From the NCBI GenBank assembly GCA_030529365.1, contig JAUMXB010000008.1:8271-72270 (forward strand): 64,000 nucleotides of DNA. The letters run 5' to 3'. The DNA comes from Cardiobacteriaceae bacterium (GTDB lineage: Bacteria > Pseudomonadota > Gammaproteobacteria > Cardiobacteriales > Cardiobacteriaceae). This document shows, one piece after another, positions 1 through 64,000 of this stretch. The notes under the pieces were generated by a model. It was given only the letters and a program-made list of their open reading frames with translations, did no database searches and was not told where the DNA came from. Numbering within the stretch: position 1 is the stretch's first letter; every line of letters begins with the position of its first letter. The position numbers and the translations under genes were made by a program.

Positions 1-1466
1 CTCTACTTCATACTATAACTAACCCTAATTATGATTGGTGTTTTTTATCTGAACCTGATCAAACACGTAATGCTTCTTATGAGATGTGGTCACGAGGGAA
101 ATTGTTAGGAGGATCCTCTGCGATAAATGGCATGGTATTCGTTCGTGGAGCTGCTTCTGATTTTGATAATTGGGCAGCACTAGGGATTCCCGGTTGGGAT
201 TGGGGAAATGTTTTGCCTTATTTCAAGAAATTAGAGACCGTATTGTTCTCTGATTCAGATGCTTCTGATTTAAGAGGTAAAAGTGGTCCAGTGTATATTT
301 CAAAAGTATCTTGGAGACATCCACATTCTAAAGCTTTTATGGATTCATGCGTTAGAAATGGAATTCCTTATAGAGACAGTCTATCTGGTATACATAACAA
401 TGGTGTGAGTTGGTGTGAGACTAATATATACAAAGGTATACGACAATCTTCTTATAGATCTTATATCAAAAATCTTCCAAAGAAAAAAAATTTATCAATA
501 CGAAAAAAGCACTTAGTAAACAGAGTAATTTTTGAGAAACGAAAAGCTGTTGGCGTAGAAATATCTCCAATTGAGAACTCAAATATATCGAGTATTATTC
601 GATCAAAAAGGGGAGTTATTCTTTGTGCTGGTGCTATCAATACACCTCACATTCTTCTTTTATCAGGAATCGGACCAGCTAGTAAACTTGCCCACTTTGG
701 AATCAGTATTGTCAATGATTTACCTGGTGTAGGTGAGAATCTTATAGAACATCCAGGCGTCTATATTCATGCTGATATGAAGTCTCCATCTCAGAATATT
801 TTTGCGAGACCTTGGAATATTCCTATCCAAATTTTGAGATGGATTTTATTTAAGAATGGCCCAATGGCCATACCTGCTGCTCAACTTTATGCATTTCATC
901 ATTCTAAAGAATCAGTGATCGATCCAAACTTACAATTTTTATTTTTTGCTTATGGGGTTCTGCTCAAAGGAACCAAAAGATATATTCCAAATAAAAATTT
1001 AGTTACAATGCTTCTAAATTTAACACATCCAAAAAGTCGAGGATTTTTATCTCTTAAAGACAAAAATTCAAGAGTGCCTATTCAAATTCACCCACAGTTG
1101 TTAAGTTCAGACGAAGATATACAAAGCTTGATTTTAGGAATTAATTTTTTGCGAAAAATTATAAGAACTTCTCCATTTTCTGATTCTATAAAATCATTAA
1201 TAAATTTTAGTATATCATCATCTTCTTATGAAGAAGATTATAATTTTATTCGTAATAATACGAGACCTTTTCATCATTCATGTGGTACTTGCAAAATGGG
1301 AATTGATCACCTTTCAGTTGTATCACCTTCTCTTAGAGTTCATGGGTGTGAAAATATTTGGGTTGCTGACGCATCAATTTTCCCTTTGCCTGTTGCTGGA
1401 AACATTAATGCTACTACCTTAATGATTGGAGAGAAAGCTGCTGATCTAATACTCTCTAATTTATAG
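1..1466 (+). CDS. GMC family FAD-dependent oxidoreductase (choline dehydrogenase-like); 5' end cut by window edge
   Basis: Frame is open from nt 3 with no stop (..NPNYDW..EPDQ..RGKLLGGSSAINGMVFVRGAASDFDNWA..PYFKK), so the true start lies upstream of the window; C-terminal HHSCGTCKMG and GNINATTLMIGEKAADLI motifs typical of GMC oxidoreductases; ~30% GC. Confidence 0.8.
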   Translation, partial: LLHTITNPNYDWCFLSEPDQTRNASYEMWSRGKLLGGSSAINGMVFVRGAASDFDNWAALGIPGWDWGNVLPYFKKLETVLFSDSDASDLRGKSGPVYISKVSWRHPHSKAFMDSCVRNGIPYRDSLSGIHNNGVSWCETNIYKGIRQSSYRSYIKNLPKKKNLSIRKKHLVNRVIFEKRKAVGVEISPIENSNISSIIRSKRGVILCAGAINTPHILLLSGIGPASKLAHFGISIVNDLPGVGENLIEHPGVYIHADMKSPSQNIFARPWNIPIQILRWILFKNGPMAIPAAQLYAFHHSKESVIDPNLQFLFFAYGVLLKGTKRYIPNKNLVTMLLNLTHPKSRGFLSLKDKNSRVPIQIHPQLLSSDEDIQSLILGINFLRKIIRTSPFSDSIKSLINFSISSSSYEEDYNFIRNNTRPFHHSCGTCKMGIDHLSVVSPSLRVHGCENIWVADASIFPLPVAGNINATTLMIGEKAADLILSNL

Positions 1467-1493
1467 CTGATCAAATCTTTCTTTTTATTTTTT

Positions 1494-2297
1494 ATGAATA
1501 ATTTATTTCCTACATTTGATAGGCTTCTTGTTTCTTCACACAAAGTAAAAAATTCTCTTAAATCTAATTTTGTAAAATGTTATTCTATTGGTTATGTAAA
1601 AAACTATCCTGCCGTTAGATACTGCCTCTTACAATTTTGCATCAATAATTATAATAAAGACTTGTTTTCATATTTTAATATTTCTCCTCCAGATAAAATA
1701 ATTAAATTATCTATTGTTAGGCAGGCTGAGTATCTAGCTAGTAGATATGCAATTAGTCTTATTAGAAACAATAATATTTCTTTAGGAAAAAATTTCAATT
1801 TAAGTTCTAAATATAACGTTTGTATTTCCCATAGTAAAAGCTTTGTTATTGTCATTTCGTCTAATAGTTTTCATTCTAATAGATTCGGAATTGACTTGGA
1901 AATAAATAGACTTAAGAATTTTTTTATTATCAAGGATTGCATTTCTTCTGCTCTTGAGCAAAATATCCTGAGTTCTTTAAATATTCCGGTCTTTACTGCT
2001 CTCGCAATTTTATTTTCAGTAAAAGAAAGTTCGTATAAATTATTATCAGATGCTTTGCCGTTTGACTTCAGCTTTGCTGACTTTCGTTTGGTAAGTTTCG
2101 ATGAAAAGAATCAAAAACTAATTCTAGAAACTAGAAATATAAGTCACTCTTCTAATAAAATTTACACAGTAGGGTACTATGACTTTTCTCAAGAAAAGTT
2201 ATTAACTTTGTCTACTTCGAGAGTGCAAATAGATGACGATAAATTGGTCAGCCCGCATGATCTAGTGCTTGCAACATCTTTCGCTGAGCCGACGTAA
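1494..2297 (+). CDS. Sfp/EntD-type 4'-phosphopantetheinyl transferase
   Basis: All three PPTase signature motifs present: CISHS (..ISHS), FGIDLE (GxDxE), FSVKESSYK (W/FxxKExxK); 28-nt gap after the GMC gene suggests co-transcription; ~27% GC. Confidence 0.7.
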   Translation: MNNLFPTFDRLLVSSHKVKNSLKSNFVKCYSIGYVKNYPAVRYCLLQFCINNYNKDLFSYFNISPPDKIIKLSIVRQAEYLASRYAISLIRNNNISLGKNFNLSSKYNVCISHSKSFVIVISSNSFHSNRFGIDLEINRLKNFFIIKDCISSALEQNILSSLNIPVFTALAILFSVKESSYKLLSDALPFDFSFADFRLVSFDEKNQKLILETRNISHSSNKIYTVGYYDFSQEKLLTLSTSRVQIDDDKLVSPHDLVLATSFAEPT

Positions 2298-2313
2298 AAA
2301 TCATCAACAAAGC

Positions 2314-2349
2314 CCCATCAGGCATGTGGTTATCATGCCTGATGGGGTG
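2314..2349. terminator. hairpin between convergent PPTase and integrase genes (candidate bidirectional terminator)
   Basis: Perfect 14-bp inverted repeat CCCCATCAGGCATG-N7-CATGCCTGATGGGG; no long U-tract, so intrinsic-terminator function is uncertain. Confidence 0.4.
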
Positions 2350-3330
2350 TCAACCCAACTTCATGGCGATTTCCGTTGCCGTGGCGTTGTAATACACCAT
2401 CAACGTCTTGGTATCGCGCATACCGGCCATTCTCGCCAAATCCAGAATATGCAGTTTCTGGGCAAGGCGTGTCAATGCCTCATGGCGCGAGTCATGAAAT
2501 CTCATGTCTTCCACACCCGCAAGATTGCGATATTTTCGAAAATTGGCATCGCGCTGCGCACCGTTGATCTTGAAGCAAGTCGGTGCATCACGCGGCAAGA
2601 TCTTCAAAATTTCCACGGCACGCGGTGACAGCGCCACATCACGCTTCCGGCCATTCTTGCTGTGTGGGATATGCACATAGCGTTGCTCCAAATGGACATG
2701 CTGCCATTGCAGATTGAGAATTTCGCCACTGCGCATGGCGGTTTCCAGCGCAAACAACCAGGCGCACGCGACATACTCCCTGATCTCTCGTGGTGGCCGC
2801 AGCTCGGTATATTGAAAAGCTTCGAGAATTCGCCTCTCTTCATCCGGCCAGACACGGCGGTCACGTGATTCAGGTGCTTTCGGCAACGTCAAATGCTCAA
2901 AGGGAGAGGTTCTCAGCCATAACCACTCTCGGATAGCCACACGATACATGGCCTTGACGATGGTCGCTTCCCGCCGAACCGTTCCCGGGGAAACCGTTTT
3001 CAGCCGCCAATCACGCCACTCTGCCCAATCAGCAACCGTGACATTTTCCAGAAGCTGGTTGCAAAGAGGATGTTTCAGGAAATTGTTGATAAATTTTGCC
3101 TCACGACAGGCGCTCTTCTTTTTCGGTGTACACTCTTCCAGATAGCGCATCATGGCTTCTCCCAACGTCTTTCTGGCCGTGGGATGATGTTCGCGATGCG
3201 TCAGCTCATACGTAGTGACAACGGCCCAGCGTTCGCACTCTGCCTTGGTTGGGAAAGAAGCGGACAAGCGTTTCCCCTGATGACAAATCTCCACCCGCCA
3301 CTTGTTTCCCCTGCGTCGAAATGTCGCCAT
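2350..3330 (-). CDS. int: tyrosine-type site-specific recombinase (phage/island integrase)
   Basis: C-terminal catalytic region RFHDSRHEALTRLAQ..LARMAGMRDTKTLMVYYN (R..HxxR..Y); GGGAGG Shine-Dalgarno 7 nt upstream of Met20 (MATFRRRGNKW), so start placed at 3330; track ORF extends to 3387. Confidence 0.85.
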   Translation of the reverse strand: MATFRRRGNKWRVEICHQGKRLSASFPTKAECERWAVVTTYELTHREHHPTARKTLGEAMMRYLEECTPKKKSACREAKFINNFLKHPLCNQLLENVTVADWAEWRDWRLKTVSPGTVRREATIVKAMYRVAIREWLWLRTSPFEHLTLPKAPESRDRRVWPDEERRILEAFQYTELRPPREIREYVACAWLFALETAMRSGEILNLQWQHVHLEQRYVHIPHSKNGRKRDVALSPRAVEILKILPRDAPTCFKINGAQRDANFRKYRNLAGVEDMRFHDSRHEALTRLAQKLHILDLARMAGMRDTKTLMVYYNATATEIAMKLG

Positions 3331-3525
3331 TTTTGCCTCCCGAATCTGGCGTAAATTTGGCGTAAACAATTGCCGAAATTTGCTCATATCTGCATCGTTG
3401 AAGTGTAGTCTTTCACAAGAGAAAAAAGAAAAAACACTTCAATAGCATTTGGTTGAGTATATTTGGAGACGATTGTAACAATCAATCCTTCTCAGGGAAT
3501 AGGCTTCTTCTGGGCACCAGATTCC

Positions 3526-3558
3526 CAAAAAACCGACGGTTTATCCGTCGGTTTTTTT
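3526..3558. terminator. bidirectional rho-independent terminator
   Basis: AAAAAACCGACGG-TTTA-TCCGTCGGTTTTTTT: 7-bp GC stem flanked by A-run and T-run; lies downstream of dsbB (minus strand) and upstream of int start. Confidence 0.55.
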
Positions 3559-3576
3559 ATGCCTGTCATTTGTGCA

Positions 3577-3668
3577 TCATGAGAAATTTTCTCATGATGA
3601 AGCGCTTATTGTGAGAAAATTCCCCGATAAAAGCACTTATTGATGAGAAAAATATATTATTTTTCAGG
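3577..3668. repeat. type-1 palindromic-unit repeat, copy 1
   Basis: GAGAAATTTTCTCATGATGAAGCGCTTATTGTGAGAAAATT..AAGCACTTATTGATGAGAAAAATATATTATTTT; abuts dsbB stop. Confidence 0.7.
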
Positions 3669-4197
3669 AAAAATGATTTTTTGGTGCTTGGGTGCGGCGG
3701 CGTTCGCTCACGATGCAGGCGAGAAGCAGGGCAATGAAAAGTATCATCGACCAGGTGGGGATGGTCAGGGCGAACATGCCTTCCAGCGGCCAGGTGTCTT
3801 TGGTGGCGCAGTCGCCCGTGCCCATCATAGCTTTGGCGAGGCCGCTGAAGAAGGGGGTGTTTTCCATCAGGCCGTAGAAATCGAGGCCGCAGGCGGGCAC
3901 TTCGCCTTCGGGCAGGCTCTGGATATGGAGATGGCGGGCGGCGAGGCCGATGCCGAAGAAGATGCTCAGGTATTTGCCGGTTTTCATGACGACGCTGCCC
4001 ACGGTACCTTGCGGCCACAGCGCGGCATCGAGGAGGAACATGAGGCCGATGAGGGCAAAGGCGATGCGCTGCATGATGCAGAGCGGGCAGGGCGAGAGGT
4101 AGAGGGTTTTTTCCAGATAGAAGTAGGAAAAGGCGATGGAGGCGAAGCAGCCGAGGCCTGCGAGGAGAAGGGTGAGGCGGCGTGTGGAGTCGGTCAT
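3664..4197 (-). CDS. dsbB: disulfide bond formation protein B
   Basis: 177 aa, four hydrophobic segments, CPLCIMQR (CxxC) in first periplasmic loop and second Cys pair (PACG) as in DsbB. Confidence 0.85.
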   Translation of the reverse strand: MTDSTRRLTLLLAGLGCFASIAFSYFYLEKTLYLSPCPLCIMQRIAFALIGLMFLLDAALWPQGTVGSVVMKTGKYLSIFFGIGLAARHLHIQSLPEGEVPACGLDFYGLMENTPFFSGLAKAMMGTGDCATKDTWPLEGMFALTIPTWSMILFIALLLACIVSERRRTQAPKNHFS

Positions 4198-4359
4198 GGG
4201 AAGTGTCCGTAAGGCAAAGGGGCATTTTATAGCGAATGCTGTGGCAAATCATGTTGCGGGCGGAAAGGCAGCGTTGCCGGTGCGCGGGGTGTGCACGCGC
4301 CGGAAGGATGCCTTTATAATGTGTTTCCTTTGTTCGGTCGGGCTGTTGCCGGAGATGTG

Positions 4360-4725
4360 ATGGATTTTCTTGATGATATGCGCACGGCGCTGGATTTGCT
4401 GGAGGCGGAGATGCGCGGTGTGGGCTGGTGGCAGCAGGTGTCGCCCGCTCCCGAGGCGCTCGCGAGTGTGGAGCCATTTTGTGTGGACTGCCTGACCTTT
4501 AGCGAATGGTTGCAGTGGGTGTATATTCCGAAGATGCACGCCTACATGAATCAGCACGGGCGCTTGCCGGCAGCGAGCGGACTGGTGCCGATTGCCGAGG
4601 AAGCGTGGAAGGGCAGCGCGGAAGATACGCGGCGTTTGCATGAGATCGTGGCGCTGCTCGATGCGCTGGTGGCGGGCGATCGCGATGCGCTGCCGGTTTT
4701 TTTGAAGGGAATGGTCAGGCACTGA
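4360..4725 (+). CDS. YqcC-like protein (DUF446)
   Basis: 121 aa from ATG at 4360 preceded by GGAGA; ..EPFCVDCLTFSEWLQWVYIPKMH.. matches the conserved QPFCMDTLEPEQWLQWVFIPRM core of YqcC. Confidence 0.6.
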   Translation: MDFLDDMRTALDLLEAEMRGVGWWQQVSPAPEALASVEPFCVDCLTFSEWLQWVYIPKMHAYMNQHGRLPAASGLVPIAEEAWKGSAEDTRRLHEIVALLDALVAGDRDALPVFLKGMVRH

Positions 4726-5204
4726 TGAAGCAGAAAAAGAGCTGGAAGAATATCGCGGCGCCGGTGCTGGCGCTGCTGGCATTGGCGATTGCGACGCTGC
4801 CCGATGTGCTGCGCGACTGGCAGGCGCAGCAGGCGGAGCCGTCGTCCTTGCCGCAGGTTGTGCAGCCTGCGGACAATCAGGCGCTGTTTGCCCTGATGGC
4901 GCACAAGCGCGGCGGCGAGATGGTGGCCGGTTATGGCGTGGTGCAAAAAGTGCTGAAGGATGACAATGATGGCAGCCGGCACCAGCGTTTTATCCTGGAT
5001 GTGGGGCAGGGCAAGACGCTCCTGGTGGCGCACAATATTGATCTTGCGCCGCGCGTGGCCAATCTGAAAGAGGGCGATACGGTGCGGTTTTTCGGGCAGT
5101 ACGAGACGAATCACCGCGATGGCGTGCTGCACTGGACGCACCACGATCCCGCCGGACGCCATGCACATGGCTGGCTGGAGCATCAGGGCAAGCGCTATCA
5201 GTAG
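4725..5204 (+). CDS. DUF3465 family secreted protein
   Basis: N-terminal signal peptide; RHQRFILDVGQGKTLLVAHNIDLAPRV..GDTVRFFGQYETNHRDGVLHWTHHDPAGRH..GWLEHQGKRYQ typical of DUF3465; start overlaps stop of YqcC gene. Confidence 0.55.
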   Translation: MKQKKSWKNIAAPVLALLALAIATLPDVLRDWQAQQAEPSSLPQVVQPADNQALFALMAHKRGGEMVAGYGVVQKVLKDDNDGSRHQRFILDVGQGKTLLVAHNIDLAPRVANLKEGDTVRFFGQYETNHRDGVLHWTHHDPAGRHAHGWLEHQGKRYQ

Positions 5205-5245
5205 CGCCGTCCTGAAAAAGACCATCAGCCGATATTGGCGGCATG

Positions 5246-5350
5246 TTTCAATTTTTTCTCTAAAATAGTCATTTTTTCTCAACAATAAGCGCTTTATATG
5301 AGAAATTTTCTCGCAACAAGTGCTTATTGTTGAGAAAATTTCTCATTCCG
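5246..5350. repeat. type-1 palindromic-unit repeat, copy 2
   Basis: ..TTCTCAACAATAAGCGCTTTATATGAGAAATTTTCTCGCAACAAGTGCTTATTGTTGAGAAAATTTCTCATTCC; upstream of acnA. Confidence 0.75.
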
Positions 5351-5429
5351 GTTTGGCAATACATTTACCTCGCACCCTGAATGGCTTACAATAAGCGCCT
5401 CATAATTCATAACTATTCGTGAGGCTCTG

Positions 5430-8054
<2,625 letters not shown>

Positions 8055-8061
8055 GGCGTTA

Positions 8062-8156
8062 TTCAAAAAATAACGATTTATCGTAATTTTTTACCATATA
8101 TAAGCGCTTATCGTGAGAAAATTTCTCAAGATAAGCGCTTGGTATTGGTAAAAAAA
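8062..8156. repeat. type-1 palindromic-unit repeat, copy 3
   Basis: AAAAATAACGATTTATCGTAATTTTTTACCATATATAAGCGCTTATCGTGAGAAAATTTCTCAAGATAAGCGCTTGGTATTGGTAAAAAAACACC; 8 nt after acnA stop. Confidence 0.8.
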
Positions 8157-8589
8157 CACCATGGTCTTTCAACTCAAAAATCCGCAACCGTCCTCTCCCA
8201 TATGGGTGGAACAAATGCGGGCTGGAGAGCATCCATGAACAACAGCCGCATTTTCATGGATGCCCGCGGTTCGCGACAAGCGAGACCCAGCGCAGATGGA
8301 AAAGTGTTGGGGCGTACGGTTATCGCATTTCGGCAGGCTCAATAACCGCCGGTCGAGATGCAGCACCAACCTGCATTTGCTCCGTCTGTTTGGCAGGATT
8401 TGGTATGGATTTTCGGGTTGAATGGCTGTATTTCGATGGTTTTTGGGGAGAATTCTCCGGCTCATGGGATTTTTGCAGGGTGTGTGCCGCACAGCAGCAA
8501 GTACGCGGTTTGTGATGGTTGCGGTATTTGCCGGGCCACGCTGCGGCAAGCCAACCTGCAACCGCTTTGCGGCGGGGATTTCCATCCAC

Positions 8590-8622
8590 AAAAAACGCCC
8601 ACGTGTCGTGGGCGTTTTGCGT
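8590..8622 (-). terminator. rho-independent terminator of cytochrome c peroxidase gene
   Basis: ACGCCCACG-TGTCG-TGGGCGT with T-run on the minus strand (..CACAAAAAACGCCCACGTGTCGTGGGCGTTTTG..) 18 nt after the ccp stop. Confidence 0.55.
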
Positions 8623-8639
8623 CATGCGGAAAGAAGCAA

Positions 8640-9743
8640 TCAACCCTTGTTGTTGTCGGGGCGGCTTGCCTCGTGATCGGAGAGCGGCAATTGCGGCAGA
8701 ACCCGTGCGCTTTCCGGTGCCGGAGCAGTGAGCACATTGAGGAAAGCCACGATGTCATCCACTTCCTGCTGCGACAAATCCTTGCCCAGCTGTGCCTTGC
8801 CCATGATGCTGACCGCTTTTTCCAGTTCCCACACGCTGCCGTCGTGGAAATAGGGATAAGTGGCGGCTACGTTGCGCAAGCCCGGCGTGCGGAAGAAGAA
8901 TTTGTCCTTCTCGTCTTTCGTGACTTCAAAGCGTCCTTCATCCTGGCCCGGGCTACCCGTCAATTCCCAGTACGGGCCGACGGCCAGACCGAATTTCTGC
9001 AAGCTGTCGCCACCCAGGTTCACCCCCATGTGGCAGGCAATGCAGCCATTGTCGATGAAAGCTTTCAGGCCTTTCTGCTCCTGTGCCGACAGCGCCTGGA
9101 TATCGCCGCGCAGATAGTCGTCCCAGCGGCTTGGCGTCAGCAGGGTGCGCTCGAAGGCGGCAATGGCCGTGGTGATGTTGGCAAAGGAGATTTCTCCGCC
9201 ATTGTCGGCAAAGGCTTCCTTGAAAAGCGCCTGGTATTCGGGAATATGGGCGATTTTTTTCACGACGGAAGCCTCGTCGGGATTGGCCATTTCCACCGGA
9301 TTGAGCAGTGGGCCACCAGCCTGTTCCTCAACGTCGGCAGCGCGTCCGTCCCAGAACTGGCTGCCAAGCAGTGCGGCATTGAGTGCGGTCGGAGAGTTGC
9401 GGCCGCCGAAAAGGCCGACGTGCCCTTGGCTGGTCGGCAGGTTGTCCACCCCGAAGCTGGCCAGGTTGTGGCAGCTGTTGCAGCTTACGGTGTTGCCGCG
9501 CGACAGACGCGGTTCATACCACAGCTGATGCCCCAGCTTGACCTGGGCATCGGTAAACGGACGGATTTTTTCCATTTCTTCGCGGTTGGGCAAAGCCTGG
9601 AACAGACCTTGTGCCGTTTTCAGCAGCGTCTGGGCGGCCTCGGTCTGGGAAGTGTCAGCCTGTGCCGTTGGCCAAAGCAGGGCGGCAGCCAGGATGGCTG
9701 CTGCGTGATTCATTTTTTTCCTCATCATGATTTCCTTTTTCAA
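8640..9743 (-). CDS. ccp: di-haem cytochrome c peroxidase
   Basis: 367 aa; signal peptide; two haem c motifs CNSCH and CIACH; conserved ..GRFEVTKDEKDKFFFRTPGLRNVAATYPYFHDGS.. Confidence 0.9.
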   Translation of the reverse strand: MKKEIMMRKKMNHAAAILAAALLWPTAQADTSQTEAAQTLLKTAQGLFQALPNREEMEKIRPFTDAQVKLGHQLWYEPRLSRGNTVSCNSCHNLASFGVDNLPTSQGHVGLFGGRNSPTALNAALLGSQFWDGRAADVEEQAGGPLLNPVEMANPDEASVVKKIAHIPEYQALFKEAFADNGGEISFANITTAIAAFERTLLTPSRWDDYLRGDIQALSAQEQKGLKAFIDNGCIACHMGVNLGGDSLQKFGLAVGPYWELTGSPGQDEGRFEVTKDEKDKFFFRTPGLRNVAATYPYFHDGSVWELEKAVSIMGKAQLGKDLSQQEVDDIVAFLNVLTAPAPESARVLPQLPLSDHEASRPDNNKG

Positions 9744-9897
9744 ATTTTAGACCTGGCTGCTTATATCCCTCTTTTATTATTTTATCTTTTGGATATAAAG
9801 CCAGAAAAATTATAAAACAGATAATAATTTGTTGCTGTTTGTAATATAGAAGATGATGAGAAGGAAAACCGAAAACAGGAAGGCGACAGCCGACCGG

Positions 9898-10539
9898 CTA
9901 CAGCGTGGACATCCACAGTTTGACCGCGAAAGCGGCAAACATCACGCCAACGGCCGCCATGCACAGCGCGGAAAACAGGCGGAAACGCGAGAAAGTGGCG
10001 GCAAGGCGATGGCCGATGAAGGTGAGAAAATTCAGATAGAGAAAGCTGGTGGTTTGCAAAATCGCGGCGAGAATGAAAAAGCTCCACGCCGGATTTTCCG
10101 CATCGGTGCGCACGAAAGGCAGGAAAAACGACAGGAAAAAGAAAATCGCCTTGGGATTCATCAGGCTCAGCGTGAGCGCACGGCGGAAAAAGTTTTGCCG
10201 CTTGACCTGGCGCACAGGAGACGTGCTGTTGCGCCGGGTTTGCCAGACCTGCCAGGCGCCGCGCAGCAGACCCAGCGCCAGCCAGAGCAGATACAGGCCG
10301 CCCGCCACTTTCATGGCATGGAAAAGCAGCGGATAGCGGGCGAGTACCACGCCTGCGCCGAGCACCGTGGCCAGAATCAGCATGGCATCGCCAAGCATGA
10401 TGCCGGCGATGACGCGATAGGCGTTGCTGGCGCCGTATTGCCCGGCCACGCTCAGGCAATAGAGGGAATTGGGGCCGGGCAGGAGAATGATGGCGATGGT
10501 GCCGAGAATGTACTGGTGGAGATCGGTAATGCCGTCCAT
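9898..10539 (-). CDS. LysE/RhtB family amino-acid exporter
   Basis: 213 aa, six hydrophobic helices, N-terminal ..LGTIAIILLPGPNSLY.. typical of RhtB/LysE translocators. Confidence 0.85.
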   Translation of the reverse strand: MDGITDLHQYILGTIAIILLPGPNSLYCLSVAGQYGASNAYRVIAGIMLGDAMLILATVLGAGVVLARYPLLFHAMKVAGGLYLLWLALGLLRGAWQVWQTRRNSTSPVRQVKRQNFFRRALTLSLMNPKAIFFFLSFFLPFVRTDAENPAWSFFILAAILQTTSFLYLNFLTFIGHRLAATFSRFRLFSALCMAAVGVMFAAFAVKLWMSTL

Positions 10540-10561
10540 GAGAGTCGTGCGTCAAAAGGGA

Positions 10562-10657
10562 GTGATTTTTTTACCATCATCGCAGTTTTGATGCAATGCT
10601 TTTATCACGATAAGCGCTTGTTCATGATAAAAAATAACGATTTATCACGGTTTTTTG
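10562..10657. repeat. type-1 palindromic-unit repeat, copy 4
   Basis: GTGATTTTTTTACCATCATC..TTATCACGATAAGCGCTTGTTCATGATAAAAAATAACGATTTATCACGG. Confidence 0.7.
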
Positions 10658-10807
10658 TCAATATTTTTTGTGATCCTGGCACTGGATATACGGGAGTGCG
10701 CAGCATTGTTTGATGCCCCAGAAGAGGACTCGAACAGCGACTTGGCATGTGCCGGCAATGACGCCGTGGCGGATGCCTGAAAGGAATGGCAGCTTTTTTC
10801 TTGCAAT

Positions 10808-10898
10808 ATGAGAATTTTTACCACCCATAAGCGCTTAAGTGAGAAATTTTCTCGTTATAAGCGCTTTAGAATGGTAAAAAATAACGATTTAGACGGTT
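10808..10898. repeat. type-1 palindromic-unit repeat, copy 5 (overlaps stop codon of SIS gene)
   Basis: ATGAGAATTTTTACCACCCATAAGCGCTTAAGTGAGAAATTTTCTCGTTATAAGCGCTTTAGAATGGTAAAAAATAACGATTTAGACGG; element terminal ..CGATTTA supplies the TAA stop (10889-10891, minus strand) of the adjacent CDS. Confidence 0.75.
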
Positions 10899-11899
10899 TT
10901 GGTGACTTTCTGCAAATGCGGCGGTTCGTCCGGATTGAGGCCGCGCGCCTTGGCGAGCTGTTCGGCCATGATGTAGAAGCTGGTGACGGTCGCCATGCCT
11001 TGCAGGGCTTCGCAACCGGCGTCCACCAGGGTGAGGTCGCGTTCTTCTACCGAAGTATCGGCAGCGAGCAGCACTTGTCCGCCCATGCTGCGGAAGGCTT
11101 CGGCGAGTTCCACCAGGCCTGCCTGCGCCTTGCCGGGCGGGGCGAAGATGAGGCTTGCGAAATTGCTGTCGATGAGCGCCATCGGGCCGTGGCGCACTTC
11201 CGCGCCGCTGAAGGCTTCGCCTTGCAGTAGGCAGGTTTCCTTGCATTTCAGGGCTGCTTCCCTGGCCACATACCATCCTGCCCCGCGGCCAATGACAAAC
11301 AGGCGTTTTTTGCCGCTGAGCAGTTCCACGGCTTTGCTCCAGTCCTGCGCTGCCGCCTGTTGCAAGATGTCGGGCAGGCGCGCGAAGCCGTCGAGCCATT
11401 CCTGCTGGTCTTGCCAGTGCGCCAGCAGGCGCACGCCGGCGGCTATGGTGGCGATATAGCTTTTGGTGGCGGCGACGCTTTTTTCGCGTCCGGCGGCAAG
11501 GTCGATGACGTGCGCGCTGGTTTCAGCCAGCGGCGAGGGCAGGGTGTTGACCAGCGCGAGCGTTTGCGCGCCGCCGTTTTTCAGCGCTTCCTGTGCGGCG
11601 ACGAGATCGGGGCTGGCGCCCGATTGCGAGACGGCGAGCGCCAGCATGTCGCGCGTTTGCCACGGCGCGTGGTAGAGCGAGGAGAGCGAGGGCGGCAACG
11701 AGGCGGCAGGCAGCCCGAGATGCTGCATCCACAGATAGGCGATATAGCCTGCGGCATGGTCGGACGAGCCGCGCGCGGTGGTGAGCAGGCTGCGAATGTT
11801 TTGGCCGCGCAGGGCGTGGGCAACGTCGCGGATATGGGCGTCATCCTGATGGGCAATGACGTCGGCAGCGGCGAGGGTTTCCTGGCGCATCAGACTCAT
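10889..11899 (-). CDS. double-SIS-domain sugar-phosphate isomerase/deaminase (NagB-II / AgaS-like)
   Basis: 337 aa from Met101 of the track ORF (MSLMRQET..); two SIS domains (..AVSQSGASPD.., ..EVRHGPMALID..) as in GlmS C-terminal half; upstream 100 codons of track ORF are high-GC read-through overlapping nanE. Confidence 0.75.
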   Translation of the reverse strand: MSLMRQETLAAADVIAHQDDAHIRDVAHALRGQNIRSLLTTARGSSDHAAGYIAYLWMQHLGLPAASLPPSLSSLYHAPWQTRDMLALAVSQSGASPDLVAAQEALKNGGAQTLALVNTLPSPLAETSAHVIDLAAGREKSVAATKSYIATIAAGVRLLAHWQDQQEWLDGFARLPDILQQAAAQDWSKAVELLSGKKRLFVIGRGAGWYVAREAALKCKETCLLQGEAFSGAEVRHGPMALIDSNFASLIFAPPGKAQAGLVELAEAFRSMGGQVLLAADTSVEERDLTLVDAGCEALQGMATVTSFYIMAEQLAKARGLNPDEPPHLQKVTKTV

Positions 11900-11901
11900 A
11901 T

Positions 11902-12597
11902 TCAATTCTCCTTGATGGCTTGCGCAAACCAGCGCGTGATGGTGGTCGGATGGGTGATGGCGGTGCCGACAACGACGAAATCCGCACCGGCATCGAGCGC
12001 TTGCCGCGCCTGTTCCGGCGTATAGACGCGGCCTTCGGCGATGAGCGGCACGCCGAGTTTGGCGCTGGCGATGGCGCGGATCAGCTCGAAATCGGGGGCG
12101 GGCGTTTTTTCGCGTTCGCCGCTGTAGCCGGCAAGTGTGGTGCCGACGCAGTCCGCGCCAGCCTTGACTGCCGCTTCGGCGTCTGCCAGCGAGCCGCAAT
12201 CGGCCATGATGAGGGCGCGGCTTTGCGCTTTGAACGCGGTGATGGTGTCGGCAAGGGTCAAGCCGTCAGGGCGCGGGCGGCGCGTGCCGTCAATGGCGAC
12301 GATTTGCGCCCCGGCGCGGGCGACGGCGAGGGCGTGTTCCAACGTGGGCGTGATGACCACGCCGCTGTCGCCGTCTTTCCAGAGACCAATAATCGGCACC
12401 TGGCAGAGGCTGTGCACGAGCTGGATGTCGGCAATGCCCTGGATGCGCAGACCGGCCGCGCCGCCGGCAACGCAGGCCTGCGCCATGCGCGCGATCACGT
12501 TCGGATCGCGCATCGCCTCGCCCGGATAGGCCTGCACCGAGACGACGAGCTGCCCCTTGAGGCGGGCAAACAGCGCTTCGCGTGGTTCAACCAGCAT
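11902..12597 (-). CDS. nanE: N-acetylmannosamine-6-phosphate 2-epimerase
   Basis: 231 aa from Met57 (MLVEPREALFARLKGQLVVSVQA..); ..PIIGLWKDG..IVAIDGTRRPRP..LIMADCGS.. matches NanE; start overlaps end of ROK kinase gene by 11 nt. Confidence 0.85.
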   Translation of the reverse strand: MLVEPREALFARLKGQLVVSVQAYPGEAMRDPNVIARMAQACVAGGAAGLRIQGIADIQLVHSLCQVPIIGLWKDGDSGVVITPTLEHALAVARAGAQIVAIDGTRRPRPDGLTLADTITAFKAQSRALIMADCGSLADAEAAVKAGADCVGTTLAGYSGEREKTPAPDFELIRAIASAKLGVPLIAEGRVYTPEQARQALDAGADFVVVGTAITHPTTITRWFAQAIKEN

Positions 12598-13483
12598 GGG
12601 ACTCCTCCCGCAGAATGAGCGAGGCTGCGCCGAGCAGTGCAGCATCGTTGCCGAGCGCGGCCTTGACGAGTTCGGCGTCGCGCAGCGGCAGCAGCACATG
12701 TTTGCGGTAGCTGTCGCCAATCGCTTGCCACCACCAATCGGGCGCATCGGCAAGCCCGCCGCCATAGACGATCACTTGCGGATCAATGGCGTGGCAAATG
12801 CTCGCGAGCGCAATGCCGATGACGTTGGCCGCGGTATCGATCACGCGCCTGGCGATGGCATCTTGTGCATAGGCGGCGAAGACGCCGTGCGTATCGGCAA
12901 TCGCGGGGTTGCCGCCCAAAGCCTGATAATGCCGGAAAATGGCGGGGCCGGAAGCCACCGCTTCGAGCTGGTGCGCGCCGCCCAGATCGTGCGGCACATA
13001 GACATCGCCATAATGCCCGGCCACATAATGCGCACCCGCATGCGGCGCGCCGCCTTTCAGCCAGCAACCGCCAATGCCGGTGCCGACCGCGATCACCAGC
13101 ACCGAATCCTTGCCGCGCGCCGTGCCCAGCCACGCTTCGCCGCGTGCGTGCGCATTCACATCATTGACCACGCGGATGCGGGAGAAGCCGGTGCGGTTGC
13201 GCATTTCGCCGATCACGTCCGTGCCCTGCCAGCCGACGACGGTATCGTTGGCGCGCAAGACCACGCCGCGATCGGTGTCGATCACGCCGACCGCGCCAAT
13301 GCCGATGCCTTGCACCGAATCATCGCGCAGCTCGGCAACCAGCGCGGCCATGGCATCGAGAATCGCTTCGCGCCCTTCGCGCGCAGGCGTGGCGCAACGG
13401 GTGCGGGCGAGAATATTGCCGTCGGCATCAACGCGCGCGGCGGCAATTTTCGTGCCGCCCAGATCAATGGCTATCGCGCTCAC
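12587..13483 (-). CDS. ROK family sugar kinase (NanK-like)
   Basis: 298 aa; N-terminal AIDLGGTKIAAARVD ATP-binding motif; ROK fold glycine-rich segments. Confidence 0.8.
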   Translation of the reverse strand: MSAIAIDLGGTKIAAARVDADGNILARTRCATPAREGREAILDAMAALVAELRDDSVQGIGIGAVGVIDTDRGVVLRANDTVVGWQGTDVIGEMRNRTGFSRIRVVNDVNAHARGEAWLGTARGKDSVLVIAVGTGIGGCWLKGGAPHAGAHYVAGHYGDVYVPHDLGGAHQLEAVASGPAIFRHYQALGGNPAIADTHGVFAAYAQDAIARRVIDTAANVIGIALASICHAIDPQVIVYGGGLADAPDWWWQAIGDSYRKHVLLPLRDAELVKAALGNDAALLGAASLILREESHAG

Positions 13484-14406
13484 AACAGCCCCACTTCGCG
13501 CAGGATGGCCTCGATGCGCGCTTTTTCTTCGTCATTCAAGGAAAGCATCGGGTCGCTCATGCGGTTGCTCTCGATGACGCCCATGGCGACCAAGGCAGTC
13601 TTGAACGCGCCCAAACCGGCCGCCCCTGCGGACACGCGCCCCGGCGCGGGCGTGAAGACGATATCAAAGAGACGCGACAGGCGATCCTGTTCCTTGCGCA
13701 CTTTCTCCCAGTCGCCGGCGCGATAGGCGTCATACATCGCCACATAGCCCCTGGGATCGACGTTACCGAGGCCCGGCACCACGCCGTGCGCGCCAGACAG
13801 GAATGCGCCATCGACCACCACTTCATGCCCGGTGAACACGGCGAAGTTGGGCACGTCGCGCGTCGCCAGCATCAGGCGGCGGAAGGAAACGTCATCGCCG
13901 GAAGAATCTTTCACGCCCGCGATCACGCCTTCTTGCGCGAGTTTGGCGAGCAGGCCGACGCCCATTTTCATGTGCGTGCGCACCGGCACGTCGTAGGCGA
14001 ACACCGGGCATTGCAGCGCCTTGTGAATCTGGCGGAAATGGGTCTCGAGTTCCTGCTCGTTGGAGAGCGCGTAGAACGGCGTGGTCACCACCAGCGCATC
14101 GGCGCCGCTGCCGAGCATTTTCTTGCCTTCTTCGATGACGCGCCTGGTCGTCATTTCGCAGGCGCCAGCGAAAACCGGCACCTTGCCGGCATTGATGTCG
14201 GCCACGATGCGCACCACGGTTTCGCGTTCGCCGTTGGTGAGATAGGGGACTTCGCCGGAAGAGCCGAGGGCGAAAATGCCGTGTACGCCGCCATCGAGCA
14301 GGTGATGGACGAGGCGGGCGAGGCTTTCGCCGTCCATGCGGCCGTCAGCGTGGCGGGGGGTGAGAATCGGCGGAACAACACCGTGGAAAGGAGAGGCTTG
14401 GGTCAT
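13480..14406 (-). CDS. DHDPS/NAL family lyase (N-acetylneuraminate lyase-like)
   Basis: 308 aa; ..GIFALGSSGEVPYLT.. and Schiff-base lysine region ..IAGVKDSSGD.. typical of dihydrodipicolinate synthase/N-acetylneuraminate lyase family; ATGA overlap with kinase gene. Confidence 0.75.
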   Translation of the reverse strand: MTQASPFHGVVPPILTPRHADGRMDGESLARLVHHLLDGGVHGIFALGSSGEVPYLTNGERETVVRIVADINAGKVPVFAGACEMTTRRVIEEGKKMLGSGADALVVTTPFYALSNEQELETHFRQIHKALQCPVFAYDVPVRTHMKMGVGLLAKLAQEGVIAGVKDSSGDDVSFRRLMLATRDVPNFAVFTGHEVVVDGAFLSGAHGVVPGLGNVDPRGYVAMYDAYRAGDWEKVRKEQDRLSRLFDIVFTPAPGRVSAGAAGLGAFKTALVAMGVIESNRMSDPMLSLNDEEKARIEAILREVGLL

Positions 14407-14447
14407 GGGGATAGTCCTTTTGGGTAAAATGATGGCAGAAAAGCGGG

Positions 14448-14538
14448 GTGGTAAAATTTCTCATCATGAAGCGCTTATAGCGATAGATTTTCTCACGATA
14501 AGCGCTTATTCGTGGTAAAAAATTACTATATTTGTCTT
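14448..14538. repeat. type-1 palindromic-unit repeat, copy 6
   Basis: GGTAAAATTTCTCATCATGAAGCGCTTATAGCGATAGATTTTCTCACGATAAGCGCTTATTCGTGGTAAAAAATTACTATATTTG. Confidence 0.8.
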
Positions 14539-14548
14539 GTTTATAAAA

Positions 14549-15340
14549 TTATCCGGCGTGAAGCAACGACGGTGCGGCACCGAGCAGGCGCTGCGTATAG
14601 GCTTCGCGCGGCTGGGTGAAGACCTGGTGCGCGTCGCCCTGCTCGACTATCTGCCCGCCAAACATGACGATGATGCGGTCGGAAACCTGGTGCACCGTCT
14701 GGATGTCGTGCGAGATGAACATCATCGCCAGATTCAGCTCGTGCTTCAAGTCGGCCAAAAGATTGAGCACTTGCGCGCGCACGGAAACATCGAGCGCGGA
14801 CGTGGGTTCGTCGGCAACAATCAGCGCGGGATCGAGGGCGAGGGCGCGGGCAATGGCCACGCGCTGCTTCTGGCCGCCGGAAAGGCGCGCCGGTTCAACC
14901 TGCGCCGCCGAGCGCGGCAGGCCGACGCGGGAAAGGAGCTCGTAAACCCGCGCCGTGCGCTGCCTTGCCGGAAGAAACTGGTGGATGTCCATGGGATCGC
15001 GCAGGATGTCGTGCACTTTCATGCGCGGATTGAGCGCGGTCGCCGGATCCTGGAAGATGACGGAGACCTGGCGGCCAAAAAGGCGGCGCATTTTCGCAGA
15101 GCCATGCTGGATGCGCTGGTCGCGGAAACGCACTTCGCCGTGCGTCGGCTTTTGCAGGCCGATGACAACGTTGGCAAGCGTGGATTTGCCGCAGCCCGAT
15201 TCGCCGACGACGCCGACGGTTTCCCCGGCGCGGATGGCGAAATCCACGCCCTGCACGGCCTTGACTTTGGCGCCGCTGAAGAGCTTGCCATCACGGGCAG
15301 GGAAATGGACGTGTATATCTTTGAGTTCGATCAGGTTCAT
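14549..15340 (-). CDS. ABC transporter ATP-binding protein (DppF/OppF-like)
   Basis: 263 aa; Walker A GESGCGKST, signature LSGGQKQR, Walker B LIVADEPTSALD. Confidence 0.85.
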   Translation of the reverse strand: MNLIELKDIHVHFPARDGKLFSGAKVKAVQGVDFAIRAGETVGVVGESGCGKSTLANVVIGLQKPTHGEVRFRDQRIQHGSAKMRRLFGRQVSVIFQDPATALNPRMKVHDILRDPMDIHQFLPARQRTARVYELLSRVGLPRSAAQVEPARLSGGQKQRVAIARALALDPALIVADEPTSALDVSVRAQVLNLLADLKHELNLAMMFISHDIQTVHQVSDRIIVMFGGQIVEQGDAHQVFTQPREAYTQRLLGAAPSLLHAG

Positions 15341-15382
15341 GAGGTTTTCTCCTTAAGCGCTGTGGGTTTGCCAGTGCGCTGG

Positions 15383-15530
15383 AAAAGCCCCTCCCCCTGT
15401 GGGGGAGGGGTTGGGGAGAGGGCAGCAAACAGATGATTTTTTAACTTTCTCAGGGGGATTTGAAACTTTTATCCCCTCACCCCTACTCCAATCTGCTCCG
15501 CAGCTCTGCGAGTCCCGCAAGCGGGAGAGG
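15383..15530 (+). repeat. type-2 C-rich hairpin repeat, copy a
   Basis: AAAAGCCCCTCCCCCTGTGGGGGAGGGGTTGGGGAGAGGG..CTCCGCAGCTCTGCGAGTCCCGCAAGCGGGAGAGGAG; contains perfect hairpins CCCCTCCCCC-TGT-GGGGGAGGGG and TCCCGC-AA-GCGGGA; ~85% identical to reverse complement of 18709-18862. Confidence 0.7.
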
Positions 15531-15621
15531 AGATTGATGCCGTGAAGACGTGCGGTTTTTTCCGGTTTTTTCGCTGCTTGGACATAAAAAAGCGGGCGAA
15601 TATCTTTGCGTTCAATCAGCT

Positions 15622-17610
15622 TCATGAAGTTTTCTCCGCTTGCGATGCCCAGCCGTGCTGGCCGTCGGTGTGCCACTCGGGCTTGTGCGCGGGATCGGCG
15701 TTTTGCAGTGAGCGCGGTGCGAAGCGGTCGCCGCGCGCGAAATCCTGCGGCGCGGGTACGCTGCCGGGAATCTGGTAGAGGCGCTTGGCGCGTTTTTCGG
15801 TGGAGAGCACGGAAGCGAGCAGGCCGCGCGTGTATTCGTGGCGCGGATTTTCGAGCAGCGCGCGTACCGGCGCGGCTTCCACGACTTGCCCCGCGTACAT
15901 CACGGTGATGCGGTTGGCAATTTCCGCGACCAGCGCCAGATCGTGGCTCACGAAGACGAGGGCGAAGCCGTGCTCGCGTTGCAGTTCTTCCAAAAGCGCG
16001 ACCACTTCCGCCTGCACGGTGACATCGAGCGCGGTGGTGGGTTCGTCGGCAATGACCAGACGCGGTTCGCGCGACAGCGCCATGGCAATCAGCACGCGCT
16101 GGCGCTGGCCGCCGGAGAGTTCGTGCGGATAGCGCGGCAGGATTTTCGCGGGATCGAGTTTCACCCATTCGAGCAGGGTTTCCGCGCTGACCTTGCCGCC
16201 GCGCCGGATGAGCTGCTGCAACTGGCTTCTGATGGTAAGCGAGGGGTTGAGCGCGGAGAGCGCGTCCTGATAGATCATGGCGATTTCCGTGCCGCGCAGG
16301 CTTTGCCACGGCACATTGCCGCCGAGAAGCTCGTGCACCTGGCCGTCGCGGGCATGGAAACGGATCTGCCCGGAAATCTGCGCGCTTTTGCCGAGCAGCC
16401 CGAGAATAGAGAAGGCGGTGATGGATTTGCCGCAGCCCGATTCGCCAACCAGCCCCATGGTTTCGCCGGCGCGTACGGTGAAATTGACGTTTTCCACCAG
16501 CGCGGTGTCGCCATAGCGGGCGGGGAAGCGGATATGCAGGTTTGCCACTTCGAGCACGACGGGCGCGCTGTCGTCGCTGGCTTTCAGCTCGCTGCGCGCG
16601 CGGGTGGCGCTTTGCAAATCATCGAGATAGCCGATGAGCGCAGGCTGGGCGGCGCGCGCTTCCGCGACATCGGCCTCCAGACGCGCGCTTTGTTTCACTT
16701 CCATTTCCGCTTCGGCTTGTGCGCTGCGGCTGCCGCCGGCGCGCAGGCGCGGGTTGACCATGGCGTCGGTCATGCCTTCGGCGAGGATATTGAGGGCGAG
16801 CACGGTGAGCAAAATGGTGAGGCCTGCGAAAGTGGTTGCCCACCAGCCACCGTTCAGCACGAGATTGCGGCCGTAGGAGAGGATATTGCCCCATGAGGGA
16901 TCGGGCGGCTGCACACCCGCGCCGAGGAAGGTGAGCGAGGCTTCGAAGATGATGGCGTCCGCCACCATGACAGTCGCGAACACCAGCACCGGCGCGGCGA
17001 TATTGCGCACGATGTGGCGCACGAGGATGTGCAGGCGGCTCGCGCCCAGCACGCGCTCGGCGCGCACGTAGTCCTCTTCCCATTGCGCGAGCACGTTGGC
17101 GCGCACCACGCGCGCGAGCTGCGGAATATAGACCACGGCAATGGCGATGATGATGATGTCCATGGTGTTGCCGAAGTTCACCAGCAAGACGGCGGCAAGG
17201 GCAATGCCGGGGAAGGCCATGATGATGTCCATGAGGCGCATGATGGCTTCGTTGCCCCATTTCGAGGCGGTCGCGGCAATTGCCCCCAGGGCGCCACCGA
17301 CGAGGATGGCAAGGCCGACGGCGCCAAGGCCAATCAGCAGCGACACGCGCGAGCCGTAAATGATGCGCGAGAGAATGTCGCGGCCGAGGCGGTCGGTGCC
17401 GAACCAGTGCGCGGCGCTTGGCGGACGCGCGGGCACGCCGCTCGCGAGCGGATCATGCGGCGCGAGCCACGGCGCAAAGAGGGCAACGAGGATAATGGCA
17501 GTCAGGAAGACGAAGGCGATTTTCGCCGGCAGATTGAGGGCGCGGAAGCGCGCGCCGCCATTGGCAAGGCGCTCGGCAAGGCTGCTGCGGGGAGTAAGGG
17601 CTTGCATCAC
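15622..17610 (-). CDS. fused ABC transporter permease (DppC-like) / ATP-binding (DppD-like) protein
   Basis: 662 aa; N-terminal ~300 aa with six TM helices and permease EAA-like loop, Ala/Glu-rich linker, C-terminal NBD with GESGCGKSI, LSGGQRQR, LVIADEPTTALD. Confidence 0.8.
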   Translation of the reverse strand: MMQALTPRSSLAERLANGGARFRALNLPAKIAFVFLTAIILVALFAPWLAPHDPLASGVPARPPSAAHWFGTDRLGRDILSRIIYGSRVSLLIGLGAVGLAILVGGALGAIAATASKWGNEAIMRLMDIIMAFPGIALAAVLLVNFGNTMDIIIIAIAVVYIPQLARVVRANVLAQWEEDYVRAERVLGASRLHILVRHIVRNIAAPVLVFATVMVADAIIFEASLTFLGAGVQPPDPSWGNILSYGRNLVLNGGWWATTFAGLTILLTVLALNILAEGMTDAMVNPRLRAGGSRSAQAEAEMEVKQSARLEADVAEARAAQPALIGYLDDLQSATRARSELKASDDSAPVVLEVANLHIRFPARYGDTALVENVNFTVRAGETMGLVGESGCGKSITAFSILGLLGKSAQISGQIRFHARDGQVHELLGGNVPWQSLRGTEIAMIYQDALSALNPSLTIRSQLQQLIRRGGKVSAETLLEWVKLDPAKILPRYPHELSGGQRQRVLIAMALSREPRLVIADEPTTALDVTVQAEVVALLEELQREHGFALVFVSHDLALVAEIANRITVMYAGQVVEAAPVRALLENPRHEYTRGLLASVLSTEKRAKRLYQIPGSVPAPQDFARGDRFAPRSLQNADPAHKPEWHTDGQHGWASQAEKTS

Positions 17611-18560
17611 ACGCTCCGAATTTTGGGGTTGATGAGAACGTAGAGAATATCGACGATGACATTCACGACGAGGAAGGCAAAGGCAATGGTGAGCACCACG
17701 CCCTGCACGAGATTGATGTCATTGTTGGTAATCCCGTTCAGGATGAGCTGCCCCATGCCGGGCAGGGCAAAAATCTGCTCGATGACCACCGCGCCGCCGA
17801 GGAGATAGCCGACGCGCAGGCCGAGAACGGTAACCGGCGTGATCAGCGCGTTGCGCAGCACGTTCTTGCGGATCACTTCCGCATAGGGCACGCCGTTGCC
17901 GATGGCAGTGCGCACATAGTCCTTATCCATTTCTTCCACCATGGTGGTGCGCACCACGCGAATCAGCGAGGCGCACACCGGCACGGCAAGCGCAATCGAC
18001 GGCAATATCATCGAATGAAACCAGCCCTTGGCATCTTCGCGGAAGGGAATGTAGCCGCCGGTTGGCAGCCAGTCGCTATCGAGCGCAAACCACTGGATGA
18101 GCAAAATGCCGAGCCAGAACGACGGCGTGGCCACGGCGGCGATGGAAAAGAGGCGGATGACTTGATCCGGCCAGCGGTCGCGATAGAGCGCGGCAATCAC
18201 ACCGAGCGAGAAGGAAACGACGGCCGCCAGAAAGACGCCGATGAAAGTGAGCTGCAAGGTGACGGGAAAGGCCTTGGCAATCATGGCAGTAATCGGTTGC
18301 TCCGGCGGCGTGGTCACGCCGAAATCGAGACGGAGCAGGTCGGACAACATGCGCCCGTACTGCACAACCAGCGGATCATTGAGGCCGCGTTCTTCGCGCC
18401 AGGCGTGCTTGGCCGCTTCGGAAGCGCTTTCGCCTAGGGCGATGGTGGCCTGGTCGATATTGCTGGACTGGAGAATGATGAAGACGAGAATGGTCACGCC
18501 CAGCATCATCAGCGGCAGGGCGAGCAGACGGCGCGACAGCAGACGGAGAATGATCGCCAT
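17607..18560 (-). CDS. ABC transporter permease (DppB-like)
   Basis: 317 aa, six TM helices, binding-protein-dependent transport signature; 4-nt overlap with downstream fused gene. Confidence 0.85.
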   Translation of the reverse strand: MAIILRLLSRRLLALPLMMLGVTILVFIILQSSNIDQATIALGESASEAAKHAWREERGLNDPLVVQYGRMLSDLLRLDFGVTTPPEQPITAMIAKAFPVTLQLTFIGVFLAAVVSFSLGVIAALYRDRWPDQVIRLFSIAAVATPSFWLGILLIQWFALDSDWLPTGGYIPFREDAKGWFHSMILPSIALAVPVCASLIRVVRTTMVEEMDKDYVRTAIGNGVPYAEVIRKNVLRNALITPVTVLGLRVGYLLGGAVVIEQIFALPGMGQLILNGITNNDINLVQGVVLTIAFAFLVVNVIVDILYVLINPKIRSV

Positions 18561-18583
18561 TCAGGGCTCCTTTTTTGGGTGAG

Positions 18584-18670
18584 TGGTAAATTTTCTCATC
18601 ATGAAGCGCTTATGTTGAGAAATTTTATCGCCATAAGCGCTTACGGGTGGTAAAAAATTACTATTTTGAG
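18584..18670. repeat. type-1 palindromic-unit repeat, copy 7
   Basis: GGTAAATTTTCTCATCATGAAGCGCTTATGTTGAGAAATTTTATCGCCATAAGCGCTTACGGGTGGTAAAAAATTACTATTTTG. Confidence 0.8.
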
Positions 18671-18708
18671 TGGTTTTTTTGCTAATTTCCAAAAAAATGC
18701 GCACATCC

Positions 18709-18862
18709 AACCCCTCTCCCGCGTGCGGGACTCGAAGAGCTGCGGAGCAGATTGAGGCAGGGATGAGGGGAGAAAAATTTTCTAGAAAGTTTAGGGAACT
18801 AAAAAATGCTTTGTTGGTTGCCCTCTCCCCAACCCCTCCCCCACAGGGGGAGGGGCTTTGGG
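18709..18862 (-). repeat. type-2 C-rich hairpin repeat, copy b (inverted orientation)
   Basis: CCCCTCTCCCGCGTGCGGGACTCGAAGAGCTGCGGAGCAGATTG..GCCCTCTCCCCAACCCCTCCCCCACAGGGGGAGGGGCTTTGG = reverse complement of copy a. Confidence 0.7.
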
Positions 18863-18898
18863 GTCGTGCTTTTAATCGAAGAAATTGCGCAAATACCA

Positions 18899-19432
18899 TC
18901 ACGACACCAGCTCCAGCATTTTTGCGAGCGTGTTGCGGTTGCGGGTGGTGAGCGCGATGCGCAAGCGTTTTTCCAGCGCGTTGTTGGAGAGTTTGCTGCG
19001 CGAGGCGTCGCCGGGGATGTGCATATAGAGGGCGTGTTTGCCTGCGGCGAGCTGGCTGTCGCCAAAATCTTCCGCGAGTGCGGCGGCAAGGTACGCGGCA
19101 TCGGGAACGTCGTTGGCAAGAGTGTAGAAAACGCGTGCGGGATCGGCATCAGGGAAAGGTTGTTCGGCGAGAATGGCGGTGAGTTGTGCCGCGTTTTTGA
19201 CGATGACGGCGAGGTCAACGCCAAGTTCGCGCTGCAATATATCGTGCACGCGGGTGGCAATTGTGGCGGCATCGTCGGCGCTTGCGAGGGCGATGTTGCC
19301 GTTTTGGATCCAGCTGCGCACGTCGGCAAGGCCGTGTTTTTCGGGCGCTTCACGCAGGGCGTCCATTTTCACGGCGTTCTTGCCGCCGGGCATGACGCCG
19401 CGCAGGAATACGGCATGACGGAAAAGAGACAT
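18899..19432 (-). CDS. DUF1697 family protein
   Basis: 178 aa from Met57 (MSLFRHAVFLRGVMPGGKNAVKMDALRE..); the 56-codon N-terminal extension in the track ORF is read-through into the adjacent type-1 repeat. Confidence 0.7.
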   Translation of the reverse strand: MSLFRHAVFLRGVMPGGKNAVKMDALREAPEKHGLADVRSWIQNGNIALASADDAATIATRVHDILQRELGVDLAVIVKNAAQLTAILAEQPFPDADPARVFYTLANDVPDAAYLAAALAEDFGDSQLAAGKHALYMHIPGDASRSKLSNNALEKRLRIALTTRNRNTLAKMLELVS

Positions 19433-19547
19433 TCGGCGCTCCGCAGTGGGGACAAAAAGAGCGGAAGGGCGGGGGAAACAAGGAGCCTTTTTGGTAAAAA
19501 AGATACCCGCCGCTTCCGCAAGCTGAAGATGCCTTTTGGAATAACAA

Positions 19548-19632
19548 TGGTGATTTTTTATCATTATGAAGCGCTTGTTGTAGTAAAAATTCGCTATCAA
19601 AGCGCTTCAAAATGGTAAAAAACGATTATTTA
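19548..19632. repeat. type-1 palindromic-unit repeat, copy 8 (overlaps stop codon of SBP gene)
   Basis: GTGATTTTTTATCATTATGAAGCGCTTGTTGTAGTAAAAATTCGCTATCAAAGCGCTTCAAAATGGTAAAAAACGATTATTTA; terminal ..GATTATTTA supplies TAA stop (19626-19628, minus). Confidence 0.7.
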
Positions 19633-21206
19633 CGCCCTACACCCAGGAAGGAAAGGCCGGTGGTCGGCAGCGGCTGGAAGCCGTCGAGCGCGTCCTTGTT
19701 CCAGCCGGTGGGCAGCTTGCGGTGCAGAATGGGATAGAGCGGCACTTCGCTGGAGACGATATCCACCACTTCTTTCCACGCGGCAAGCGTTTCCTCGCGC
19801 GAGCTGCTTTGCAGGGCGCGGTCAAGCGCGGCGACGGCTTTGGTGTGGCCTTCGCTGCCAGCCCAGTGCATGCGGGTGTTCGCCCACACGTCGCTTCTGT
19901 ACCACCAGGAGAGGAGCAGGTCGAGGTCGTTGCCGAAGACGGACGGATCGCCCGGGGCAAGGGCCACGCCATAGTTGCCGGAGGCGATGACGTCGCCGTA
20001 GAGCGCGCCGGATTGCAGATGCTTCAGGGTGACTTTCACGCCGGGGATGGCATTCCAGGATTCCAGCACCAGCGGGGCGCAGTCTTTCACCCATGAGGTG
20101 TCGGTGGCGACGAGTTCGAAGGCAAGTTCTTTCACGCCGGCTTCATCAAGCAGGGCGCGGGCTTTCGCGGCATCGTGCTTGTAAACGGTGCCGGCTTCGA
20201 AATAGTCGGCATGGGTTTTCTGCATGAAGGAGGTCGCCGCTTCGGCGTTGCCGAGCAGGGCGAGGTTGATGACCTTGTCGATATCCAGGCCATGGAAAAG
20301 CGCCTGGCGCACGCGCACATCATTGAAGGGTGCCTTGCCGCAGTTGAACATCAGGAAGAGCACGCCGAAGGATTGCACGGATTCCACTGCCGCTTTCCTG
20401 GCGAGCGCGTCCACATCGAGATAGGGCACGGATTCCATGGCCTGGATGCGCCTGGATTGCAGGGCGGTGACGCGTGCGGCATCGTCGGAGAGCAGGAACC
20501 AGGTCATTTTCTCGGCGCGCGCCGGATATTTGCCGTTGTAGGCCTCAAAGCGCGCGAATTCGATGCGGTCGTCCTTGGTGGCAGACACGAACTTGAACGG
20601 GCCGGAGCCGACCGGATTGGCGTCAAACGCCGACTTGTCTTTTTCCGCAATGTGCCTGGGCACGATTTTCACGATGGAGAGGCGCTCGCGGAAGATGGAG
20701 AGCGGGTATTTCAGCTTGAACTCAACGGCCCTGTCATCGACTTTCTTCACGCTGTCGATAAAGGGGATGAACTGGGCAAAGAGCGAGGCATTGGCCGGAT
20801 CCATCACGCGCTCGTAGGAAAACACGACATCATCGGCGGTGACCGGTGCGCCATCGTGGAAAACCGCGCCTTCGCGCAGGGTGACGCGCCAGGTGGTGTC
20901 ATCGACTTTTTCCGGCTCGCTTGCCGCCAGCGCCAGATAGGGTTCGCGCGTGGCCGGATGCAGATCAATGAGCGCTTCGAAGATATGCAGGTTGGCGGCA
21001 AAAGGTGTGGCGCCGCTGGTGGTCATCGGGTCAAAGCCGGTGGAGAGACTGTAGGATACGGCCGCTTCGATGCTGGCAGCGATCTTGCCTTCCTGCGCCC
21101 AGGCAGGCAGCGAACCGGCAAGTGCCAAACCGGCGCCCATGCCGCCCAGCACTTTCAGGAAGCGGCGGCGGCTTGCCAAATCAAGGGAAAAGTCGTTCAT
21201 GTTCAT
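19626..21206 (-). CDS. ABC transporter substrate-binding protein, family 5 (peptide/opine/sialic-acid type), Tat-secreted
   Basis: 526 aa; twin-arginine signal [27 protein letters not shown]; SBP_bac_5 fold. Confidence 0.85.
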
Positions 21207-21391
21207 CTCCTGTCATTTGTTGGCCAATACTGCACATTACTATTGAGGAGAATAACGGAAAAGTCAATCTGTTTTCCACAAAAAACACTGTGAATTTCAT
21301 CAGATTTGCACATGAAAAAATTGACATCATTGCAGTTAAGGGTAAACTAGGCGCGCATAACCCCGAGGAATATCACCATAGAATTAAACCA
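21207..21391. promoter_or_regulatory. divergent control region between the ABC/nan-like operon and the deoR-aga operon
   Basis: 185-bp, lower-GC spacer; TTGACA-N17-TAAACT sigma70-like pair (21321-21349) facing deoR; TGTGA-N6-TCAGA (21289-21304) resembles a CRP-type site (one mismatch). Confidence 0.3.
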
Positions 21392-22183
21392 ATGAAACCA
21401 GACAGCACCATCGACCGCCGCAACAAAATCCGTGAAATGCTCGAAACCGATACCGTCGTCAATTCGCAGGCGCTGGCCGAGCGCTTCGAAGTCTCCCTGA
21501 TGACGATTTATCGCGATCTCGATTTCCTGCAAGAACAAGGCATTGCCAAGAGGCAGCATGGCGGGGCAATCATCGCCAACCGCTTTGTTACCGCGAGCAT
21601 GCGCAACCATCGCGCCACCCAGTATGTGGAAGCCAAGCGCGCCATCGGCCGCTATGCCGCCGAACACTTCATCGACATGCACAGCGACGACGCCATTATC
21701 ATCGGCGCCGGCTCGACCACGCTGGAATTCGTGAAAGCGCTGCCGGATATTCCCATCAACGTCATGGTCAACAGCTTGGAAGCGCTCTCCATTCTCGGCC
21801 GCCACAACCAGACCCATCTCTATGCCCTTGGCGGCGAACTGCGCAAGGACATCATGGCTTTCGGCGGCACCATGGCGCACGAAAGCATCCGCCAGTGCCA
21901 TTTTTCCAAGGCCTTCATCGGCGTGGACGGCATCGACATGCAGGCCGGATTCACCAGCACCAACGAACAGACCGCGCGCCTTTCCGAGCTGATGGCCGAA
22001 CATGCCGAAGATGTGTTCGTGCTCACCGATAACAGCAAGTTCCACCAGCGCTCTTTCCGTACCGTCTTTCCCTTCTCGCGGGTGCGCGCCATCATCACCA
22101 ACGCGGGCGTGGACATCCATTTCCGCCAGTTCCTGCGCGAACAGAATGTTGAACTGATCGAGGTTGAAGTCAATGAACACTAA
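21392..22183 (+). CDS. DeoR family transcriptional regulator (AgaR-like)
   Basis: 263 aa from Met130 of track ORF; N-terminal HTH ..ALAERFEVSLMTIYRDLDFLQEQGI.., C-terminal DeoR sugar-phosphate sensor domain. Confidence 0.85.
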   Translation: MKPDSTIDRRNKIREMLETDTVVNSQALAERFEVSLMTIYRDLDFLQEQGIAKRQHGGAIIANRFVTASMRNHRATQYVEAKRAIGRYAAEHFIDMHSDDAIIIGAGSTTLEFVKALPDIPINVMVNSLEALSILGRHNQTHLYALGGELRKDIMAFGGTMAHESIRQCHFSKAFIGVDGIDMQAGFTSTNEQTARLSELMAEHAEDVFVLTDNSKFHQRSFRTVFPFSRVRAIITNAGVDIHFRQFLREQNVELIEVEVNEH

Positions 22184-23444
22184 TCCCGTGGCCGAGCGCA
22201 TCGCCGCGCACAAGCAAAGCGGACGCGGCGGCATAGTTTCCGTGTGCAGCGCCCATCCCGCCGTGGTCGATGCCGCTGTCGATATCGCGCGCGATTATGG
22301 CGACGTGCTCCTGATCGAATCCACCTCCAACCAGGTCGATCAGTTCGGCGGCTATACCGGCAAGAAACCCGCCGAATTCATCGCGGAAACGCGCGCGCGC
22401 GTCCTCGCGCAAGGCTTTCCCGAAGCAAAACTCGCCTTCGGCGGCGACCACCTCGGCCCCAACGTCTGGCAGGGCTTGCCGGCAGCGGAAGCCATGAACT
22501 ATGCCGACGAACTCATCCGTCATTATGCCGCCGCCGGTTACGACAAAATCCACCTTGATTGCAGCATGAGCTGCGCCGACGATCCGGTGCCGCTTGATGA
22601 CGAAACCGTGGCGCGCCGCGCTGCGCGTCTCTGCAAAATCGCGGAAGCGTACAAAACGCGCGACATCGTCTATATCATCGGCACCGAAGTGCCGGTGCCG
22701 GGCGGCGCGCAGGAAGATCTCGCCGAACATGGCGTCACCCCAACCTCGCCCGAAGCCGCCAAAATCACCTGGCAAGTGCATGAGCGCATCTTTGCCGAAG
22801 AAGGGCTTGCCGAAGTGTGGCCGCGCGTCATTGGCCTCGTCGTGCAGCCCGGCGTCGAATTCGATCACCATCAGGTCATCGATTATCAGCCCGAGCACGC
22901 GCAAGCGCTTTCCCAAGTGGCTGAAGGCTTCAAACATGCCGTCTTCGAAGCGCATTCCACCGACTACCAAAATGCCCCCGCCTTCCGGCAACTGGTGCGC
23001 GACCATTTCGCCATCCTGAAAGTTGGCCCCGCGCTCACCTTTGCCTACCGCGAAGCGCTCTTTGCCCTCGAAGCCGCGCTTGCCGATTACCACGGCACGC
23101 CGTACCCCGGCGCTTTCCGCGCGGCCGTCGAAAAACTCATGCTCGAGCAGCCCAAATACTGGCAGAAATACTATGAGGGCGACGAACAGGAACAGCGCCG
23201 CCTGCGCGCCTTCAGCCTCTCCGACCGCATCCGCTATTACTGGCCGCAACTGGCAGAACCGGTGGCAACGCTCCTCGCCGACTTTGATGCCGCGCAGATT
23301 CCCTTCGGCATCATTCACCAGTACCTGCCGCATGCGCTCGATGAAGCGCACAACCGGGGCGAAGCGCCGAGCGCGGAGAATCTGATTCGTCACCATATTC
23401 GCGCAGCGTTGAAACCGTATTACGACGCCTGCATGGCATCGTAG
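22164..23444 (+). CDS. kbaZ: D-tagatose-bisphosphate aldolase non-catalytic subunit, KbaZ/GatZ family
   Basis: 426 aa; N-terminal ..GIVSVCSAHPAVVDAAVDIARDYGDVLLIESTSNQVDQFGGYTG.. matches the GatZ/KbaZ signature. Confidence 0.8.
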   Translation: MKSMNTNPVAERIAAHKQSGRGGIVSVCSAHPAVVDAAVDIARDYGDVLLIESTSNQVDQFGGYTGKKPAEFIAETRARVLAQGFPEAKLAFGGDHLGPNVWQGLPAAEAMNYADELIRHYAAAGYDKIHLDCSMSCADDPVPLDDETVARRAARLCKIAEAYKTRDIVYIIGTEVPVPGGAQEDLAEHGVTPTSPEAAKITWQVHERIFAEEGLAEVWPRVIGLVVQPGVEFDHHQVIDYQPEHAQALSQVAEGFKHAVFEAHSTDYQNAPAFRQLVRDHFAILKVGPALTFAYREALFALEAALADYHGTPYPGAFRAAVEKLMLEQPKYWQKYYEGDEQEQRRLRAFSLSDRIRYYWPQLAEPVATLLADFDAAQIPFGIIHQYLPHALDEAHNRGEAPSAENLIRHHIRAALKPYYDACMAS

Positions 23445-23445
23445 G

Positions 23446-23465
23446 GTGGGTGTCAACCCACCGTC
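23446..23465. repeat. type-4 hairpin motif GGGTGGGTGTCAACCCACC
   Basis: GGGTGGG-TGTCA-ACCCACC hairpin directly after kbaZ stop; near-identical motif at 2338-2356 and 30911-30930. Confidence 0.45.
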
Positions 23466-23550
23466 GCGAAGCGATGGCAGGTTGGGAAACACCGGCTTTG
23501 CATGTTGGCGTTTGTTATGTGATGTTGCCTTTCGCAAAAGGGCTATAAAT

Positions 23551-23632
23551 GATGTTTTTTACCATTAAAAAGTGCTTCTTTTAAGAAAATTTTGCATGGC
23601 AAGCGCTTGTTGGTGAGGAAAAAATACTATTG
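23551..23632. repeat. type-1 palindromic-unit repeat, copy 9 (degenerate)
   Basis: GATGTTTTTTACCATTAAAAAGTGCTTCTTTTAAGAAAATTTTGCATGGCAAGCGCTTGTTGGTGAGGAAAAAATACTATTGC. Confidence 0.65.
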
Positions 23633-23640
23633 CAAATCGG

Positions 23641-23752
23641 GTTGTGGTGGTGGGTCGGGGTGAAGCATCGCCGAACCCCAACAGGAAAACAGGCATGATT
23701 GTTGGGGTTCACGACGTTGCACGTCGTTCACCGCCAACCTACATACAGACAA
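23641..23752. repeat. type-3 nested-stem repeat, copy a
   Basis: GTTGTGGTGGTG..GAACCCCAA-N19-GTTGGGGTTC..CACCGCCAACCTACAT; same stem scaffold as 32824-32941 with different loop sequences. Confidence 0.6.
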
Positions 23753-23775
23753 CTTCAAACAATCAAGGATTCCTT

Positions 23776-24930
23776 ATGACTTTCGCCACAACCGATTTTT
23801 CCGCCCTTGGCGCTGCGCATACCGCGCGCGAAATCGCGCAGCAGGGTGATTGCTGGCGGCAGATTCCCGCCTTGCTGGCCGATGCCGATGATGCCGTCAA
23901 ACTGGCAGTGGCGCACAGCCTGATCCGCCCGCAAGAGGCCGTGATTTTCAGCGGCGCGGGGACTTCCGCCTATGTGGGCGAAATTCTCGCGCCCGCGCTC
24001 GCGCCCTATGCGCAGGCGTTTTGTCTGGCGCGCCACAGCACCGATGTCGTCTCCAATCCCGCCGCCTGCCTGCCGCGTGGGGCGCGCGGTGTATTCTTCG
24101 CCTTTGCCCGCTCCGGCAATTCGCCGGAAAGCCTCGACAGCCTGGAAAAGCTTCATGCCATTGCGCCGGAAGTGACGCCGGTCTATATCACCTGCAATCC
24201 CGAAGGCGCGCTCGCGAAAAAAGCGGCAGCCGGTGAAGGGCTGTCGTGCCTGATGCCGGAAGAAACGCACGACCAGAGTTTCGTGATGACCTCGAGTTTT
24301 TCCACCATGACGCTCTTTACCGCCGCGCTTTGCCGCGATGCGCTGGGCTTGCCCGCGCTTGATGTGGAAGCGGCAGCGGATGCGGCGGACAATATCGTCG
24401 CCAATTTTTACGGCAGCGCCACGCTGGATGAACTGGCCAAGGCCAAGCGTCTGGTCTTCCTCGGCAGCAATGCGCTGTGGGGCGCGGCGCGCGAGAGTGC
24501 GCTGAAAATTCTGGAAATGACCGCTGGCGCGATTCCGACTATGGCGGAAACGGCGCTCGGCTTCCGCCACGGCCCGAAATCGCTGATCGACGGCGACACG
24601 GCGGTGATTATTTTCGCGAGCAACGATGCCTACACCCAGCAGTTCGACCGCGATATTGCCGTGGAAGTGCTGAATGGCAGTGCGCGCGATGTGTTCATTG
24701 TCGGCAGCCCCGCCTTTTTCGCGCGCTATCCCGAGTTGTCGGCGCATGGTTTGGCGCATGTGCCGAACGGCGCGCCGGAGGAAGTGCTCGCCGTGCTTGC
24801 CGTCATCCATGCTCAGCTGCTCGGCTTGCGCCTTGCCATTGATCGCGGCATCGCCGCCGACAATCCCTGCCCGAGTGGTGAAGTGAACCGCGTCGTGCAG
24901 GGCGTTACCCTTTACCCCTATCCCCACTGA
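23776..24930 (+). CDS. agaS: double-SIS-domain tagatose-6-phosphate ketose/aldose isomerase (AgaS)
   Basis: 384 aa from Met45 of track ORF (AAGGA 6 nt upstream); two SIS domains; same length as AgaS. Confidence 0.85.
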   Translation: MTFATTDFSALGAAHTAREIAQQGDCWRQIPALLADADDAVKLAVAHSLIRPQEAVIFSGAGTSAYVGEILAPALAPYAQAFCLARHSTDVVSNPAACLPRGARGVFFAFARSGNSPESLDSLEKLHAIAPEVTPVYITCNPEGALAKKAAAGEGLSCLMPEETHDQSFVMTSSFSTMTLFTAALCRDALGLPALDVEAAADAADNIVANFYGSATLDELAKAKRLVFLGSNALWGAARESALKILEMTAGAIPTMAETALGFRHGPKSLIDGDTAVIIFASNDAYTQQFDRDIAVEVLNGSARDVFIVGSPAFFARYPELSAHGLAHVPNGAPEEVLAVLAVIHAQLLGLRLAIDRGIAADNPCPSGEVNRVVQGVTLYPYPH

Positions 24931-24952
24931 CAAAAACAGGAGAGAAACCACT

Positions 24953-25429
24953 ATGCCCAATATTTTGCTTACCCGTATCGACAACCGCCTGATTCACGGC
25001 CAGGTCGGCATGACCTGGACCAACTGGCTGGGTGCGAATCTCGTGCTCGTGGCTGACGATCAGCTCGCCGCCGATCCCACCCAGCAGGCGCTGATGGACA
25101 TGGCCATTGCCGGTGGCGCCGAATCGCGCTATTTCACCCTGCAAAAAACCATTGACGTGATTCACAAGGCGGCCGACCGCCAGAAAATTTTCCTGATCGT
25201 GCGCACCCCGCAGGATGCCCTCAAGCTCGTCGAAGGCGGTGTGCCGATCAAGGTCATCAACGTCGGCAACCTGCATTTTGCCGAAGGCAAGCGCCAGGTC
25301 TCCAAAGTGATTTCCGTCACCGAGGATGACGTGCGCTGCTTCCGTGAACTGGAAGCGCGTGGTGTGACCTGTACCGTACAGGGCACGCCGGACGACAGGA
25401 AAATCCCCATCCTCACCCTCGTCGAATAA
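24953..25429 (+). CDS. PTS mannose/sorbose-family EIIB component
   Basis: 158 aa; MPNILLTRIDNRLIHGQVGMTW.. with phosphorylatable His in RLIHGQV. Confidence 0.9.
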   Translation: MPNILLTRIDNRLIHGQVGMTWTNWLGANLVLVADDQLAADPTQQALMDMAIAGGAESRYFTLQKTIDVIHKAADRQKIFLIVRTPQDALKLVEGGVPIKVINVGNLHFAEGKRQVSKVISVTEDDVRCFRELEARGVTCTVQGTPDDRKIPILTLVE

Positions 25430-25438
25430 GGAGTTCCC

Positions 25439-26215
25439 ATGGAAGTCTTGTTGTGGCAAGCGCTGGCGATCGCGATCTTCGCAGGGATCGCCGGTATTGA
25501 CCTTTTCAACGTGCTCACGCACATCCACCGCCCGATCATCACCGGCCCCATCGTTGGCCTGATCCTTGGCAATCCCGAAGCGGGGCTGGTGGCTGGCGCC
25601 ACCTTCGAGCTGATGTGGATGGGGCTGGTGCCACTGGCCGGTGCGCAGCCGCCGAACGTCGTGCTGGGCGGCATCATCGGCACCGCCTTTGCCATTGTCA
25701 CCGGGCAGACTGCCGAGCAGGCAATACTCGTTGCCGTGCCGTTCGCCATCTTCGTGCAGGTATGCATCACCTTCCTGTTCACCGCCTTTTCGCCCTTGAT
25801 GAGCAAGGCCGACCACTACGCGCGCACCCTGAACTTCAAGGGCATCGCAGGGCTGAACTATCTCGGCATGACCATCCTCTTCTGCTTCTACAGCATCATC
25901 GCCTTCTCAGTGATTTATTTCGGTGCGGAAGCGGCGCAGAAGCTCGTGAGCCTCATTCCGCAGTGGCTGACCGACGGTCTGCAATTCGCGGGCGGCCTGA
26001 TGCCTGCCATCGGTTTCGGCATCCTGCTCAACATCATGCTGCAACGCCAATACATCGCCTATTACCTGCTGGGCTTTTTGCTCGCCGCCTACTTCAAGCA
26101 GCCGCTGCTCGCGATTGCGCTGGTTGGCGTCGTCTTCGCCCTGATTGAGTACTACCTGCGCGGAAATGCAGCGGAAAAAACCACCAGCCATGCTGCCGAA
26201 GAGGAGGGCATCTGA
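25439..26215 (+). CDS. PTS mannose/sorbose-family EIIC component
   Basis: 258 aa polytopic membrane protein with EIIC-Man signature region ..GLVPLAGAQPPNVVLGGIIG.. Confidence 0.9.
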   Translation: MEVLLWQALAIAIFAGIAGIDLFNVLTHIHRPIITGPIVGLILGNPEAGLVAGATFELMWMGLVPLAGAQPPNVVLGGIIGTAFAIVTGQTAEQAILVAVPFAIFVQVCITFLFTAFSPLMSKADHYARTLNFKGIAGLNYLGMTILFCFYSIIAFSVIYFGAEAAQKLVSLIPQWLTDGLQFAGGLMPAIGFGILLNIMLQRQYIAYYLLGFLLAAYFKQPLLAIALVGVVFALIEYYLRGNAAEKTTSHAAEEEGI

Positions 26216-27177
26216 TGAACGCACCTGATCAACCCGTCACCAGTGCCAGCCAGGACAACCACATCTTCGCCGGCGCCAACAACAACCCCGACGTTTTCGA
26301 AGACAGCAGCGCGCCGCACGTCATCGAACCGGCAGATATCCGCCGCATGGCGTGGCGCTCGCTCTTTTTGCAGGCGTCCTTCAACTACGAACGCATGCAG
26401 GCCAACGGCTGGCTCTACACCATCCTGCCCGCGTTGCGCAAAATCCACAGGAATGACAACGACCTGAAAAAATCCATGTCCATGCACCTGGAGTTTTTCA
26501 ACACCCACCCCTTCCTCGTCACCTTCATCTCCGGCCTCGTGCTCGCGATGGAAGAAGCGAAAGAGCGGGTCGATACCATCCGCGCCATCAAAGTCTCCAC
26601 CATGGGGCCGGGCGGCGGCATCGGCGACGCCGTGTTCTGGCTGACCCTGCTCTCCATCTGCGGCGGCGTGGGCGCATCGTTCTCCTTGCAAGGCTCGTGG
26701 ATTGGCCCGGTGTTCTTCCTCGTCTTCTTCAACGTCGTGCACTTCGGCCTGCGCTTCGGCCTCGCGTCCTACGGCTACAAAATGGGCGTCTCCGCCATCA
26801 AGAGCCTGAAAGACCAGACGAAAAAACTGGCGCATGCCGCATCCATCGTCGGCCTCACCGTAATCGGCGCGATGACCGCGAGCTATGTGCGCTTCGAAGC
26901 CGGCCTGCAAATGACGCGCGTTGTGGAAGGCGCGGAAAAGCCGTTCGTTTACAGCCTGCAAAAGGATCTCATCGATCCCATCATGCCGAGCCTCCTGCCG
27001 CTGCTTTGGACCCTGTTCATCCTCTGGCGCATCAAAAAAGGCAGCTCGCCGCTGAAACTCGTGCTCTGGACAGTCGCCTTCGGCGTTGCCTGCACCCTGA
27101 TTCCGGTGCTGGTGAAAATGGCCTTCGGCTGGGACATCATCGACCCTGCCGTACTGCAAAGCCGCATGGGCAAATAA
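26215..27177 (+). CDS. PTS mannose/sorbose-family EIID component
   Basis: 320 aa; ..IRRMAWRSLFLQASFNYERMQANGW.. is the conserved EIID N-terminal motif; ~40-aa N-terminal extension. Confidence 0.9.
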   Translation: MNAPDQPVTSASQDNHIFAGANNNPDVFEDSSAPHVIEPADIRRMAWRSLFLQASFNYERMQANGWLYTILPALRKIHRNDNDLKKSMSMHLEFFNTHPFLVTFISGLVLAMEEAKERVDTIRAIKVSTMGPGGGIGDAVFWLTLLSICGGVGASFSLQGSWIGPVFFLVFFNVVHFGLRFGLASYGYKMGVSAIKSLKDQTKKLAHAASIVGLTVIGAMTASYVRFEAGLQMTRVVEGAEKPFVYSLQKDLIDPIMPSLLPLLWTLFILWRIKKGSSPLKLVLWTVAFGVACTLIPVLVKMAFGWDIIDPAVLQSRMGK

Positions 27178-27195
27178 GCTTGCCGATCCTCGAAA

Positions 27196-27225
27196 AAACC
27201 GCCGGAAACGGCGGTTTTTTCATAT
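27196..27225 (+). terminator. rho-independent terminator after PTS IIBCD genes
   Basis: AAAAAACCGCCGG-AAA-CGGCGGTTTTTT 20 nt after EIID stop. Confidence 0.6.
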
Positions 27226-27241
27226 CCGGACAATAGCCTCA

Positions 27242-27325
27242 GAAATTTTCATTGAAACATTATTTATAATAATTTTTTCTCATCAATAAGCACTTATCGC
27301 GGTAAAAACAATCTATCATAATCAT
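27242..27325. repeat. type-1 palindromic-unit repeat, copy 10 (degenerate)
   Basis: ..TTTTTTCTCATCAATAAGCACTTATCGCGGTAAAAACAATCTATCATAATC. Confidence 0.6.
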
Positions 27326-27395
27326 TTTTATGGTATATTTTGTCAATGCCTTGTCTTGTCATTTCTTCCTTTTGTCATCTGCCGGAGAAAACACC

Positions 27396-27908
27396 ATGTC
27401 GCAAGAAAAGCTGCAAGCCATACAAATCCTCGCTCGCTGCCTGACCAACAACGATCCTGCCGTTTTGCAGGATATTGATGAACTGGAAAACGACCTGCCG
27501 CGATTCTTTGCCCGTCATGAAGCGGATTTTGAGGACTGCTATTACTTTCCGCCCACAGACTATTCAGACGATGAAAAATACTGGGATGGCATCATGAACA
27601 GTCTGCGTTTCACAGACCATGCCCAGTACTTTGACTGGAAAGAAGGCCTGGACGACTTTCTCGAGCGCATCGCCAGGCTGCCCTTGCTGGCGCCGCGCTT
27701 TGCCGCCTTGCCCAAGGAAGGGTTGAATGCGGACGCTTCCATCCCGGAATGGGCGGACGTGCTCAACGCGCAATGGCAGGCGCACGGCATTCGCCTGGTC
27801 AACCTGGAAACGGGCGGGGATGATTACCTGTGCGCCGTGGCAGCCTGCGAGGATCTGGATGACATCCGCAAGGCGGCAAAAATGCTTGGTGAGAGAATCT
27901 GGACCTGA
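27396..27908 (+). CDS. hypothetical acidic protein, no recognisable domain
   Basis: 171 aa from internal Met (GGAGA 9 nt upstream); coding-like composition but ~54% GC (below backbone); bracketed by type-1 repeats 10 and 11. Confidence 0.5.
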   Translation: MSQEKLQAIQILARCLTNNDPAVLQDIDELENDLPRFFARHEADFEDCYYFPPTDYSDDEKYWDGIMNSLRFTDHAQYFDWKEGLDDFLERIARLPLLAPRFAALPKEGLNADASIPEWADVLNAQWQAHGIRLVNLETGGDDYLCAVAACEDLDDIRKAAKMLGERIWT

Positions 27909-28023
27909 TTTCGGGCGCATGGTTCTGTTGGCGCAGGAAAGTTTGCTGCCATATGCCGGAGGCAGCGCGGCAGCCAATGGCGAAGCCGCATTCATGATAA
28001 AACATGAATTTCAATAAATGGCA

Positions 28024-28110
28024 AAAAATAGATATTTTTTCTCAAAAATAAGCGCTTATTATGAGAAAATTTATCGCAACAAGCGCTTTGGAGTGAGAAA
28101 AAATACTATT
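28024..28110. repeat. type-1 palindromic-unit repeat, copy 11
   Basis: AAAAAATAGATATTTTTTCTCAAAAATAAGCGCTTATTATGAGAAAATTTATCGCAACAAGCGCTTTGGAGTGAGAAAAAATACTATTCC. Confidence 0.8.
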
Positions 28111-28327
28111 CCGGGGAAGGAAATGTAAAAGTTGCCCGGGAAGGCGGCCAGGCATGACCCGTTGCCGTTTCCGCCGCTTTCCGTGCGATTTTTTTCCATC
28201 ATGACAAAGTGTTGCTGTCTTTATTTGCATGGCGGCGGCAAAGGAACCGTTTTTCGCTGTACTTTCTTGCGCGCTCTTGTAAAAATAAACCCCGTGTAAC
28301 AAAAGCGCCATAAAGGGGACACCATAT

Positions 28328-28759
28328 ATGATCCGGTTCATCGTAAGTGGTCACGGGCAATTCGCCAGTGGTGTGGTTTCCGCAGCCAGCCTGATTGCCG
28401 GCGAGGCCGACGCGTTTGCCGTTGTGGACTTCCCCGAAGGCTCGAGCAACACCCAGCTGGGCGCAGACCTGAAAGCCGCGCTGGACACGGCGGGTGATGA
28501 ACCCGTCATCATCTTCACCGATATTCTTGGCGGCATGCCCTTCCGCGAATCGGCACTGCTCGCCGGCAACCGGCCGCACACCGAAGTGGTTTGCGGCACC
28601 AACGTCCAGATTCTGGTGGAAGCCGTGCTTGAACGCAGCGAGGACGATACGCCCGCCGATCTTCTTGCCCGCATCCTGCCCGGCGCACGCGAAGGACTGA
28701 ACCTCCTGAGCGCCATCCAGCCCAAATCCCGGCAACCCGATGCCGAAGACGGCATCTAA
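28328..28759 (+). CDS. PTS mannose-family EIIA component
   Basis: 143 aa; MIRFIVSGHGQFASG.. with active-site His in SGHG; first gene of IIA-HPr-EI operon. Confidence 0.85.
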   Translation: MIRFIVSGHGQFASGVVSAASLIAGEADAFAVVDFPEGSSNTQLGADLKAALDTAGDEPVIIFTDILGGMPFRESALLAGNRPHTEVVCGTNVQILVEAVLERSEDDTPADLLARILPGAREGLNLLSAIQPKSRQPDAEDGI

Positions 28760-28774
28760 ACTTGGAGTATCACC

Positions 28775-29035
28775 ATGCAAACCACAGAACTTGTGCTCAA
28801 TAACGATTCCGGGCTGCATGCCCGCCCCGGCAAGGATTTCGTGCAGCTGGCGAAAACCTTTGAAAGCGTGGTCACCGTGATCAAGAACGGTGAGCGCTAC
28901 AACGGCAAGTCGCTGATGAAAATCATGCAGGCCGGCCTTTCCAAAGGTGATACCTTCCAGATCGAAACGGAAGGAGCGGACGAAGAAAAAGCGCTGGCAG
29001 CACTTGCCGACTACATCGGCAACCTGCGCGAATAA
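28775..29035 (+). CDS. ptsH: phosphocarrier protein HPr
   Basis: 86 aa; His15 motif GLHARPG; ..GKSLMKIMQAGLSKGDTFQIETEGADEEKAL.. Confidence 0.9.
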   Translation: MQTTELVLNNDSGLHARPGKDFVQLAKTFESVVTVIKNGERYNGKSLMKIMQAGLSKGDTFQIETEGADEEKALAALADYIGNLRE

Positions 29036-29049
29036 AATTGTGAAAAGGC

Positions 29050-29080
29050 CGGGTTGCCGGTCTTTTTATTATGAATCCAC
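29050..29080 (+). terminator. weak hairpin / partial terminator between ptsH and ptsI
   Basis: AAAAGGCCGGGTTGCCGGTCTTTTTATT; imperfect stem with U-tract, compatible with attenuating read-through into ptsI. Confidence 0.3.
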
Positions 29081-29098
29081 ACGCTTAAGGAGTGTGAT

Positions 29099-30832
29099 AT
29101 GAAAAATTACGACGGACTGGCAGCCTCCTCCGGCATCGGCATCGGCAAAGCCTGGATTTTTACCCCGCAAAACCCGGTGGTGGACAGCACGCCAGCCGCA
29201 GATCCCGAGGCGGAACTGGCAGCCTTCCGTGCCGCGCAGCAACGTGTGGATGCCCATCTGGAAGCGCTTTATGAGCGCGTGCTCGCCGAGCAGGGCGAAG
29301 ACGAAGCGGCCATTTTTGAAAGCCACCGCGAGCTGCTGCACGACGACGAACTGGAAAGCGACGTCAAAAGCCGCATCCGCGACGAAAAGCAGCGTGCCAC
29401 GCTTGCCGTCAAGGAAGCACTTGATGATGCCGCTGCCACCATGCGTGCCCTCGATGACGATTACTTGCGCGAGCGCGCCGCCGAATTTGAAGACCTGCGG
29501 CAGAACCTGCTGCTCGCGCTGAACGGCATGCCCTTTGCCTCGCTGGCCGATGCGCCCGCGGGCAGCATCGTCTTTGCCCGCGACCTCTCGCCAAGCGAAA
29601 CCGCACAGCTCAATCCTGCGCAAATCCAGGGATTCGTGCTCGAACACGGCGGGCTGACCAGCCACGTCGCCATTCTCGCGCGCAACATCGGCCTGCCCGC
29701 CGTCATGGGCATCAGCCATATCCTGCAAACCATCGAAAATGGCGCTGATGTCATCATTGATGGCGACAAGGGACAACTGATCGTGCAGCCGGATGATGCC
29801 ACCCTGACGCTCACCAAACGCAAGCAGCAGGAACAAAACGCGCGCAAGGCCGAATACGCCAAGCTCCGCGACCAAAGCGCCATTACCACCGACGGCCGCC
29901 GCTTCCCGCTCTTCACCAACATCGGATCAGCCAAGGACCTGCATCTGGTGGATGACAACGGCGCGGAAGGCGTTGGCCTGTTCCGCAGCGAATTCCTCTT
30001 CATGGAAAATCCCACCGCGCCCAGCGAAGAGCGGCAATACCAGGAATACCGCAAGGTTGTCGAACACCTGAAAGGCAAACCTGTCATCCTGCGCCTGCTT
30101 GACGTGGGCGGCGACAAGCCCTTGCCTTACCTCGATGCCCCGGAAGAAGAAAACCCCTTCCTCGGCTGGCGCGGCGTGCGGCTCTATGCCGCCAACCTGC
30201 CCATCTTCCACAGCCAGATTCGCGCCGCCCTGCGCGCCTGTGCGCATGGCAACCTGTGGCTGATGATCCCGATGATCATCAGTCTGGACGAACTGCGCTG
30301 GGTAAAAGCGCAAATCGCCGAACAGCGCGAACTCATGCAAAAAGAAGGCATTGCCGTGGGCGAGCAGCTCAAGGTCGGCGTGATGATCGAAACGCCCGCT
30401 GCTGCCATCATTGCCCGCCAGCTCGCCAAGGAAGCGGACTTCTTCAGCATTGGCAGCAACGACCTCACCCAGTACACGCTCGCCGTCGATCGCGGCAACG
30501 TACAGGTCGCCCCGCTTTACGACAGCCTGCATCCGGCCGTGTTGTCGCTGATGAAAAAATCCTGTGATGCCGCGCACCATGCCGGTATCGACATCGGCAT
30601 CTGCGGCGAAATGGGCAGCGACCTGCAAGCCACGCCGCTCCTCATCGGCATGGGATTCAACGAAATCTCCATCTCTGGCCGCCGCCTGCCTGCCGTGAAA
30701 TACGCCCTGCGCCATTTCCCCTACCAGGCCTGCCGCGCCCTGCTCGCCGAAGCGATCACGCTTGATAACGCCGAAGCCGTGCGCAAGCGCGTTGCCGCCT
30801 TCCAGCGCCAATACCTGCCGGAAGAAGCGTAA
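29099..30832 (+). CDS. ptsI: phosphoenolpyruvate-protein phosphotransferase (Enzyme I)
   Basis: 577 aa; phospho-His region ..GGLTSHVAILARNIGLPAV.., PEP-utilising C-terminal domain. Confidence 0.95.
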   Translation: MKNYDGLAASSGIGIGKAWIFTPQNPVVDSTPAADPEAELAAFRAAQQRVDAHLEALYERVLAEQGEDEAAIFESHRELLHDDELESDVKSRIRDEKQRATLAVKEALDDAAATMRALDDDYLRERAAEFEDLRQNLLLALNGMPFASLADAPAGSIVFARDLSPSETAQLNPAQIQGFVLEHGGLTSHVAILARNIGLPAVMGISHILQTIENGADVIIDGDKGQLIVQPDDATLTLTKRKQQEQNARKAEYAKLRDQSAITTDGRRFPLFTNIGSAKDLHLVDDNGAEGVGLFRSEFLFMENPTAPSEERQYQEYRKVVEHLKGKPVILRLLDVGGDKPLPYLDAPEEENPFLGWRGVRLYAANLPIFHSQIRAALRACAHGNLWLMIPMIISLDELRWVKAQIAEQRELMQKEGIAVGEQLKVGVMIETPAAAIIARQLAKEADFFSIGSNDLTQYTLAVDRGNVQVAPLYDSLHPAVLSLMKKSCDAAHHAGIDIGICGEMGSDLQATPLLIGMGFNEISISGRRLPAVKYALRHFPYQACRALLAEAITLDNAEAVRKRVAAFQRQYLPEEA

Positions 30833-30872
30833 AAATGCAGGGTGGGCTTTGCCCCACCATCGTGAAACGATT

Positions 30873-30906
30873 GTAGGTCGGCCACGTTGTGGCCGGCCTT
30901 TTTATA
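30873..30906 (+). terminator. rho-independent terminator after ptsI
   Basis: TAGGTCGGCCAC-GTT-GTGGCCGGCCTTTTTAT. Confidence 0.55.
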
Positions 30907-30982
30907 AACCCAGAACCGTGGATGGGTGTCAATCCATGCGGTTTGCAATTTGGCGACATATGCTGGCGTGAAATCGCTTCGC

Positions 30983-31048
30983 AGTTTCCCCTTCCCTAAT
31001 CGGCTCCACAGCTCTGACGAGCCCCGCAAGCGGGAGAAGGGTTGCTGG
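30983..31048 (+). repeat. type-2 repeat, partial copy c flanked by 10-bp direct repeat
   Basis: AGTTTCCCCTTCCCTAATCGGCTCCACAGCTCTGACGAGCCCCGCAAGCGGGAGAAGGGTTGCTGG matches the 3' ~65 bp of type-2; flanked by identical ATCGCTTCGC at 30973-30982 and 31049-31058. Confidence 0.6.
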
Positions 31049-31096
31049 ATCGCTTCGCCATACCGCATGGGCTGTGGTTGTTTTGTCAGTTTGCAA

Positions 31097-31181
31097 TGAG
31101 ATTTTTTATCATTAATAAGCGCTTATATCGATAAAATTTCTCATCATAAGCGCTTATGTTTGGTAAAAAAATACTATTTTT
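31097..31181. repeat. type-1 palindromic-unit repeat, copy 12
   Basis: GAGATTTTTTATCATTAATAAGCGCTTATATCGATAAAATTTCTCATCATAAGCGCTTATGTTTGGTAAAAAAATACTATTTTTG. Confidence 0.8.
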
Positions 31182-31219
31182 GCTTGAATCGTGTAAAACC
31201 ATAAAAACCAACAAAAACA

Positions 31220-31247
31220 TTGACCCATTCCAAACACGGCGTATAAT
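31220..31247 (+). promoter_or_regulatory. sigma70 promoter of DEAD-box helicase gene
   Basis: TTGACC-N16-TATAAT; leaves a ~180-nt 5' leader, as is common for cold-induced DEAD-box helicase genes. Confidence 0.55.
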
Positions 31248-31429
31248 GCGCCCCCTTCGCTCATCGCCCGCGATCTTTTGGTGCGTTCGCACCCGTTCAA
31301 GACCAGCCAAGCCGCTGCCTTTTTCCGATTGTTGCCGATGAATTTCGCCGCGTCCGCGGCCTACCGGCAACCCGCATCTCTTCGTCTTCCCGACGCCGCA
31401 ATGCCTTGCCTTATCAAGGACTCTTACCC

Positions 31430-32749
<1,320 letters not shown>

Positions 32750-32767
32750 TCGTTATCCCCCACTGGC

Positions 32768-32802
32768 AAAAAAACGGTAGCCCAGGCTACCGTTTTTTAT
32801 GG
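32768..32802 (+). terminator. rho-independent terminator after rhlE
   Basis: AAAAAAACGGTAGC-CCAG-GCTACCGTTTTTTAT. Confidence 0.65.
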
Positions 32803-32823
32803 TGAAATCATCATAAAAACAGC

Positions 32824-32941
32824 CAAACCGTAGGTTGGTGGTGCATCTCGGCAAGCTCGATAACCGTGCGTAGCACGAACCCCAATATTTTGAGATTCAT
32901 TATGTTGGGGTTCGCCTGACGGCTCACCACCAACCTACATT
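32824..32941. repeat. type-3 nested-stem repeat, copy b
   Basis: GTAGGTTGGTGGTG..GAACCCCAA-N19-GTTGGGGTTC..CACCACCAACCTACAT; perfect 14-bp outer and 9-bp inner inverted repeats. Confidence 0.65.
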
Positions 32942-33000
32942 TCCGTTCTGCTTTTTATTGATTTGTTTATATAAAATGGGATAATTTCCCATTGTAATCT

Positions 33001-33062
33001 GATTTTATGATAATTTTTATCGCAATAAGCGCTTAATGATGGTAAAAAAATATCTATATTTG
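33001..33062. repeat. type-1 palindromic-unit repeat, copy 13 (single unit)
   Basis: GATTTTATGATAATTTTTATCGCAATAAGCGCTTAATGATGGTAAAAAAATATCTATATTTGG. Confidence 0.7.
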
Positions 33063-33068
33063 GTTAAT

Positions 33069-34130
33069 TTATGATTTTTTCCAGTAAGCCTTGATGCGGT
33101 TGTGCCGGCCATCGAGTTGATAGCGCTGGCGCAGATGATGGCGCACGACTTTGGCGGCGTGGTTTTCCAGTGCGCCCCATGCGGCATCGATGGCGGGCAG
33201 GCTGTCGATGAGAGCGGTAAGTTCCGTTGTCAGGCTGTCGTGATAGGCGAGGCGATGCAGGGCGCTGCCGGGCGGCAGGATGTCATCGCTGAGATACGCC
33301 TGTTCTTCCGGGTGGTGGGTGATGAGGATGACGGCGGGTGGCACAGGGTTTTGCCAATTTTCCAGCAGCGCGGCCACGGTTGAGAGCGCGGTTTCGTCGG
33401 CGATGAGCAGGGTTTGTCCATGGGCGAGATGGTCGGTATGCTCGCGGTAATCATGGATGCTGTGGATGATGTCGCCGCGCTTCAGGCTTTGCGCCCAGAG
33501 GCTGCCGGGGCTTTCCCCGTGCAGATAGATGTCGATGAGCAGATGGCCGTCGGCATTTTTGCCGCGCACGCTGTAATAGCGTTTGCCCTTGTTCATGCCG
33601 TCGAAGATTTTCTGGCGGCGCGCGGGCGACAGATGCTTCATGACGAGGAGGAACAGGCGGTTTGCCCATTGCATGACAAAGGAGAGACGCTCACGCGCGG
33701 CAGGCGTATTTTGCGGCAGCTTTTCCAGGGTTTTCAGGACGAAACACAGGGCATAACCCGGTTCGTCGGGCAGGGTGCCGGCGCTGTTGACGGCAAGACG
33801 CAGCAAACGCGGGGTGAGCATGGTGCGGCTTTGTACGGTGAAGTAGTGTTTTGTACTGGCGTCCAGCGGCTTGCCGGCGCGCACCATGGCGTCGTAGGCG
33901 AGATAGAGGATGTTTTCTTCGAGATCGCCTTTGAGCTGGAAGGGGATGTAGAGCGGTTCGCCTTCGCCGGTATCGATCAGGCAACCTTCCTGGTAGATAT
34001 CGATGAGGCGCGCGCTTTTGGCGTCGGCTTTGCCATAGGCGCGGGTGATGATCAAGAGTTCTTCGCTGTGGTCGTCGTTGATGTGGTCGAGGATGTCGGC
34101 TTTGTGTTGCGGGTCGGACAACGGGGTCAT
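33069..34130 (-). CDS. siderophore-interacting FAD-binding reductase (ViuB/SIP family) with N-terminal DUF2470-like segment
   Basis: 354 aa from Met230 of the track ORF (AGGAGA upstream); the longer track ORF overlaps the MFS gene out of frame; C-terminal SIP/FAD_binding_9 region. Confidence 0.7.
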   Translation of the reverse strand: MTPLSDPQHKADILDHINDDHSEELLIITRAYGKADAKSARLIDIYQEGCLIDTGEGEPLYIPFQLKGDLEENILYLAYDAMVRAGKPLDASTKHYFTVQSRTMLTPRLLRLAVNSAGTLPDEPGYALCFVLKTLEKLPQNTPAARERLSFVMQWANRLFLLVMKHLSPARRQKIFDGMNKGKRYYSVRGKNADGHLLIDIYLHGESPGSLWAQSLKRGDIIHSIHDYREHTDHLAHGQTLLIADETALSTVAALLENWQNPVPPAVILITHHPEEQAYLSDDILPPGSALHRLAYHDSLTTELTALIDSLPAIDAAWGALENHAAKVVRHHLRQRYQLDGRHNRIKAYWKKS

Positions 34131-35305
34131 GGGGTATCTCCTGAAACGGTGCGGCGGGCAAGGGTTGCGGCCACGAGTGGCGCGGTTGCAGAGAGCAGGA
34201 TAACGGGGGCATAACCGATGCAGTCGGCAAGCCACAATGCGGCAGCACCGGCGAGCAGGCCGCACAGCATGGCGGCGGCATTTTGGATGCCGTGCAGGGT
34301 GGCGGGTGTGTTGCTGGCAGCGGCTTTGTGCATCATCAGGGTGTTCACGCGAATATATAGCGGGCTGAAGCCGATGAAATAGGCGCTGATGGCTGCGTAT
34401 CCCCAAATTTTGCTGCCTGCGCCAAAGGCGATGGGCAGGAATGCGACGAGACACAGGGTAAAGAGACATGAGAGAGGCATTAGGCTTGGTTTCCGGCGGC
34501 GTAGCCATGACAAGAAAAGGGCGGTGGCGACAAGGCTGACTACGGAGCCGTAAATTTTGACGGCGCTGCCGATGTCTGCTTTTTCCCATTGGCGGTCGAT
34601 GAGCATAGGGGTCAAAAGGGCGAAAGGCGCGAAGGCGGTGGCATAGCAGGCAATGACGGCAAACCAGCGTCCGTTGCCGCGCCAGAATTGCCACATTTGC
34701 CGCCAGGGCAGGCGTGGCGGCGCTTTTTGCGGGAGTACGGGCGGGTCGCGCACGACAAGGAGCAGGACGGAGGCGGGGAGAGCCAAGGCGGCCAGCGTCA
34801 TGAGGCTGCCTTGCCATCCCAGGTGCGGATAGCTGAGCAGCAACAGGCCGCCGCCCAGAAGGTTGCCCGCCATGCCGCTCGCCATTTGGATGGCGTTGAC
34901 GGTTTGCCGCGTTTCCGGCGCAAGGCGGGTGCAGGCGAGGGCGTCGATAGCGCTATCTTGCTTGGCGGTGAGCACGGCGTAGCAAAAAAGGAGAACGGCA
35001 AGCGGCGCGAAGGCGCTATGCGGCGGCAGTTGCGCGGCAAGAAGTAGGCCAAGGAGCATGGCGATTTGCGCAGGCAGGAGAAAGCGGCGATAGAGTCTGT
35101 CGGGGGCGTGGGCGTGGCGATCGATGAGCGGAGCCCACAAGAATCGCGCGGAGATGGGAAGAAGAATGAGGTTGAGGATGGCGAGTTGGCTGAGCGAAGC
35201 GCCTTGCTCGCGCAGGATGGCGGCAAGGGCGACGCTGATGAAGGCGATGACGGTATATTGCCCGCCATAGAGCGCGGCAAAAAGCATCAGGAGTTTTTTG
35301 TTCAT
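34127..35305 (-). CDS. MFS transporter, RhtX/FptX-like siderophore importer family
   Basis: 392 aa, 12 predicted TM helices; family assignment from overall similarity and context (TBDR + SIP + AraC); ATGA overlap with SIP gene. Confidence 0.65.
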   Translation of the reverse strand: MNKKLLMLFAALYGGQYTVIAFISVALAAILREQGASLSQLAILNLILLPISARFLWAPLIDRHAHAPDRLYRRFLLPAQIAMLLGLLLAAQLPPHSAFAPLAVLLFCYAVLTAKQDSAIDALACTRLAPETRQTVNAIQMASGMAGNLLGGGLLLLSYPHLGWQGSLMTLAALALPASVLLLVVRDPPVLPQKAPPRLPWRQMWQFWRGNGRWFAVIACYATAFAPFALLTPMLIDRQWEKADIGSAVKIYGSVVSLVATALFLSWLRRRKPSLMPLSCLFTLCLVAFLPIAFGAGSKIWGYAAISAYFIGFSPLYIRVNTLMMHKAAASNTPATLHGIQNAAAMLCGLLAGAAALWLADCIGYAPVILLSATAPLVAATLARRTVSGDTP

Positions 35306-35316
35306 TTTTATAAAAT

Positions 35317-35372
35317 TTATAGTGATTTTTTACCGAGATAAGCGCTTATTAGTGGTAAAAAAATCACTATTT
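35317..35372. repeat. type-1 palindromic-unit repeat, copy 14 (minimal element)
   Basis: ATAGTGATTTTTTACC-GAG-ATAAGCGCTTAT-TAGT-GGTAAAAAAATCACTAT: perfect 16-bp terminal inverted repeats around one ATAAGCGCTTAT unit; fills the whole TBDR-MFS intergenic gap. Confidence 0.85.
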
Positions 35373-35373
35373 T

Positions 35374-37584
35374 TTATTCAAAATGGTATTTGAAAGCAAT
35401 GCCGTAGCTGCGACCTTCGCCAGGATAGCCGGTGGGCTCGGCAAAGCCGTCCGGCAAATAGGCGTAGCGGAAATAGCGGCGGTTGGTGAGGTTGCGTCCC
35501 CAGAGGAGAATTTCGCCTTTGCCGTTGGCGATGCCGAGCGAGGCGTCGATCAGGGTGTGGGCGGGCAGGGTGTAGCGGTTATTGGGTTCGGCGGCGCGTT
35601 TGCCGGTATGGGAGAGATCGGCGCGGGCGATGAGTTCGGCGTCGTTCACAAAGGAGAGCGGCAAGGCTTTGCGGTATTCCACGCCAAGACGCACGGCGAC
35701 GCGCGGTACTTGCGGGATGCGGTTGCCTTTGCGGGTGATGTTTTGCTCGGTTTTGCCGATGCGGGTGACTTCGGCGTTGGTCAAGCTCAGGGAACCGTCG
35801 AGGCGCAGGCCGGGCGTGATGCGGTATTCGCCGCTGACTTCCACGCCCTGGCTGCGTGTATCGACGTTGAAAGATTCAGTGAGGAAACTCGGGTAGAGGG
35901 CCACGCTGATTTTGTCGTTTTTGACGCGGTTGTGGAAAAGGGCGCTGGCGAAGGTGAAGCGCTCGCCTTCGCCTTTCACGCCGATTTCGAAGGCGTCGAT
36001 ATGGCCGGCGTGGTAGGGTGTGTCGCTTTTGCCGTAGGCGAGGTTGGTGGAAAAGTCGCTAAAGCCTGCCGATTTGTGGCCGCGCGAGTAGAGGCCGTAG
36101 AGGTGCCAGTCGGGGGTGAAAGCGTAGTCGAGACCGAGGCGGCCAGTGAGCGCGGTGTGGCTGATGTTTTGCGCGTCGCTTTGTGCGCCGTTTGCACCGA
36201 GCGGATTGCCGGGATTGGGATGCCATTCGGCACGGTAGCGCGTTTTTTCATGCGCAAGGCGCGCGCCGGTGATGATTTTGACGTTTTCGCCGACAGGCCA
36301 GGTGGCTTCGCCGAAGATCGCCTGGCCGCTTGTGCGATAGCGGCGATGGAGTTCGGCGTTGTAGGCGTCGGCATTGAGCGGCGGCATGGGCGCGGGGAGA
36401 GGGAGAAGGTTGCGCCGCGCGTCGTAGCGGAAATCGCGTTGCCGCTCCTGGAGGTAGAGTCCTGCTACCCATTGCACAGGTGCGTCGGGCAGGGCAGTGA
36501 AGCGGAATTCCTGCTCGATTTGGCGTACGCGGTCGTGCTGATGCTGGCGGTTGTTGGCGGTTTGATTGAAGAAGGCGTCAAGTTTGGGCTGCAATGGCGC
36601 GGGAACATTGAGCAGGCGATAACGGGCGGGCAGGCCGTCGAGGGTGAGATAGCCGGTGCGCAGGTGGCCGTCGTGATCGCTGTAGCGCGTGAGCGAGTCG
36701 AAGCGGAAATGTGCGCTTTCATGATGCACATCGAGATGTGCGCCCGTGCTGTCGCGGCGGCTGCGGTAATCCAGCGCGCCCTTGGCAAATTGCGGTGTTT
36801 TGTCGATCGGCGGAAACAGCATGAGGGGGAGGAAATTGTTTTTGCGGTCGTGATAGAGGGTGAAGAGCAAGTCGGTGGCGGGCGCAATCTGCCAACGGAA
36901 TTTGCCGCGAATGCCCGTGCTGCGCTGGGTATTGAGCGTTTTACCGGTGGCACGCTCGCGCACGTAGTCGTCGCGCCATTCGCCCATGGCTGCTACACGC
37001 GCAGCCATGTTTTCATTGAGCGGGATATTGACGGCGGTTTTCAGCTGCTTCAGATGGTTGTTGCCAAGTCCGGCTTCGATGTCGGCGGCAAAGTGCGCTT
37101 CAGGATCGCGGCTGTGGATATTGACGATGCCGACTTCGGCGTTGTGGCCGTAAAGCGTGCCTTGCGGGCCTTTGCCAATTTCGATGCCGTCGATGTCGTA
37201 GAGATTGCGGGCAAGGCCGAAAACGCCCTGTGACGCGCCATCAAAGCGCAAGCCCACGGTGTTGTCATCGAGCGAGGCGTGCGAGAGCGAGCCGGTACCG
37301 CGTACCCACAAAAAAGAATTGCCGGGGTCGCCGCCGCTTATGATTTCGATGCCCGGCGTGTGGCGGATGCTGTCTTCGGCGGCGCGAAATTGGCGGCGTT
37401 CGATGGTTTCCTGATCCAGGGTTTGCACGGAAAGCGGCACGGCCACGCTGCTTTCACTGATGCCGCGTACTCGCACGACGATGGGATCGAGCACAACGGT
37501 ATCGCTGGCATCATGATGCTCTTGGGCATGGACAGCGCCCAGTACGGCAAGGATCGCAGTGGCGAGCAGGGTTTGGCGAGGCAT
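35374..37584 (-). CDS. TonB-dependent siderophore receptor
   Basis: 736 aa; signal peptide, TonB box-like DTVVLDPIVV, plug and 22-strand barrel regions. Confidence 0.9.
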   Translation of the reverse strand: MPRQTLLATAILAVLGAVHAQEHHDASDTVVLDPIVVRVRGISESSVAVPLSVQTLDQETIERRQFRAAEDSIRHTPGIEIISGGDPGNSFLWVRGTGSLSHASLDDNTVGLRFDGASQGVFGLARNLYDIDGIEIGKGPQGTLYGHNAEVGIVNIHSRDPEAHFAADIEAGLGNNHLKQLKTAVNIPLNENMAARVAAMGEWRDDYVRERATGKTLNTQRSTGIRGKFRWQIAPATDLLFTLYHDRKNNFLPLMLFPPIDKTPQFAKGALDYRSRRDSTGAHLDVHHESAHFRFDSLTRYSDHDGHLRTGYLTLDGLPARYRLLNVPAPLQPKLDAFFNQTANNRQHQHDRVRQIEQEFRFTALPDAPVQWVAGLYLQERQRDFRYDARRNLLPLPAPMPPLNADAYNAELHRRYRTSGQAIFGEATWPVGENVKIITGARLAHEKTRYRAEWHPNPGNPLGANGAQSDAQNISHTALTGRLGLDYAFTPDWHLYGLYSRGHKSAGFSDFSTNLAYGKSDTPYHAGHIDAFEIGVKGEGERFTFASALFHNRVKNDKISVALYPSFLTESFNVDTRSQGVEVSGEYRITPGLRLDGSLSLTNAEVTRIGKTEQNITRKGNRIPQVPRVAVRLGVEYRKALPLSFVNDAELIARADLSHTGKRAAEPNNRYTLPAHTLIDASLGIANGKGEILLWGRNLTNRRYFRYAYLPDGFAEPTGYPGEGRSYGIAFKYHFE

Positions 37585-37598
37585 GAAGGTCTCCTGAA

Positions 37599-37624
37599 AG
37601 CAAATGAGATTGCATTCTATTTGT
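37599..37624. promoter_or_regulatory. candidate Fur box upstream of TonB-dependent receptor gene
   Basis: CAAATGAGATTGCATTCTATTTG resembles GATAATGATAATCATTATC (ATGA-N-T-CATT core), 15-40 nt upstream of the receptor start. Confidence 0.45.
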
Positions 37625-37679
37625 CAATCTTGCCGATTTTTAAGAAAAAAGCGGAATTTTTGCGAAAAAATCAGGAAAC

Positions 37680-38633
37680 TTATTGAATAAAATAATCTTT
37701 TGGTTGATAGCCGAAATGGCGGGCAAAGACTTTGCTGAAATATTGAACATTGTCATAACCGCTTTGAGTTGCGGCTTGCTGCAAACTCGCTCCGCCTGCC
37801 AGCAATGACAGGGCGAGACGCATGCGTGCTTCGCGCGCATAAGCGGCAATGGTCATGCCGGTGGTGCGCTTGAAAGCGCGTTTCAGATCGCATTCGTTCA
37901 ATCCTACGCGCCGCGCCAATCGCGGAATGGTGAGGCGTTCCTGGCAGTGCTCGTCCAGGATTTGTCGCGCATGATTGACCGCTTGCGCTTCATGGCTGCG
38001 CGCATGTGCGGGATGATCGGGGGCAAGCAGGGCGGCAAGCAGCGTGAGTGCAGCCCCTTCCAGGCGCAGCAAATCCAGCTCGTTTTGTGCACAGGGCAGT
38101 TGCAGCAAATGGCGGGCATGATGCAGCAGACGTGCTTCGACATGCGGCAGAAGATGAATGCGCGTGGCCGGCGGGTCGTGAAAAAAGGCCGCCGCTTCGC
38201 TCGTGCCTTGTGGCGCCAATTGTGCGCAAAGCGCGGGCACGAAATCGAGCGAGATGATGCTGATGCGTCGTCCGGCGGGCAAGTGAATACGGGTTTTGCC
38301 AAATTCGCCCTTGCGCAGCGCGATTTGCGGCGGATGGATATCGCGCGGCGCGTTTTCGCTTTCGATTTCCAGACGATGCCTGCCGGCAAGCAGAATATTG
38401 ACGCCGAAAAAATGCAAAGGCATGTGGCTGTCAATGACTTGTGCAGTGCTCAGCACATAGTCGCCGCGGCCGAGAATCACGCGCCCGAAATCGTAAAGAT
38501 CAACGAAGCCCCGTCCCTGCTCGGGCTTTAGCGTGCTGATCTGATAATGCGGCGCGGGCGCGGACTCCGGGCTGTGCAGACCGAGTTCGGCAATGGCTTT
38601 GCGATGGGCGTCGAGAAAAGCGGATTCGTTCAT
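37680..38633 (-). CDS. AraC family transcriptional regulator (PchR/YbtA-like siderophore regulator)
   Basis: 317 aa from Met50 (alternative Met41 at 38660); C-terminal double HTH ..YAREARMRLALSLL..SGYDNVQYFSKVFARHFG.. Confidence 0.8.
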   Translation of the reverse strand: MNESAFLDAHRKAIAELGLHSPESAPAPHYQISTLKPEQGRGFVDLYDFGRVILGRGDYVLSTAQVIDSHMPLHFFGVNILLAGRHRLEIESENAPRDIHPPQIALRKGEFGKTRIHLPAGRRISIISLDFVPALCAQLAPQGTSEAAAFFHDPPATRIHLLPHVEARLLHHARHLLQLPCAQNELDLLRLEGAALTLLAALLAPDHPAHARSHEAQAVNHARQILDEHCQERLTIPRLARRVGLNECDLKRAFKRTTGMTIAAYAREARMRLALSLLAGGASLQQAATQSGYDNVQYFSKVFARHFGYQPKDYFIQ

Positions 38634-38766
38634 GATCGGAAAAAAGTAAAACGCGGGCATTTTACGCCATGCCCGCCCTGATTTGCCTGATTGGCACTTT
38701 TTGCTTTGCCAAAGACGGCTTTTCTGTAAAAATTCGCCCCTGTCGCGACCGTCTATTCCAAAAATA

Positions 38767-39996
38767 ATGAAAAAAACCACCCGTATTCTTGCCCTGTGCT
38801 GCTTTTTTGCCTGGATTGCCGGCGGCGGATGGTGGCTGTATTACAGCGCGCCGGCGCATACGCCGCTTGCGGAAATCCTGGGCGATGTGCGCCAGATTGC
38901 GCGCACCGCGCCTGCCATGGAGCGCGCCCATCTCATCGCGCTGGCCGATCGCCTGGAAACCGAACTCAGCGACAGCGACCAGGCACACGCGCAATACAAA
39001 ATGCACCGCGCCATCTATCTGCTTGGCATCACGCTGGGGCTGGCCGCGCTGCTTTTCTGGTACGCCCGTTTCTATATCAGCCTTGATCGCCGCGTGAGCA
39101 GCCGCACGGCCGATCTGAAACAGGCCTACGACGACCTCGCCGCTTCGCAGATGCGCCTCATCCATGCGGAAAAAATGGCGACGCTCGGGCAAATGGTGGC
39201 GGGCGTGTCGCACGAAATCAACACGCCGCTCGGCTATGTCAACAACAACCTCTACATCCTGCAAGGCCTGCTCAAGGACTACAACCACGTCATCGATGAA
39301 GCGCTGCTTCTGAACCAGCTCCTGCAAGACCCGGAACACGATTCCAGCCAGATCAACCTTTCCATCCAGACGCTGGCCCACCATGCCAGCGCTTTCGCCA
39401 GCCAGGACGGCCGCCTGGAATCCGATCAGCTCTTTGCCGATACCCTTTTTGGCTTGAAGCAGATCAGCGAACTGGTGCAGAACCTGAAAAATTTCTCGCG
39501 CCTCGACGAAGACAAGATCAAGACCGTCAACCTCAACCACTGCATTGATACCGCGCTCAATATCGCGCAAAGCAATCTGAAGAAAATCCGCGTCATCCCG
39601 CGCTACCGCGACAAAACGCTGCCGCCGGTGCGCTGCGCGCCGGCGCAGATCAACCAGGTGCTGCTCAACCTCATCAATAATGCCGCGCAGGCCGCGGACA
39701 AACCCGACGCCCATCTCATCATCGACACGGGCTGCACGCCCAACAGCGTGCATATCGACCTGATCGACAATGGCAGCGGCATTGATCGCGACAAGCAGAA
39801 AAAAATCTTCGAGCCTTTCTATACCACCAAGCCGGCAGGCGAGGGCACTGGTCTGGGCCTGCCCATCTGCCAGAAAATCGTGGAAGAGCACGGCGGCAAA
39901 ATCCAGCTCGACAGCAAACCCGGGCGCGGCAGCGTCTTCCGCATCAACTTGCCGCGCGACATCCTGCGCAAGCAGGGAGACGATCTGTTCTTCTGA
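38767..39996 (+). CDS. sensor histidine kinase (orphan; no response regulator adjacent)
   Basis: 409 aa from Met29; two N-terminal TM helices, HisKA H-box ..AGVSHEINTPLGY.., HATPase_c G-boxes ..DNGSGI.., ..GEGTGLGLPICQ.. Confidence 0.85.
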   Translation: MKKTTRILALCCFFAWIAGGGWWLYYSAPAHTPLAEILGDVRQIARTAPAMERAHLIALADRLETELSDSDQAHAQYKMHRAIYLLGITLGLAALLFWYARFYISLDRRVSSRTADLKQAYDDLAASQMRLIHAEKMATLGQMVAGVSHEINTPLGYVNNNLYILQGLLKDYNHVIDEALLLNQLLQDPEHDSSQINLSIQTLAHHASAFASQDGRLESDQLFADTLFGLKQISELVQNLKNFSRLDEDKIKTVNLNHCIDTALNIAQSNLKKIRVIPRYRDKTLPPVRCAPAQINQVLLNLINNAAQAADKPDAHLIIDTGCTPNSVHIDLIDNGSGIDRDKQKKIFEPFYTTKPAGEGTGLGLPICQKIVEEHGGKIQLDSKPGRGSVFRINLPRDILRKQGDDLFF

Positions 39997-40149
39997 GGCA
40001 GCGCTGCGGCATCGGGAAACCGGTCAATGCCCGTCATTATATTGGGAGCAATACCGCTATCGGATGGTAGCCGCTTGGGAGATGGCGGGTTTTGACTGAT
40101 TCAGCCATAGTGGGGAAAATCCGCTATCAGCCGAAAACGGCATATCATG

Positions 40150-40252
40150 TTTATGAGAAAAATGAAGTAAATTTACCAATGATAAGCGCTTTCCGTGAGA
40201 AAATTTATCGAACAAAGCGCTTTTTGGTGAGAATATTTACCATTTTCTGTTG
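40150..40252. repeat. type-1 palindromic-unit repeat, copy 15
   Basis: TTTATGAGAAAAATGAAGTAAATTTACCAATGATAAGCGCTTTCCGTGAGAAAATTTATCGAACAAAGCGCTTTTTGGTGAGAATATTTACC. Confidence 0.75.
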
Positions 40253-40334
40253 CGGTGCACCACGTGACGCGGGCAAGGGTTGCGCGCTGCGCGTTCTGCC
40301 TGGCTGATTTACGGGATATTTGTGAACCGGCTAC

Positions 40335-40410
40335 GATGAGAAATTTTCTCATTCATAAGCGCTTTTGGTGAGAAATTTTCTCGCACAAAGCGCTTTTTGG
40401 TGGTAAGAAA
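40335..40410. repeat. type-1 palindromic-unit repeat, copy 16
   Basis: GATGAGAAATTTTCTCATTCATAAGCGCTTTTGGTGAGAAATTTTCTCGCACAAAGCGCTTTTTGGTGGTAAGAAACT. Confidence 0.75.
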
Positions 40411-40424
40411 CTGTTTTTTTGCAG

Positions 40425-41267
40425 TTATTGCAAAAGCCAGTAGAGAAGGGCAAGGAGCGCCATCGCGGCGGCGGCATAGCCTGCGATGCGCCAGGAGGAA
40501 TAGGCGGTGGTGTGCGGCGGATCGTTGCGCAGGGTTTCCGCTTCTTCCGGCGTCTGGCTTTCCTGGCAGATATGCTCGATAACGGCTTCCAGCGCCGCCT
40601 TGTGGCTGGCAGAGATGCTGATAGCGTCGCCATGAACGATGCCGAGCGCGATAAGCTCGCTGGCATTGCCAGCATTGGCGCTGCGGCCGTCCGCGGCATG
40701 CACGCGCACGTCGCCATCCAGTGTGCGCACGAGGTCGCTCAGTCTGGTGGCGGGCAGGAGATGCAGACCGGGGGCGTGCGGATAGACGATGCCCTGGCAG
40801 TGCGGCGTATCACTGCTGCCGGTGGTGTCGCGTTTTTCGCAGGGCAGGGTGAGCAGATCGATGATGTCTTGCGCCTGCGTGGCGTTTTTCAGCCTGGCGA
40901 GGCGGTCGTCCTGGTCGAGCAGGGAAGCGATGTGGCGCAGCGCGGCCAGATATTCTTCATGCTGCGCAGCAACGGCGATGATGAGCTCGGCTTTTTCCGC
41001 GTTCGGACCCCAGGGTATGCCTTCAGGCGCGCGGATCACGGCCATGCCGTTTTCGCGGATGTGGCGCTCGGTTTGCGCCACACCGTGCGGCAGGGCGACG
41101 CCGTGGCCAAGATAGGTGTTGCTCATGGCCTCGCGCGCGATCATGCCGTAGCGGAAGGGTTCTTCCACGCAACCGGCATCGGTCAGCAGTTCGGCGGCAC
41201 GGGCTATCGCCGCCATTTTGTCGGCGGGCGGTCGGTCGAGGCAGATGAGTTCAGGAGTGAGGCGCAT
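40425..41267 (-). CDS. EIIA(Fru/Ntr-type)-HPr-like fusion protein with C-terminal hydrophobic anchor
   Basis: 280 aa; N-terminal PTS_EIIA_2 domain with GHGVALPHG; residues ~160-245 HPr-like (..PGLHLLPATRL..GRSANAGNASELIALGIVHGDAISISASH..); last 25 residues hydrophobic (WRIAGYAAAAMALLALLYWLL). Confidence 0.7.
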   Translation of the reverse strand: MRLTPELICLDRPPADKMAAIARAAELLTDAGCVEEPFRYGMIAREAMSNTYLGHGVALPHGVAQTERHIRENGMAVIRAPEGIPWGPNAEKAELIIAVAAQHEEYLAALRHIASLLDQDDRLARLKNATQAQDIIDLLTLPCEKRDTTGSSDTPHCQGIVYPHAPGLHLLPATRLSDLVRTLDGDVRVHAADGRSANAGNASELIALGIVHGDAISISASHKAALEAVIEHICQESQTPEEAETLRNDPPHTTAYSSWRIAGYAAAAMALLALLYWLLQ

Positions 41268-41485
41268 TATTTCTCGCGGAAGACGATGCGGCCCTTGGAG
41301 AGGTCATAAGGCGTCATTTCCACGCGCACTTTGTCTCCGGTGAGGATTTTGATGTAGTGCTTGCGCATGCGCCCGGAGATGTGGGCGTTGATTTCATGAC
41401 CGTTTTCCAGGCGGACGCGGAAAGTGGTGTTGGGCAGGCTTTCGGTAACGGTGCCCATCATTTCAATGTTGTCTTCTTTCGACAT
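41267..41485 (-). CDS. infA: translation initiation factor IF-1
   Basis: 72 aa; [32 protein letters not shown].. S1-like fold. Confidence 0.9.
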
Positions 41486-41618
41486 AGGTTCCTGTAGGGT
41501 TAAAAAAACGGCGCGATTCTAGCAAGTTGCCGACGCTTATTCAATGAATGCGGCACGGGATGCGGGCGCTCGTGTAAACTGCCTCCGTTTGTTTGGCCAT
41601 TGTTTTAAGGAGTGTGTG

Positions 41619-42719
41619 ATGAGTGAGCTGAAAACCGCTTTGTTCGATTGGCATGTGGGCCGTGGCGCGAAGATGGTGCCGTTTGCCGGCTATGCCATGC
41701 CGGTGCAATACGTCGACGGTATCGTGAAGGAGCACGGGCATACGCGCGAGAAAGCGGGGCTGTTCGATGTCTCGCATATGGGGCAGGTGATCGTGACGGG
41801 CGACAATGCGGCCGCTGCCCTGGAGCGCTTGCTGCCGGTGGATTTGCAGAGCCTGGCCGTCGGGCAGCAGCGCTATGCGTTTTTCACCAACGATCAGGGC
41901 GGCATCGAGGATGATTTGATGCTGACGCGGCGCGAGAACGATTTCTACGTGGTGGTCAATGCCGCGTGCAAGGAAGCGGATTTCGCCCGCTTGCAGCAGG
42001 GCTTGCCCGATTGCAAGGTGCAATGGTGGGAGGATCGCGCGCTGCTCGCCTTGCAGGGGCCGGAAGCGGTGGCAGTGCTTTCTGCCCTCAATCCGGCAGT
42101 TGCTGATTTGACGTTTATGCGCGGCGGCGAATTTGAATTGGTTGGCGAAAAATGCTGGGTGAGCCGCACCGGCTACACTGGCGAGGACGGTTTTGAGATT
42201 TCCGTGGCCAACAGTGCCGCAGTGAAATTCGCCGATGCCTTGCTCGCGGATGCGCGCGTCAAACCCATTGGCCTCGGCGCGCGCGACAGCCTGCGTCTCG
42301 AAGCCGGGCTGTGCCTCTACGGCAATGATATCGATACCAAAACCACGCCGGTGGAAGCCGGTTTGCTGTGGGCGATCCAGAAAGTGCGCCGTCCGGGCGG
42401 TGAACGCGCAGGCGGCTATCCCGGTGCGGACGTGATTGGCGCGCAAATCGACAATGGCGCGCAGCGCAAGCGCGTGGGGCTCGCCATCGATGGCCGCGTG
42501 CCGGTGCGTGCGCATACCGAATTGTTCCTGAATGATGAACAGGTTGGCGAAGTGACCAGCGGCGGCTTCGGCGCCAGCGTCAATGCCCCGATTGCCATGG
42601 GTTATGTGCGCACCGGTCTGGCCACGGCAGGCACCAAGCTCGTCGCCAAAGTGCGCGGCAAGGATGTGGCCGTGGAAGTGGTGGCCATGCCGTTCGTGAA
42701 GAAGGATTACAAGAAATAA
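41619..42719 (+). CDS. gcvT: glycine cleavage system aminomethyltransferase T protein
   Basis: 366 aa from ATG preceded by AAGGAG; ..GYAMPVQYVDGIVKEH.., ..SRTGYTGEDGFEIS.. Confidence 0.9.
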   Translation: MSELKTALFDWHVGRGAKMVPFAGYAMPVQYVDGIVKEHGHTREKAGLFDVSHMGQVIVTGDNAAAALERLLPVDLQSLAVGQQRYAFFTNDQGGIEDDLMLTRRENDFYVVVNAACKEADFARLQQGLPDCKVQWWEDRALLALQGPEAVAVLSALNPAVADLTFMRGGEFELVGEKCWVSRTGYTGEDGFEISVANSAAVKFADALLADARVKPIGLGARDSLRLEAGLCLYGNDIDTKTTPVEAGLLWAIQKVRRPGGERAGGYPGADVIGAQIDNGAQRKRVGLAIDGRVPVRAHTELFLNDEQVGEVTSGGFGASVNAPIAMGYVRTGLATAGTKLVAKVRGKDVAVEVVAMPFVKKDYKK

Positions 42720-42734
42720 GAAAATATCGTTGCT

Positions 42735-42810
42735 TTTTATCAAAATCAAGCGCTTATCGTGAGAAATTTTCTCTATACAAGCGCTTAAACTTGAGAAAAT
42801 TTACCAAACA
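42735..42810. repeat. type-1 palindromic-unit repeat, copy 17
   Basis: TTTTTATCAAAATCAAGCGCTTATCGTGAGAAATTTTCTCTATACAAGCGCTTAAACTTGAGAAAATTTACC; ends ~3 nt before cysE start codon. Confidence 0.75.
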
Positions 42811-42812
42811 AG

Positions 42813-43475
42813 ATGATGAAATGGTTTCAATTGATCCGTGAGGATTTTGCCGTGGTCGCTGAACGCGATCCGGCGACGCGCAGCGCCTTTGCCATTCTCA
42901 CGCTGCATACCGGCTTTTGGGCGGTGGCGAGTTATCGCCTGCAACATGCCTTGTGGGGCATGGGGCTGAAATGGCTGGCGCGCTGGCTGTCGTTGGTGTC
43001 GCGGCTTGTTACCGGCGTGGAGATTCATCCCGCGGTGAAAGCGGGGCGCAGGCTTTTCATCGATCACGGCATGGGCATCGTGATCGGCGAGACGGCGGAA
43101 CTCGGCGACGATGTCAGCATTTATCAGGGCGTGACCCTGGGTGGCACGTCGTGGGCGCAGGAGAAGCGCCATCCCACGATCGGCAACAACGTGATTCTCG
43201 GCGCGGGTGCAAAGGTGATCGGCGCGATCACGCTTGCGGACAATGTGCGCGTGGGCAGCAATGCCGTCGTCGTCAAGGATGTGGCGGCGCAAACCACGGT
43301 GGTCGGCATTCCCGCCAAACCGGTGAAAGACAGCAAGGATGATTGCCAGTCCTTTGAAGCCTATGCGCAAAGTACGGATATCGCCGATCCGGTGATGCAG
43401 CTTCTCGAGCAGCTCAATGCGCGCATCTGCAAGCTGGAAGCGGAAAACGAGGCTTTGAAAAAACGTGAATCCTGA
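42813..43475 (+). CDS. cysE: serine O-acetyltransferase
   Basis: 220 aa; N-terminal SATase helical domain ..[30 protein letters not shown].., hexapeptide repeats ..[32 protein letters not shown].. Confidence 0.8.
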
Positions 43476-44586
43476 CTGGGCCTATTTCGATTATGCCGCG
43501 ACCACACCGGTGGCCGATGCGGCCTTGCGCGCGTTTGCGGAAGCGCTTGCCTTTCCCGGCAACAGCGGCGCGACGCATGGCCCCGGCTTGCGCGCGCGCG
43601 CCATGCTGGAAGACGCGCGCGAACGCTTTGCCGCCTGTGTCGGCGCGGACAGTCGCGAAATCGTCTTTACCAGCGGCGCGACTGAAGCCAACAATCTTGC
43701 CCTCAAGGGCACTTTCGCCTATCACGGCGTGAAAAATCCGCGTCTCGTCACCGTGCAGACCGAGCACAAGGCCGTGCTCGATCCGGCGGGGATTCTGGTG
43801 AAAAGCGGGGTGGACGCGGTGTTCTTGCCGGTGCGCGCTGACGGATTGCTCGATCTGGCCGTGTTCGAGGAAGCGCTTGCCGCGAAGCCGCCGACGCTGG
43901 TGAGCGTGATGGCCGTCAACAACGAAACCGGCGTGGTACAGCCCTTGCGCGCCATTGCCGATCTGGTGCACCGCTACGGTGGCAAATTCCATGTCGATGC
44001 CGCGCAGGCGCTCGGCAAGATCGCTGTTGACGTGCGCGCCTGGGATGCGGACATGGTCAGCTTTTCCGGGCACAAGGTATATGCGCCGCAGGGCATTGGC
44101 GCGCTGTTCGTGCGGCGTTTGCCCAAGATGCGCTTGCAGGCGCTGTTGCATGGCGGCGGCCAGGAACGCGGACGCCGTTCCGGCACGTCGCCCCTGGCGC
44201 TGGTTTGCGCTTTTGCTGCGGCGCTGGAAGAAGCCACCCACGCGCTGCCCGCGCGCATCGCTACGGTGCAGGCGCATTTTGATGCTTTGCACGCGGCGCT
44301 GCCTGGCACCATGACCATCAACGGCGCGCTTGAAAAAGCCTGTCGCGTGCCGCATATCGTCAACGTTGCCACCGGCAGGGACGTGGCCGACGTGCTCGCC
44401 CGTGCGGACGCCGCCCGCATTGCTCTCTCGGCCGGTTCGGCCTGCCAGTCCGGCGAGGCTTCGCATGTCTTGCAGGCGATGGGGCGGGAGAGGAGCGGCG
44501 GCATTCGCGTGTCGCTCTCGCATTTGACCACGCCAGCGGAAATGGCGAGACTAACCACATTTTTCAATACCCTGGAAAACCCATGA
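43465..44586 (+). CDS. cysteine desulfurase (NifS/IscS family, class V aminotransferase)
   Basis: 373 aa; PLP lysine in ..[12 protein letters not shown].., catalytic Cys in ..[10 protein letters not shown].. Confidence 0.8.
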
Positions 44587-44906
44587 TCGAACTCACCGAC
44601 GCGGCCGTCGCCCGCGTGGAAAAACAGCTTGCCAAGCGCGGCAGCGGGCTTGGCATCCAGATCGGCGTCAAGCGCTCCGGCTGCTCCGGCTACAGCTACG
44701 ACATCGATTTTCTCGATGCCATCGAAGAAGATATGCGCACCGAAAGCTACGGCAACATCACCGTCGCCGTGCGCGAAGCCGATCTCGCCCTGCTCGATGG
44801 CCTGCGCCTCGACGTGAAAAAAGAAGGGCTTAACGAACATTTCGTTTTCGACAATCCCAAAGCCAGCGCCACCTGCGGCTGCGGCACCAGTTTCAGCATC
44901 AGCTAA
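44583..44906 (+). CDS. iron-sulfur cluster insertion protein (IscA/ErpA/HesB family)
   Basis: 107 aa; ..GCSGYSY.. and C-terminal ..CGCGTSF.. cluster-binding cysteines. Confidence 0.85.
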   Translation: MIELTDAAVARVEKQLAKRGSGLGIQIGVKRSGCSGYSYDIDFLDAIEEDMRTESYGNITVAVREADLALLDGLRLDVKKEGLNEHFVFDNPKASATCGCGTSFSIS

Positions 44907-44915
44907 GGAAGATTT

Positions 44916-45956
44916 ATGTCATTGACCAGCAAATCCGTGGGCGGCGCCCGCAAAATCGTCGGATTCTACAGCCCGAGCGCGTGGAAAGCGCATGGCTGGC
45001 TGTGGCGCGGCGCGCTTGTGGTCGGCACTCTGGTGGCGCTTGTTCTCGCCACCATGTGGTGGTGGAACGAGGAAGCGCCGCTTTTTGACGTGAACGAAGC
45101 TGCCGTCGCCTATCTCGACGAGGGCACGCAGCCGGTTGTCGGCTCGACCGTGGCCGGCACGACCGCGAAAATCATCGACACGCTCCTGCACAAGCGCGGC
45201 GGCTATCTGCGCAACGACAAGGCCTCGCCCGCCGTTTTCATGGACAACATCCCCGAATGGGAATACGGCGTGATCACCCTCCTGCGCGGCACCACGCAGG
45301 CCCTGCGCAACGATTTCAGCCGTTCGCAGTCGCAATCGGTGCAGGCGAAAATGCTTGAATCCGCCGACAACCAGATGCGCATCGACAGCAAAAGCTGGAT
45401 GTTCCCAAGCACGGAAAGCGCTTATGAAGGCGCGCAGGCCGATATCATTGCCTACGCGCGCGAACTCACCGATGCCAACCCCAACAACGCGCAATTCTTC
45501 GCACGCGCCGACAACCTTACCAACTACCTCGAACTCGTCTCGAAAAACCTGGGCGACATTGCCCAGCAGCTCTCCGCGAGCGTGGGAGACGTGATCGTCA
45601 ACGCCGAAAGCGACGCCCAGGCCAAGGAAGCGCCGAGCAGCCGCGTGGAGCGCACGCCGTGGCTGCAAATCGACAACCACTTCTATTTCGCGCGCGGCTA
45701 CAGCTGGGCGCTGCTGCACGAGCTGAAAGCCATCCGCGTCGATTTTCATGCCACGCTCGAGCGCAAGAACGCTCTTGCCCCGCTCGACCAGATCATCGGC
45801 GAGCTGGAAAAAACGCAAAAACCGGTATTCAGCCCGGTGATCCTGAATGGTCGCGGCTTTGGCTTTACCGCCAACCACTCGCTCGTCATGGCGTCGTACA
45901 TCTCGCGGGTGAACGCGGCCATCATTGATTTGCAACAACTTCTGAGAAACGGCTGA
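44916..45956 (+). CDS. hypothetical membrane protein (possibly DUF2333 family)
   Basis: 346 aa; one N-terminal TM helix (WLWRGALVVGTLVALVLATMWWW) then soluble domain; family call from memory of DUF2333 architecture, not verified. Confidence 0.55.
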   Translation: MSLTSKSVGGARKIVGFYSPSAWKAHGWLWRGALVVGTLVALVLATMWWWNEEAPLFDVNEAAVAYLDEGTQPVVGSTVAGTTAKIIDTLLHKRGGYLRNDKASPAVFMDNIPEWEYGVITLLRGTTQALRNDFSRSQSQSVQAKMLESADNQMRIDSKSWMFPSTESAYEGAQADIIAYARELTDANPNNAQFFARADNLTNYLELVSKNLGDIAQQLSASVGDVIVNAESDAQAKEAPSSRVERTPWLQIDNHFYFARGYSWALLHELKAIRVDFHATLERKNALAPLDQIIGELEKTQKPVFSPVILNGRGFGFTANHSLVMASYISRVNAAIIDLQQLLRNG

Positions 45957-46390
45957 TGAGCATCTTTGATCCGCACAAAAACGGCCGCCCGCCGCAGGCG
46001 CTGGAAACCGCCACTCCCGCGCACGATCCCGACCATGCCGCGCGCTTGCAGGAAGCGGCGCACCGCGAAGACTGGTACGAAGTGCACCGCCTGTATCGCG
46101 AGGGCGGCAAGGAAAATCTGCCCGCCGCTGCCGTCTATCCGCTTGCCCGCTATCTCGCCGACGAAAACCGCCCCGACGAAGCGCTCGAACTCCTGCAAGG
46201 CTTTGCCAGCCGTCATCCCGACCATCCCGACGTGGTGAAAGGCTATGTACTCGCCGCGCACATCATGCGCCGCGATTTCGGCGACGGCGAAGGCGCGCGC
46301 CTGCTCCTGGAAAATCTGGCCGCGCGTTATGCCGAGCATCCTGATTATCCGCTCATCAATGCCCAACTGGAAAAACCGGAGGCCCCATGA
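45956..46390 (+). CDS. hypothetical protein (TPR-like helical)
   Basis: 144 aa; start overlaps previous stop; coding-like composition. Confidence 0.5.
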   Translation: MSIFDPHKNGRPPQALETATPAHDPDHAARLQEAAHREDWYEVHRLYREGGKENLPAAAVYPLARYLADENRPDEALELLQGFASRHPDHPDVVKGYVLAAHIMRRDFGDGEGARLLLENLAARYAEHPDYPLINAQLEKPEAP

Positions 46391-47229
46391 AGCCAGCTTT
46401 CCGCATTGCCCTGTGCAGTCTTGCCCTTGCCCTCTTTCCCGTTCAGGCAACGGAAAATGAACACGAAATACGCCTGGGCGATGTATTCAACATCTTGCTC
46501 GGCGCCTACAACGGCGCTGCCGATGTCGCCGAGCAGCGCGGCCATCCCTTCGCCGAGCGTTTGTCCACGGAAGATGCGCAGCGCCTCGAGCGCGGCCTGA
46601 ACCATTTGCAGGAAGAGCTTCGCGGACTGGTGCGCACGGACGGCACGCTGGACAGCAAGCGTGCCGCCGAACTGCTCAACGAATTGCAGCAATTGCGCAG
46701 CGACGGCAAGCGTTTTGATTTCGTGCAGGCGGAAGAAGCGCTGCGCCGCGCCGACAGCGAAGGAAACCTTGGCCTTGACAGCGTGCTGGGCGTCGTGATC
46801 AGCGCCGGCAGCGCGGCATTGTCGGCAGAAGTCGGCGAGCTCAAGGCGCTTGCCGCCGAACAGATGGGCAGCGCACCCTATCGTGGCGACAGCGTGCTCG
46901 TCGATCTGCTCAAACTCGTCTATGCCGACCGCGAACTCGACAGCGTGGATGCCGCGCGCGAGGAAAAAGCGCATAAGCTGCTGGCCGACGTGCTGGCCAA
47001 AGGGCAGGTGAGCGAAGCGCGCTACGAGGAAATCCGCAGGCTGCTCGACGCCATCGGCCGCCCCTTCAGGGACGATTACAAGGCCTGGGAACGCGGGCGC
47101 GACAAGATTGTGCGCCGCGAGCTGAAAATGCGGGAAATGAACGACGTGATCGGCGTGTTGCAAAACAAGGATTTGACGCCGGAACAGCGCGAACAGATTC
47201 TGCGTGCGTTACAGCCTGACAAGAAATAA
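46387..47229 (+). CDS. hypothetical secreted coiled-coil protein
   Basis: 280 aa; signal peptide MKPAFRIALCSLALALFPVQA; 4-nt overlap with previous gene. Confidence 0.55.
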   Translation: MKPAFRIALCSLALALFPVQATENEHEIRLGDVFNILLGAYNGAADVAEQRGHPFAERLSTEDAQRLERGLNHLQEELRGLVRTDGTLDSKRAAELLNELQQLRSDGKRFDFVQAEEALRRADSEGNLGLDSVLGVVISAGSAALSAEVGELKALAAEQMGSAPYRGDSVLVDLLKLVYADRELDSVDAAREEKAHKLLADVLAKGQVSEARYEEIRRLLDAIGRPFRDDYKAWERGRDKIVRRELKMREMNDVIGVLQNKDLTPEQREQILRALQPDKK

Positions 47230-47231
47230 GT

Positions 47232-47320
47232 AAAAATAGTTATTTTTTACCATAATGAAGCGCTTGTTGTGAGAATATTTCGCATAACAAGCGCTTTTCT
47301 TTGAGAAAATTTACCATTCG
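47232..47320. repeat. type-1 palindromic-unit repeat, copy 18
   Basis: AAAAATAGTTATTTTTTACCATAATGAAGCGCTTGTTGTGAGAATATTTCGCATAACAAGCGCTTTTCTTTGAGAAAATTTACC. Confidence 0.8.
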
Positions 47321-47338
47321 GACAAATCAGGCGGACAA

Positions 47339-48175
47339 TCAGGGCGTGAGCCAGGGATTGTCCGGCGCGCAGAGTACGCGGGCGTTGATGTAGGCCATGT
47401 CGAGGCTGATGACGTTGCGCACGGTGTATTTGCCGCGGGCAGCATCTTTTTCCATGACCAGCGCCATGTCGGCGATGTTGTCGCGGATGATGCACAGCGG
47501 CAGAAGAAGCTGGATGCGGTTGTCGTACCAGTGCGGCACGGCCAGGCGGTAATTGCGGCGCAGGCGCTCCATGAGTTGCAGGATGGCGCCTTCGAGGGCG
47601 TTGCGCGCCAGCGCCGGATTGCCGCGCAGCACTTGCGGCAGGCGGTCGCCGCTTTCGTGAAGGATGTAGTGGTAGTCGGTTTCCACATCGAGGCGGTGGT
47701 CGAAGACGAGATCGGCAGGGTCGTCCACATAGCTGGCGATGTCGGGCAATGGTTCGAATTCGCTGACTTTGTCGGAGTGGGCATCAAAGAAGCCGAAGAG
47801 CGTCCAGTCCGGCTGGTTGTATTCCAGCGCGCCGTGGTTGCGGTAGAAGGTGGCGTAGATGTCTTTGCCGCGGGTGGTTTGCAGGCCGGTGTTCAGGCAG
47901 GCGCGCGAATCGTCGCTGCTGTAGCGGATTTTGCCCTGCTCTTGCAGGCGGAGGAAGGTGTGGTTGAGATAGGCCTGGAGAATGGGATAGTCGCGGCCCT
48001 GGCGGCGCCGGTTGGGGCGGCTGAAGTTCCAGGCTTCGGGGCGGGCTTTTTCGGCGAGGCGCTGGAAGGGGGTTTCCCAGGTTTCGCCCTGTTCTTCACG
48101 CCAGGGAAAGTGGGCGAATACGCTGCGGTTGTCTTGTTCTCTGTATCGTTTGGAAAGGCTTTCGTACATTGTCAT
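47339..48175 (-). CDS. conserved hypothetical protein (possibly DUF3825-like)
   Basis: ~278 aa from internal Met (MTMYESLSKRY..); track ORF N-terminal 64 codons look like read-through; family uncertain. Confidence 0.45.
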   Translation of the reverse strand: MTMYESLSKRYREQDNRSVFAHFPWREEQGETWETPFQRLAEKARPEAWNFSRPNRRRQGRDYPILQAYLNHTFLRLQEQGKIRYSSDDSRACLNTGLQTTRGKDIYATFYRNHGALEYNQPDWTLFGFFDAHSDKVSEFEPLPDIASYVDDPADLVFDHRLDVETDYHYILHESGDRLPQVLRGNPALARNALEGAILQLMERLRRNYRLAVPHWYDNRIQLLLPLCIIRDNIADMALVMEKDAARGKYTVRNVISLDMAYINARVLCAPDNPWLTP

Positions 48176-48386
48176 GTCGGGTGTCCATGGGATGAATTTG
48201 TAATGTGATACCGTGCGCTTTGCCACGGCGCGGCACAGAATAGCAGAATTTTGCCGTTTTTCAGCGGGTGCGGCGTGAAAAAAGGCCATTGCCGGAGAGC
48301 GGATGGAATTATTCGCGGCAAACAGTTGCCCGCTGGCGGAAAATCCCCTAGTCTGGCGGCGTTGCAATCATGGAATACCAGACTTT

Positions 48387-49238
48387 ATGAACGACGAATC
48401 CTCCGGGTCGAAACCTTCGTGGTTTGAAAAACTTTCCGGCTTTTTCGGCGATAACGGCCAGGACGATGCGCCCAGAAAAACCCTTGCCAATCTGATTCAC
48501 CAGGCCAGGGATGACGGTCTGCTTGCCGGGGAGACGGCGCAGATGATGGAGGCGTTGCTGCATATCGGCAATATGCAGGTGCGCGATACCATGATTCCGC
48601 GCGGGCAGATGATTCTGATTGAAGATCATTGGTCTTTGGAGAAGGTGCTGGCCGTAATCATTGATGCCGGGCATTCGCGCTATCCGGTGGTGGATGCCGA
48701 CCACAAGCACATTCGCGGCATTCTCATCAGCAAGGATTTGCTGGCGCTGCTTGCAAGCGGCGAGGAAAATCCCGATTATCTTTCCTGCATCCGCAGCGCC
48801 ACCATCGTGCCGGAGAGCAAGCGGCTGGATGCGATGCTGCGCGATTTCCGCAGCAACCGCAACCATATGGCGATGGTGATGGATGAATACGGCGATCTTT
48901 CCGGGCTGATTACCATCGAGGATGTGATCGAGGAGATTGTCGGCGATATTGACGACGAGCATGATGAAGTGGCGGATGAGCCGATTGTCGCCAATGCTGA
49001 CGGCAGTTTCCAGGTGAAGGCGCTGACGCTGATTGCCGATTTCAACGAGCATTTCGGCACGCGCCTGTCGGACGAGGATGCTGATACCATCGGTGGCTTC
49101 GTGGCCCAGTATTTCGGGCGCATGCCGGTTCAGGGCGACAGTTTCGAGCTGGAGCCGTGGCAGCTGAGCGTGACCAAGGCCAACCAGCGCCGTGTGATCA
49201 GTCTGCTGGTGCGGCCGTTGCCGGCATCTGGTGATTGA
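48387..49238 (+). CDS. corC: CorC/HlyC family Mg2+/Co2+ efflux protein (tandem CBS + CorC_HlyC domain)
   Basis: 283 aa from Met29 of track ORF; two CBS domains, C-terminal transporter-associated domain. Confidence 0.85.
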   Translation: MNDESSGSKPSWFEKLSGFFGDNGQDDAPRKTLANLIHQARDDGLLAGETAQMMEALLHIGNMQVRDTMIPRGQMILIEDHWSLEKVLAVIIDAGHSRYPVVDADHKHIRGILISKDLLALLASGEENPDYLSCIRSATIVPESKRLDAMLRDFRSNRNHMAMVMDEYGDLSGLITIEDVIEEIVGDIDDEHDEVADEPIVANADGSFQVKALTLIADFNEHFGTRLSDEDADTIGGFVAQYFGRMPVQGDSFELEPWQLSVTKANQRRVISLLVRPLPASGD

Positions 49239-49267
49239 TTTTGTTTGATATTCTATTTTTTGCTTAA

Positions 49268-49355
49268 AAATAGTTATTTTTTCCCACCATTAAGCGCTTG
49301 TTGCGAGAAATTTTATCGCAACAAGCGCTTAATGGTGGGAAATTTTCTCATTCCG
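49268..49355. repeat. type-1 palindromic-unit repeat, copy 19
   Basis: AAAAATAGTTATTTTTTCCCACCATTAAGCGCTTGTTGCGAGAAATTTTATCGCAACAAGCGCTTAATGGTGGGAAATTTTCTCATTCC. Confidence 0.8.
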
Positions 49356-49402
49356 CTTAGGGCAAGCAGAGGGTGGCAGTCGCCCTGCATGGCCCGTTTC
49401 CT

Positions 49403-50344
49403 TCAGAACACGCCGGTATCGCGCCAGGCGAGCAGTTCGTCGCGACTGATGACGAGCACGCCTTCGCCGCCGCGTTCCAGTTCCGCCCAGTCGAAGGCAA
49501 CCTGAGGATAGGCAGCTTCCAGCAGCGGCCAGCTCATGCCCACTTCAAGCACGAGGATGCCGTCTTCGCCGAGATAATCGGCTGCTTCGTGAAGCAGGCG
49601 GCGGGTGAAATCGAGGCCGTCTTCGCCGGATACCAGTGCATGGCGCGGTTCGTGCAGAAACTCGGCGGCGATGCTGTCCATTTCCGCGGCTTCGACGTAG
49701 GGCGGGTTGCACAGGATCCAGTCGAATCCGCCGTCGGCGAGGTCGTCCACGGCGGAGAGACCGTCGCCCTGCACGAGGATGATGTCGTTTTCCAGACCGT
49801 AGGCCTCGACGTTGAGCATGGCGACATCGAGCGCGTCATCATCGATGTCGGCGAGCACGACTTCCGCTTCCGGGCAGGTGAGGGCGGCAACGATGCCAAT
49901 GCAGCCGCTGCCGGTGCAGAGATCAAGAATGCGTGCAGGCTCGCGTTCTTCCGGCCACCACGGCGCGAGACGCTTTTCGATGAGTTCGGCAATCGGCGAG
50001 CGCGGGATGAGTACGCGTTCGTCAACCTGGAATTCGTAGCCGCCATAGAGGGTGCGACCGGTCAGGTAGGGTACGGGCATGCGCTCATGGATGCGGCGGT
50101 GCAGGGCATGGTGCAGCCGCTCGCGTTCCTCGGGCAGAAGAACGGCGGAAAAATAGTCGTGATGCAAATCAAAGGGCAGGTTGAGGAGGCCGAGAACGAG
50201 GGCGGCAGCTTCGTCGAGCGGGCTGCTGGTGCCATGTCCGTAATGAACGTCGCTTGCCGCGAGCTTTGAGGCGGCATGGCGAATCCAGTCGCGCAGGGTG
50301 GTGAGAACTTGCGGCAGAGGGGGAGTGAGGGCAGTGTGCGGCAT
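49403..50344 (-). CDS. prmB: ribosomal protein L3 N5-glutamine methyltransferase
   Basis: 313 aa; SAM motif ..ILDLCTGSGCIGI.., NPPY catalytic motif. Confidence 0.8.
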   Translation of the reverse strand: MPHTALTPPLPQVLTTLRDWIRHAASKLAASDVHYGHGTSSPLDEAAALVLGLLNLPFDLHHDYFSAVLLPEERERLHHALHRRIHERMPVPYLTGRTLYGGYEFQVDERVLIPRSPIAELIEKRLAPWWPEEREPARILDLCTGSGCIGIVAALTCPEAEVVLADIDDDALDVAMLNVEAYGLENDIILVQGDGLSAVDDLADGGFDWILCNPPYVEAAEMDSIAAEFLHEPRHALVSGEDGLDFTRRLLHEAADYLGEDGILVLEVGMSWPLLEAAYPQVAFDWAELERGGEGVLVISRDELLAWRDTGVF

Positions 50345-50389
50345 GGTTTATCCTTTCTCGAATCTGTCTGTTAGAATGCTTTTCTTTTT

Positions 50390-51538
50390 TTGTCCGGCAT
50401 AGATTACATGAATGAATCCCGAATTTTCTGGTTGGCGTTTTTCATCGTCAGCGGCTACCTGCTGTATATCCTGAGTCCGATCCTGACGCCGTTTATCATA
50501 TCAGCCCTGCTCGCCTATCTGGGCGATCCAGTGTGCGACAAGCTGGAAGCGCGCGGTATGTCGCGCCAGCTCTCGGTGATCACGGTATTTGCAAGCCTTA
50601 TCCTCATTTTCGTGCTGGTGGTGCTGGTGCTGATTCCCACGGTGAGCAGCCAGTTGCAGAATCTCATCAACAAGCTGCCGGATTACGCCGCGTGGTTCAA
50701 CGATACCGTGATGCCCTATATCGGCAAAAAACTCGGTATTACGCTCGATGCCGACAATATCCAGAACGCGATCAGGGACAACCTCGGCAATGCCACCAGC
50801 GTGCTGCAAAGTTTCCTGCTCGGCTTCAGCCAGCCGGCGGGTGCCATCCTCACCTGGATTACCTATATGTTCATGATTCCGGTGATTACCTTCTATCTGC
50901 TGCGCGACTGGGATGTGCTCATTGCCAAGGTTGGTGAACTGATTCCCATGACCAAGGTGCCGGTGGCGCGCGAGCTGGCCTGCCGTTCCGACGAGGTGCT
51001 CGGCGGCTTCATGCGCGGGCAGATGCTGGTGATGGTGGCGCTGGGCGTCATTTATTCCATTGGCCTTACGCTGCTCGGGCTGGATCTTGCCATTGTGATC
51101 GGCATGTTCGCGGGCCTGGTCAGCTTTGTGCCCTATCTCGGCCTGATCGTCGGCATCCTGATTGCCGGCATCATGGCCATTCTCCAGTTCCACGACTGGG
51201 CGCATCCGGCCGGCGTGGTTGTCGTCTTCACCGTGGCGCAGATGATCGAAGGCATGTTCCTCACCCCGAAATTTGTCGGCGACCGCACCGGCCTGCATCC
51301 GGTGGCCGTGCTGTTTTCCGTGCTCGCCGGCGGGCAGCTGTTTGGCTTCATGGGCATTCTGCTCGCCTTGCCGGTGGCCGCCATCATCAACGTCTTCCTC
51401 GGATATTTCAAAAGCCATTATCTGCAAAGTGATATTTACCAGGATGGCGCGATTGAATTTGGCGATGAACCGCAGCCGGAAATCATTGTGCCCACCATCG
51501 AACTGCCCCCGCATCAGGACAAACGGAATGGCTCATAA
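50390..51538 (+). CDS. AI-2E family transporter (PerM/YhhT-like, UPF0118)
   Basis: 382 aa; eight predicted TM helices; family assigned from length and TM topology. Confidence 0.8.
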   Translation: MSGIDYMNESRIFWLAFFIVSGYLLYILSPILTPFIISALLAYLGDPVCDKLEARGMSRQLSVITVFASLILIFVLVVLVLIPTVSSQLQNLINKLPDYAAWFNDTVMPYIGKKLGITLDADNIQNAIRDNLGNATSVLQSFLLGFSQPAGAILTWITYMFMIPVITFYLLRDWDVLIAKVGELIPMTKVPVARELACRSDEVLGGFMRGQMLVMVALGVIYSIGLTLLGLDLAIVIGMFAGLVSFVPYLGLIVGILIAGIMAILQFHDWAHPAGVVVVFTVAQMIEGMFLTPKFVGDRTGLHPVAVLFSVLAGGQLFGFMGILLALPVAAIINVFLGYFKSHYLQSDIYQDGAIEFGDEPQPEIIVPTIELPPHQDKRNGS

Positions 51539-52430
51539 ACAATCCCATGCACTGGCGCTTGCCGCCGCCCTTTCCCTGGCAGCATGCAGCAGCGCCATCG
51601 ACGAACACGGCTACACCCTCGATCCGCTGGAGCCGGTGAACCGCGTGGTGTTTACCTTCAACGATGCGCTCGATACCACCTTGCTCAAGCCGGTGAGCCG
51701 GGCATACGACTTCATCACGCCACGTCCGGTGCAGACCGGCGTCAACAACTTCTTTGGCAATCTCGATGATGTCGGATCCTTTGCCAACAGCCTGTTCCAG
51801 CTCAAATTCAGGCAATCCATGCAAGTGCTGGCGCGCGTGATCAACAACACCGTCTTCGGCCTTGGCGGCATCTTCGACGTGGCCACGCCGATGGGCAACA
51901 AGAAAATCCACGCCGATTTCGGCAGCACGCTTGATCATTACGGCGTCAAATCCGGGCCTTATGTGGTATTGCCGCTGCTCGGCCCGTCCACCGTGCGCGA
52001 TGCCGGCGGGCGCGCCGTCGATGCATTTACCACCGCGCCGCTCGGCTATCTCGAACCGGAGCGGCACCGCTGGATGGCGCGCGGTCTGCAAACCGTGCAG
52101 ACGCGCGCCAATCTGCTCAAGGCCGAGCAAACCCTTGGCCGCGATCAGCAGACCGACCGCTACGCGCTCATCCGCGACAGCTGGCTGCAATACCGCTGGG
52201 CGCAGCTCTATGGCGAAGACGCGAAAAGCGCCAAGCAGGATGCCATGGATGCCATCTTTGCCGACGAACTGGGCGAAGGCGGCCTCGCGCCATCCGAACA
52301 GACGCCGCCAGCAGAGGATGCCGCCATGGATGCCATTTTTGCCGAAGAACAGGCCGCCGAACCTCCGGCGCAAGGCGAATTGCCCGGTTTCAGGTGGGTG
52401 TGGCCAACGGATGGCAGCAAAGCGCAATAA
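51528..52430 (+). CDS. mlaA: phospholipid-binding lipoprotein MlaA (VacJ)
   Basis: 300 aa from Met86 of track ORF; lipobox LAACSS; ..LDPLEPVNRVVFTFND..RAYDFITP..FGNLDDV..; Ala/Glu-rich C-terminal extension. Confidence 0.8.
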   Translation: MAHKQSHALALAAALSLAACSSAIDEHGYTLDPLEPVNRVVFTFNDALDTTLLKPVSRAYDFITPRPVQTGVNNFFGNLDDVGSFANSLFQLKFRQSMQVLARVINNTVFGLGGIFDVATPMGNKKIHADFGSTLDHYGVKSGPYVVLPLLGPSTVRDAGGRAVDAFTTAPLGYLEPERHRWMARGLQTVQTRANLLKAEQTLGRDQQTDRYALIRDSWLQYRWAQLYGEDAKSAKQDAMDAIFADELGEGGLAPSEQTPPAEDAAMDAIFAEEQAAEPPAQGELPGFRWVWPTDGSKAQ

Positions 52431-52449
52431 AACATGAAAAGGCAGTTTT

Positions 52450-52532
52450 TTGGTAAAAAGTCACCATTAAAAGCGCTTATGATAGAGTTTTTTTATCGCA
52501 ATAAGCGCTTGTTGGTGAGAAAATTTACCATA
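52450..52532. repeat. type-1 palindromic-unit repeat, copy 20
   Basis: GGTAAAAAGTCACCATTAAAAGCGCTTATGATAGAGTTTTTTTATCGCAATAAGCGCTTGTTGGTGAGAAAATTTACC. Confidence 0.8.
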
Positions 52533-52555
52533 CATTCCTGGGCGGGGCTTGCCTC

Positions 52556-53503
52556 ATGAGCGGCAAGCTCAGCCATCAGCAACACCGGCGCATCCGCGCG
52601 CAACACGAGCGCCGCCTCGAAGCCGCGGATGCCGACGCCGCCATCGTCGTCGCCCATCTCGGCTACGAAGTCATCGTCAGCCACCACGGCGAACTGCATG
52701 CCTGCGACTGGCGCAAGCGCAGCAACGACATCGCCGTCAACGACCGCGTACTCGTGCGCCACGGCAAGGATGGCCGCCCCGTCATCGAAGCCGTCTATCC
52801 GCGCGAGCGCACCCTCTACAAATGGCAGGGGCGCAAGGCCAAGCCCGTCGTCAGCCATATCGACCAGCTGCTCGTCTGCATTGCCATCGAACCCGCTTTC
52901 CAGACCGCCCTCATCGACCGCTATCTCATCGCCGCGCGCGAAGCCGGCATTGAAGCCGCCATCCTCGTCAACAAGACCGACCTCGCCGATGCCGCCGCCC
53001 GTGCCGCGCTCGACGCACAGCTCTCGCCCTACCGGATGCTCGGGCACAGCATCTTCTACGCCGCCGTGGAACAGCGCCTCGGCCTTGCCGCCCTCGAAGA
53101 CTGGCTCACGGGCAGGGAAACCGTGCTGTGCGGCCAGTCCGGCGTCGGCAAGTCCAGCCTCATCAAACAGCTCATTCCCGACGCCGACATCTGGATACAG
53201 GCCATCTCGCAAGCCACCGGCCTCGGCCGCCACACCACCACCAACCTGCGCCGCTATCCGCTCGACGACGCCACCGCGCTCATCGATACCCCCGGCGTGC
53301 GCGGCTTTGCCCTCACCCATCTCGAACGCGAACAAATACTGGCCGGCTACCCCGACATCACCGCCCACGCTGCGCATTGCCGCTTTGCCGATTGCAGCCA
53401 TCATCACGAGCCCGACTGCGCCGTGCAGCTCGCCCTGGCAAACGGCGACATCGTCCGCGCCCGCTACGACAGCCTCATGCAACTCCTGGATGAAACCCCA
53501 TGA
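52556..53503 (+). CDS. rsgA: ribosome small-subunit-dependent GTPase A
   Basis: 315 aa; G motifs VNKTDL, GQSGVGKSS, DTPG; C-terminal zinc finger CRFADCSHHHEPDC. Confidence 0.85.
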   Translation: MSGKLSHQQHRRIRAQHERRLEAADADAAIVVAHLGYEVIVSHHGELHACDWRKRSNDIAVNDRVLVRHGKDGRPVIEAVYPRERTLYKWQGRKAKPVVSHIDQLLVCIAIEPAFQTALIDRYLIAAREAGIEAAILVNKTDLADAAARAALDAQLSPYRMLGHSIFYAAVEQRLGLAALEDWLTGRETVLCGQSGVGKSSLIKQLIPDADIWIQAISQATGLGRHTTTNLRRYPLDDATALIDTPGVRGFALTHLEREQILAGYPDITAHAAHCRFADCSHHHEPDCAVQLALANGDIVRARYDSLMQLLDETP

Positions 53504-53727
53504 CCGAACCCCAGAGCCTTGAAAACCGCCTGAAAGCCCTCGCCGAACTCGTCGAGCAACTGGAACGCGGCGACATCCCTCTCGAAGAAGCGCTGCGCCA
53601 GTATGAACAGGGCATCGCCCTTGTGCGCGAATGCCAGCGCCAGCTCACTGAAGCCGAACAAACCATTCTTCGCCTCCAGCAAAACGGCGAACGCGAAACC
53701 CTTGTGCCGTTTCATGAGGAAGATTGA
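53500..53727 (+). CDS. xseB: exodeoxyribonuclease VII small subunit
   Basis: 75 aa; ..FEQALAELE.-like core (LKALAELVEQLERGDIPLEEALRQYEQGIALVRECQ). Confidence 0.85.
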   Translation: MTEPQSLENRLKALAELVEQLERGDIPLEEALRQYEQGIALVRECQRQLTEAEQTILRLQQNGERETLVPFHEED

Positions 53728-53806
53728 AAGCACAAAAAAGCAGGGTGGGAGTATGCAAGTTTGATTCGTCTGAAGCCCCCAGTTAGCTACGAAGTGTTTC
53801 AATCCC

Positions 53807-53990
53807 CTGGGCGCAGCCGCAGAAGCGGGGCTTTTTTGGCGGGGACACGGGCTTGGGTGTTTGAGCGACAGCGAGTTTACAAGCCCGCCGCCAAAAGCCC
53901 CGCGGCAAGGGAAAACTGCGCCCCGGGGTCGCTTTTCTTTGCCTACTTTCTTTGGCGACGCAAAGAAAGTAGGTGGCCGCGCGGCCATGA
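53807..53990. repeat. cluster of inverted repeats in xseB-ispA spacer
   Basis: ~38-bp arms CCCCTGGGCGCAG..GCGGGGCTTTTTTGGCGG (53807-53845) and inverted partner (53885-53929); perfect 13-bp hairpin CCTACTTTCTTTG-GCGACG-CAAAGAAAGTAGG (53943-53974); 14-bp palindrome TGGCCGCGCGGCCA (53975-53988). Confidence 0.5.
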
Positions 53991-54051
53991 AGCGCAATCT
54001 CGAAAAAAGCCCTAATCCCCATCTTTACATCCAACATATTTCCCAAACCCC

Positions 54052-54921
54052 ATGACCCCCACCGACCTTCTCCCCCGCTGGCAACAACGCAGCGAAGCAC
54101 AACTCGCCGCCGCGCTTCCCGATGACGGCAGCCGTCTCACCGCCGCCATGCGCTATGCCCTGCTCGATGGCGGCAAGCGCCTGCGCGCCGCGCTCATCCA
54201 TGCCACCGCCGCCGATTTCGCCGTGCCGCCCGAGGCCGTGGATGCTGCCGTGTGCGCCGTGGAAGCCATTCATGCCTATTCCCTCATCCATGACGACCTG
54301 CCCGCCATGGACGATGACGACCTGCGCCGCGGCAAACCCAGTTGCCACAAGGCCTTCGACGAAGCCACCGCCATTCTCGCCGGCGATGCGCTGAATACGC
54401 TCGCTTTCGAATGGCTTGCGGCAAGCGCCTTGCCGGCTGACGTGCGCCTCGCGCAAATCCGCGTGCTGGCGCAGGCTGCCGGCTATCAGGGCATGGTCGC
54501 CGGGCAAAGCCTCGACATGGCGCACACCGGCACCGCCGCCGATCTTGCTACTTTGCAAACCATCCACCGCGGCAAAACCGGCGCATTGCTTGCCGCCAGC
54601 CTGCATTTGCCAGCGCTGGCTAGCGCCGATTACGCCGCGCACCGTGCAACCCTCGACACTCTCGGCGAACATCTGGGCCTGCTCTATCAAATCAGCGACG
54701 ACATCCTCGACGCCACGGCCGACAGCCAAACGCTTGGCAAAACCGCAGGCAAGGATGCGGCGCAAGACAAAACCACCTATATCAGCCTGCTCGGCCTTGA
54801 CGCGAGCCGCGCCGAAGCGGAGCGCCATTACCGTGCGGCGCTGGCCTGCTGTGCGCAATTGCCGGGGCAGGGGCAGCATCTTGCCGCGCTGCTGGCGCGG
54901 ATATACCGGCGCAGTCACTGA
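54052..54921 (+). CDS. ispA: (2E,6E)-farnesyl diphosphate synthase
   Basis: 289 aa; first and second Asp-rich motifs IHDDLPAMDDDDLRRG and ..ISDDILD.. Confidence 0.9.
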   Translation: MTPTDLLPRWQQRSEAQLAAALPDDGSRLTAAMRYALLDGGKRLRAALIHATAADFAVPPEAVDAAVCAVEAIHAYSLIHDDLPAMDDDDLRRGKPSCHKAFDEATAILAGDALNTLAFEWLAASALPADVRLAQIRVLAQAAGYQGMVAGQSLDMAHTGTAADLATLQTIHRGKTGALLAASLHLPALASADYAAHRATLDTLGEHLGLLYQISDDILDATADSQTLGKTAGKDAAQDKTTYISLLGLDASRAEAERHYRAALACCAQLPGQGQHLAALLARIYRRSH

Positions 54922-54944
54922 CAGCGGGGATCTCATTTTGAATG

Positions 54945-55054
54945 TGAGAAATTTTCTCATATATAAGCGCTTATGGTGAGAAAATTTATCGTGATAAGCG
55001 CTTTAGTATGAGAAAATATATCGCAATAAGCACTTTTAGGTGAGAAGTTTTACC
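54945..55054. repeat. type-1 palindromic-unit repeat, copy 21 (longest, three GAGAAAAT units)
   Basis: GTGAGAAATTTTCTCATATATAAGCGCTTATGGTGAGAAAATTTATCGTGATAAGCGCTTTAGTATGAGAAAATATATCGCAATAAGCACTTTTAGGTGAGAAGTTTTACC. Confidence 0.85.
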
Positions 55055-55300
55055 ATCTGGATTTTTGCCTGTTCAGGACGCAGGTTGAGGTGAGGCTTTG
55101 CCGAACTTCAACACTTTTCCGTCTGCGGCTGCGTCCAGGGGATTTAGAGCGCTTCGTAGTGAGATGGTTCGTTATTGGATAAATCCAAAACGCTCTGTAG
55201 AGACAGTGCTCTGGTGGCGCAAAAGGATTACGTCATGCTCATTTTTTGTGGCCTGCGGCGATATAATGCAACGGTTGCGTTTATCACCAAGGGGGATGTC

Positions 55301-58300
55301 ATGGCGGAAAGGGATGCGTTGCGGGCGTTGTATCTCGCGGACGAAAATCAGGTAGTGGACGGGCTGTTGCACAAGGCGGCATGGCAGGACGATGAATGGC
55401 CACGTACGCAGGCGCTTGCCAGCAGGCTCGTGAACGCCATTCGCGACAAGGCGGGCGTCGGCGTTTTGGAAGCGTTTTTGCAGGAATATCAGCTTTCTTC
55501 CGAAGAGGGCGTGGCGCTGATGTGCCTTGCCGAGGCGATGATGCGCGTGCCTGATGCCGATACGGTCGATGAACTGATTTATGACAAGTTCGGCGAAGCC
55601 AAGTGGCGCAAGCATCTGGGCAAGAGCGATTCGTTCTGGGTGAACGCGGGCACCTGGGGCATGCTTTTCACCGGCAAGATGGTCAATCTCGGACGCGACG
55701 GCGAGGAGAAGATGGCGAATGTCTTCGAACGCCTGTTGCGCACCACGTCCGAGCCGATTATCCGCGCGGCCGTGAAGGCGGGCGTGAAGATGATGGGGCG
55801 GCAGTTCATCCTCGGCGAGACGATTGAAGACGCGCGCAAGCGCGCGGCGGCGATGGAGGCAAAGGGCTACCGCTATTCCTACGACATGCTCGGCGAGGGC
55901 GCGCGCACAGCGGAAGATGCCGAGCGCTACTATCAGGCCTATCTCGATGCCGTGGATGCCATCAGCCGCCAGCAGGATCGCGGCAATGTCTATGAAAACG
56001 CGGGGCTTTCCGTGAAGCTTTCCGCCATTCATCCGCGCTATGAAGTGGCGCAGCGCGAGGCGTGCGTGCCGGCGCTGGTCGAGAAGATGCGCGTTATTTG
56101 CGAGCGCGCGAAAGCGCACAACATCGGCATTACCATCGATGCGGAAGAAGCCTGGCGGCTCGAGCTGTCCATGGATGTGATCGAGCGCCTGTGCGCGCTG
56201 GAATCACTCAAGGGCTGGAATGGGCTGGGTCTTGCCGTGCAGGCGTACCAGAAGCGTTGCCCGGCATTGCTCGACTGGCTGATTGATTTGGGACGGCGGC
56301 ACGGGCGGCGTTTCATGGTGCGGCTCGTCAAGGGGGCGTACTGGGATGGCGAGATCAAATGGTATCAGGAACAGGGTCTTGCCGATTATCCGCTCTTTAC
56401 GCGCAAGGAAAATACGGATGTCTCCTATCTGGCCAACGCGCGCAAGATGCTCGCTGCGCCGGAGGCGATTTATCCGCAGTTCGCCACGCATAACGCGATT
56501 ACCGTGGCTGCCATTCTCGCCCTGACCGAGGGCAAGCATGCGGATTTCGAATTGCAGCGCCTGCACGGCATGGGCGAAGTGCTCCATGCCGAAATCGTCG
56601 AGCACGGCGCGCGCAAGATTGCCTCGCGCATTTACGCGCCAGTCGGCACGCACCGCGACCTGCTTTCCTATCTGGTGCGGCGTCTGCTGGAAAACGGCGC
56701 CAATTCGTCGTTCGTCAATCACGTTTCCGACGAATCGGTGAGCGTTGCCGAGCTGGTGGTTGATCCCGTGGCGAAAGCGGCCGCTAACCAGCCGCGCCGC
56801 AATCCCAATATTCCCCTGCCCACGCAAATCTTCGCGCCGCGCAAGAATTCGCAAGGGCTGGATCTCACGTTCCCGCCGGTGTACGGGCATGTCGAGGCCA
56901 TCTTGCAGCCCGGCGACTGGCGCGCCACTTCCCTGATTGCCGGAGTAGAGATAGAAGAAGCGGGTGAAGCGGTCTATGCGCCCCAGGACAGAAGCCTTGC
57001 CATCGGTCGCGTGAAAAACGCCAGCGTACAGGATGCCGCGCTGGCCGTGGCGAAGGCGGAAGAGGGCTTTGCGCGCTGGTCGCAAACGCCGGTCAGCGAG
57101 CGCGCACGTCTGGCGCGCAAGCTTGCGGACGCTTACGAAGCGCATATGGATGACTGGCTGCGCCTTGCCGTGTTCGAAGCAGGGAAAATCTGGCCGGATG
57201 CGGTAGCCGAAGTGCGCGAGGCCGTGGATTTCTGCCGTTATTACGCCGATGAAATCGAGCGTATGGACAGCGCTGGGCTGCGCGCGCAGGGCGTGTGGAT
57301 ATGCATCAGTCCATGGAATTTTCCGCTGGCGATTTTCACCGGGCAGGTGATGGCGGCGCTGATGGCGGGCAATACCGTGGTCGCGAAACCGGCGGAGCAA
57401 ACCCCGCTCATCGCCTGTCATGCCGTGGCACTCATGCACGAAGCGGGTTTCCCGAAAGAAGCGGTGCAACTGGTGCTCGGCGATGGCGCGATCGGCGCGG
57501 CGCTCACGCAAAACCCGGCCATTGCCGGTGTGGCCTTTACCGGCTCGACGCAGGTCGCGAAAATCATTGAGAAAGCGCTTTCTGCCGATGGCAAGGCGCG
57601 CACACTGATTGCTGAAACCGGCGGGCAGAACGTGATGGTGGTGGATTCGTCGGCGTTGCCCGAGCAGGTGTGCGATGCGGTGATGAGTTCGGCTTTCCAG
57701 AGCGCGGGGCAGCGCTGCTCGGCACTGCGCATTTTGTGCGTGCAGGATGAGGTTTATGAGCCGGTGCTCGCCATGGTACGCGGTGCGCTGGCCGAACGGG
57801 CGATGGGCAATCCGGTCGCCGCCCGTGTGGATATTGGCCCGGTGATCGACGAAGAGGCGCGCGACAAGCTGGAAGCCTACGTAGCGGCGCGTGCGGACAA
57901 GGTGCTGATGCGCCTGCCCAAGCCGGATGGCAATGGCGTGTACGTATCGCCTGCGATCATCGCCATTGACTCGCTCGATGAGATGGGCGAGGAACAATTC
58001 GGGCCGGTGCTGCATGTGCTGCGTTTTCAAAGCGCCGATTTGCCGGAACTCGTTGCCGACATCAATGCACTTGGCTACGGCCTTACCGGCTGCCTGCACA
58101 CGCGCATCGAAGCGCGGCAGGACTGGTTTGCGCGCCATTTGCAGGTCGGCAACGTCTATATCAACCGCAACCAGATCGGCGCTATTGTCGGCTCGCAACC
58201 CTTTGGCGGGCATGGTCTTTCCGGCACGGGGCCGAAAGCGGGCGGGCCGCTCTACCTGCACCGTTTCCTGAAGGCGGAAGCGCTGCCTGTCGGGATGGCG

Positions 58301-58960
58301 GCAAGCCCGGCGACGGCAATGTGGCCGTCACTCGCCGGCGTCTGGGATATCGCGCGCGATGCGCAGGCCGACTGGGCGGACAAGGCCGGTCGGCAGGCGA
58401 AAAGCATCGTCCACCAATTGAAGCGCTTGTGGCCGGAGGTGTCCGGGCAAGCGCTCGATGCCATTGCCGAGGCGGCAGAACAGGCGGTGAAAACCGTAAC
58501 CATGCCGGGCGTGACCGGCGAACTGAACCAATGGCGCACCGTGCCGCGCGGCGTTTTGGTGCAGCGCGCCGAAAGCTTTGCCGGGGAAGCATTTGTGCAA
58601 ATCGTCGCGGCGCTGCTCTTCGGCAATGCCGTGCTTGCGGAGAATCTGCCGAAAACATGGGCGGAAGGCTTTGCCCGCGCCGGCATTCCGCAGGGGCTGT
58701 TGCAGGGCGTGACTCTCGATGATACCGACTGGCTGAGCGTGCCGCTCGACGGTCTCATGCTTGTGGGCAACAGTACGGCAAGTGTGCGGCAGGCATGGAG
58801 CAAGCGTTTCGGCACAATAGTTCCGCCGTTGACCGTGCCGGTATTGCAGGCAAACGGGCACTTCAATGCCGATGTGCGTACTTTCCTGACGCTGGAACAA
58901 AGCCTCTCCGTCAACATCGCGGCGGCGGGTGGCAATATTCAGCTGTTGGCCATGTCATGA
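55301..58960 (+). CDS. putA: bifunctional proline dehydrogenase / delta-1-pyrroline-5-carboxylate dehydrogenase
   Basis: 1219 aa from ATG with AAGGGGGA SD; PRODH TIM-barrel then ALDH domain with catalytic Cys region; C-terminal ~150 aa domain; track ORF N-terminal 42 codons unsupported. Confidence 0.95.
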   Translation: MAERDALRALYLADENQVVDGLLHKAAWQDDEWPRTQALASRLVNAIRDKAGVGVLEAFLQEYQLSSEEGVALMCLAEAMMRVPDADTVDELIYDKFGEAKWRKHLGKSDSFWVNAGTWGMLFTGKMVNLGRDGEEKMANVFERLLRTTSEPIIRAAVKAGVKMMGRQFILGETIEDARKRAAAMEAKGYRYSYDMLGEGARTAEDAERYYQAYLDAVDAISRQQDRGNVYENAGLSVKLSAIHPRYEVAQREACVPALVEKMRVICERAKAHNIGITIDAEEAWRLELSMDVIERLCALESLKGWNGLGLAVQAYQKRCPALLDWLIDLGRRHGRRFMVRLVKGAYWDGEIKWYQEQGLADYPLFTRKENTDVSYLANARKMLAAPEAIYPQFATHNAITVAAILALTEGKHADFELQRLHGMGEVLHAEIVEHGARKIASRIYAPVGTHRDLLSYLVRRLLENGANSSFVNHVSDESVSVAELVVDPVAKAAANQPRRNPNIPLPTQIFAPRKNSQGLDLTFPPVYGHVEAILQPGDWRATSLIAGVEIEEAGEAVYAPQDRSLAIGRVKNASVQDAALAVAKAEEGFARWSQTPVSERARLARKLADAYEAHMDDWLRLAVFEAGKIWPDAVAEVREAVDFCRYYADEIERMDSAGLRAQGVWICISPWNFPLAIFTGQVMAALMAGNTVVAKPAEQTPLIACHAVALMHEAGFPKEAVQLVLGDGAIGAALTQNPAIAGVAFTGSTQVAKIIEKALSADGKARTLIAETGGQNVMVVDSSALPEQVCDAVMSSAFQSAGQRCSALRILCVQDEVYEPVLAMVRGALAERAMGNPVAARVDIGPVIDEEARDKLEAYVAARADKVLMRLPKPDGNGVYVSPAIIAIDSLDEMGEEQFGPVLHVLRFQSADLPELVADINALGYGLTGCLHTRIEARQDWFARHLQVGNVYINRNQIGAIVGSQPFGGHGLSGTGPKAGGPLYLHRFLKAEALPVGMAASPATAMWPSLAGVWDIARDAQADWADKAGRQAKSIVHQLKRLWPEVSGQALDAIAEAAEQAVKTVTMPGVTGELNQWRTVPRGVLVQRAESFAGEAFVQIVAALLFGNAVLAENLPKTWAEGFARAGIPQGLLQGVTLDDTDWLSVPLDGLMLVGNSTASVRQAWSKRFGTIVPPLTVPVLQANGHFNADVRTFLTLEQSLSVNIAAAGGNIQLLAMS

Positions 58961-59727
58961 AGACAGTCATGCCCGTTTCCAAAAATGACCTAACAGATAT
59001 ATTCCGCATGCCGTCTGTGGTGAACTGCCTTGCTGTCCCGATTTTTGGAATGGGTACTGTGCTGGCGCATGCCCAGGAGGTGCCGGTTGCCCTGTTGCCG
59101 GCCAGCGGCGCACCCGTTGCGGCACAGCCGGCGGATACACCGGTGGCCTCCGGCAAAAGCGCGGCTGATCAGCAGGCGATCATTGCCAAATACGCGCCCA
59201 ATGCCAAGGCGGGCACGCCTGCGCACAGCATGGGGCAGGTGCAAGGCGGCAGCATGGCATCGGCCGCGCCTGCCGAAGCGCCGCCGTGGTCGGGTTATCA
59301 GGCAGCGGAATCGCTTGCCACCAACGGCAACCCCGAGCTCGCCCTGCGCCAGTTGGAAGCGCGGCTCGCAAGCGCTCCGGATGACCGCAAGGCCGCCTAC
59401 CTCAAAGGGCTGATCATGATGCAGATGGGCAAGGGCGAAGAGGCCGAGCGCTGGTTTCGCATGATGCAGGTGAATTTTCCCGAGATGGCACAGCCTTACA
59501 ATGCGCTCGCCGTGATTTACGACAGCCGTGGCGATTTGCCTGCTGCCCGTGATGTGCTGGAAACGCTGCTGCAAAAACAGCCGGAGCATCACAACGCACG
59601 CGTCAATCTCGGCAATATCTATCTCAAACTGGCGCGCGGCGAGTTCGAAAAGGCTCTGAAAGCAAAACCCGATGATGCTATGATTCGCCAGAAACTGAAA
59701 GCCATTCAAGAAGGCGGCGGATCTTAG
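58957..59727 (+). CDS. periplasmic TPR-repeat protein
   Basis: 256 aa from Met55 of track ORF; signal peptide; Ala/Pro-rich linker then TPR repeats; ATGA overlap with putA stop. Confidence 0.6.
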   Translation: MKTVMPVSKNDLTDIFRMPSVVNCLAVPIFGMGTVLAHAQEVPVALLPASGAPVAAQPADTPVASGKSAADQQAIIAKYAPNAKAGTPAHSMGQVQGGSMASAAPAEAPPWSGYQAAESLATNGNPELALRQLEARLASAPDDRKAAYLKGLIMMQMGKGEEAERWFRMMQVNFPEMAQPYNALAVIYDSRGDLPAARDVLETLLQKQPEHHNARVNLGNIYLKLARGEFEKALKAKPDDAMIRQKLKAIQEGGGS

Positions 59728-59757
59728 GCCGCCTTTGCAGATTTTTGAGGAAACGGA

Positions 59758-60810
59758 ATGAAAGAAGAACAGAAAAAAGCGCTGGATGCGGTGCTGGCGC
59801 AACTGGACAAGCAATTCGGCAAGGGCACCGTGATGCGCCTTGGCGACCAGCCCGCACAGGGCAATATCCCGGCAGTATCCACCGGATCGCTCGGCCTTGA
59901 TATTGCGCTCGGCATTGGCGGCCTGCCCTACGGGCGCATCGTCGAAATCTATGGCCCGGAATCGTCGGGCAAGACCACGCTCACCTTGCAGGTGATTGCC
60001 GAAGCGCAAAAAACGGGTGGTATGGCTGCCTTCATCGATGCCGAGCATGCGCTTGATCCGATTTATGCGAAAAAGCTTGGCGTGGATACCGACAACCTTT
60101 ACATTACCCAGCCGGATACTGGCGAACAGGCGCTGGAAATCTGCGATGCGCTGGTGCGATCGGGCGCGTTTTCCGTGATTGTCGTCGATTCCGTGGCCGC
60201 ACTCACGCCAAAAGCGGAAATCGAAGGCGAGATGGGCGATTCGCACATGGGATTGCAGGCGCGCCTCATGAGCCAGGCGCTGCGCAAGCTCACCGCCAAT
60301 ATCAAGAAAGCCAACACGCTCGTCATTTTCATCAACCAGATCCGCATGAAGATCGGCGTGATGTTCGGTTCGCCGGAAACGACGACCGGCGGCAACGCGC
60401 TCAAGTTCTATGCTTCAGTGCGCCTGGATATCCGCCGCATTGGCCAGGTCAAGGACGGGGATGAAGTGATTGGCAGCGAAACCCGCGTCAAGGTAGTGAA
60501 AAACAAGGTATCGCCGCCTTTCAAACAGGCGGAATTCGATATTCTTTACGGCCAGGGCATTTCGCGCATCGGCGAGATCATCGACCTGGGCGTGAATGCC
60601 GATATCGTGCAGAAATCCGGGGCGTGGTACAGCTACAACGGCAGCAAGATTGGCCAGGGCAAGGAAAAAGTGCGTGCCTATCTCGCTGAAAATGCCGATA
60701 TTGCCGCCGAAATCGAAGGCAAGATTCGCGAGAAATATATCGGTAGCGAGTTTGTGCCAAGCGCTTCGGAGCTGGACGATCACGCGGCGGATGCTTCCGA
60801 CGATGCATGA
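59758..60810 (+). CDS. recA: recombinase RecA
   Basis: 350 aa; Walker [11 protein letters not shown]1/L2 loops, acidic C-terminus. Confidence 0.97.
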
Positions 60811-61232
60811 GGACGAACGCCGCGCCTTTGAGCAGCGTTGCCTGAACGCGCTGGCGCGGCGCGAGCATTCCCGCGCCGAACTGGCGGCGCGCGCCGCCGA
60901 TACGCCCGCCGAAATTGTGGAAGCCGTTCTTGATGCGCTTGCCGGCAGGGGCTGGCAGAGCGACGAGCGCTTTGCCGAGAGCTATGTGCGCAGCAAGGCG
61001 GGCAAGGGCGACGGGCGGCTCAAGATTGCCCAGGGCCTGCGCGGCAAGGGCATCAGCGAAGCGCTGGCGCGCGAAGCGCTTGCCGCCGTCGATTGGCAGG
61101 AAGTGGCGCGGGCGGCCTATGCGAAAAAATATTCCACTCCTGCAAGCACACCGGCCGAGCGCGCCAAACGGCAACGTTTCATGGCGCAGCGCGGCTTTAC
61201 TTTTGATGACATCCATGCGGTATTGAAAAACC

Positions 61233-61240
<8 letters not shown>
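60803..61240 (+). CDS. recX: RecA regulator RecX
   Basis: 145 aa from ATG overlapping recA stop (alternative Met at 60791); three-helix-repeat RecX fold; position between recA and alaS. Confidence 0.8.
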
Positions 61241-63859
<2,619 letters not shown>

Positions 63860-63860
<1 letters not shown>

Positions 63861-64000
63861 TGGCATTGATTGTCCAGAAATATGGCGGCACTTCGATGGG
63901 CAGCATCGAGCGCATCGAAGCCGTGGCGGATCGTATCGTCAAGGCGCGCCGCGCCGGCCATGATGTGGTTGTGACCGTATCGGCGATGAGCGGAGAAACC
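63860..64000 (+). CDS. lysC: aspartate kinase (N-terminal fragment; continues past window)
   Basis: [47 protein letters not shown]: amino-acid kinase N-terminal KYGG motif; ATG overlaps alaS TAA. Confidence 0.7.

Follow-up and report, generated by a model that had tools for sequence, protein, structure and literature searches.

A foreign island segment with a cysteine-thioesterase peptide synthetase cassette, likely for a beta-lactone, beside a phage-type integrase gene in a Cardiobacteriaceae genome

Among the characterised thioesterase (TE) domains of non-ribosomal peptide synthetases (NRPSs), only those of ObiF1 and SulM combine a cysteine nucleophile with an aspartate at position II, and both of them close four-membered rings (PMC11298585, PMC6668435). 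ObiF/ObiF1, found in Pseudomonas fluorescens and Burkholderia diffusa, is the NRPS for obafluorin, a beta-lactone antibiotic, and SulM belongs to sulfazecin, a monobactam. Here we describe a gene set which, judged by its sequence, is a compact, self-priming peptide-synthetase cassette resembling that of obafluorin, and which lies in a metagenome-assembled genome (MAG) of a Cardiobacteriaceae bacterium. The whole stretch of DNA analysed, 64,000 nt of contig JAUMXB010000008.1 (GCA_030529365.1), is called the window in the following. Overall, we consider it probable that its left end belongs to a foreign island, in which an NRPS cassette with a Cys-TE, primed by its own 4'-phosphopantetheinyl transferase (PPTase) and likely making a beta-lactone, forms a mosaic with a phage-type integrase gene.

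Composition, extent and cargo of the foreign segment

Positions 1-3400 of the window are the right end of a foreign segment of more than 10.5 kb (Table 1). The GC content is 31.7% across positions 1-2245, with 200-nt windows spanning 25 to 41.5%, against 59.5% for the backbone at 3664-64000, and the intergenic stretch 3388-3663 has 35.9%. The earlier note, made from the letters of this DNA, had seen the low-GC start correctly, but its figure of about 63% for the backbone was slightly too high, and the low-GC tract stops near position 2240, still within the 3' part of the PPTase ORF, and not at 2300. The GC content at third codon positions (GC3) is 0.20-0.31 for the cargo and 0.70-0.80 for the host, and the amino-acid composition of the serine hydroxymethyltransferase (SHMT) of the cargo is strongly AT-biased, which supports the suggested recent import from a low-GC source. 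Since GC and GC3 fall into three classes, with GC3 values of 0.22, 0.58 (integrase) and 0.78, the island is a mosaic.

Table 1. Features of the right end of the island and of its junction with the backbone (window coordinates)
Feature	Position	Strand	Remarks
GMC-family FAD oxidoreductase, 3' 488 codons in window	3..1466	+	PF00732 154 bits, PF05199 107 bits
EntD/Sfp-type 4'-phosphopantetheinyl transferase, 267 codons	1494..2297	+	PF01648 33.6 bits vs cut-off 25
Joint of cargo and integrase-type DNA	2235..2250		PPTase ORF GC 0.27 (first 240 codons) vs 0.49 (last 20)
Perfect 14-bp stem-loop	2313..2347		between convergent PPTase and integrase genes
Phage-type tyrosine integrase, 345 aa, full length	2350..3387	-	PF00589 73 bits; phrog_1 181 bits
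9-bp inverted repeat TTGAAGTGT / ACACTTCAA	3398-3406 / 3434-3442		read from sequence
Promoter-like site	3485-3456	-	upstream of integrase
Bidirectional intrinsic terminator A6-CCGACGG-TTTAT-CCGTCGG-T7	3527..3558		~105 nt downstream of dsbB; self-inverted match
Short dispersed backbone repeat, one copy	3575..3625		contains palindrome CATCATGAGAAATTTTCTCATGATG
Host dsbB	3664..4197	-	PF02600 102 bits; GC 0.60, GC3 0.80; first backbone gene right of island

The public contig L001 is 100% identical to window positions 1-3608 and adds 7.2 kb on the left side. This upstream DNA is not of backbone GC and carries further cargo, including the carrier-protein-dependent pathway that had been predicted to lie leftwards of the PPTase gene. 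The genes for MbtH, the NRPS (C-A-T-TE), the SHMT, an EamA exporter, the GMC enzyme and the PPTase follow each other in this order in a single tight operon with intergenic gaps of only 1-28 nt, which has 32% GC overall and 30-35% in the four genes upstream of GMC. At the left edge of the cargo lies a frameshifted IS1595 transposase remnant. The IS1595 element is seen as a lone remnant, with no flanking pair within the sequence covered.

The GMC gene, the 5' end of which was correctly placed beyond the window, starts 160 nt to the left of it and is complete in L001 (7026-8651). Its 541-aa product has both a GMC_oxred_N and a GMC_oxred_C domain, above the respective cut-offs (PF00732 163 bits, PF05199 107 bits), and is BetA-like only, as choline dehydrogenase BetA was rejected by both models (TIGR01810, 402 vs 732 bits; NF002550, 443 vs 605).

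The PPTase had been named for three signature motifs, and this assignment withstood the profile search. Of the signatures tested, (I/V)SxSH, G(I/V)DxE and (F/W)(S/C/T)xKE(S/A)xxK, all are present, as CISHS, GIDLE and FSVKESSYK, at invariant columns of a 41-sequence alignment, and H113, G132, D134, E136, F174, S175, K177, E178 and K182 vary little or not at all among the 41 homologues. The AF2 model (pLDDT 83.8) predicts the two-domain, pseudo-dimeric fold of about 230 aa that marks the Sfp/EntD type as opposed to the 120-aa AcpS type: its best Foldseek match is PcpS (E 7e-13, TM 0.64/0.71), PptT, PptAb, AASDHPPT and Sfp are further matches, and AcpS matches only half of it. The nearest relatives are gammaproteobacterial EntD-type PPTases with 28-36% identity; EntD itself was rejected, with only 26 bits against 169 in the equivalog model. 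The homologous body stops at about codon 241-249, where most homologues end, and the ORF crosses the joint by about 20 codons to a new stop, the native one having been lost. The stretch at the joint is not repeated anywhere else in the window.

The peptide synthetase and its putative product

The NRPS is a protein of 1303 aa with a single C-A-PCP-TE module, and its MbtH partner is a separate 71-aa product. The C domain, with an intact HHIGFDG motif, has its best solved-structure matches among C domains of the elongation type (TycC, fuscachelin PCP-C), the surfactin starter C being far weaker, and thus a carrier-bound acyl donor is implied. The PCP domain carries a GGSS motif. The A-domain code, DMYHLGLMDK, resembles serine codes, of which H278 and D331 are kept; this serine-like reading uses known serine codes and a GrsA reference sequence, which reproduces the known code DAWTIAAICK. 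In the TE, the triad Cys1145 (GHCAG), Asp1252 (DPLT) and His1281 (GDHYF) aligns residue for residue with that of ObiF1. Holo-ObiF1 is also the best solved-structure match of the TE (E 2.9e-19), with YGHCAG, DPLT and GxHYFV in common, and the Cys-TE of SulM is among the top matches. With 428 bits against a cut-off of 335, the PLP enzyme is accepted by the SHMT subfamily model, and it keeps E57, L121, G125, H126, L127 and N347 (E. coli numbering), as in a folate-type SHMT. An ObiH-type threonine transaldolase was rejected for this enzyme (93 bits in the transaldolase model, cut-off 650).

With these parts, the PPTase of the cassette would prime the PCP domain, and the A domain, working with MbtH, would load serine or a beta-substituted amino acid closely resembling it, with a supply that may be linked to the SHMT. 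The C domain, of the elongation type, would then N-acylate the loaded residue from an acyl group delivered by a carrier protein, and the GMC enzyme would perform an alcohol oxidation somewhere in the pathway. Release would most likely occur by four-membered ring closure in the Cys-TE, leading to an N-acyl-alpha-amino-beta-lactone, which EamA would export. As no product is known for any member of the cluster family, the beta-lactone is deduced by analogy, from the TE only.

Alternatively, the Cys-TE might hydrolyse or transfer its substrate, so that a linear N-acyl-serine-type acid, an ester or dimer (cf. serratamolide) or, if a beta-amino acid is used, a beta-lactam would result instead of a beta-lactone. 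We doubt this but take it as a serious contender, since nothing but the TE links the system to obafluorin, a hydrolytic type II thioesterase ranks second among the matches of this TE, the SHMT belongs to the folate type, neither L001 nor the window has genes for DHB or an aryl carrier, and the GMC enzyme is left without an explained role. Ring closure is favoured by the combination of Cys nucleophile and position-II Asp, so far known only from two ring-closing TEs, by the strict conservation of the TE motif in a family whose members otherwise share only 40% identity, and by the A-domain code, in which the side-chain-contacting H278 and D331 are retained. Furthermore, for the beta-lactam variant the sulfazecin route needs a sulfotransferase, and no gene for one was called in any of the clusters examined.

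Integrase, junction and attachment site

The convergent integrase gene of intermediate GC reported by the earlier note was recovered as such, and with 52.6% GC and a GC3 of 0.58 it is neither cargo-like nor host-like. Its product shares 44% identity with the integrase of Acinetobacter phage TRS1, in an alignment that covers 100% of its length. R219, K244, H298 and R301 are invariant, Y332 or Y333 is the candidate nucleophile, and Met323 replaces the second conserved His (GH motif) of the relatives. The stem-loop between the PPTase and integrase genes resembles a terminator that would serve the integrase gene. To the right of the integrase gene, the inverted repeat, the bidirectional terminator and the repeat that had been listed for the junction are all present, but the last, called a type-1 repeat, is a dispersed backbone repeat and not a feature of the island. 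It has partial copies at ~5273-5346, 8100-8128, 14453-14507, 18588-18622, 28047-28072 and 54945-55017, and the independently assembled L001 breaks inside it, at 3608. The inverted repeat would lie in the 5' leader of the integrase if transcription begins at the promoter-like site.

That no tRNA is visible at the junction holds for the entire window, in which ARAGORN found neither a tRNA nor a tmRNA, and there is no Rfam family match at the junction. In the phage relatives of the integrase, att is located just upstream of int, at a distance of 100-200 bp, and by analogy this layout points to an att site at about 3490-3580 of the window. No credible att direct repeat was found within the 10.8 kb examined, and as the left end lies beyond the IS1595 remnant, this does not yet mark the att site as unusual, as the earlier note had suggested. 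The nearest genomes are those of Suttonella ornithocola, 'Rappaport israeli' and a Cardiobacteriaceae MAG, with 78-81% AcnA identity, and in these three nothing besides acnA is syntenic around acnA, so that they offer no empty site for comparison.

According to this layout, the very-low-GC cassette would occupy the place of the body of an integrase-bearing, phage-like element. Since the composition of the integrase gene is unlike that of the cargo and a recombination joint lies at ~2240, the cassette may have left its donor by other means than this integrase. The integrase could even be the fossil of a degraded prophage or island unrelated to the cassette, which would have arrived otherwise, by IS1595-associated transposition or by illegitimate or homologous recombination at a hot spot. 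The three composition classes with their sharp joint inside the PPTase ORF, the frameshifted transposase remnant at the left edge, the replacement of the second conserved His by Met and the lack of an excisionase, any other phage gene or att repeats in L001 plus the window segment are in line with such an origin. However, we regard it as somewhat unlikely, as the cassette sits at the element-body position of this integrase family, past the 3' end of int, convergent and with a terminator between, as the protein is full-length and retains R, K, H, R and Y, and as the lone IS remnant has no flanking pair within the examined sequence. A mosaic island that includes the integrase is the reading we prefer.

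Related clusters and comparison with known systems

NRPSs with the identical Cys motif and code recur together with SHMT, GMC and exporter genes in Burkholderia stabilis, Thalassospira and metagenomes, with 40-66% identity. Clusters from Burkholderia stabilis, from two metagenomes and from a Tara Oceans scaffold have exactly this Cys motif and this 10-residue code of the A domain, though their NRPSs are only 40-41% identical overall, and SHMT (57-63%), EamA (59-66%) and GMC (50-53%) are conserved along with them. A literature search found no description of this gene-set family. All five relatives examined have a gene for an AT-ACP or A-T didomain that loads the donor, usually directly upstream of mbtH. 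In the relative L007 the AT-ACP gene is not adjacent to mbtH. No AT-ACP or A-T gene is present in L001 or the 64-kb window, and because this donor-loading gene is missing, the pathway may be incomplete.

The cassette could be a decaying, non-functional import, in which the gene for loading the acyl donor fell victim to the IS1595 event, so that the product of the family is no longer made. This would fit the constant presence of that gene in the relatives, the IS remnant found here in its usual position upstream of mbtH and the lost native stop codon of the PPTase, but we consider it unlikely: the six cargo genes all have intact reading frames of a length typical for the family and retain their catalytic motifs, the donor gene could lie to the left of the IS, and in L007, too, it is apart from mbtH. 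Highly improbable is an assembly or binning chimera with low-GC DNA of another organism in the sample, which the MAG source, the extreme GC contrast and a link to dsbB that crosses the dispersed repeat where the independent assembly breaks might suggest, because two assemblies are identical across the cargo-integrase joint, where there is no repeat and an ORF reads through, and because the right end of L001 carries the backbone-specific repeat, which ties the island to this type of genome.

It is conceivable, although we put this forward tentatively and below an even chance, that the conserved set of mbtH, C-A-T-TE(Cys) NRPS with the code DMYHLGLMDK, folate-type SHMT, GMC flavoenzyme and exporter defines an uncharacterised family of small serine-derived strained-ring (beta-lactone) metabolites. 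Such a family would be widely scattered over Burkholderia, Thalassospira, marine and other metagenomes, the acyl donor (AT-ACP or A-T) would be exchangeable between its members, and the cassette of the MAG, together with the PPTase that belongs to it, would be a fresh import from a lineage of about 30% GC that has not been sampled so far.

The clusters of this family (Burkholderia stabilis GCA_053840135.1 and GCA_022556175.1, uncultured Thalassospira, JGI/ENA/Tara metagenomes) have in common with the island the core of mbtH, the C-A-T-TE NRPS (GHCAG, DMYHLGLMDK), SHMT and GMC. Their exporter is EamA or MFS, and a PPTase is often present there too, to which the EntD-like PPTase of the island is unrelated. 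The family clusters have 48-64% GC and native-looking contexts, whereas the island version, with 32% GC and the most AT-biased protein composition, sits between an IS remnant and an integrase gene and is devoid of the SucA-like E1 or LanB-N-like gene that the others often carry. As for the integrase, those of Acinetobacter phage TRS1 and Pseudomonas phage Lodos (phrog_1) are 43-44% identical to it over the full length. In this group int converges on the next gene across a terminator, in TRS1 on xis across a bidirectional one, and the island int is arranged likewise, but no excisionase or phage genes follow it.

In comparison with obafluorin, the GMC flavoenzyme, the EamA exporter and the dedicated PPTase are conserved extras of the island. 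MbtH is free-standing here and fused there, the PLP enzyme is a folate-type SHMT instead of the threonine transaldolase ObiH, and the A-domain code is serine-like, unlike that of ObiF. The obafluorin donor is 2,3-DHB on an aryl carrier, whereas in the relatives of the island it is loaded by AT-ACP or A-T, and in contrast to the obafluorin system neither L001 nor the window contains DHB, aryl-carrier or nitrophenyl-pathway genes; the A-PCP-TE region matches ObiF1 with only 325 bits. Nevertheless, ObiF/ObiF1 and the island NRPS share the single C-A-PCP-TE module with the need for an MbtH-like partner, the elongation-type C domain, an SHMT-fold PLP enzyme encoded beside the NRPS, and a TE with the YGHCAG Cys nucleophile and with Asp and His at the ObiF1 positions. 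The Q-C-N motif of SulM, its N-sulfonated Dap tripeptide substrate and the sulfotransferase it needs have no counterpart in the island, but its TE has the Cys nucleophile as well and falls into the same ObiF1/type-II-TE-like clade as the TE of the island.

Gene content and composition of the island

At its left end, the window holds the last part of a mosaic island. The cargo of this island, a compact NRPS cassette, brings its own 4'-phosphopantetheinyl transferase (PPTase). The overall interpretation in the earlier note, namely an island end with foreign cargo, is essentially right. The compositional break is real, as positions 1-2245 have a mean GC content of 31.7% (25% to 41.5% in 200-nt windows) compared to 59.5% in the remaining 60 kb of backbone, with the integrase gene at 52.6% and the spacer behind it (3388-3663) at 35.9%. 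The GMC oxidoreductase, the PPTase and the convergent integrase were annotated just as that note had described them, and the profile matches are listed in the table below. An exact-protein look-up of the PPTase led to L001, a public Logan contig of 10,793 bp (run SRR24915849), the last 3,608 bases of which are 100% identical to window positions 1-3608 and which extends the island 7.2 kb leftwards. The same proteins are present at NCBI as MDO4776959.1 to MDO4776963.1 on an 88.9-kb contig of a Cardiobacteriaceae metagenome-assembled genome (MAG). A carrier-protein pathway had been predicted further left, and L001 indeed carries mbtH and an NRPS gene upstream of the GMC gene. Since neighbouring cassette genes are spaced 1-28 nt apart, they form one operon. 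The IS1595 remnant at the far left represents a fourth composition class and has no copy elsewhere in the 64-kb window. L001 was the sole contig returned by exact-protein look-ups of the PPTase and the NRPS, which gave no sequence further left, and scans of genome contigs and JGI metagenomes with the NRPS likewise yielded nothing beyond this end.

Features of the island and its junction with the host, in L001 and in the window
Feature	L001	Window	Remarks
IS1595-family (ISXO2-like) transposase remnant	1-345		C-terminal, frameshifted, ~43% GC
Stretch of 10-25% GC	between IS1595 remnant and mbtH		240 bp
mbtH	581-796		
NRPS	798-4709		1303 aa
Serine hydroxymethyltransferase (SHMT)	4737-6083		
EamA transporter	6088-7023		
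GMC oxidoreductase	7026-8651	3..1466	541 aa, complete in L001; 5' end missing in window; PF00732 + PF05199
PPTase	8679-9482	1494..2297	PF01648, 33.6 bits (cut-off 25)
Tyrosine integrase		2350..3387	convergent with PPTase; PF00589
"Type-1 repeat"		~3575-3625	short dispersed intergenic backbone repeat
Host dsbB		3664..4197	adjoins integrase on host side
Partial repeat copies		~5273-5346, 8100-8128, 10600-10632, 14453-14507, 18588-18622, 28047-28072, 31103-31155, 42748-42802, 54945-55017	

According to GC3, three classes of DNA meet here, which are the cargo (0.20-0.31), the integrase (0.58) and the host genes (0.70-0.80). Moreover, the cassette SHMT has by far the strongest AT bias in amino-acid composition among its 120 homologues. 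Together, the GC3 classes and this bias point to a cargo that had long resided in a lineage of low GC and reached the host recently, with no amelioration yet. As a genomic island per se the region is ordinary. It is a very clear un-ameliorated transfer of a biosynthetic operon, with ~32% GC in a ~60% GC surrounding and with its own predicted carrier-protein priming enzyme. The arrangement illustrates how a host without secondary-metabolite machinery could acquire a working pathway in a single step.

Integrase and junction with the host

The integrase is full-length and of phage type (phrog_1), and shares 43-44% identity with its counterparts in Acinetobacter phage TRS1 and Pseudomonas phage Lodos; the exact 345-aa protein was absent from the records. 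R219, K244, H298, R301 and Y332/Y333 are conserved. Codon 323 (window 2419-2421) encodes Met at the position where the phage relatives have a second conserved His (GH(K/R)D to GMRD), an exchange that may weaken the integrase. TRS1 has its putative attP 103-131 bp upstream of where Met1 aligns, and there a bidirectional terminator separates int from the next gene, the two being convergent. The Lodos prophage has its end <140 bp upstream of int. By analogy, the body of the element would lie left of int, which is the location of the cassette, and the att site would be expected at approximately 3490-3580 of the window, in a stretch that includes the terminator on the dsbB side (3527-3558). By the same analogy, the integrase would have a role in the island. 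No att-like repeat was found within L001 apart from AT-rich chance matches. As the earlier note had already observed, no tRNA is visible at the junction: ARAGORN detected neither tRNA nor tmRNA in the whole window, and with no credible Rfam match at the junction, no tRNA, tmRNA or sRNA target was found there. An empty-site comparison by an AcnA-based scan and subsequent tblastx yielded no synteny outside acnA in the nearest genomes, which are Suttonella ornithocola, 'Rappaport israeli' and another Cardiobacteriaceae MAG (78-81% AcnA identity). These genomes have 41-44% GC compared to ~60% for the window backbone, and no gene order is common around acnA.

The "type-1 repeat" that had been noted at the junction is present, but it is no feature of the island, as it is a dispersed backbone repeat with copies across the window. 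Its sequence includes the palindrome CATCATGAGAAATTTTCTCATGATG, and it resembles REP or MITE elements. Between a DUF3465 gene and acnA (5260-5356), copies of the same repeat also build up a long intergenic element of low GC that forms a hairpin, for which Rfam gave only chance matches of miRNA type. L001, which is an independent assembly, ends at 3608 inside the island-side copy. This copy links the island with the present type of genome, but since L001 ends inside the repeat, the precise junction with dsbB depends on the MAG assembly.

PPTase, SHMT and GMC enzymes of the cassette

The cassette PPTase is very divergent in sequence. Among 5.8 billion proteins, a word-indexed search matched the query itself alone, and an exhaustive HMMER search gave 345 relatives with at best 36% identity. 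An alignment of 41 sequences shows no or almost no variation at the residues of the three signature motifs. Since phmmer against the PDB gave no real match with a solved structure, a fold comparison was used, in which the AlphaFold model (pLDDT 83.8) matches the two-domain enzymes PcpS, PptT, PptAb, AASDHPPT and Sfp; AcpS spans just half of it. The earlier note had proposed to identify the donor lineage through PPTase homologues. Relatives were found, the named ones being EntD-type and from Enterobacterales (Klebsiella, Obesumbacterium, Kosakonia), Vibrio and Marinomonas, but at identities of ≤36% they are too distant to name a donor. Most homologues stop at query residue 241-249, and the last ~20 codons of the gene have a GC content of 0.49 compared to 0.27 in the rest. 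The open reading frame therefore crosses a recombination joint at approximately nt 2240, with loss of the native stop codon.

The SHMT scores above the cut-off of the SHMT subfamily model (428 bits vs 335) and is far from the transaldolase model (93 bits vs 650). It keeps K229, E57 and R363 as well as the folate-site residues L121, G125, H126, L127 and N347 (E. coli numbering; in the E. coli GlyA reference used, all 19 listed residues stand at their published positions). Its best solved relative is 7QCW. It is of a type with T55, H65, T175 and C226 in place of Y, Y, S and T, which is found in each of the 120 best homologues, one of them an apparently housekeeping copy that adjoins ychF on a 5.7-Mb contig. 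T55, H65 and C226 are therefore ruled out as a sign of new activity and, judged by their distribution, mark an SHMT type rather than a new function. The GMC enzyme is BetA-like, yet choline dehydrogenase can be rejected as its function because it falls under the curated cut-offs.

The NRPS and its cluster family

Clusters with the same core harbour the closest homologues of the cassette SHMT (54-60% identity). The cluster of Burkholderia stabilis encodes AT-ACP, MbtH, NRPS, SHMT, an MFS transporter, GMC and a SucA-like E1. An ENA metagenome contig carries a methyltransferase, AT-ACP, MbtH, NRPS, SHMT, GMC, E1, PPTase and EamA, and JGI metagenome contigs carry NRPS, SHMT, EamA, PPTase, GMC, a LanB-N-like protein and AT-ACP. 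In an uncultured Thalassospira, an A-T didomain protein, MbtH, NRPS and SHMT are accompanied on the other strand by GMC, a 2-hydroxyacid dehydrogenase and EamA, and a Tara Oceans scaffold contains MbtH, NRPS and SHMT before the contig ends. Identities to the island proteins are 40-41% (NRPS), 57-63% (SHMT), 59-66% (EamA) and 50-53% (GMC). Every relative with enough sequence has a donor-loading AT-ACP or A-T gene; tblastn found none in L001 or the 64-kb window, and the IS1595 remnant occupies its usual position upstream of mbtH. Accessory genes vary by lineage, with the SucA-like E1 in L003/L005, the LanB-N-like protein (836 aa) in L006/L007, and the 2-hydroxyacid dehydrogenase and an unknown 441-aa protein in L089, all contigs of cluster relatives. 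The family is apparently conserved and uncharacterised: full-text literature searches found no description of it, although their coverage is incomplete and absence is not proven.

The NRPS has the domain order C-A-PCP-TE. In its C domain the HHIGFDG motif is intact, and the closest matches are elongation C domains (TycC and fuscachelin PCP-C structures). A lipid-starter C domain can be dismissed, as the surfactin starter domain scores far below these, and the donor used by the C domain is probably carrier-bound. The GGSS attachment motif is present in the PCP. Aligned to GrsA (a reference checked by its yielding the known code DAWTIAAICK), the A domain has the specificity code DMYHLGLMDK. Serine A domains have DVWHLSLIDK, with D235, H278, L299, L322, D331 and K517 in common, from which we infer a serine-like substrate. 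Among solved structures, the TE matches holo-ObiF1 best (E 2.9e-19), the beta-lactone synthetase of obafluorin. The YGHCAG nucleophile motif is identical in the two, and the Asp (DPLT) and His (GxHYFV) of the TE coincide with those of the ObiF1 triad, so that the triad here is Cys1145, Asp1252 and His1281. The third match is the monobactam TE of SulM, likewise a Cys enzyme. YGHCAGT is present in every NRPS of the family, and the substrate code in four of four aligned relatives, save one Y-to-F change in one. Since this motif and code are fixed while the accessory genes differ, the family would seem to make a single warhead whose decoration or donor varies. Both are kept across distant bacteria, of which Burkholderia stabilis is a cultivable member. 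Warheads of the beta-lactone and monobactam kinds are rare, and they are of pharmacological value. Among characterised NRPS TEs, only ObiF1 and SulM combine a Cys nucleophile with an Asp in 'position II', and both close four-membered rings (PMC11298585, PMC6668435). By analogy, the island TE would probably release a beta-lactone. The island points to a third, conserved and apparently unstudied lineage of such TEs beside ObiF and SulM, and it is through the thioesterase that the cassette is related to the ring-closing enzymes of obafluorin and sulfazecin.

Follow-up and report, generated by a model that had tools for sequence, protein, structure and literature searches.

A new AT-rich, REP/BIME-like mosaic repeat, built on a clade-wide special word, in a Cardiobacteriaceae bacterium

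Introduction

REP, ERIC and Correia elements stabilise or process mRNA, and SMAG elements of Stenotrophomonas occur at about 1 per 3 kb. For ERIC, 711 copies were reached in Photorhabdus (PMC10969869). Here, an AT-rich repeat was analysed in 64 kb of the genome of an uncultured Cardiobacteriaceae bacterium (this whole stretch is called the window) and in a biased sample of a sister metagenome-assembled genome (MAG). The original prediction had set its density far above that of known families; that comparison was overstated, high as 1 per 3 kb is, ERIC in Photorhabdus being a known family that is also of high copy number. The repeat is a new, REP/BIME-like mosaic, and the special word at its base is clade-wide.

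Results

A nhmmer profile built from 7 copies recovered 21/21 of the predicted sites and no further one within the 64 kb. ATAAGCGCTTAT (≤1 mismatch) occurred 15 times against 0.06 expected, and GAGAAAATTTCTC (≤1 mismatch) gave 25 strand-hits against 0.11 expected. The elements made up 3.4% of positions 3577–55056 at a GC content of 0.301, close to the 30% predicted, while the backbone measured 0.603 and not about 63%. The dense, dispersed family is real and uncatalogued: the AT-rich repeat had no match in Rfam, in plasmid and phage databases or in a literature search. By Pfam-supported gene maps and independent gene calls none of the window copies lay in coding sequence, and none lay inside the low-GC island (1–3400), which the copy at 3579–3663 only borders; both points had been predicted, as had the overlaps with stop codons at 10889 and 19626, the filling of the TBDR–MFS gap (35305–35374) by one copy and the copy ending shortly before the ATG at 42813, all of which were confirmed. 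The copies are listed below with strand (a dot where none is assigned), number of B units (described after the list), context and nhmmer score.

3579..3663 (-), two B units, abutting the dsbB stop codon (3664; DsbB by Pfam), 50.0 bits; Logan contig L061 breaks off within it
5262..5347 (+), canonical A-B-A-B-A, between the co-directional DUF3465 gene and acnA, 74.2 bits; same site occupied in L057, L058 and sister-species locus L024
8080..8162 (.), two B, both ends left-type, convergent gap between acnA and cytochrome c peroxidase, 56.1 + 51.5 bits on two strands; conserved in L057 and L058
10566..10643 (-), degenerate, one B unit, LysE–SIS gap, 27.0 bits
10808..10890 (-), two B, overlapping the NagB-II/SIS stop codon (10889; NagB-II by NCBIfam), 53.1 bits
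14447..14532 (-), canonical, gap between DHDPS-family and ABC ATPase genes (by Pfam), 79.3 bits
18582..18667 (-), canonical, permease–DUF1697 gap, 76.7 bits
19546..19631 (-), two B, overlapping the SBP_bac_5 stop codon (19626; gene by Pfam), 39.0 bits
23549..23631 (.), diverged, two B, gatZ–agaS gap, 39.0 + 37.5 bits; adjoins a GC-rich REP at 23440–23465; a second copy is present in this gap in strain contig L185
27260..27325 (.), one B, 3' of a canonical terminator (27198–27212) and upstream of the DUF6630 gene, found by nhmmer; copy and gene both missing from L185 and sister-species locus L030
28025..28111 (+), canonical, upstream of the PTS EIIA-man gene, 70.6 bits; orthologous copy in L030 and L185
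31096..31180 (-), canonical, between the ptsI terminator (30875–30899) and the DEAD-helicase promoter (31220–31247), 65.9 bits
32976..33060 (-), one B, convergent gap between DEAD-helicase and SIP genes (by Pfam), SIP stop codon 8 nt away, 34.8 bits
35317..35373 (.), minimal symmetric A-B-A, filling the TBDR–MFS gap, found by nhmmer; RNA fold -20.2 kcal/mol, z = -5.4
40169..40245 (+), two B, first of two between the convergent histidine kinase and PTS-EIIA2 genes, 51.5 bits
40336..40412 (-), two B, second of this pair, with the EIIA2 stop codon 12 nt away, 58.4 bits; TRF period 32
42723..42806 (+), two B, filling the space from gcvT to a hexapeptide transferase gene (by Pfam), 60.1 bits
47233..47319 (+), canonical, filling a 109-bp convergent gap, starting 3 nt past a stop codon, 73.2 bits; identical junction in sister-species locus L043
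49267..49352 (+), canonical, convergent gap between corC and a methyltransferase gene, 82.6 bits; orthologous copy at the end of L043
52455..52531 (+), two B, gap between mlaA and rsgA (by Pfam), 39.7 bits
54944..55056 (.), the sole copy with three B units, ispA–putA gap, found by nhmmer; TRF period 32, 2.7 copies

With sharp ends and a length of about 100 bp, the canonical element consists of two palindromic words ordered A-B-A-B-A with a fixed period of 31 bp (roughly three helical turns): the B unit is AAGCGCTT, the A unit is TGAGAAAnTTTCTCA or its T6-ACC variant, and A and B centres lie about 15.5 bp apart. B-to-B spacing was 31 bp in 96/108 cases. The number of units had been described as varying from copy to copy, and one to three B units do occur, but the variation is smaller than implied, two-B arrays dominating in both the window (16/22) and the sister MAG (85/134). 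The boundaries are sharp, information content falling to zero on both sides (64 sister-species copies). The canonical element is polar, with a left end (ATTnCATAAAA-N5-)AAAAATAGTGATTTTTTACC distinct from the right end TGAGAAAATTTCTCAT, and does not have the simple bounding by terminal inverted repeats that had been proposed. For the minimal copy the symmetric A-B-A arrangement was borne out, while its supposedly perfect arms differ by one T (T6 vs T7).

Most gaps downstream of a gene end contain the element; promoter-only (divergent) gaps exclude it. Counting window gaps ≥50 bp, the element was present in 14/19 co-directional gaps, in 5/5 convergent gaps and in 0/5 divergent ones (Fisher p = 0.002), and each window copy lies downstream of one gene or more. 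The sister MAG gave the same exclusions, with 0/78 oriented copies in coding sequence and 2/59 copies in divergent gaps, where 20% would be expected (binomial p = 2e-4).

Sister-species loci covered 5 window copies, of which 4 were present with junction or distance and orientation unchanged; orthologous copies were 68–73% identical, against 20–51% for the adjacent spacer. As 19/24 eligible gaps are occupied, gap sharing between species is by itself weak evidence of common descent, and the probable descent of orthologous copies from a common ancestor rests on the matching junctions and distances at the four sites. Both copies flanking acnA were kept in the closer strains L057 and L058, with linkers and half-site triplets changed and cores intact. 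Copy number in a given gap differed among close strains and between species, which indicates copy-paste spread at some time, and the DUF6630 gene, flanked by two copies, was present only in this strain.

Exact B cores numbered 256 of about 275, a figure inflated by the partial use of the B core in copy detection, although the nhmmer-defined census shows the same picture; linkers varied freely, with linker columns unpaired or variable in 23–42 of 75 copies. The consensus is a perfect palindrome with a 25-bp stem. Pairing over the whole hairpin was 84.7% against 83.5% in shuffles, the observed value being reached by 2/500 and 5/500 shuffles, a level that can arise from relatedness alone, and the A-unit half-site triplets showed no covariation (z = -0.04). 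RNA-structure covariation of the element is therefore weak, or marginal overall. As unit cores are kept at orthologous sites while the flanking spacer is randomised, the pattern points to constraint on the sequence of the unit words and not on pairing or linkers.

Across the clade, AAGCGCTT also stands out as a word by itself. Outside the elements it ranked 1 of 96 composition-matched palindromic octamers in both samples, with 11 occurrences in the window (next octamer 6) and 38 in the sister MAG (next 22). Two related lineages, L062 and L187, in which neither the A word nor the element was found on screening, carry it at about 3–4 per kb: in L062, 97 copies fall within 22.6 kb, and coding sequence accounts for 88, spread over all three reading frames, while L187 has 23 copies in 7.3 kb.

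Discussion

We incline, by a little over even chance, to the reading that the element is a clade-specific, non-coding REP/BIME-like mosaic repeat maintained as a phased DNA recognition array. Judged by conservation patterns alone, it is most likely a DNA-level recognition module. It resembles a maintained recognition signal in DNA more than simple transposon remnants, since AAGCGCTT is over-represented alone, massively so inside genes of sister lineages. A polar module of about 100 bp, with the two different palindromic words A and B in fixed register, would have spread by a copy-paste process without target duplication. As the words were kept over time and base pairing and linkers were not, the element would act at the level of double-stranded DNA, its putative protein-recognition sites forming a phased array. 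The B word would be recognised by a putative factor shared in this part of Cardiobacteriaceae, as suggested by its over-representation outside elements and in element-free relatives. From the observed anatomy, distribution, constraint pattern and word over-representation we infer that the words are recognised by proteins and what process may be behind it; the candidates are DNA uptake, methylation-linked repair and, as with BIMEs, binding of a nucleoid or gyrase type. An uptake signal or a HIP-like word is an exciting candidate reading of AAGCGCTT. The original prediction had also offered a dispersed binding-site array, which fits better than a MITE, with cores near-invariant, linkers free, covariation weak and flanks randomised.

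A role at the RNA level is unlikely. In that reading a long transcript hairpin at gene 3' ends would stabilise or process mRNA, a function known from REP, ERIC and Correia elements, or else serve as a terminator or insulator working in both directions. The position after gene ends would suit it, with a stop codon within 20 nt of 9/21 copies and nothing besides the element in the convergent gaps 47229–47339 and 49238–49403. RNA folding of the copies was strong on either strand (z from -2.8 to -10), with predicted hairpins of -20 to -44 kcal/mol (z from -4.5 to -10), inner linkers showed a small pairing excess (z = 3.0) and G.T mismatches exceeded A.C on the left-to-right strand (157 vs 89), so that a transcript-level or single-strand role may apply. 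However, orientation relative to the upstream gene was random (23 vs 20), the overall covariation is marginal, and word conservation goes far beyond the needs of pairing. The predicted terminator function proved weak: no U-tract follows the stem, a terminator scan called 0 copies, a canonical terminator precedes each of copies 27260 and 31096, and copy 31096 is followed by a canonical promoter (TTGACC-16-TATAAT). These two copies beside canonical signals argue against the element acting as a promoter or terminator.

We regard as distinctly improbable a classical MITE, that is, a functionless IS deletion derivative moved in trans by a DDE transposase via terminal inverted repeats. The element is small, AT-rich, intergenic, high-copy and sharply bounded, some copies (35317, 8080 and one in L030) have matching ends, and the varying copy number per gap and the strain-specific DUF6630 gene between two copies would also fit. 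The label nevertheless fails two defining tests. Target-site duplication was not detectable at either candidate boundary, direct repeats there averaging 2.06 nt, with 2.00 ± 0.12 for shuffled pairs of flanks, and the canonical ends are not inverted repeats, 78/95 two-B copies having unlike ends. All 95 two-B copies are mutually distinct, giving no sign of a recent burst, and neutral decay would not leave cores intact while linkers and flanks are saturated. No transposase was seen beside any copy, and the only one met was an IS200-like pseudogene in L185 with its own hairpin ends.

Slightly less credible still is a REPIN/RAYT system, in which the palindromic units would be REP sequences spread by a domesticated Y1 (RAYT) transposase. 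The position at gene 3' ends, the lack of target duplication and the palindromic-unit mosaic match REP/BIME behaviour, and the positional stability of the copies is consistent with it. Against it, the same genomes already hold a classical GC-rich REP with a GTAG head (GTAGGGTGGGTGTCAACCCACC; at 23440 and 30836 in the window, with many copies in the sister MAG), and a RAYT would most obviously act on that REP. Beside its hairpin the AT-rich element lacks a conserved GTAG-like head, a left-end hairpin hypothesis failed on testing, and no RAYT gene was found beside any copy in the 64 kb window.

That the palindromes bind a dimeric transcription factor controlling the neighbouring genes, as operators of one regulon, is effectively refuted by placement: A and B are both good dyad-symmetric sites, as the prediction had noted (we take the B core TAAGCGCTTA to resemble LacI-family operator cores, and the 7-1-7 shape of the A unit presumably resembles Fur-family boxes), but promoter-only gaps are avoided in both samples, the neighbours are unrelated housekeeping genes and the sites always lie within the same sharp-ended 100-bp module.

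The recognition-array reading places the element beside BIME/REP, with which it shares the extragenic position at gene 3' ends, the absence of target duplication and the mosaic of palindromic units.

Copy number and anatomy of the AT-rich element

The window belongs to an uncultured Cardiobacteriaceae MAG, and four of its proteins are identical to NCBI MAG entries in the range MDO4776987–MDO4777014. AcnA of the window has its best named relatives in Suttonella species (78–81% identity). Backbone GC content is 0.60, below the ~63% first estimated, and positions 1–3400 form a low-GC island. A profile built from seven copies retrieved the same 21 sites that had been predicted in the 64 kb, and no others; the copies have a GC content of 30% and account for 3.4% of the span over which they occur. 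Both palindromic units are far above chance in the window (15 matches against 0.06 expected, and 25 against 0.11). In a genome-collection scan the element was found in a second organism, MAG S30M_Sa_23, which supplied 52 of the 56 loci among the matches listed. Its genes are 80–93% identical to those of the window, and it is therefore treated as a sister species. The sister-MAG loci were chosen for containing the element, and of the source genome the analysis covered 64 kb. Rfam returned nothing at gathering score in the 64 kb, its sole match being a chance miRNA (E = 0.15); BLAST searches of plasmids and phages with the element returned nothing relevant, and neither did literature searches on the sequence or the taxon.

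In 64 oriented sister-MAG copies, information content climbs and drops sharply at the two element ends, delimiting a consensus of ~102 bp: ATTnCATAAAA-N5-AAAAATAGTGATTTTTTACC-ATnATn-AAGCGCTT-ATCG-TGAGAAATTTTCTCA-CGAT-AAGCGCTT-nnTGA-TGAGAAAATTTCTCAT. The two palindromic units, A and B (core word AAGCGCTT), alternate, and 96 of 108 B-to-B distances are 31 bp. The element is polar: the left end AAAAATAGTGATTTTTTACC is unlike the right end TGAGAAAATTTCTCAT in 78 of 95 two-B copies, and left-type ends stand on both sides in only 9 of the 95. The consensus triplets ACC and GAG (columns 37–38 and 92–93) are not complementary. Variable unit number, as originally predicted, was seen: copies may be A-B-A, A-B-A-B-A or A-B-A-B-A-B-A, at a 31-bp period, and are in this sense a mosaic like a BIME, but the number is mostly fixed at two B. 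Copies with one or three B units appear to have lost or gained a single 31-bp period. Likeness to a BIME is one of analogy, as there is no sequence similarity to the palindromic units of Escherichia coli.

Placement relative to genes, promoters and terminators

All copies in the window fall between genes on gene maps from Pfam and NCBIfam and by a codon-usage caller, as predicted, and coding sequence holds none of the 78 oriented copies from all loci. Stop codons overlapped by copies, and a gap filled by one, were likewise found as described. Among window gaps of at least 50 bp, copies occupy 14/19 co-directional, 5/5 convergent and 0/5 divergent gaps (Fisher p = 0.002); of the 78 oriented copies, 59 have called genes to either side, and only 2 of these lie in divergent gaps. 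This extragenic placement, downstream of genes and away from divergent promoter regions, is that of REP/BIME sequences. An apparent orientation bias in the window, with the left end beside the upstream stop codon, was not upheld in the 78 copies, where orientation relative to neighbouring genes is random (23 vs 20).

A role as canonical terminator was rejected: the terminator scan called no element copy, and the consensus stem runs into GAGAAAA or GGTAAAAAA, not into the U-tract that completes a GC-rich intrinsic terminator stem-loop. Promoter-like matches overlap some copies at inconsistent positions, and a promoter inside the element was likewise discarded. Copy 27260 comes after a terminator, and copy 31096 is flanked by a strong terminator and a TTGACC-16-TATAAT promoter. 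At window 31195–31247, phased A-tracts (AAAACCATAAAAACCAACAAAAACA) run into this near-consensus sigma-70 promoter upstream of a DEAD-box helicase gene; tracts and promoter are distinct from the AT-rich element.

The long DUF1697 ORF (window 18899–19600) begins within copy 8. The suspicion that its N-terminal extension is an artefact is probably correct, because the Pfam domain starts at residue 61 and a start near 19432 agrees better with codon usage.

Conservation of the core words

B cores are exact in 256 of ~275 instances, and 9 of the ~19 variants are CpG transitions (AAGTGCTT, AAGCACTT); the linkers are 30–55% variable. In close strains (AcnA 97–98%) both copies flanking acnA are retained, with many changes in linkers and triplets and with intact cores. 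Of five window copies in regions shared with the sister species, four have counterparts there that match in orientation and in junction or distance; shared copies are 68–73% identical, and the adjoining spacer (20–51%) is effectively random. Whole-element gene conversion was ruled out as the cause of core conservation because the linkers are not homogenised, and the simplest reading is selection, or drive acting on the words themselves. As a dispersed repeat the element shows its maintenance with unusual clarity, and since its words survive amid randomised spacer it offers a good system for asking what REP-like elements do.

The octamer AAGCGCTT in the clade

Outside the elements, AAGCGCTT is the commonest of 96 composition-matched palindromic octamers, both in the window (11 copies, next octamer 6) and in the sister MAG (38 copies, next 22). 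Whole-window dinucleotide shuffles gave ~3 copies, against the 11 observed. All 11 lie within called coding regions.

Copies of AAGCGCTT outside AT-rich elements in the window (n = 11)
Window positions 18422, 22903, 29262, 43541, 43871, 45416, 57573, 58421, 60759, 61074, 63695

The window total is ~0.7 AAGCGCTT per kb, and in this genome the word occurs mainly within the AT-rich element and not free in genes. Two relatives carry it at higher density. L062 (1–22628, Logan SRR33398665_18909), from a Cardiobacteriaceae relative with 49% GC and an AcnA 80% identical, has 97 copies in 22.6 kb (4.3 per kb), 88 of them in genes and in all three frames (54/18/16), usually extended as GAAGCGCTTC; on searching this contig, neither the AT-rich element nor the A word was found. 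L187 (1–7343, Logan SRR32406235_11757), from a second relative with ~50% GC and an AcnA 83% identical to that of L062, has 23 copies in 7.3 kb (3.1 per kb), as CAAAGCGCTTTG, mostly within genes and in all three reading frames, and is free of the AT-rich element. The word is scarce or missing in Suttonella ornithocola, S. indologenes, TAE3-ERU3 and a relative at 36% GC. Over-representation of the kind known for uptake sequences is thus strong in L062 and L187 and modest in the window's own genome outside the elements, and by analogy AAGCGCTT looks like an uptake sequence or a HIP1-type iterated palindrome.

The low-GC island (~34% GC; window 1–3400 and the Logan short-read contig L061, 1–10793) is the end of an NRPS cluster (MbtH, NRPS, SHMT, EamA, GMC oxidoreductase and PPTase genes) followed by a tyrosine recombinase. 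It contains neither the AT-rich element nor AAGCGCTT, and the first copy lies at its border. A metagenome scan for clustered AAGCGCTT returned only unrelated arrays and no AT-rich element. In these unrelated contigs (L097, L169 and L183 with ~40% GC; L127, L135, L148 and L160 with 60–66% GC) the word sits in other settings, namely 21-bp tandem satellites (AAAGCGCTTTGGTGTGTGTAAA) and dense non-coding cgAAGCGCTTc arrays with spacers of 25–100 bp.

Gain and loss of copies

Copy content of gaps differs between close relatives, so element gain and loss do occur. The gatZ-agaS gap has two copies in L185, a contig of a closely related strain, and one copy plus a GC-rich REP in the window; the convergent gap at 47 kb has an additional copy in the sister MAG. 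In the IID-EIIA gap (window 27260–28111) a DUF6630 gene (27396–27908) stands between a one-B copy and a canonical copy, and neither that gene nor the extra one-B copy is present in L185 or at locus L030 of the sister species. The pattern resembles the gain of a cassette, for which recombination via element copies is one possible route.

L061 stops at 10764–10793 within the counterpart of the copy at window 3579–3663, and several sister-MAG contigs likewise start or stop inside a copy, which indicates that the repeat breaks assemblies. In practice, the AT-rich element breaks short-read assemblies and lengthens predicted ORFs.

Interpretation

The AT-rich element is a new REP/BIME-like mosaic repeat. 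It somewhat more probably than otherwise acts at the level of duplex DNA, where its recognition words would form a phased array and the B unit would be read by a factor shared across the clade; this reading draws on how the words are conserved.

An alternative is that the element acts as a 3' hairpin of the RNA. Both strands form a long RNA hairpin (z from -2.8 to -10), a consequence of the perfectly palindromic consensus core. Over 75 copies, pairing was 84.7% against 83.5% in shuffles, with the excess limited to the inner linkers (z = 3.0); the half-site triplets of the A unit (CTC, ACC, ATC, TGC) do not covary (z = -0.04), and mismatches were G·T in 157 and A·C in 89 cases. Covariation of the whole-element hairpin was only marginal, compensating linkers being seen in hand-picked examples. 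Structure is therefore at most a minor constraint, and the RNA reading appears unlikely. A separate left-end hairpin (AAAAA-N-loop-N-TTTTTT) was also discarded, being perfect to the eye in a few copies and 63.1% paired against 64.4% in shuffles (75 copies).

The original prediction had likened the copies to MITEs, with perfect 16-bp terminal inverted repeats in the minimal copy. The arms of that copy differ by one T, and two-B copies mostly have unlike ends (78/95). Direct repeats at the element boundaries, tested with each of the two candidate left boundaries, averaged 2.06 nt against 2.00 ± 0.12 for shuffled flank pairs, which gives no sign of a target-site duplication, and the right flank has zero information content. 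Membership of the MITEs fails on these two features, inverted repeats and target duplication. No transposase was seen beside a copy in the 64-kb window and the selected loci of relatives, nor in the same material a parent insertion sequence with the element's ends, and all 95 two-B copies differ in sequence. A plain MITE is thus quite unlikely, in spite of its resemblance in size, composition and copy number. A Y1 transposase by the DEAD-box helicase gene of L185 was considered and set aside as an IS200-like pseudogene that has ends of its own and no link to the element. This IS200/IS605-type pseudogene (L185 9100–9651) lies downstream of the helicase gene, has GC-rich end hairpins and is not present in the window.

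That the element is a REP moved by a RAYT is very unlikely; its placement is REP-like, but the imperfect palindrome with a GTAG-type head that marks REP/REPIN-RAYT families was not found, and membership fails for lack of such a GTAG-headed hairpin. A second, GC-rich and GTAG-headed REP family of the classical kind (GTAGGGTGGGTGTCAACCCACC / GCAGGGTGGGCTTTGCCCCACC) coexists with the AT-rich element at window 23440–23465 and 30836–30858. In the sister MAG this REP often adjoins AT-rich elements, directly after the right end at e.g. L010, L018, L040, L047 and L049. The chance that the palindromes are operators of a regulon is close to negligible. Compared with consensus sites of CRP, Fis, Lrp and H-NS, the A unit gave no convincing fit.

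To return to the phased recognition-word array, a more specific version, in which AAGCGCTT would be an uptake signal or a methylation-linked word and the AT-rich element its carrier, is offered tentatively and is rather unlikely. AAGCGCTT would then mark DNA as self within a Cardiobacteriaceae clade. It might add a third family of DNA uptake signals to DUS and USS, one that would be the first with a palindromic word, or else be a HIP1-like word outside the cyanobacteria, driven by methylation-linked repair. Lineages with ~50% GC carry the bare word in genes, in lineage-specific dialects; the 60% GC lineage of the window carries it mainly as two copies with phased A/T-tract flanks on a 100-bp module, and this module would have been driven into nearly every tolerant gap, e.g. 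via preferred uptake or repair of the fragments that carry it. If true, uptake or methylation systems of this kind would extend to a new bacterial family, and AAGCGCTT could serve as a simple marker of native versus imported DNA in these genomes, the NRPS island being without the word.

Comparison with known systems

REP/BIME sequences of E. coli and other Proteobacteria share with the AT-rich element an extragenic location, in which they follow gene ends or separate co-directional genes and seldom occur in divergent promoter regions; they too are mosaics of palindromic units in variable number, without target duplication and stable in position between strains. REPs and BIMEs are thought to be protein-binding sites (gyrase, IHF, Pol I) and also RNA hairpins. 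The AT-rich element differs in base composition (30% GC in a genome of 60% GC, against the GC-richness typical of REPs) and in combining two unrelated palindromes at a strict 31-bp phase, where REP/BIME has one unit in alternating orientation; its ends are polar and unlike, it has no GTAG head, and there is no sequence homology.

Correia/NEMIS of Neisseria, ERIC and RUP share with it a length of ~100 bp, AT-richness, intergenic position, high copy number and a long hairpin; the claim that its density lies far above such families was somewhat overstated. Copy number of bacterial MITEs varies between strains, as outlined in PMC10969869, and does so here; unlike these, the AT-rich element is without target-site duplication, and its canonical copies are without terminal inverted repeats. 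Correia elements, in the same outline, bear promoters and are found chiefly upstream of genes (PMC10969869); AT-rich elements avoid promoter gaps. CIR, the CcrM-associated intergenic repeat of Caulobacter named in PMC10969869, would carry sites for a genome-wide system of DNA recognition and is likened here by name only.

As with DUS of Neisseriaceae and USS of Pasteurellaceae, AAGCGCTT is a short over-represented word, strongly so in L062 and L187 and modestly so in the window's own genome outside the elements; it lies in all three reading frames in sister lineages and is often paired downstream of genes. Its flanking dialects (GAAGCGCTTC vs CAAAGCGCTTTG) follow lineage, as DUS dialects do (PMC3630211), and the A/T tracts that flank the B unit recall the helically phased T-tracts around the USS core (PMC3458573). 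Dichelobacter nodosus, a member of the family, is naturally transformable (PMC3480457). Known uptake sequences, unlike AAGCGCTT, are not palindromes and are not borne on a sharp-ended 100-bp module. HIP1 (GCGATCGC) and other cyanobacterial HIPs are, like AAGCGCTT, 8-bp palindromes hyper-abundant in genes and in all frames. HIPs have lineage-specific extensions of one or two bases, and classes of iterated palindromes have been listed (Elhai 2015, PMC4390886). The density of AAGCGCTT in L062 and L187 (3–4 per kb) is at least the 1–2 per kb quoted for HIPs; the word and the phylum are different. The one hint of a cognate methyltransferase, as would suit a HIP-type word, is the share of CpG transitions among the variant B cores. 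Because the core of the element is the octamer that floods the genes of sister lineages, two usually separate phenomena are joined here, mosaic intergenic repeats and hyper-abundant short words such as uptake sequences and HIP1.
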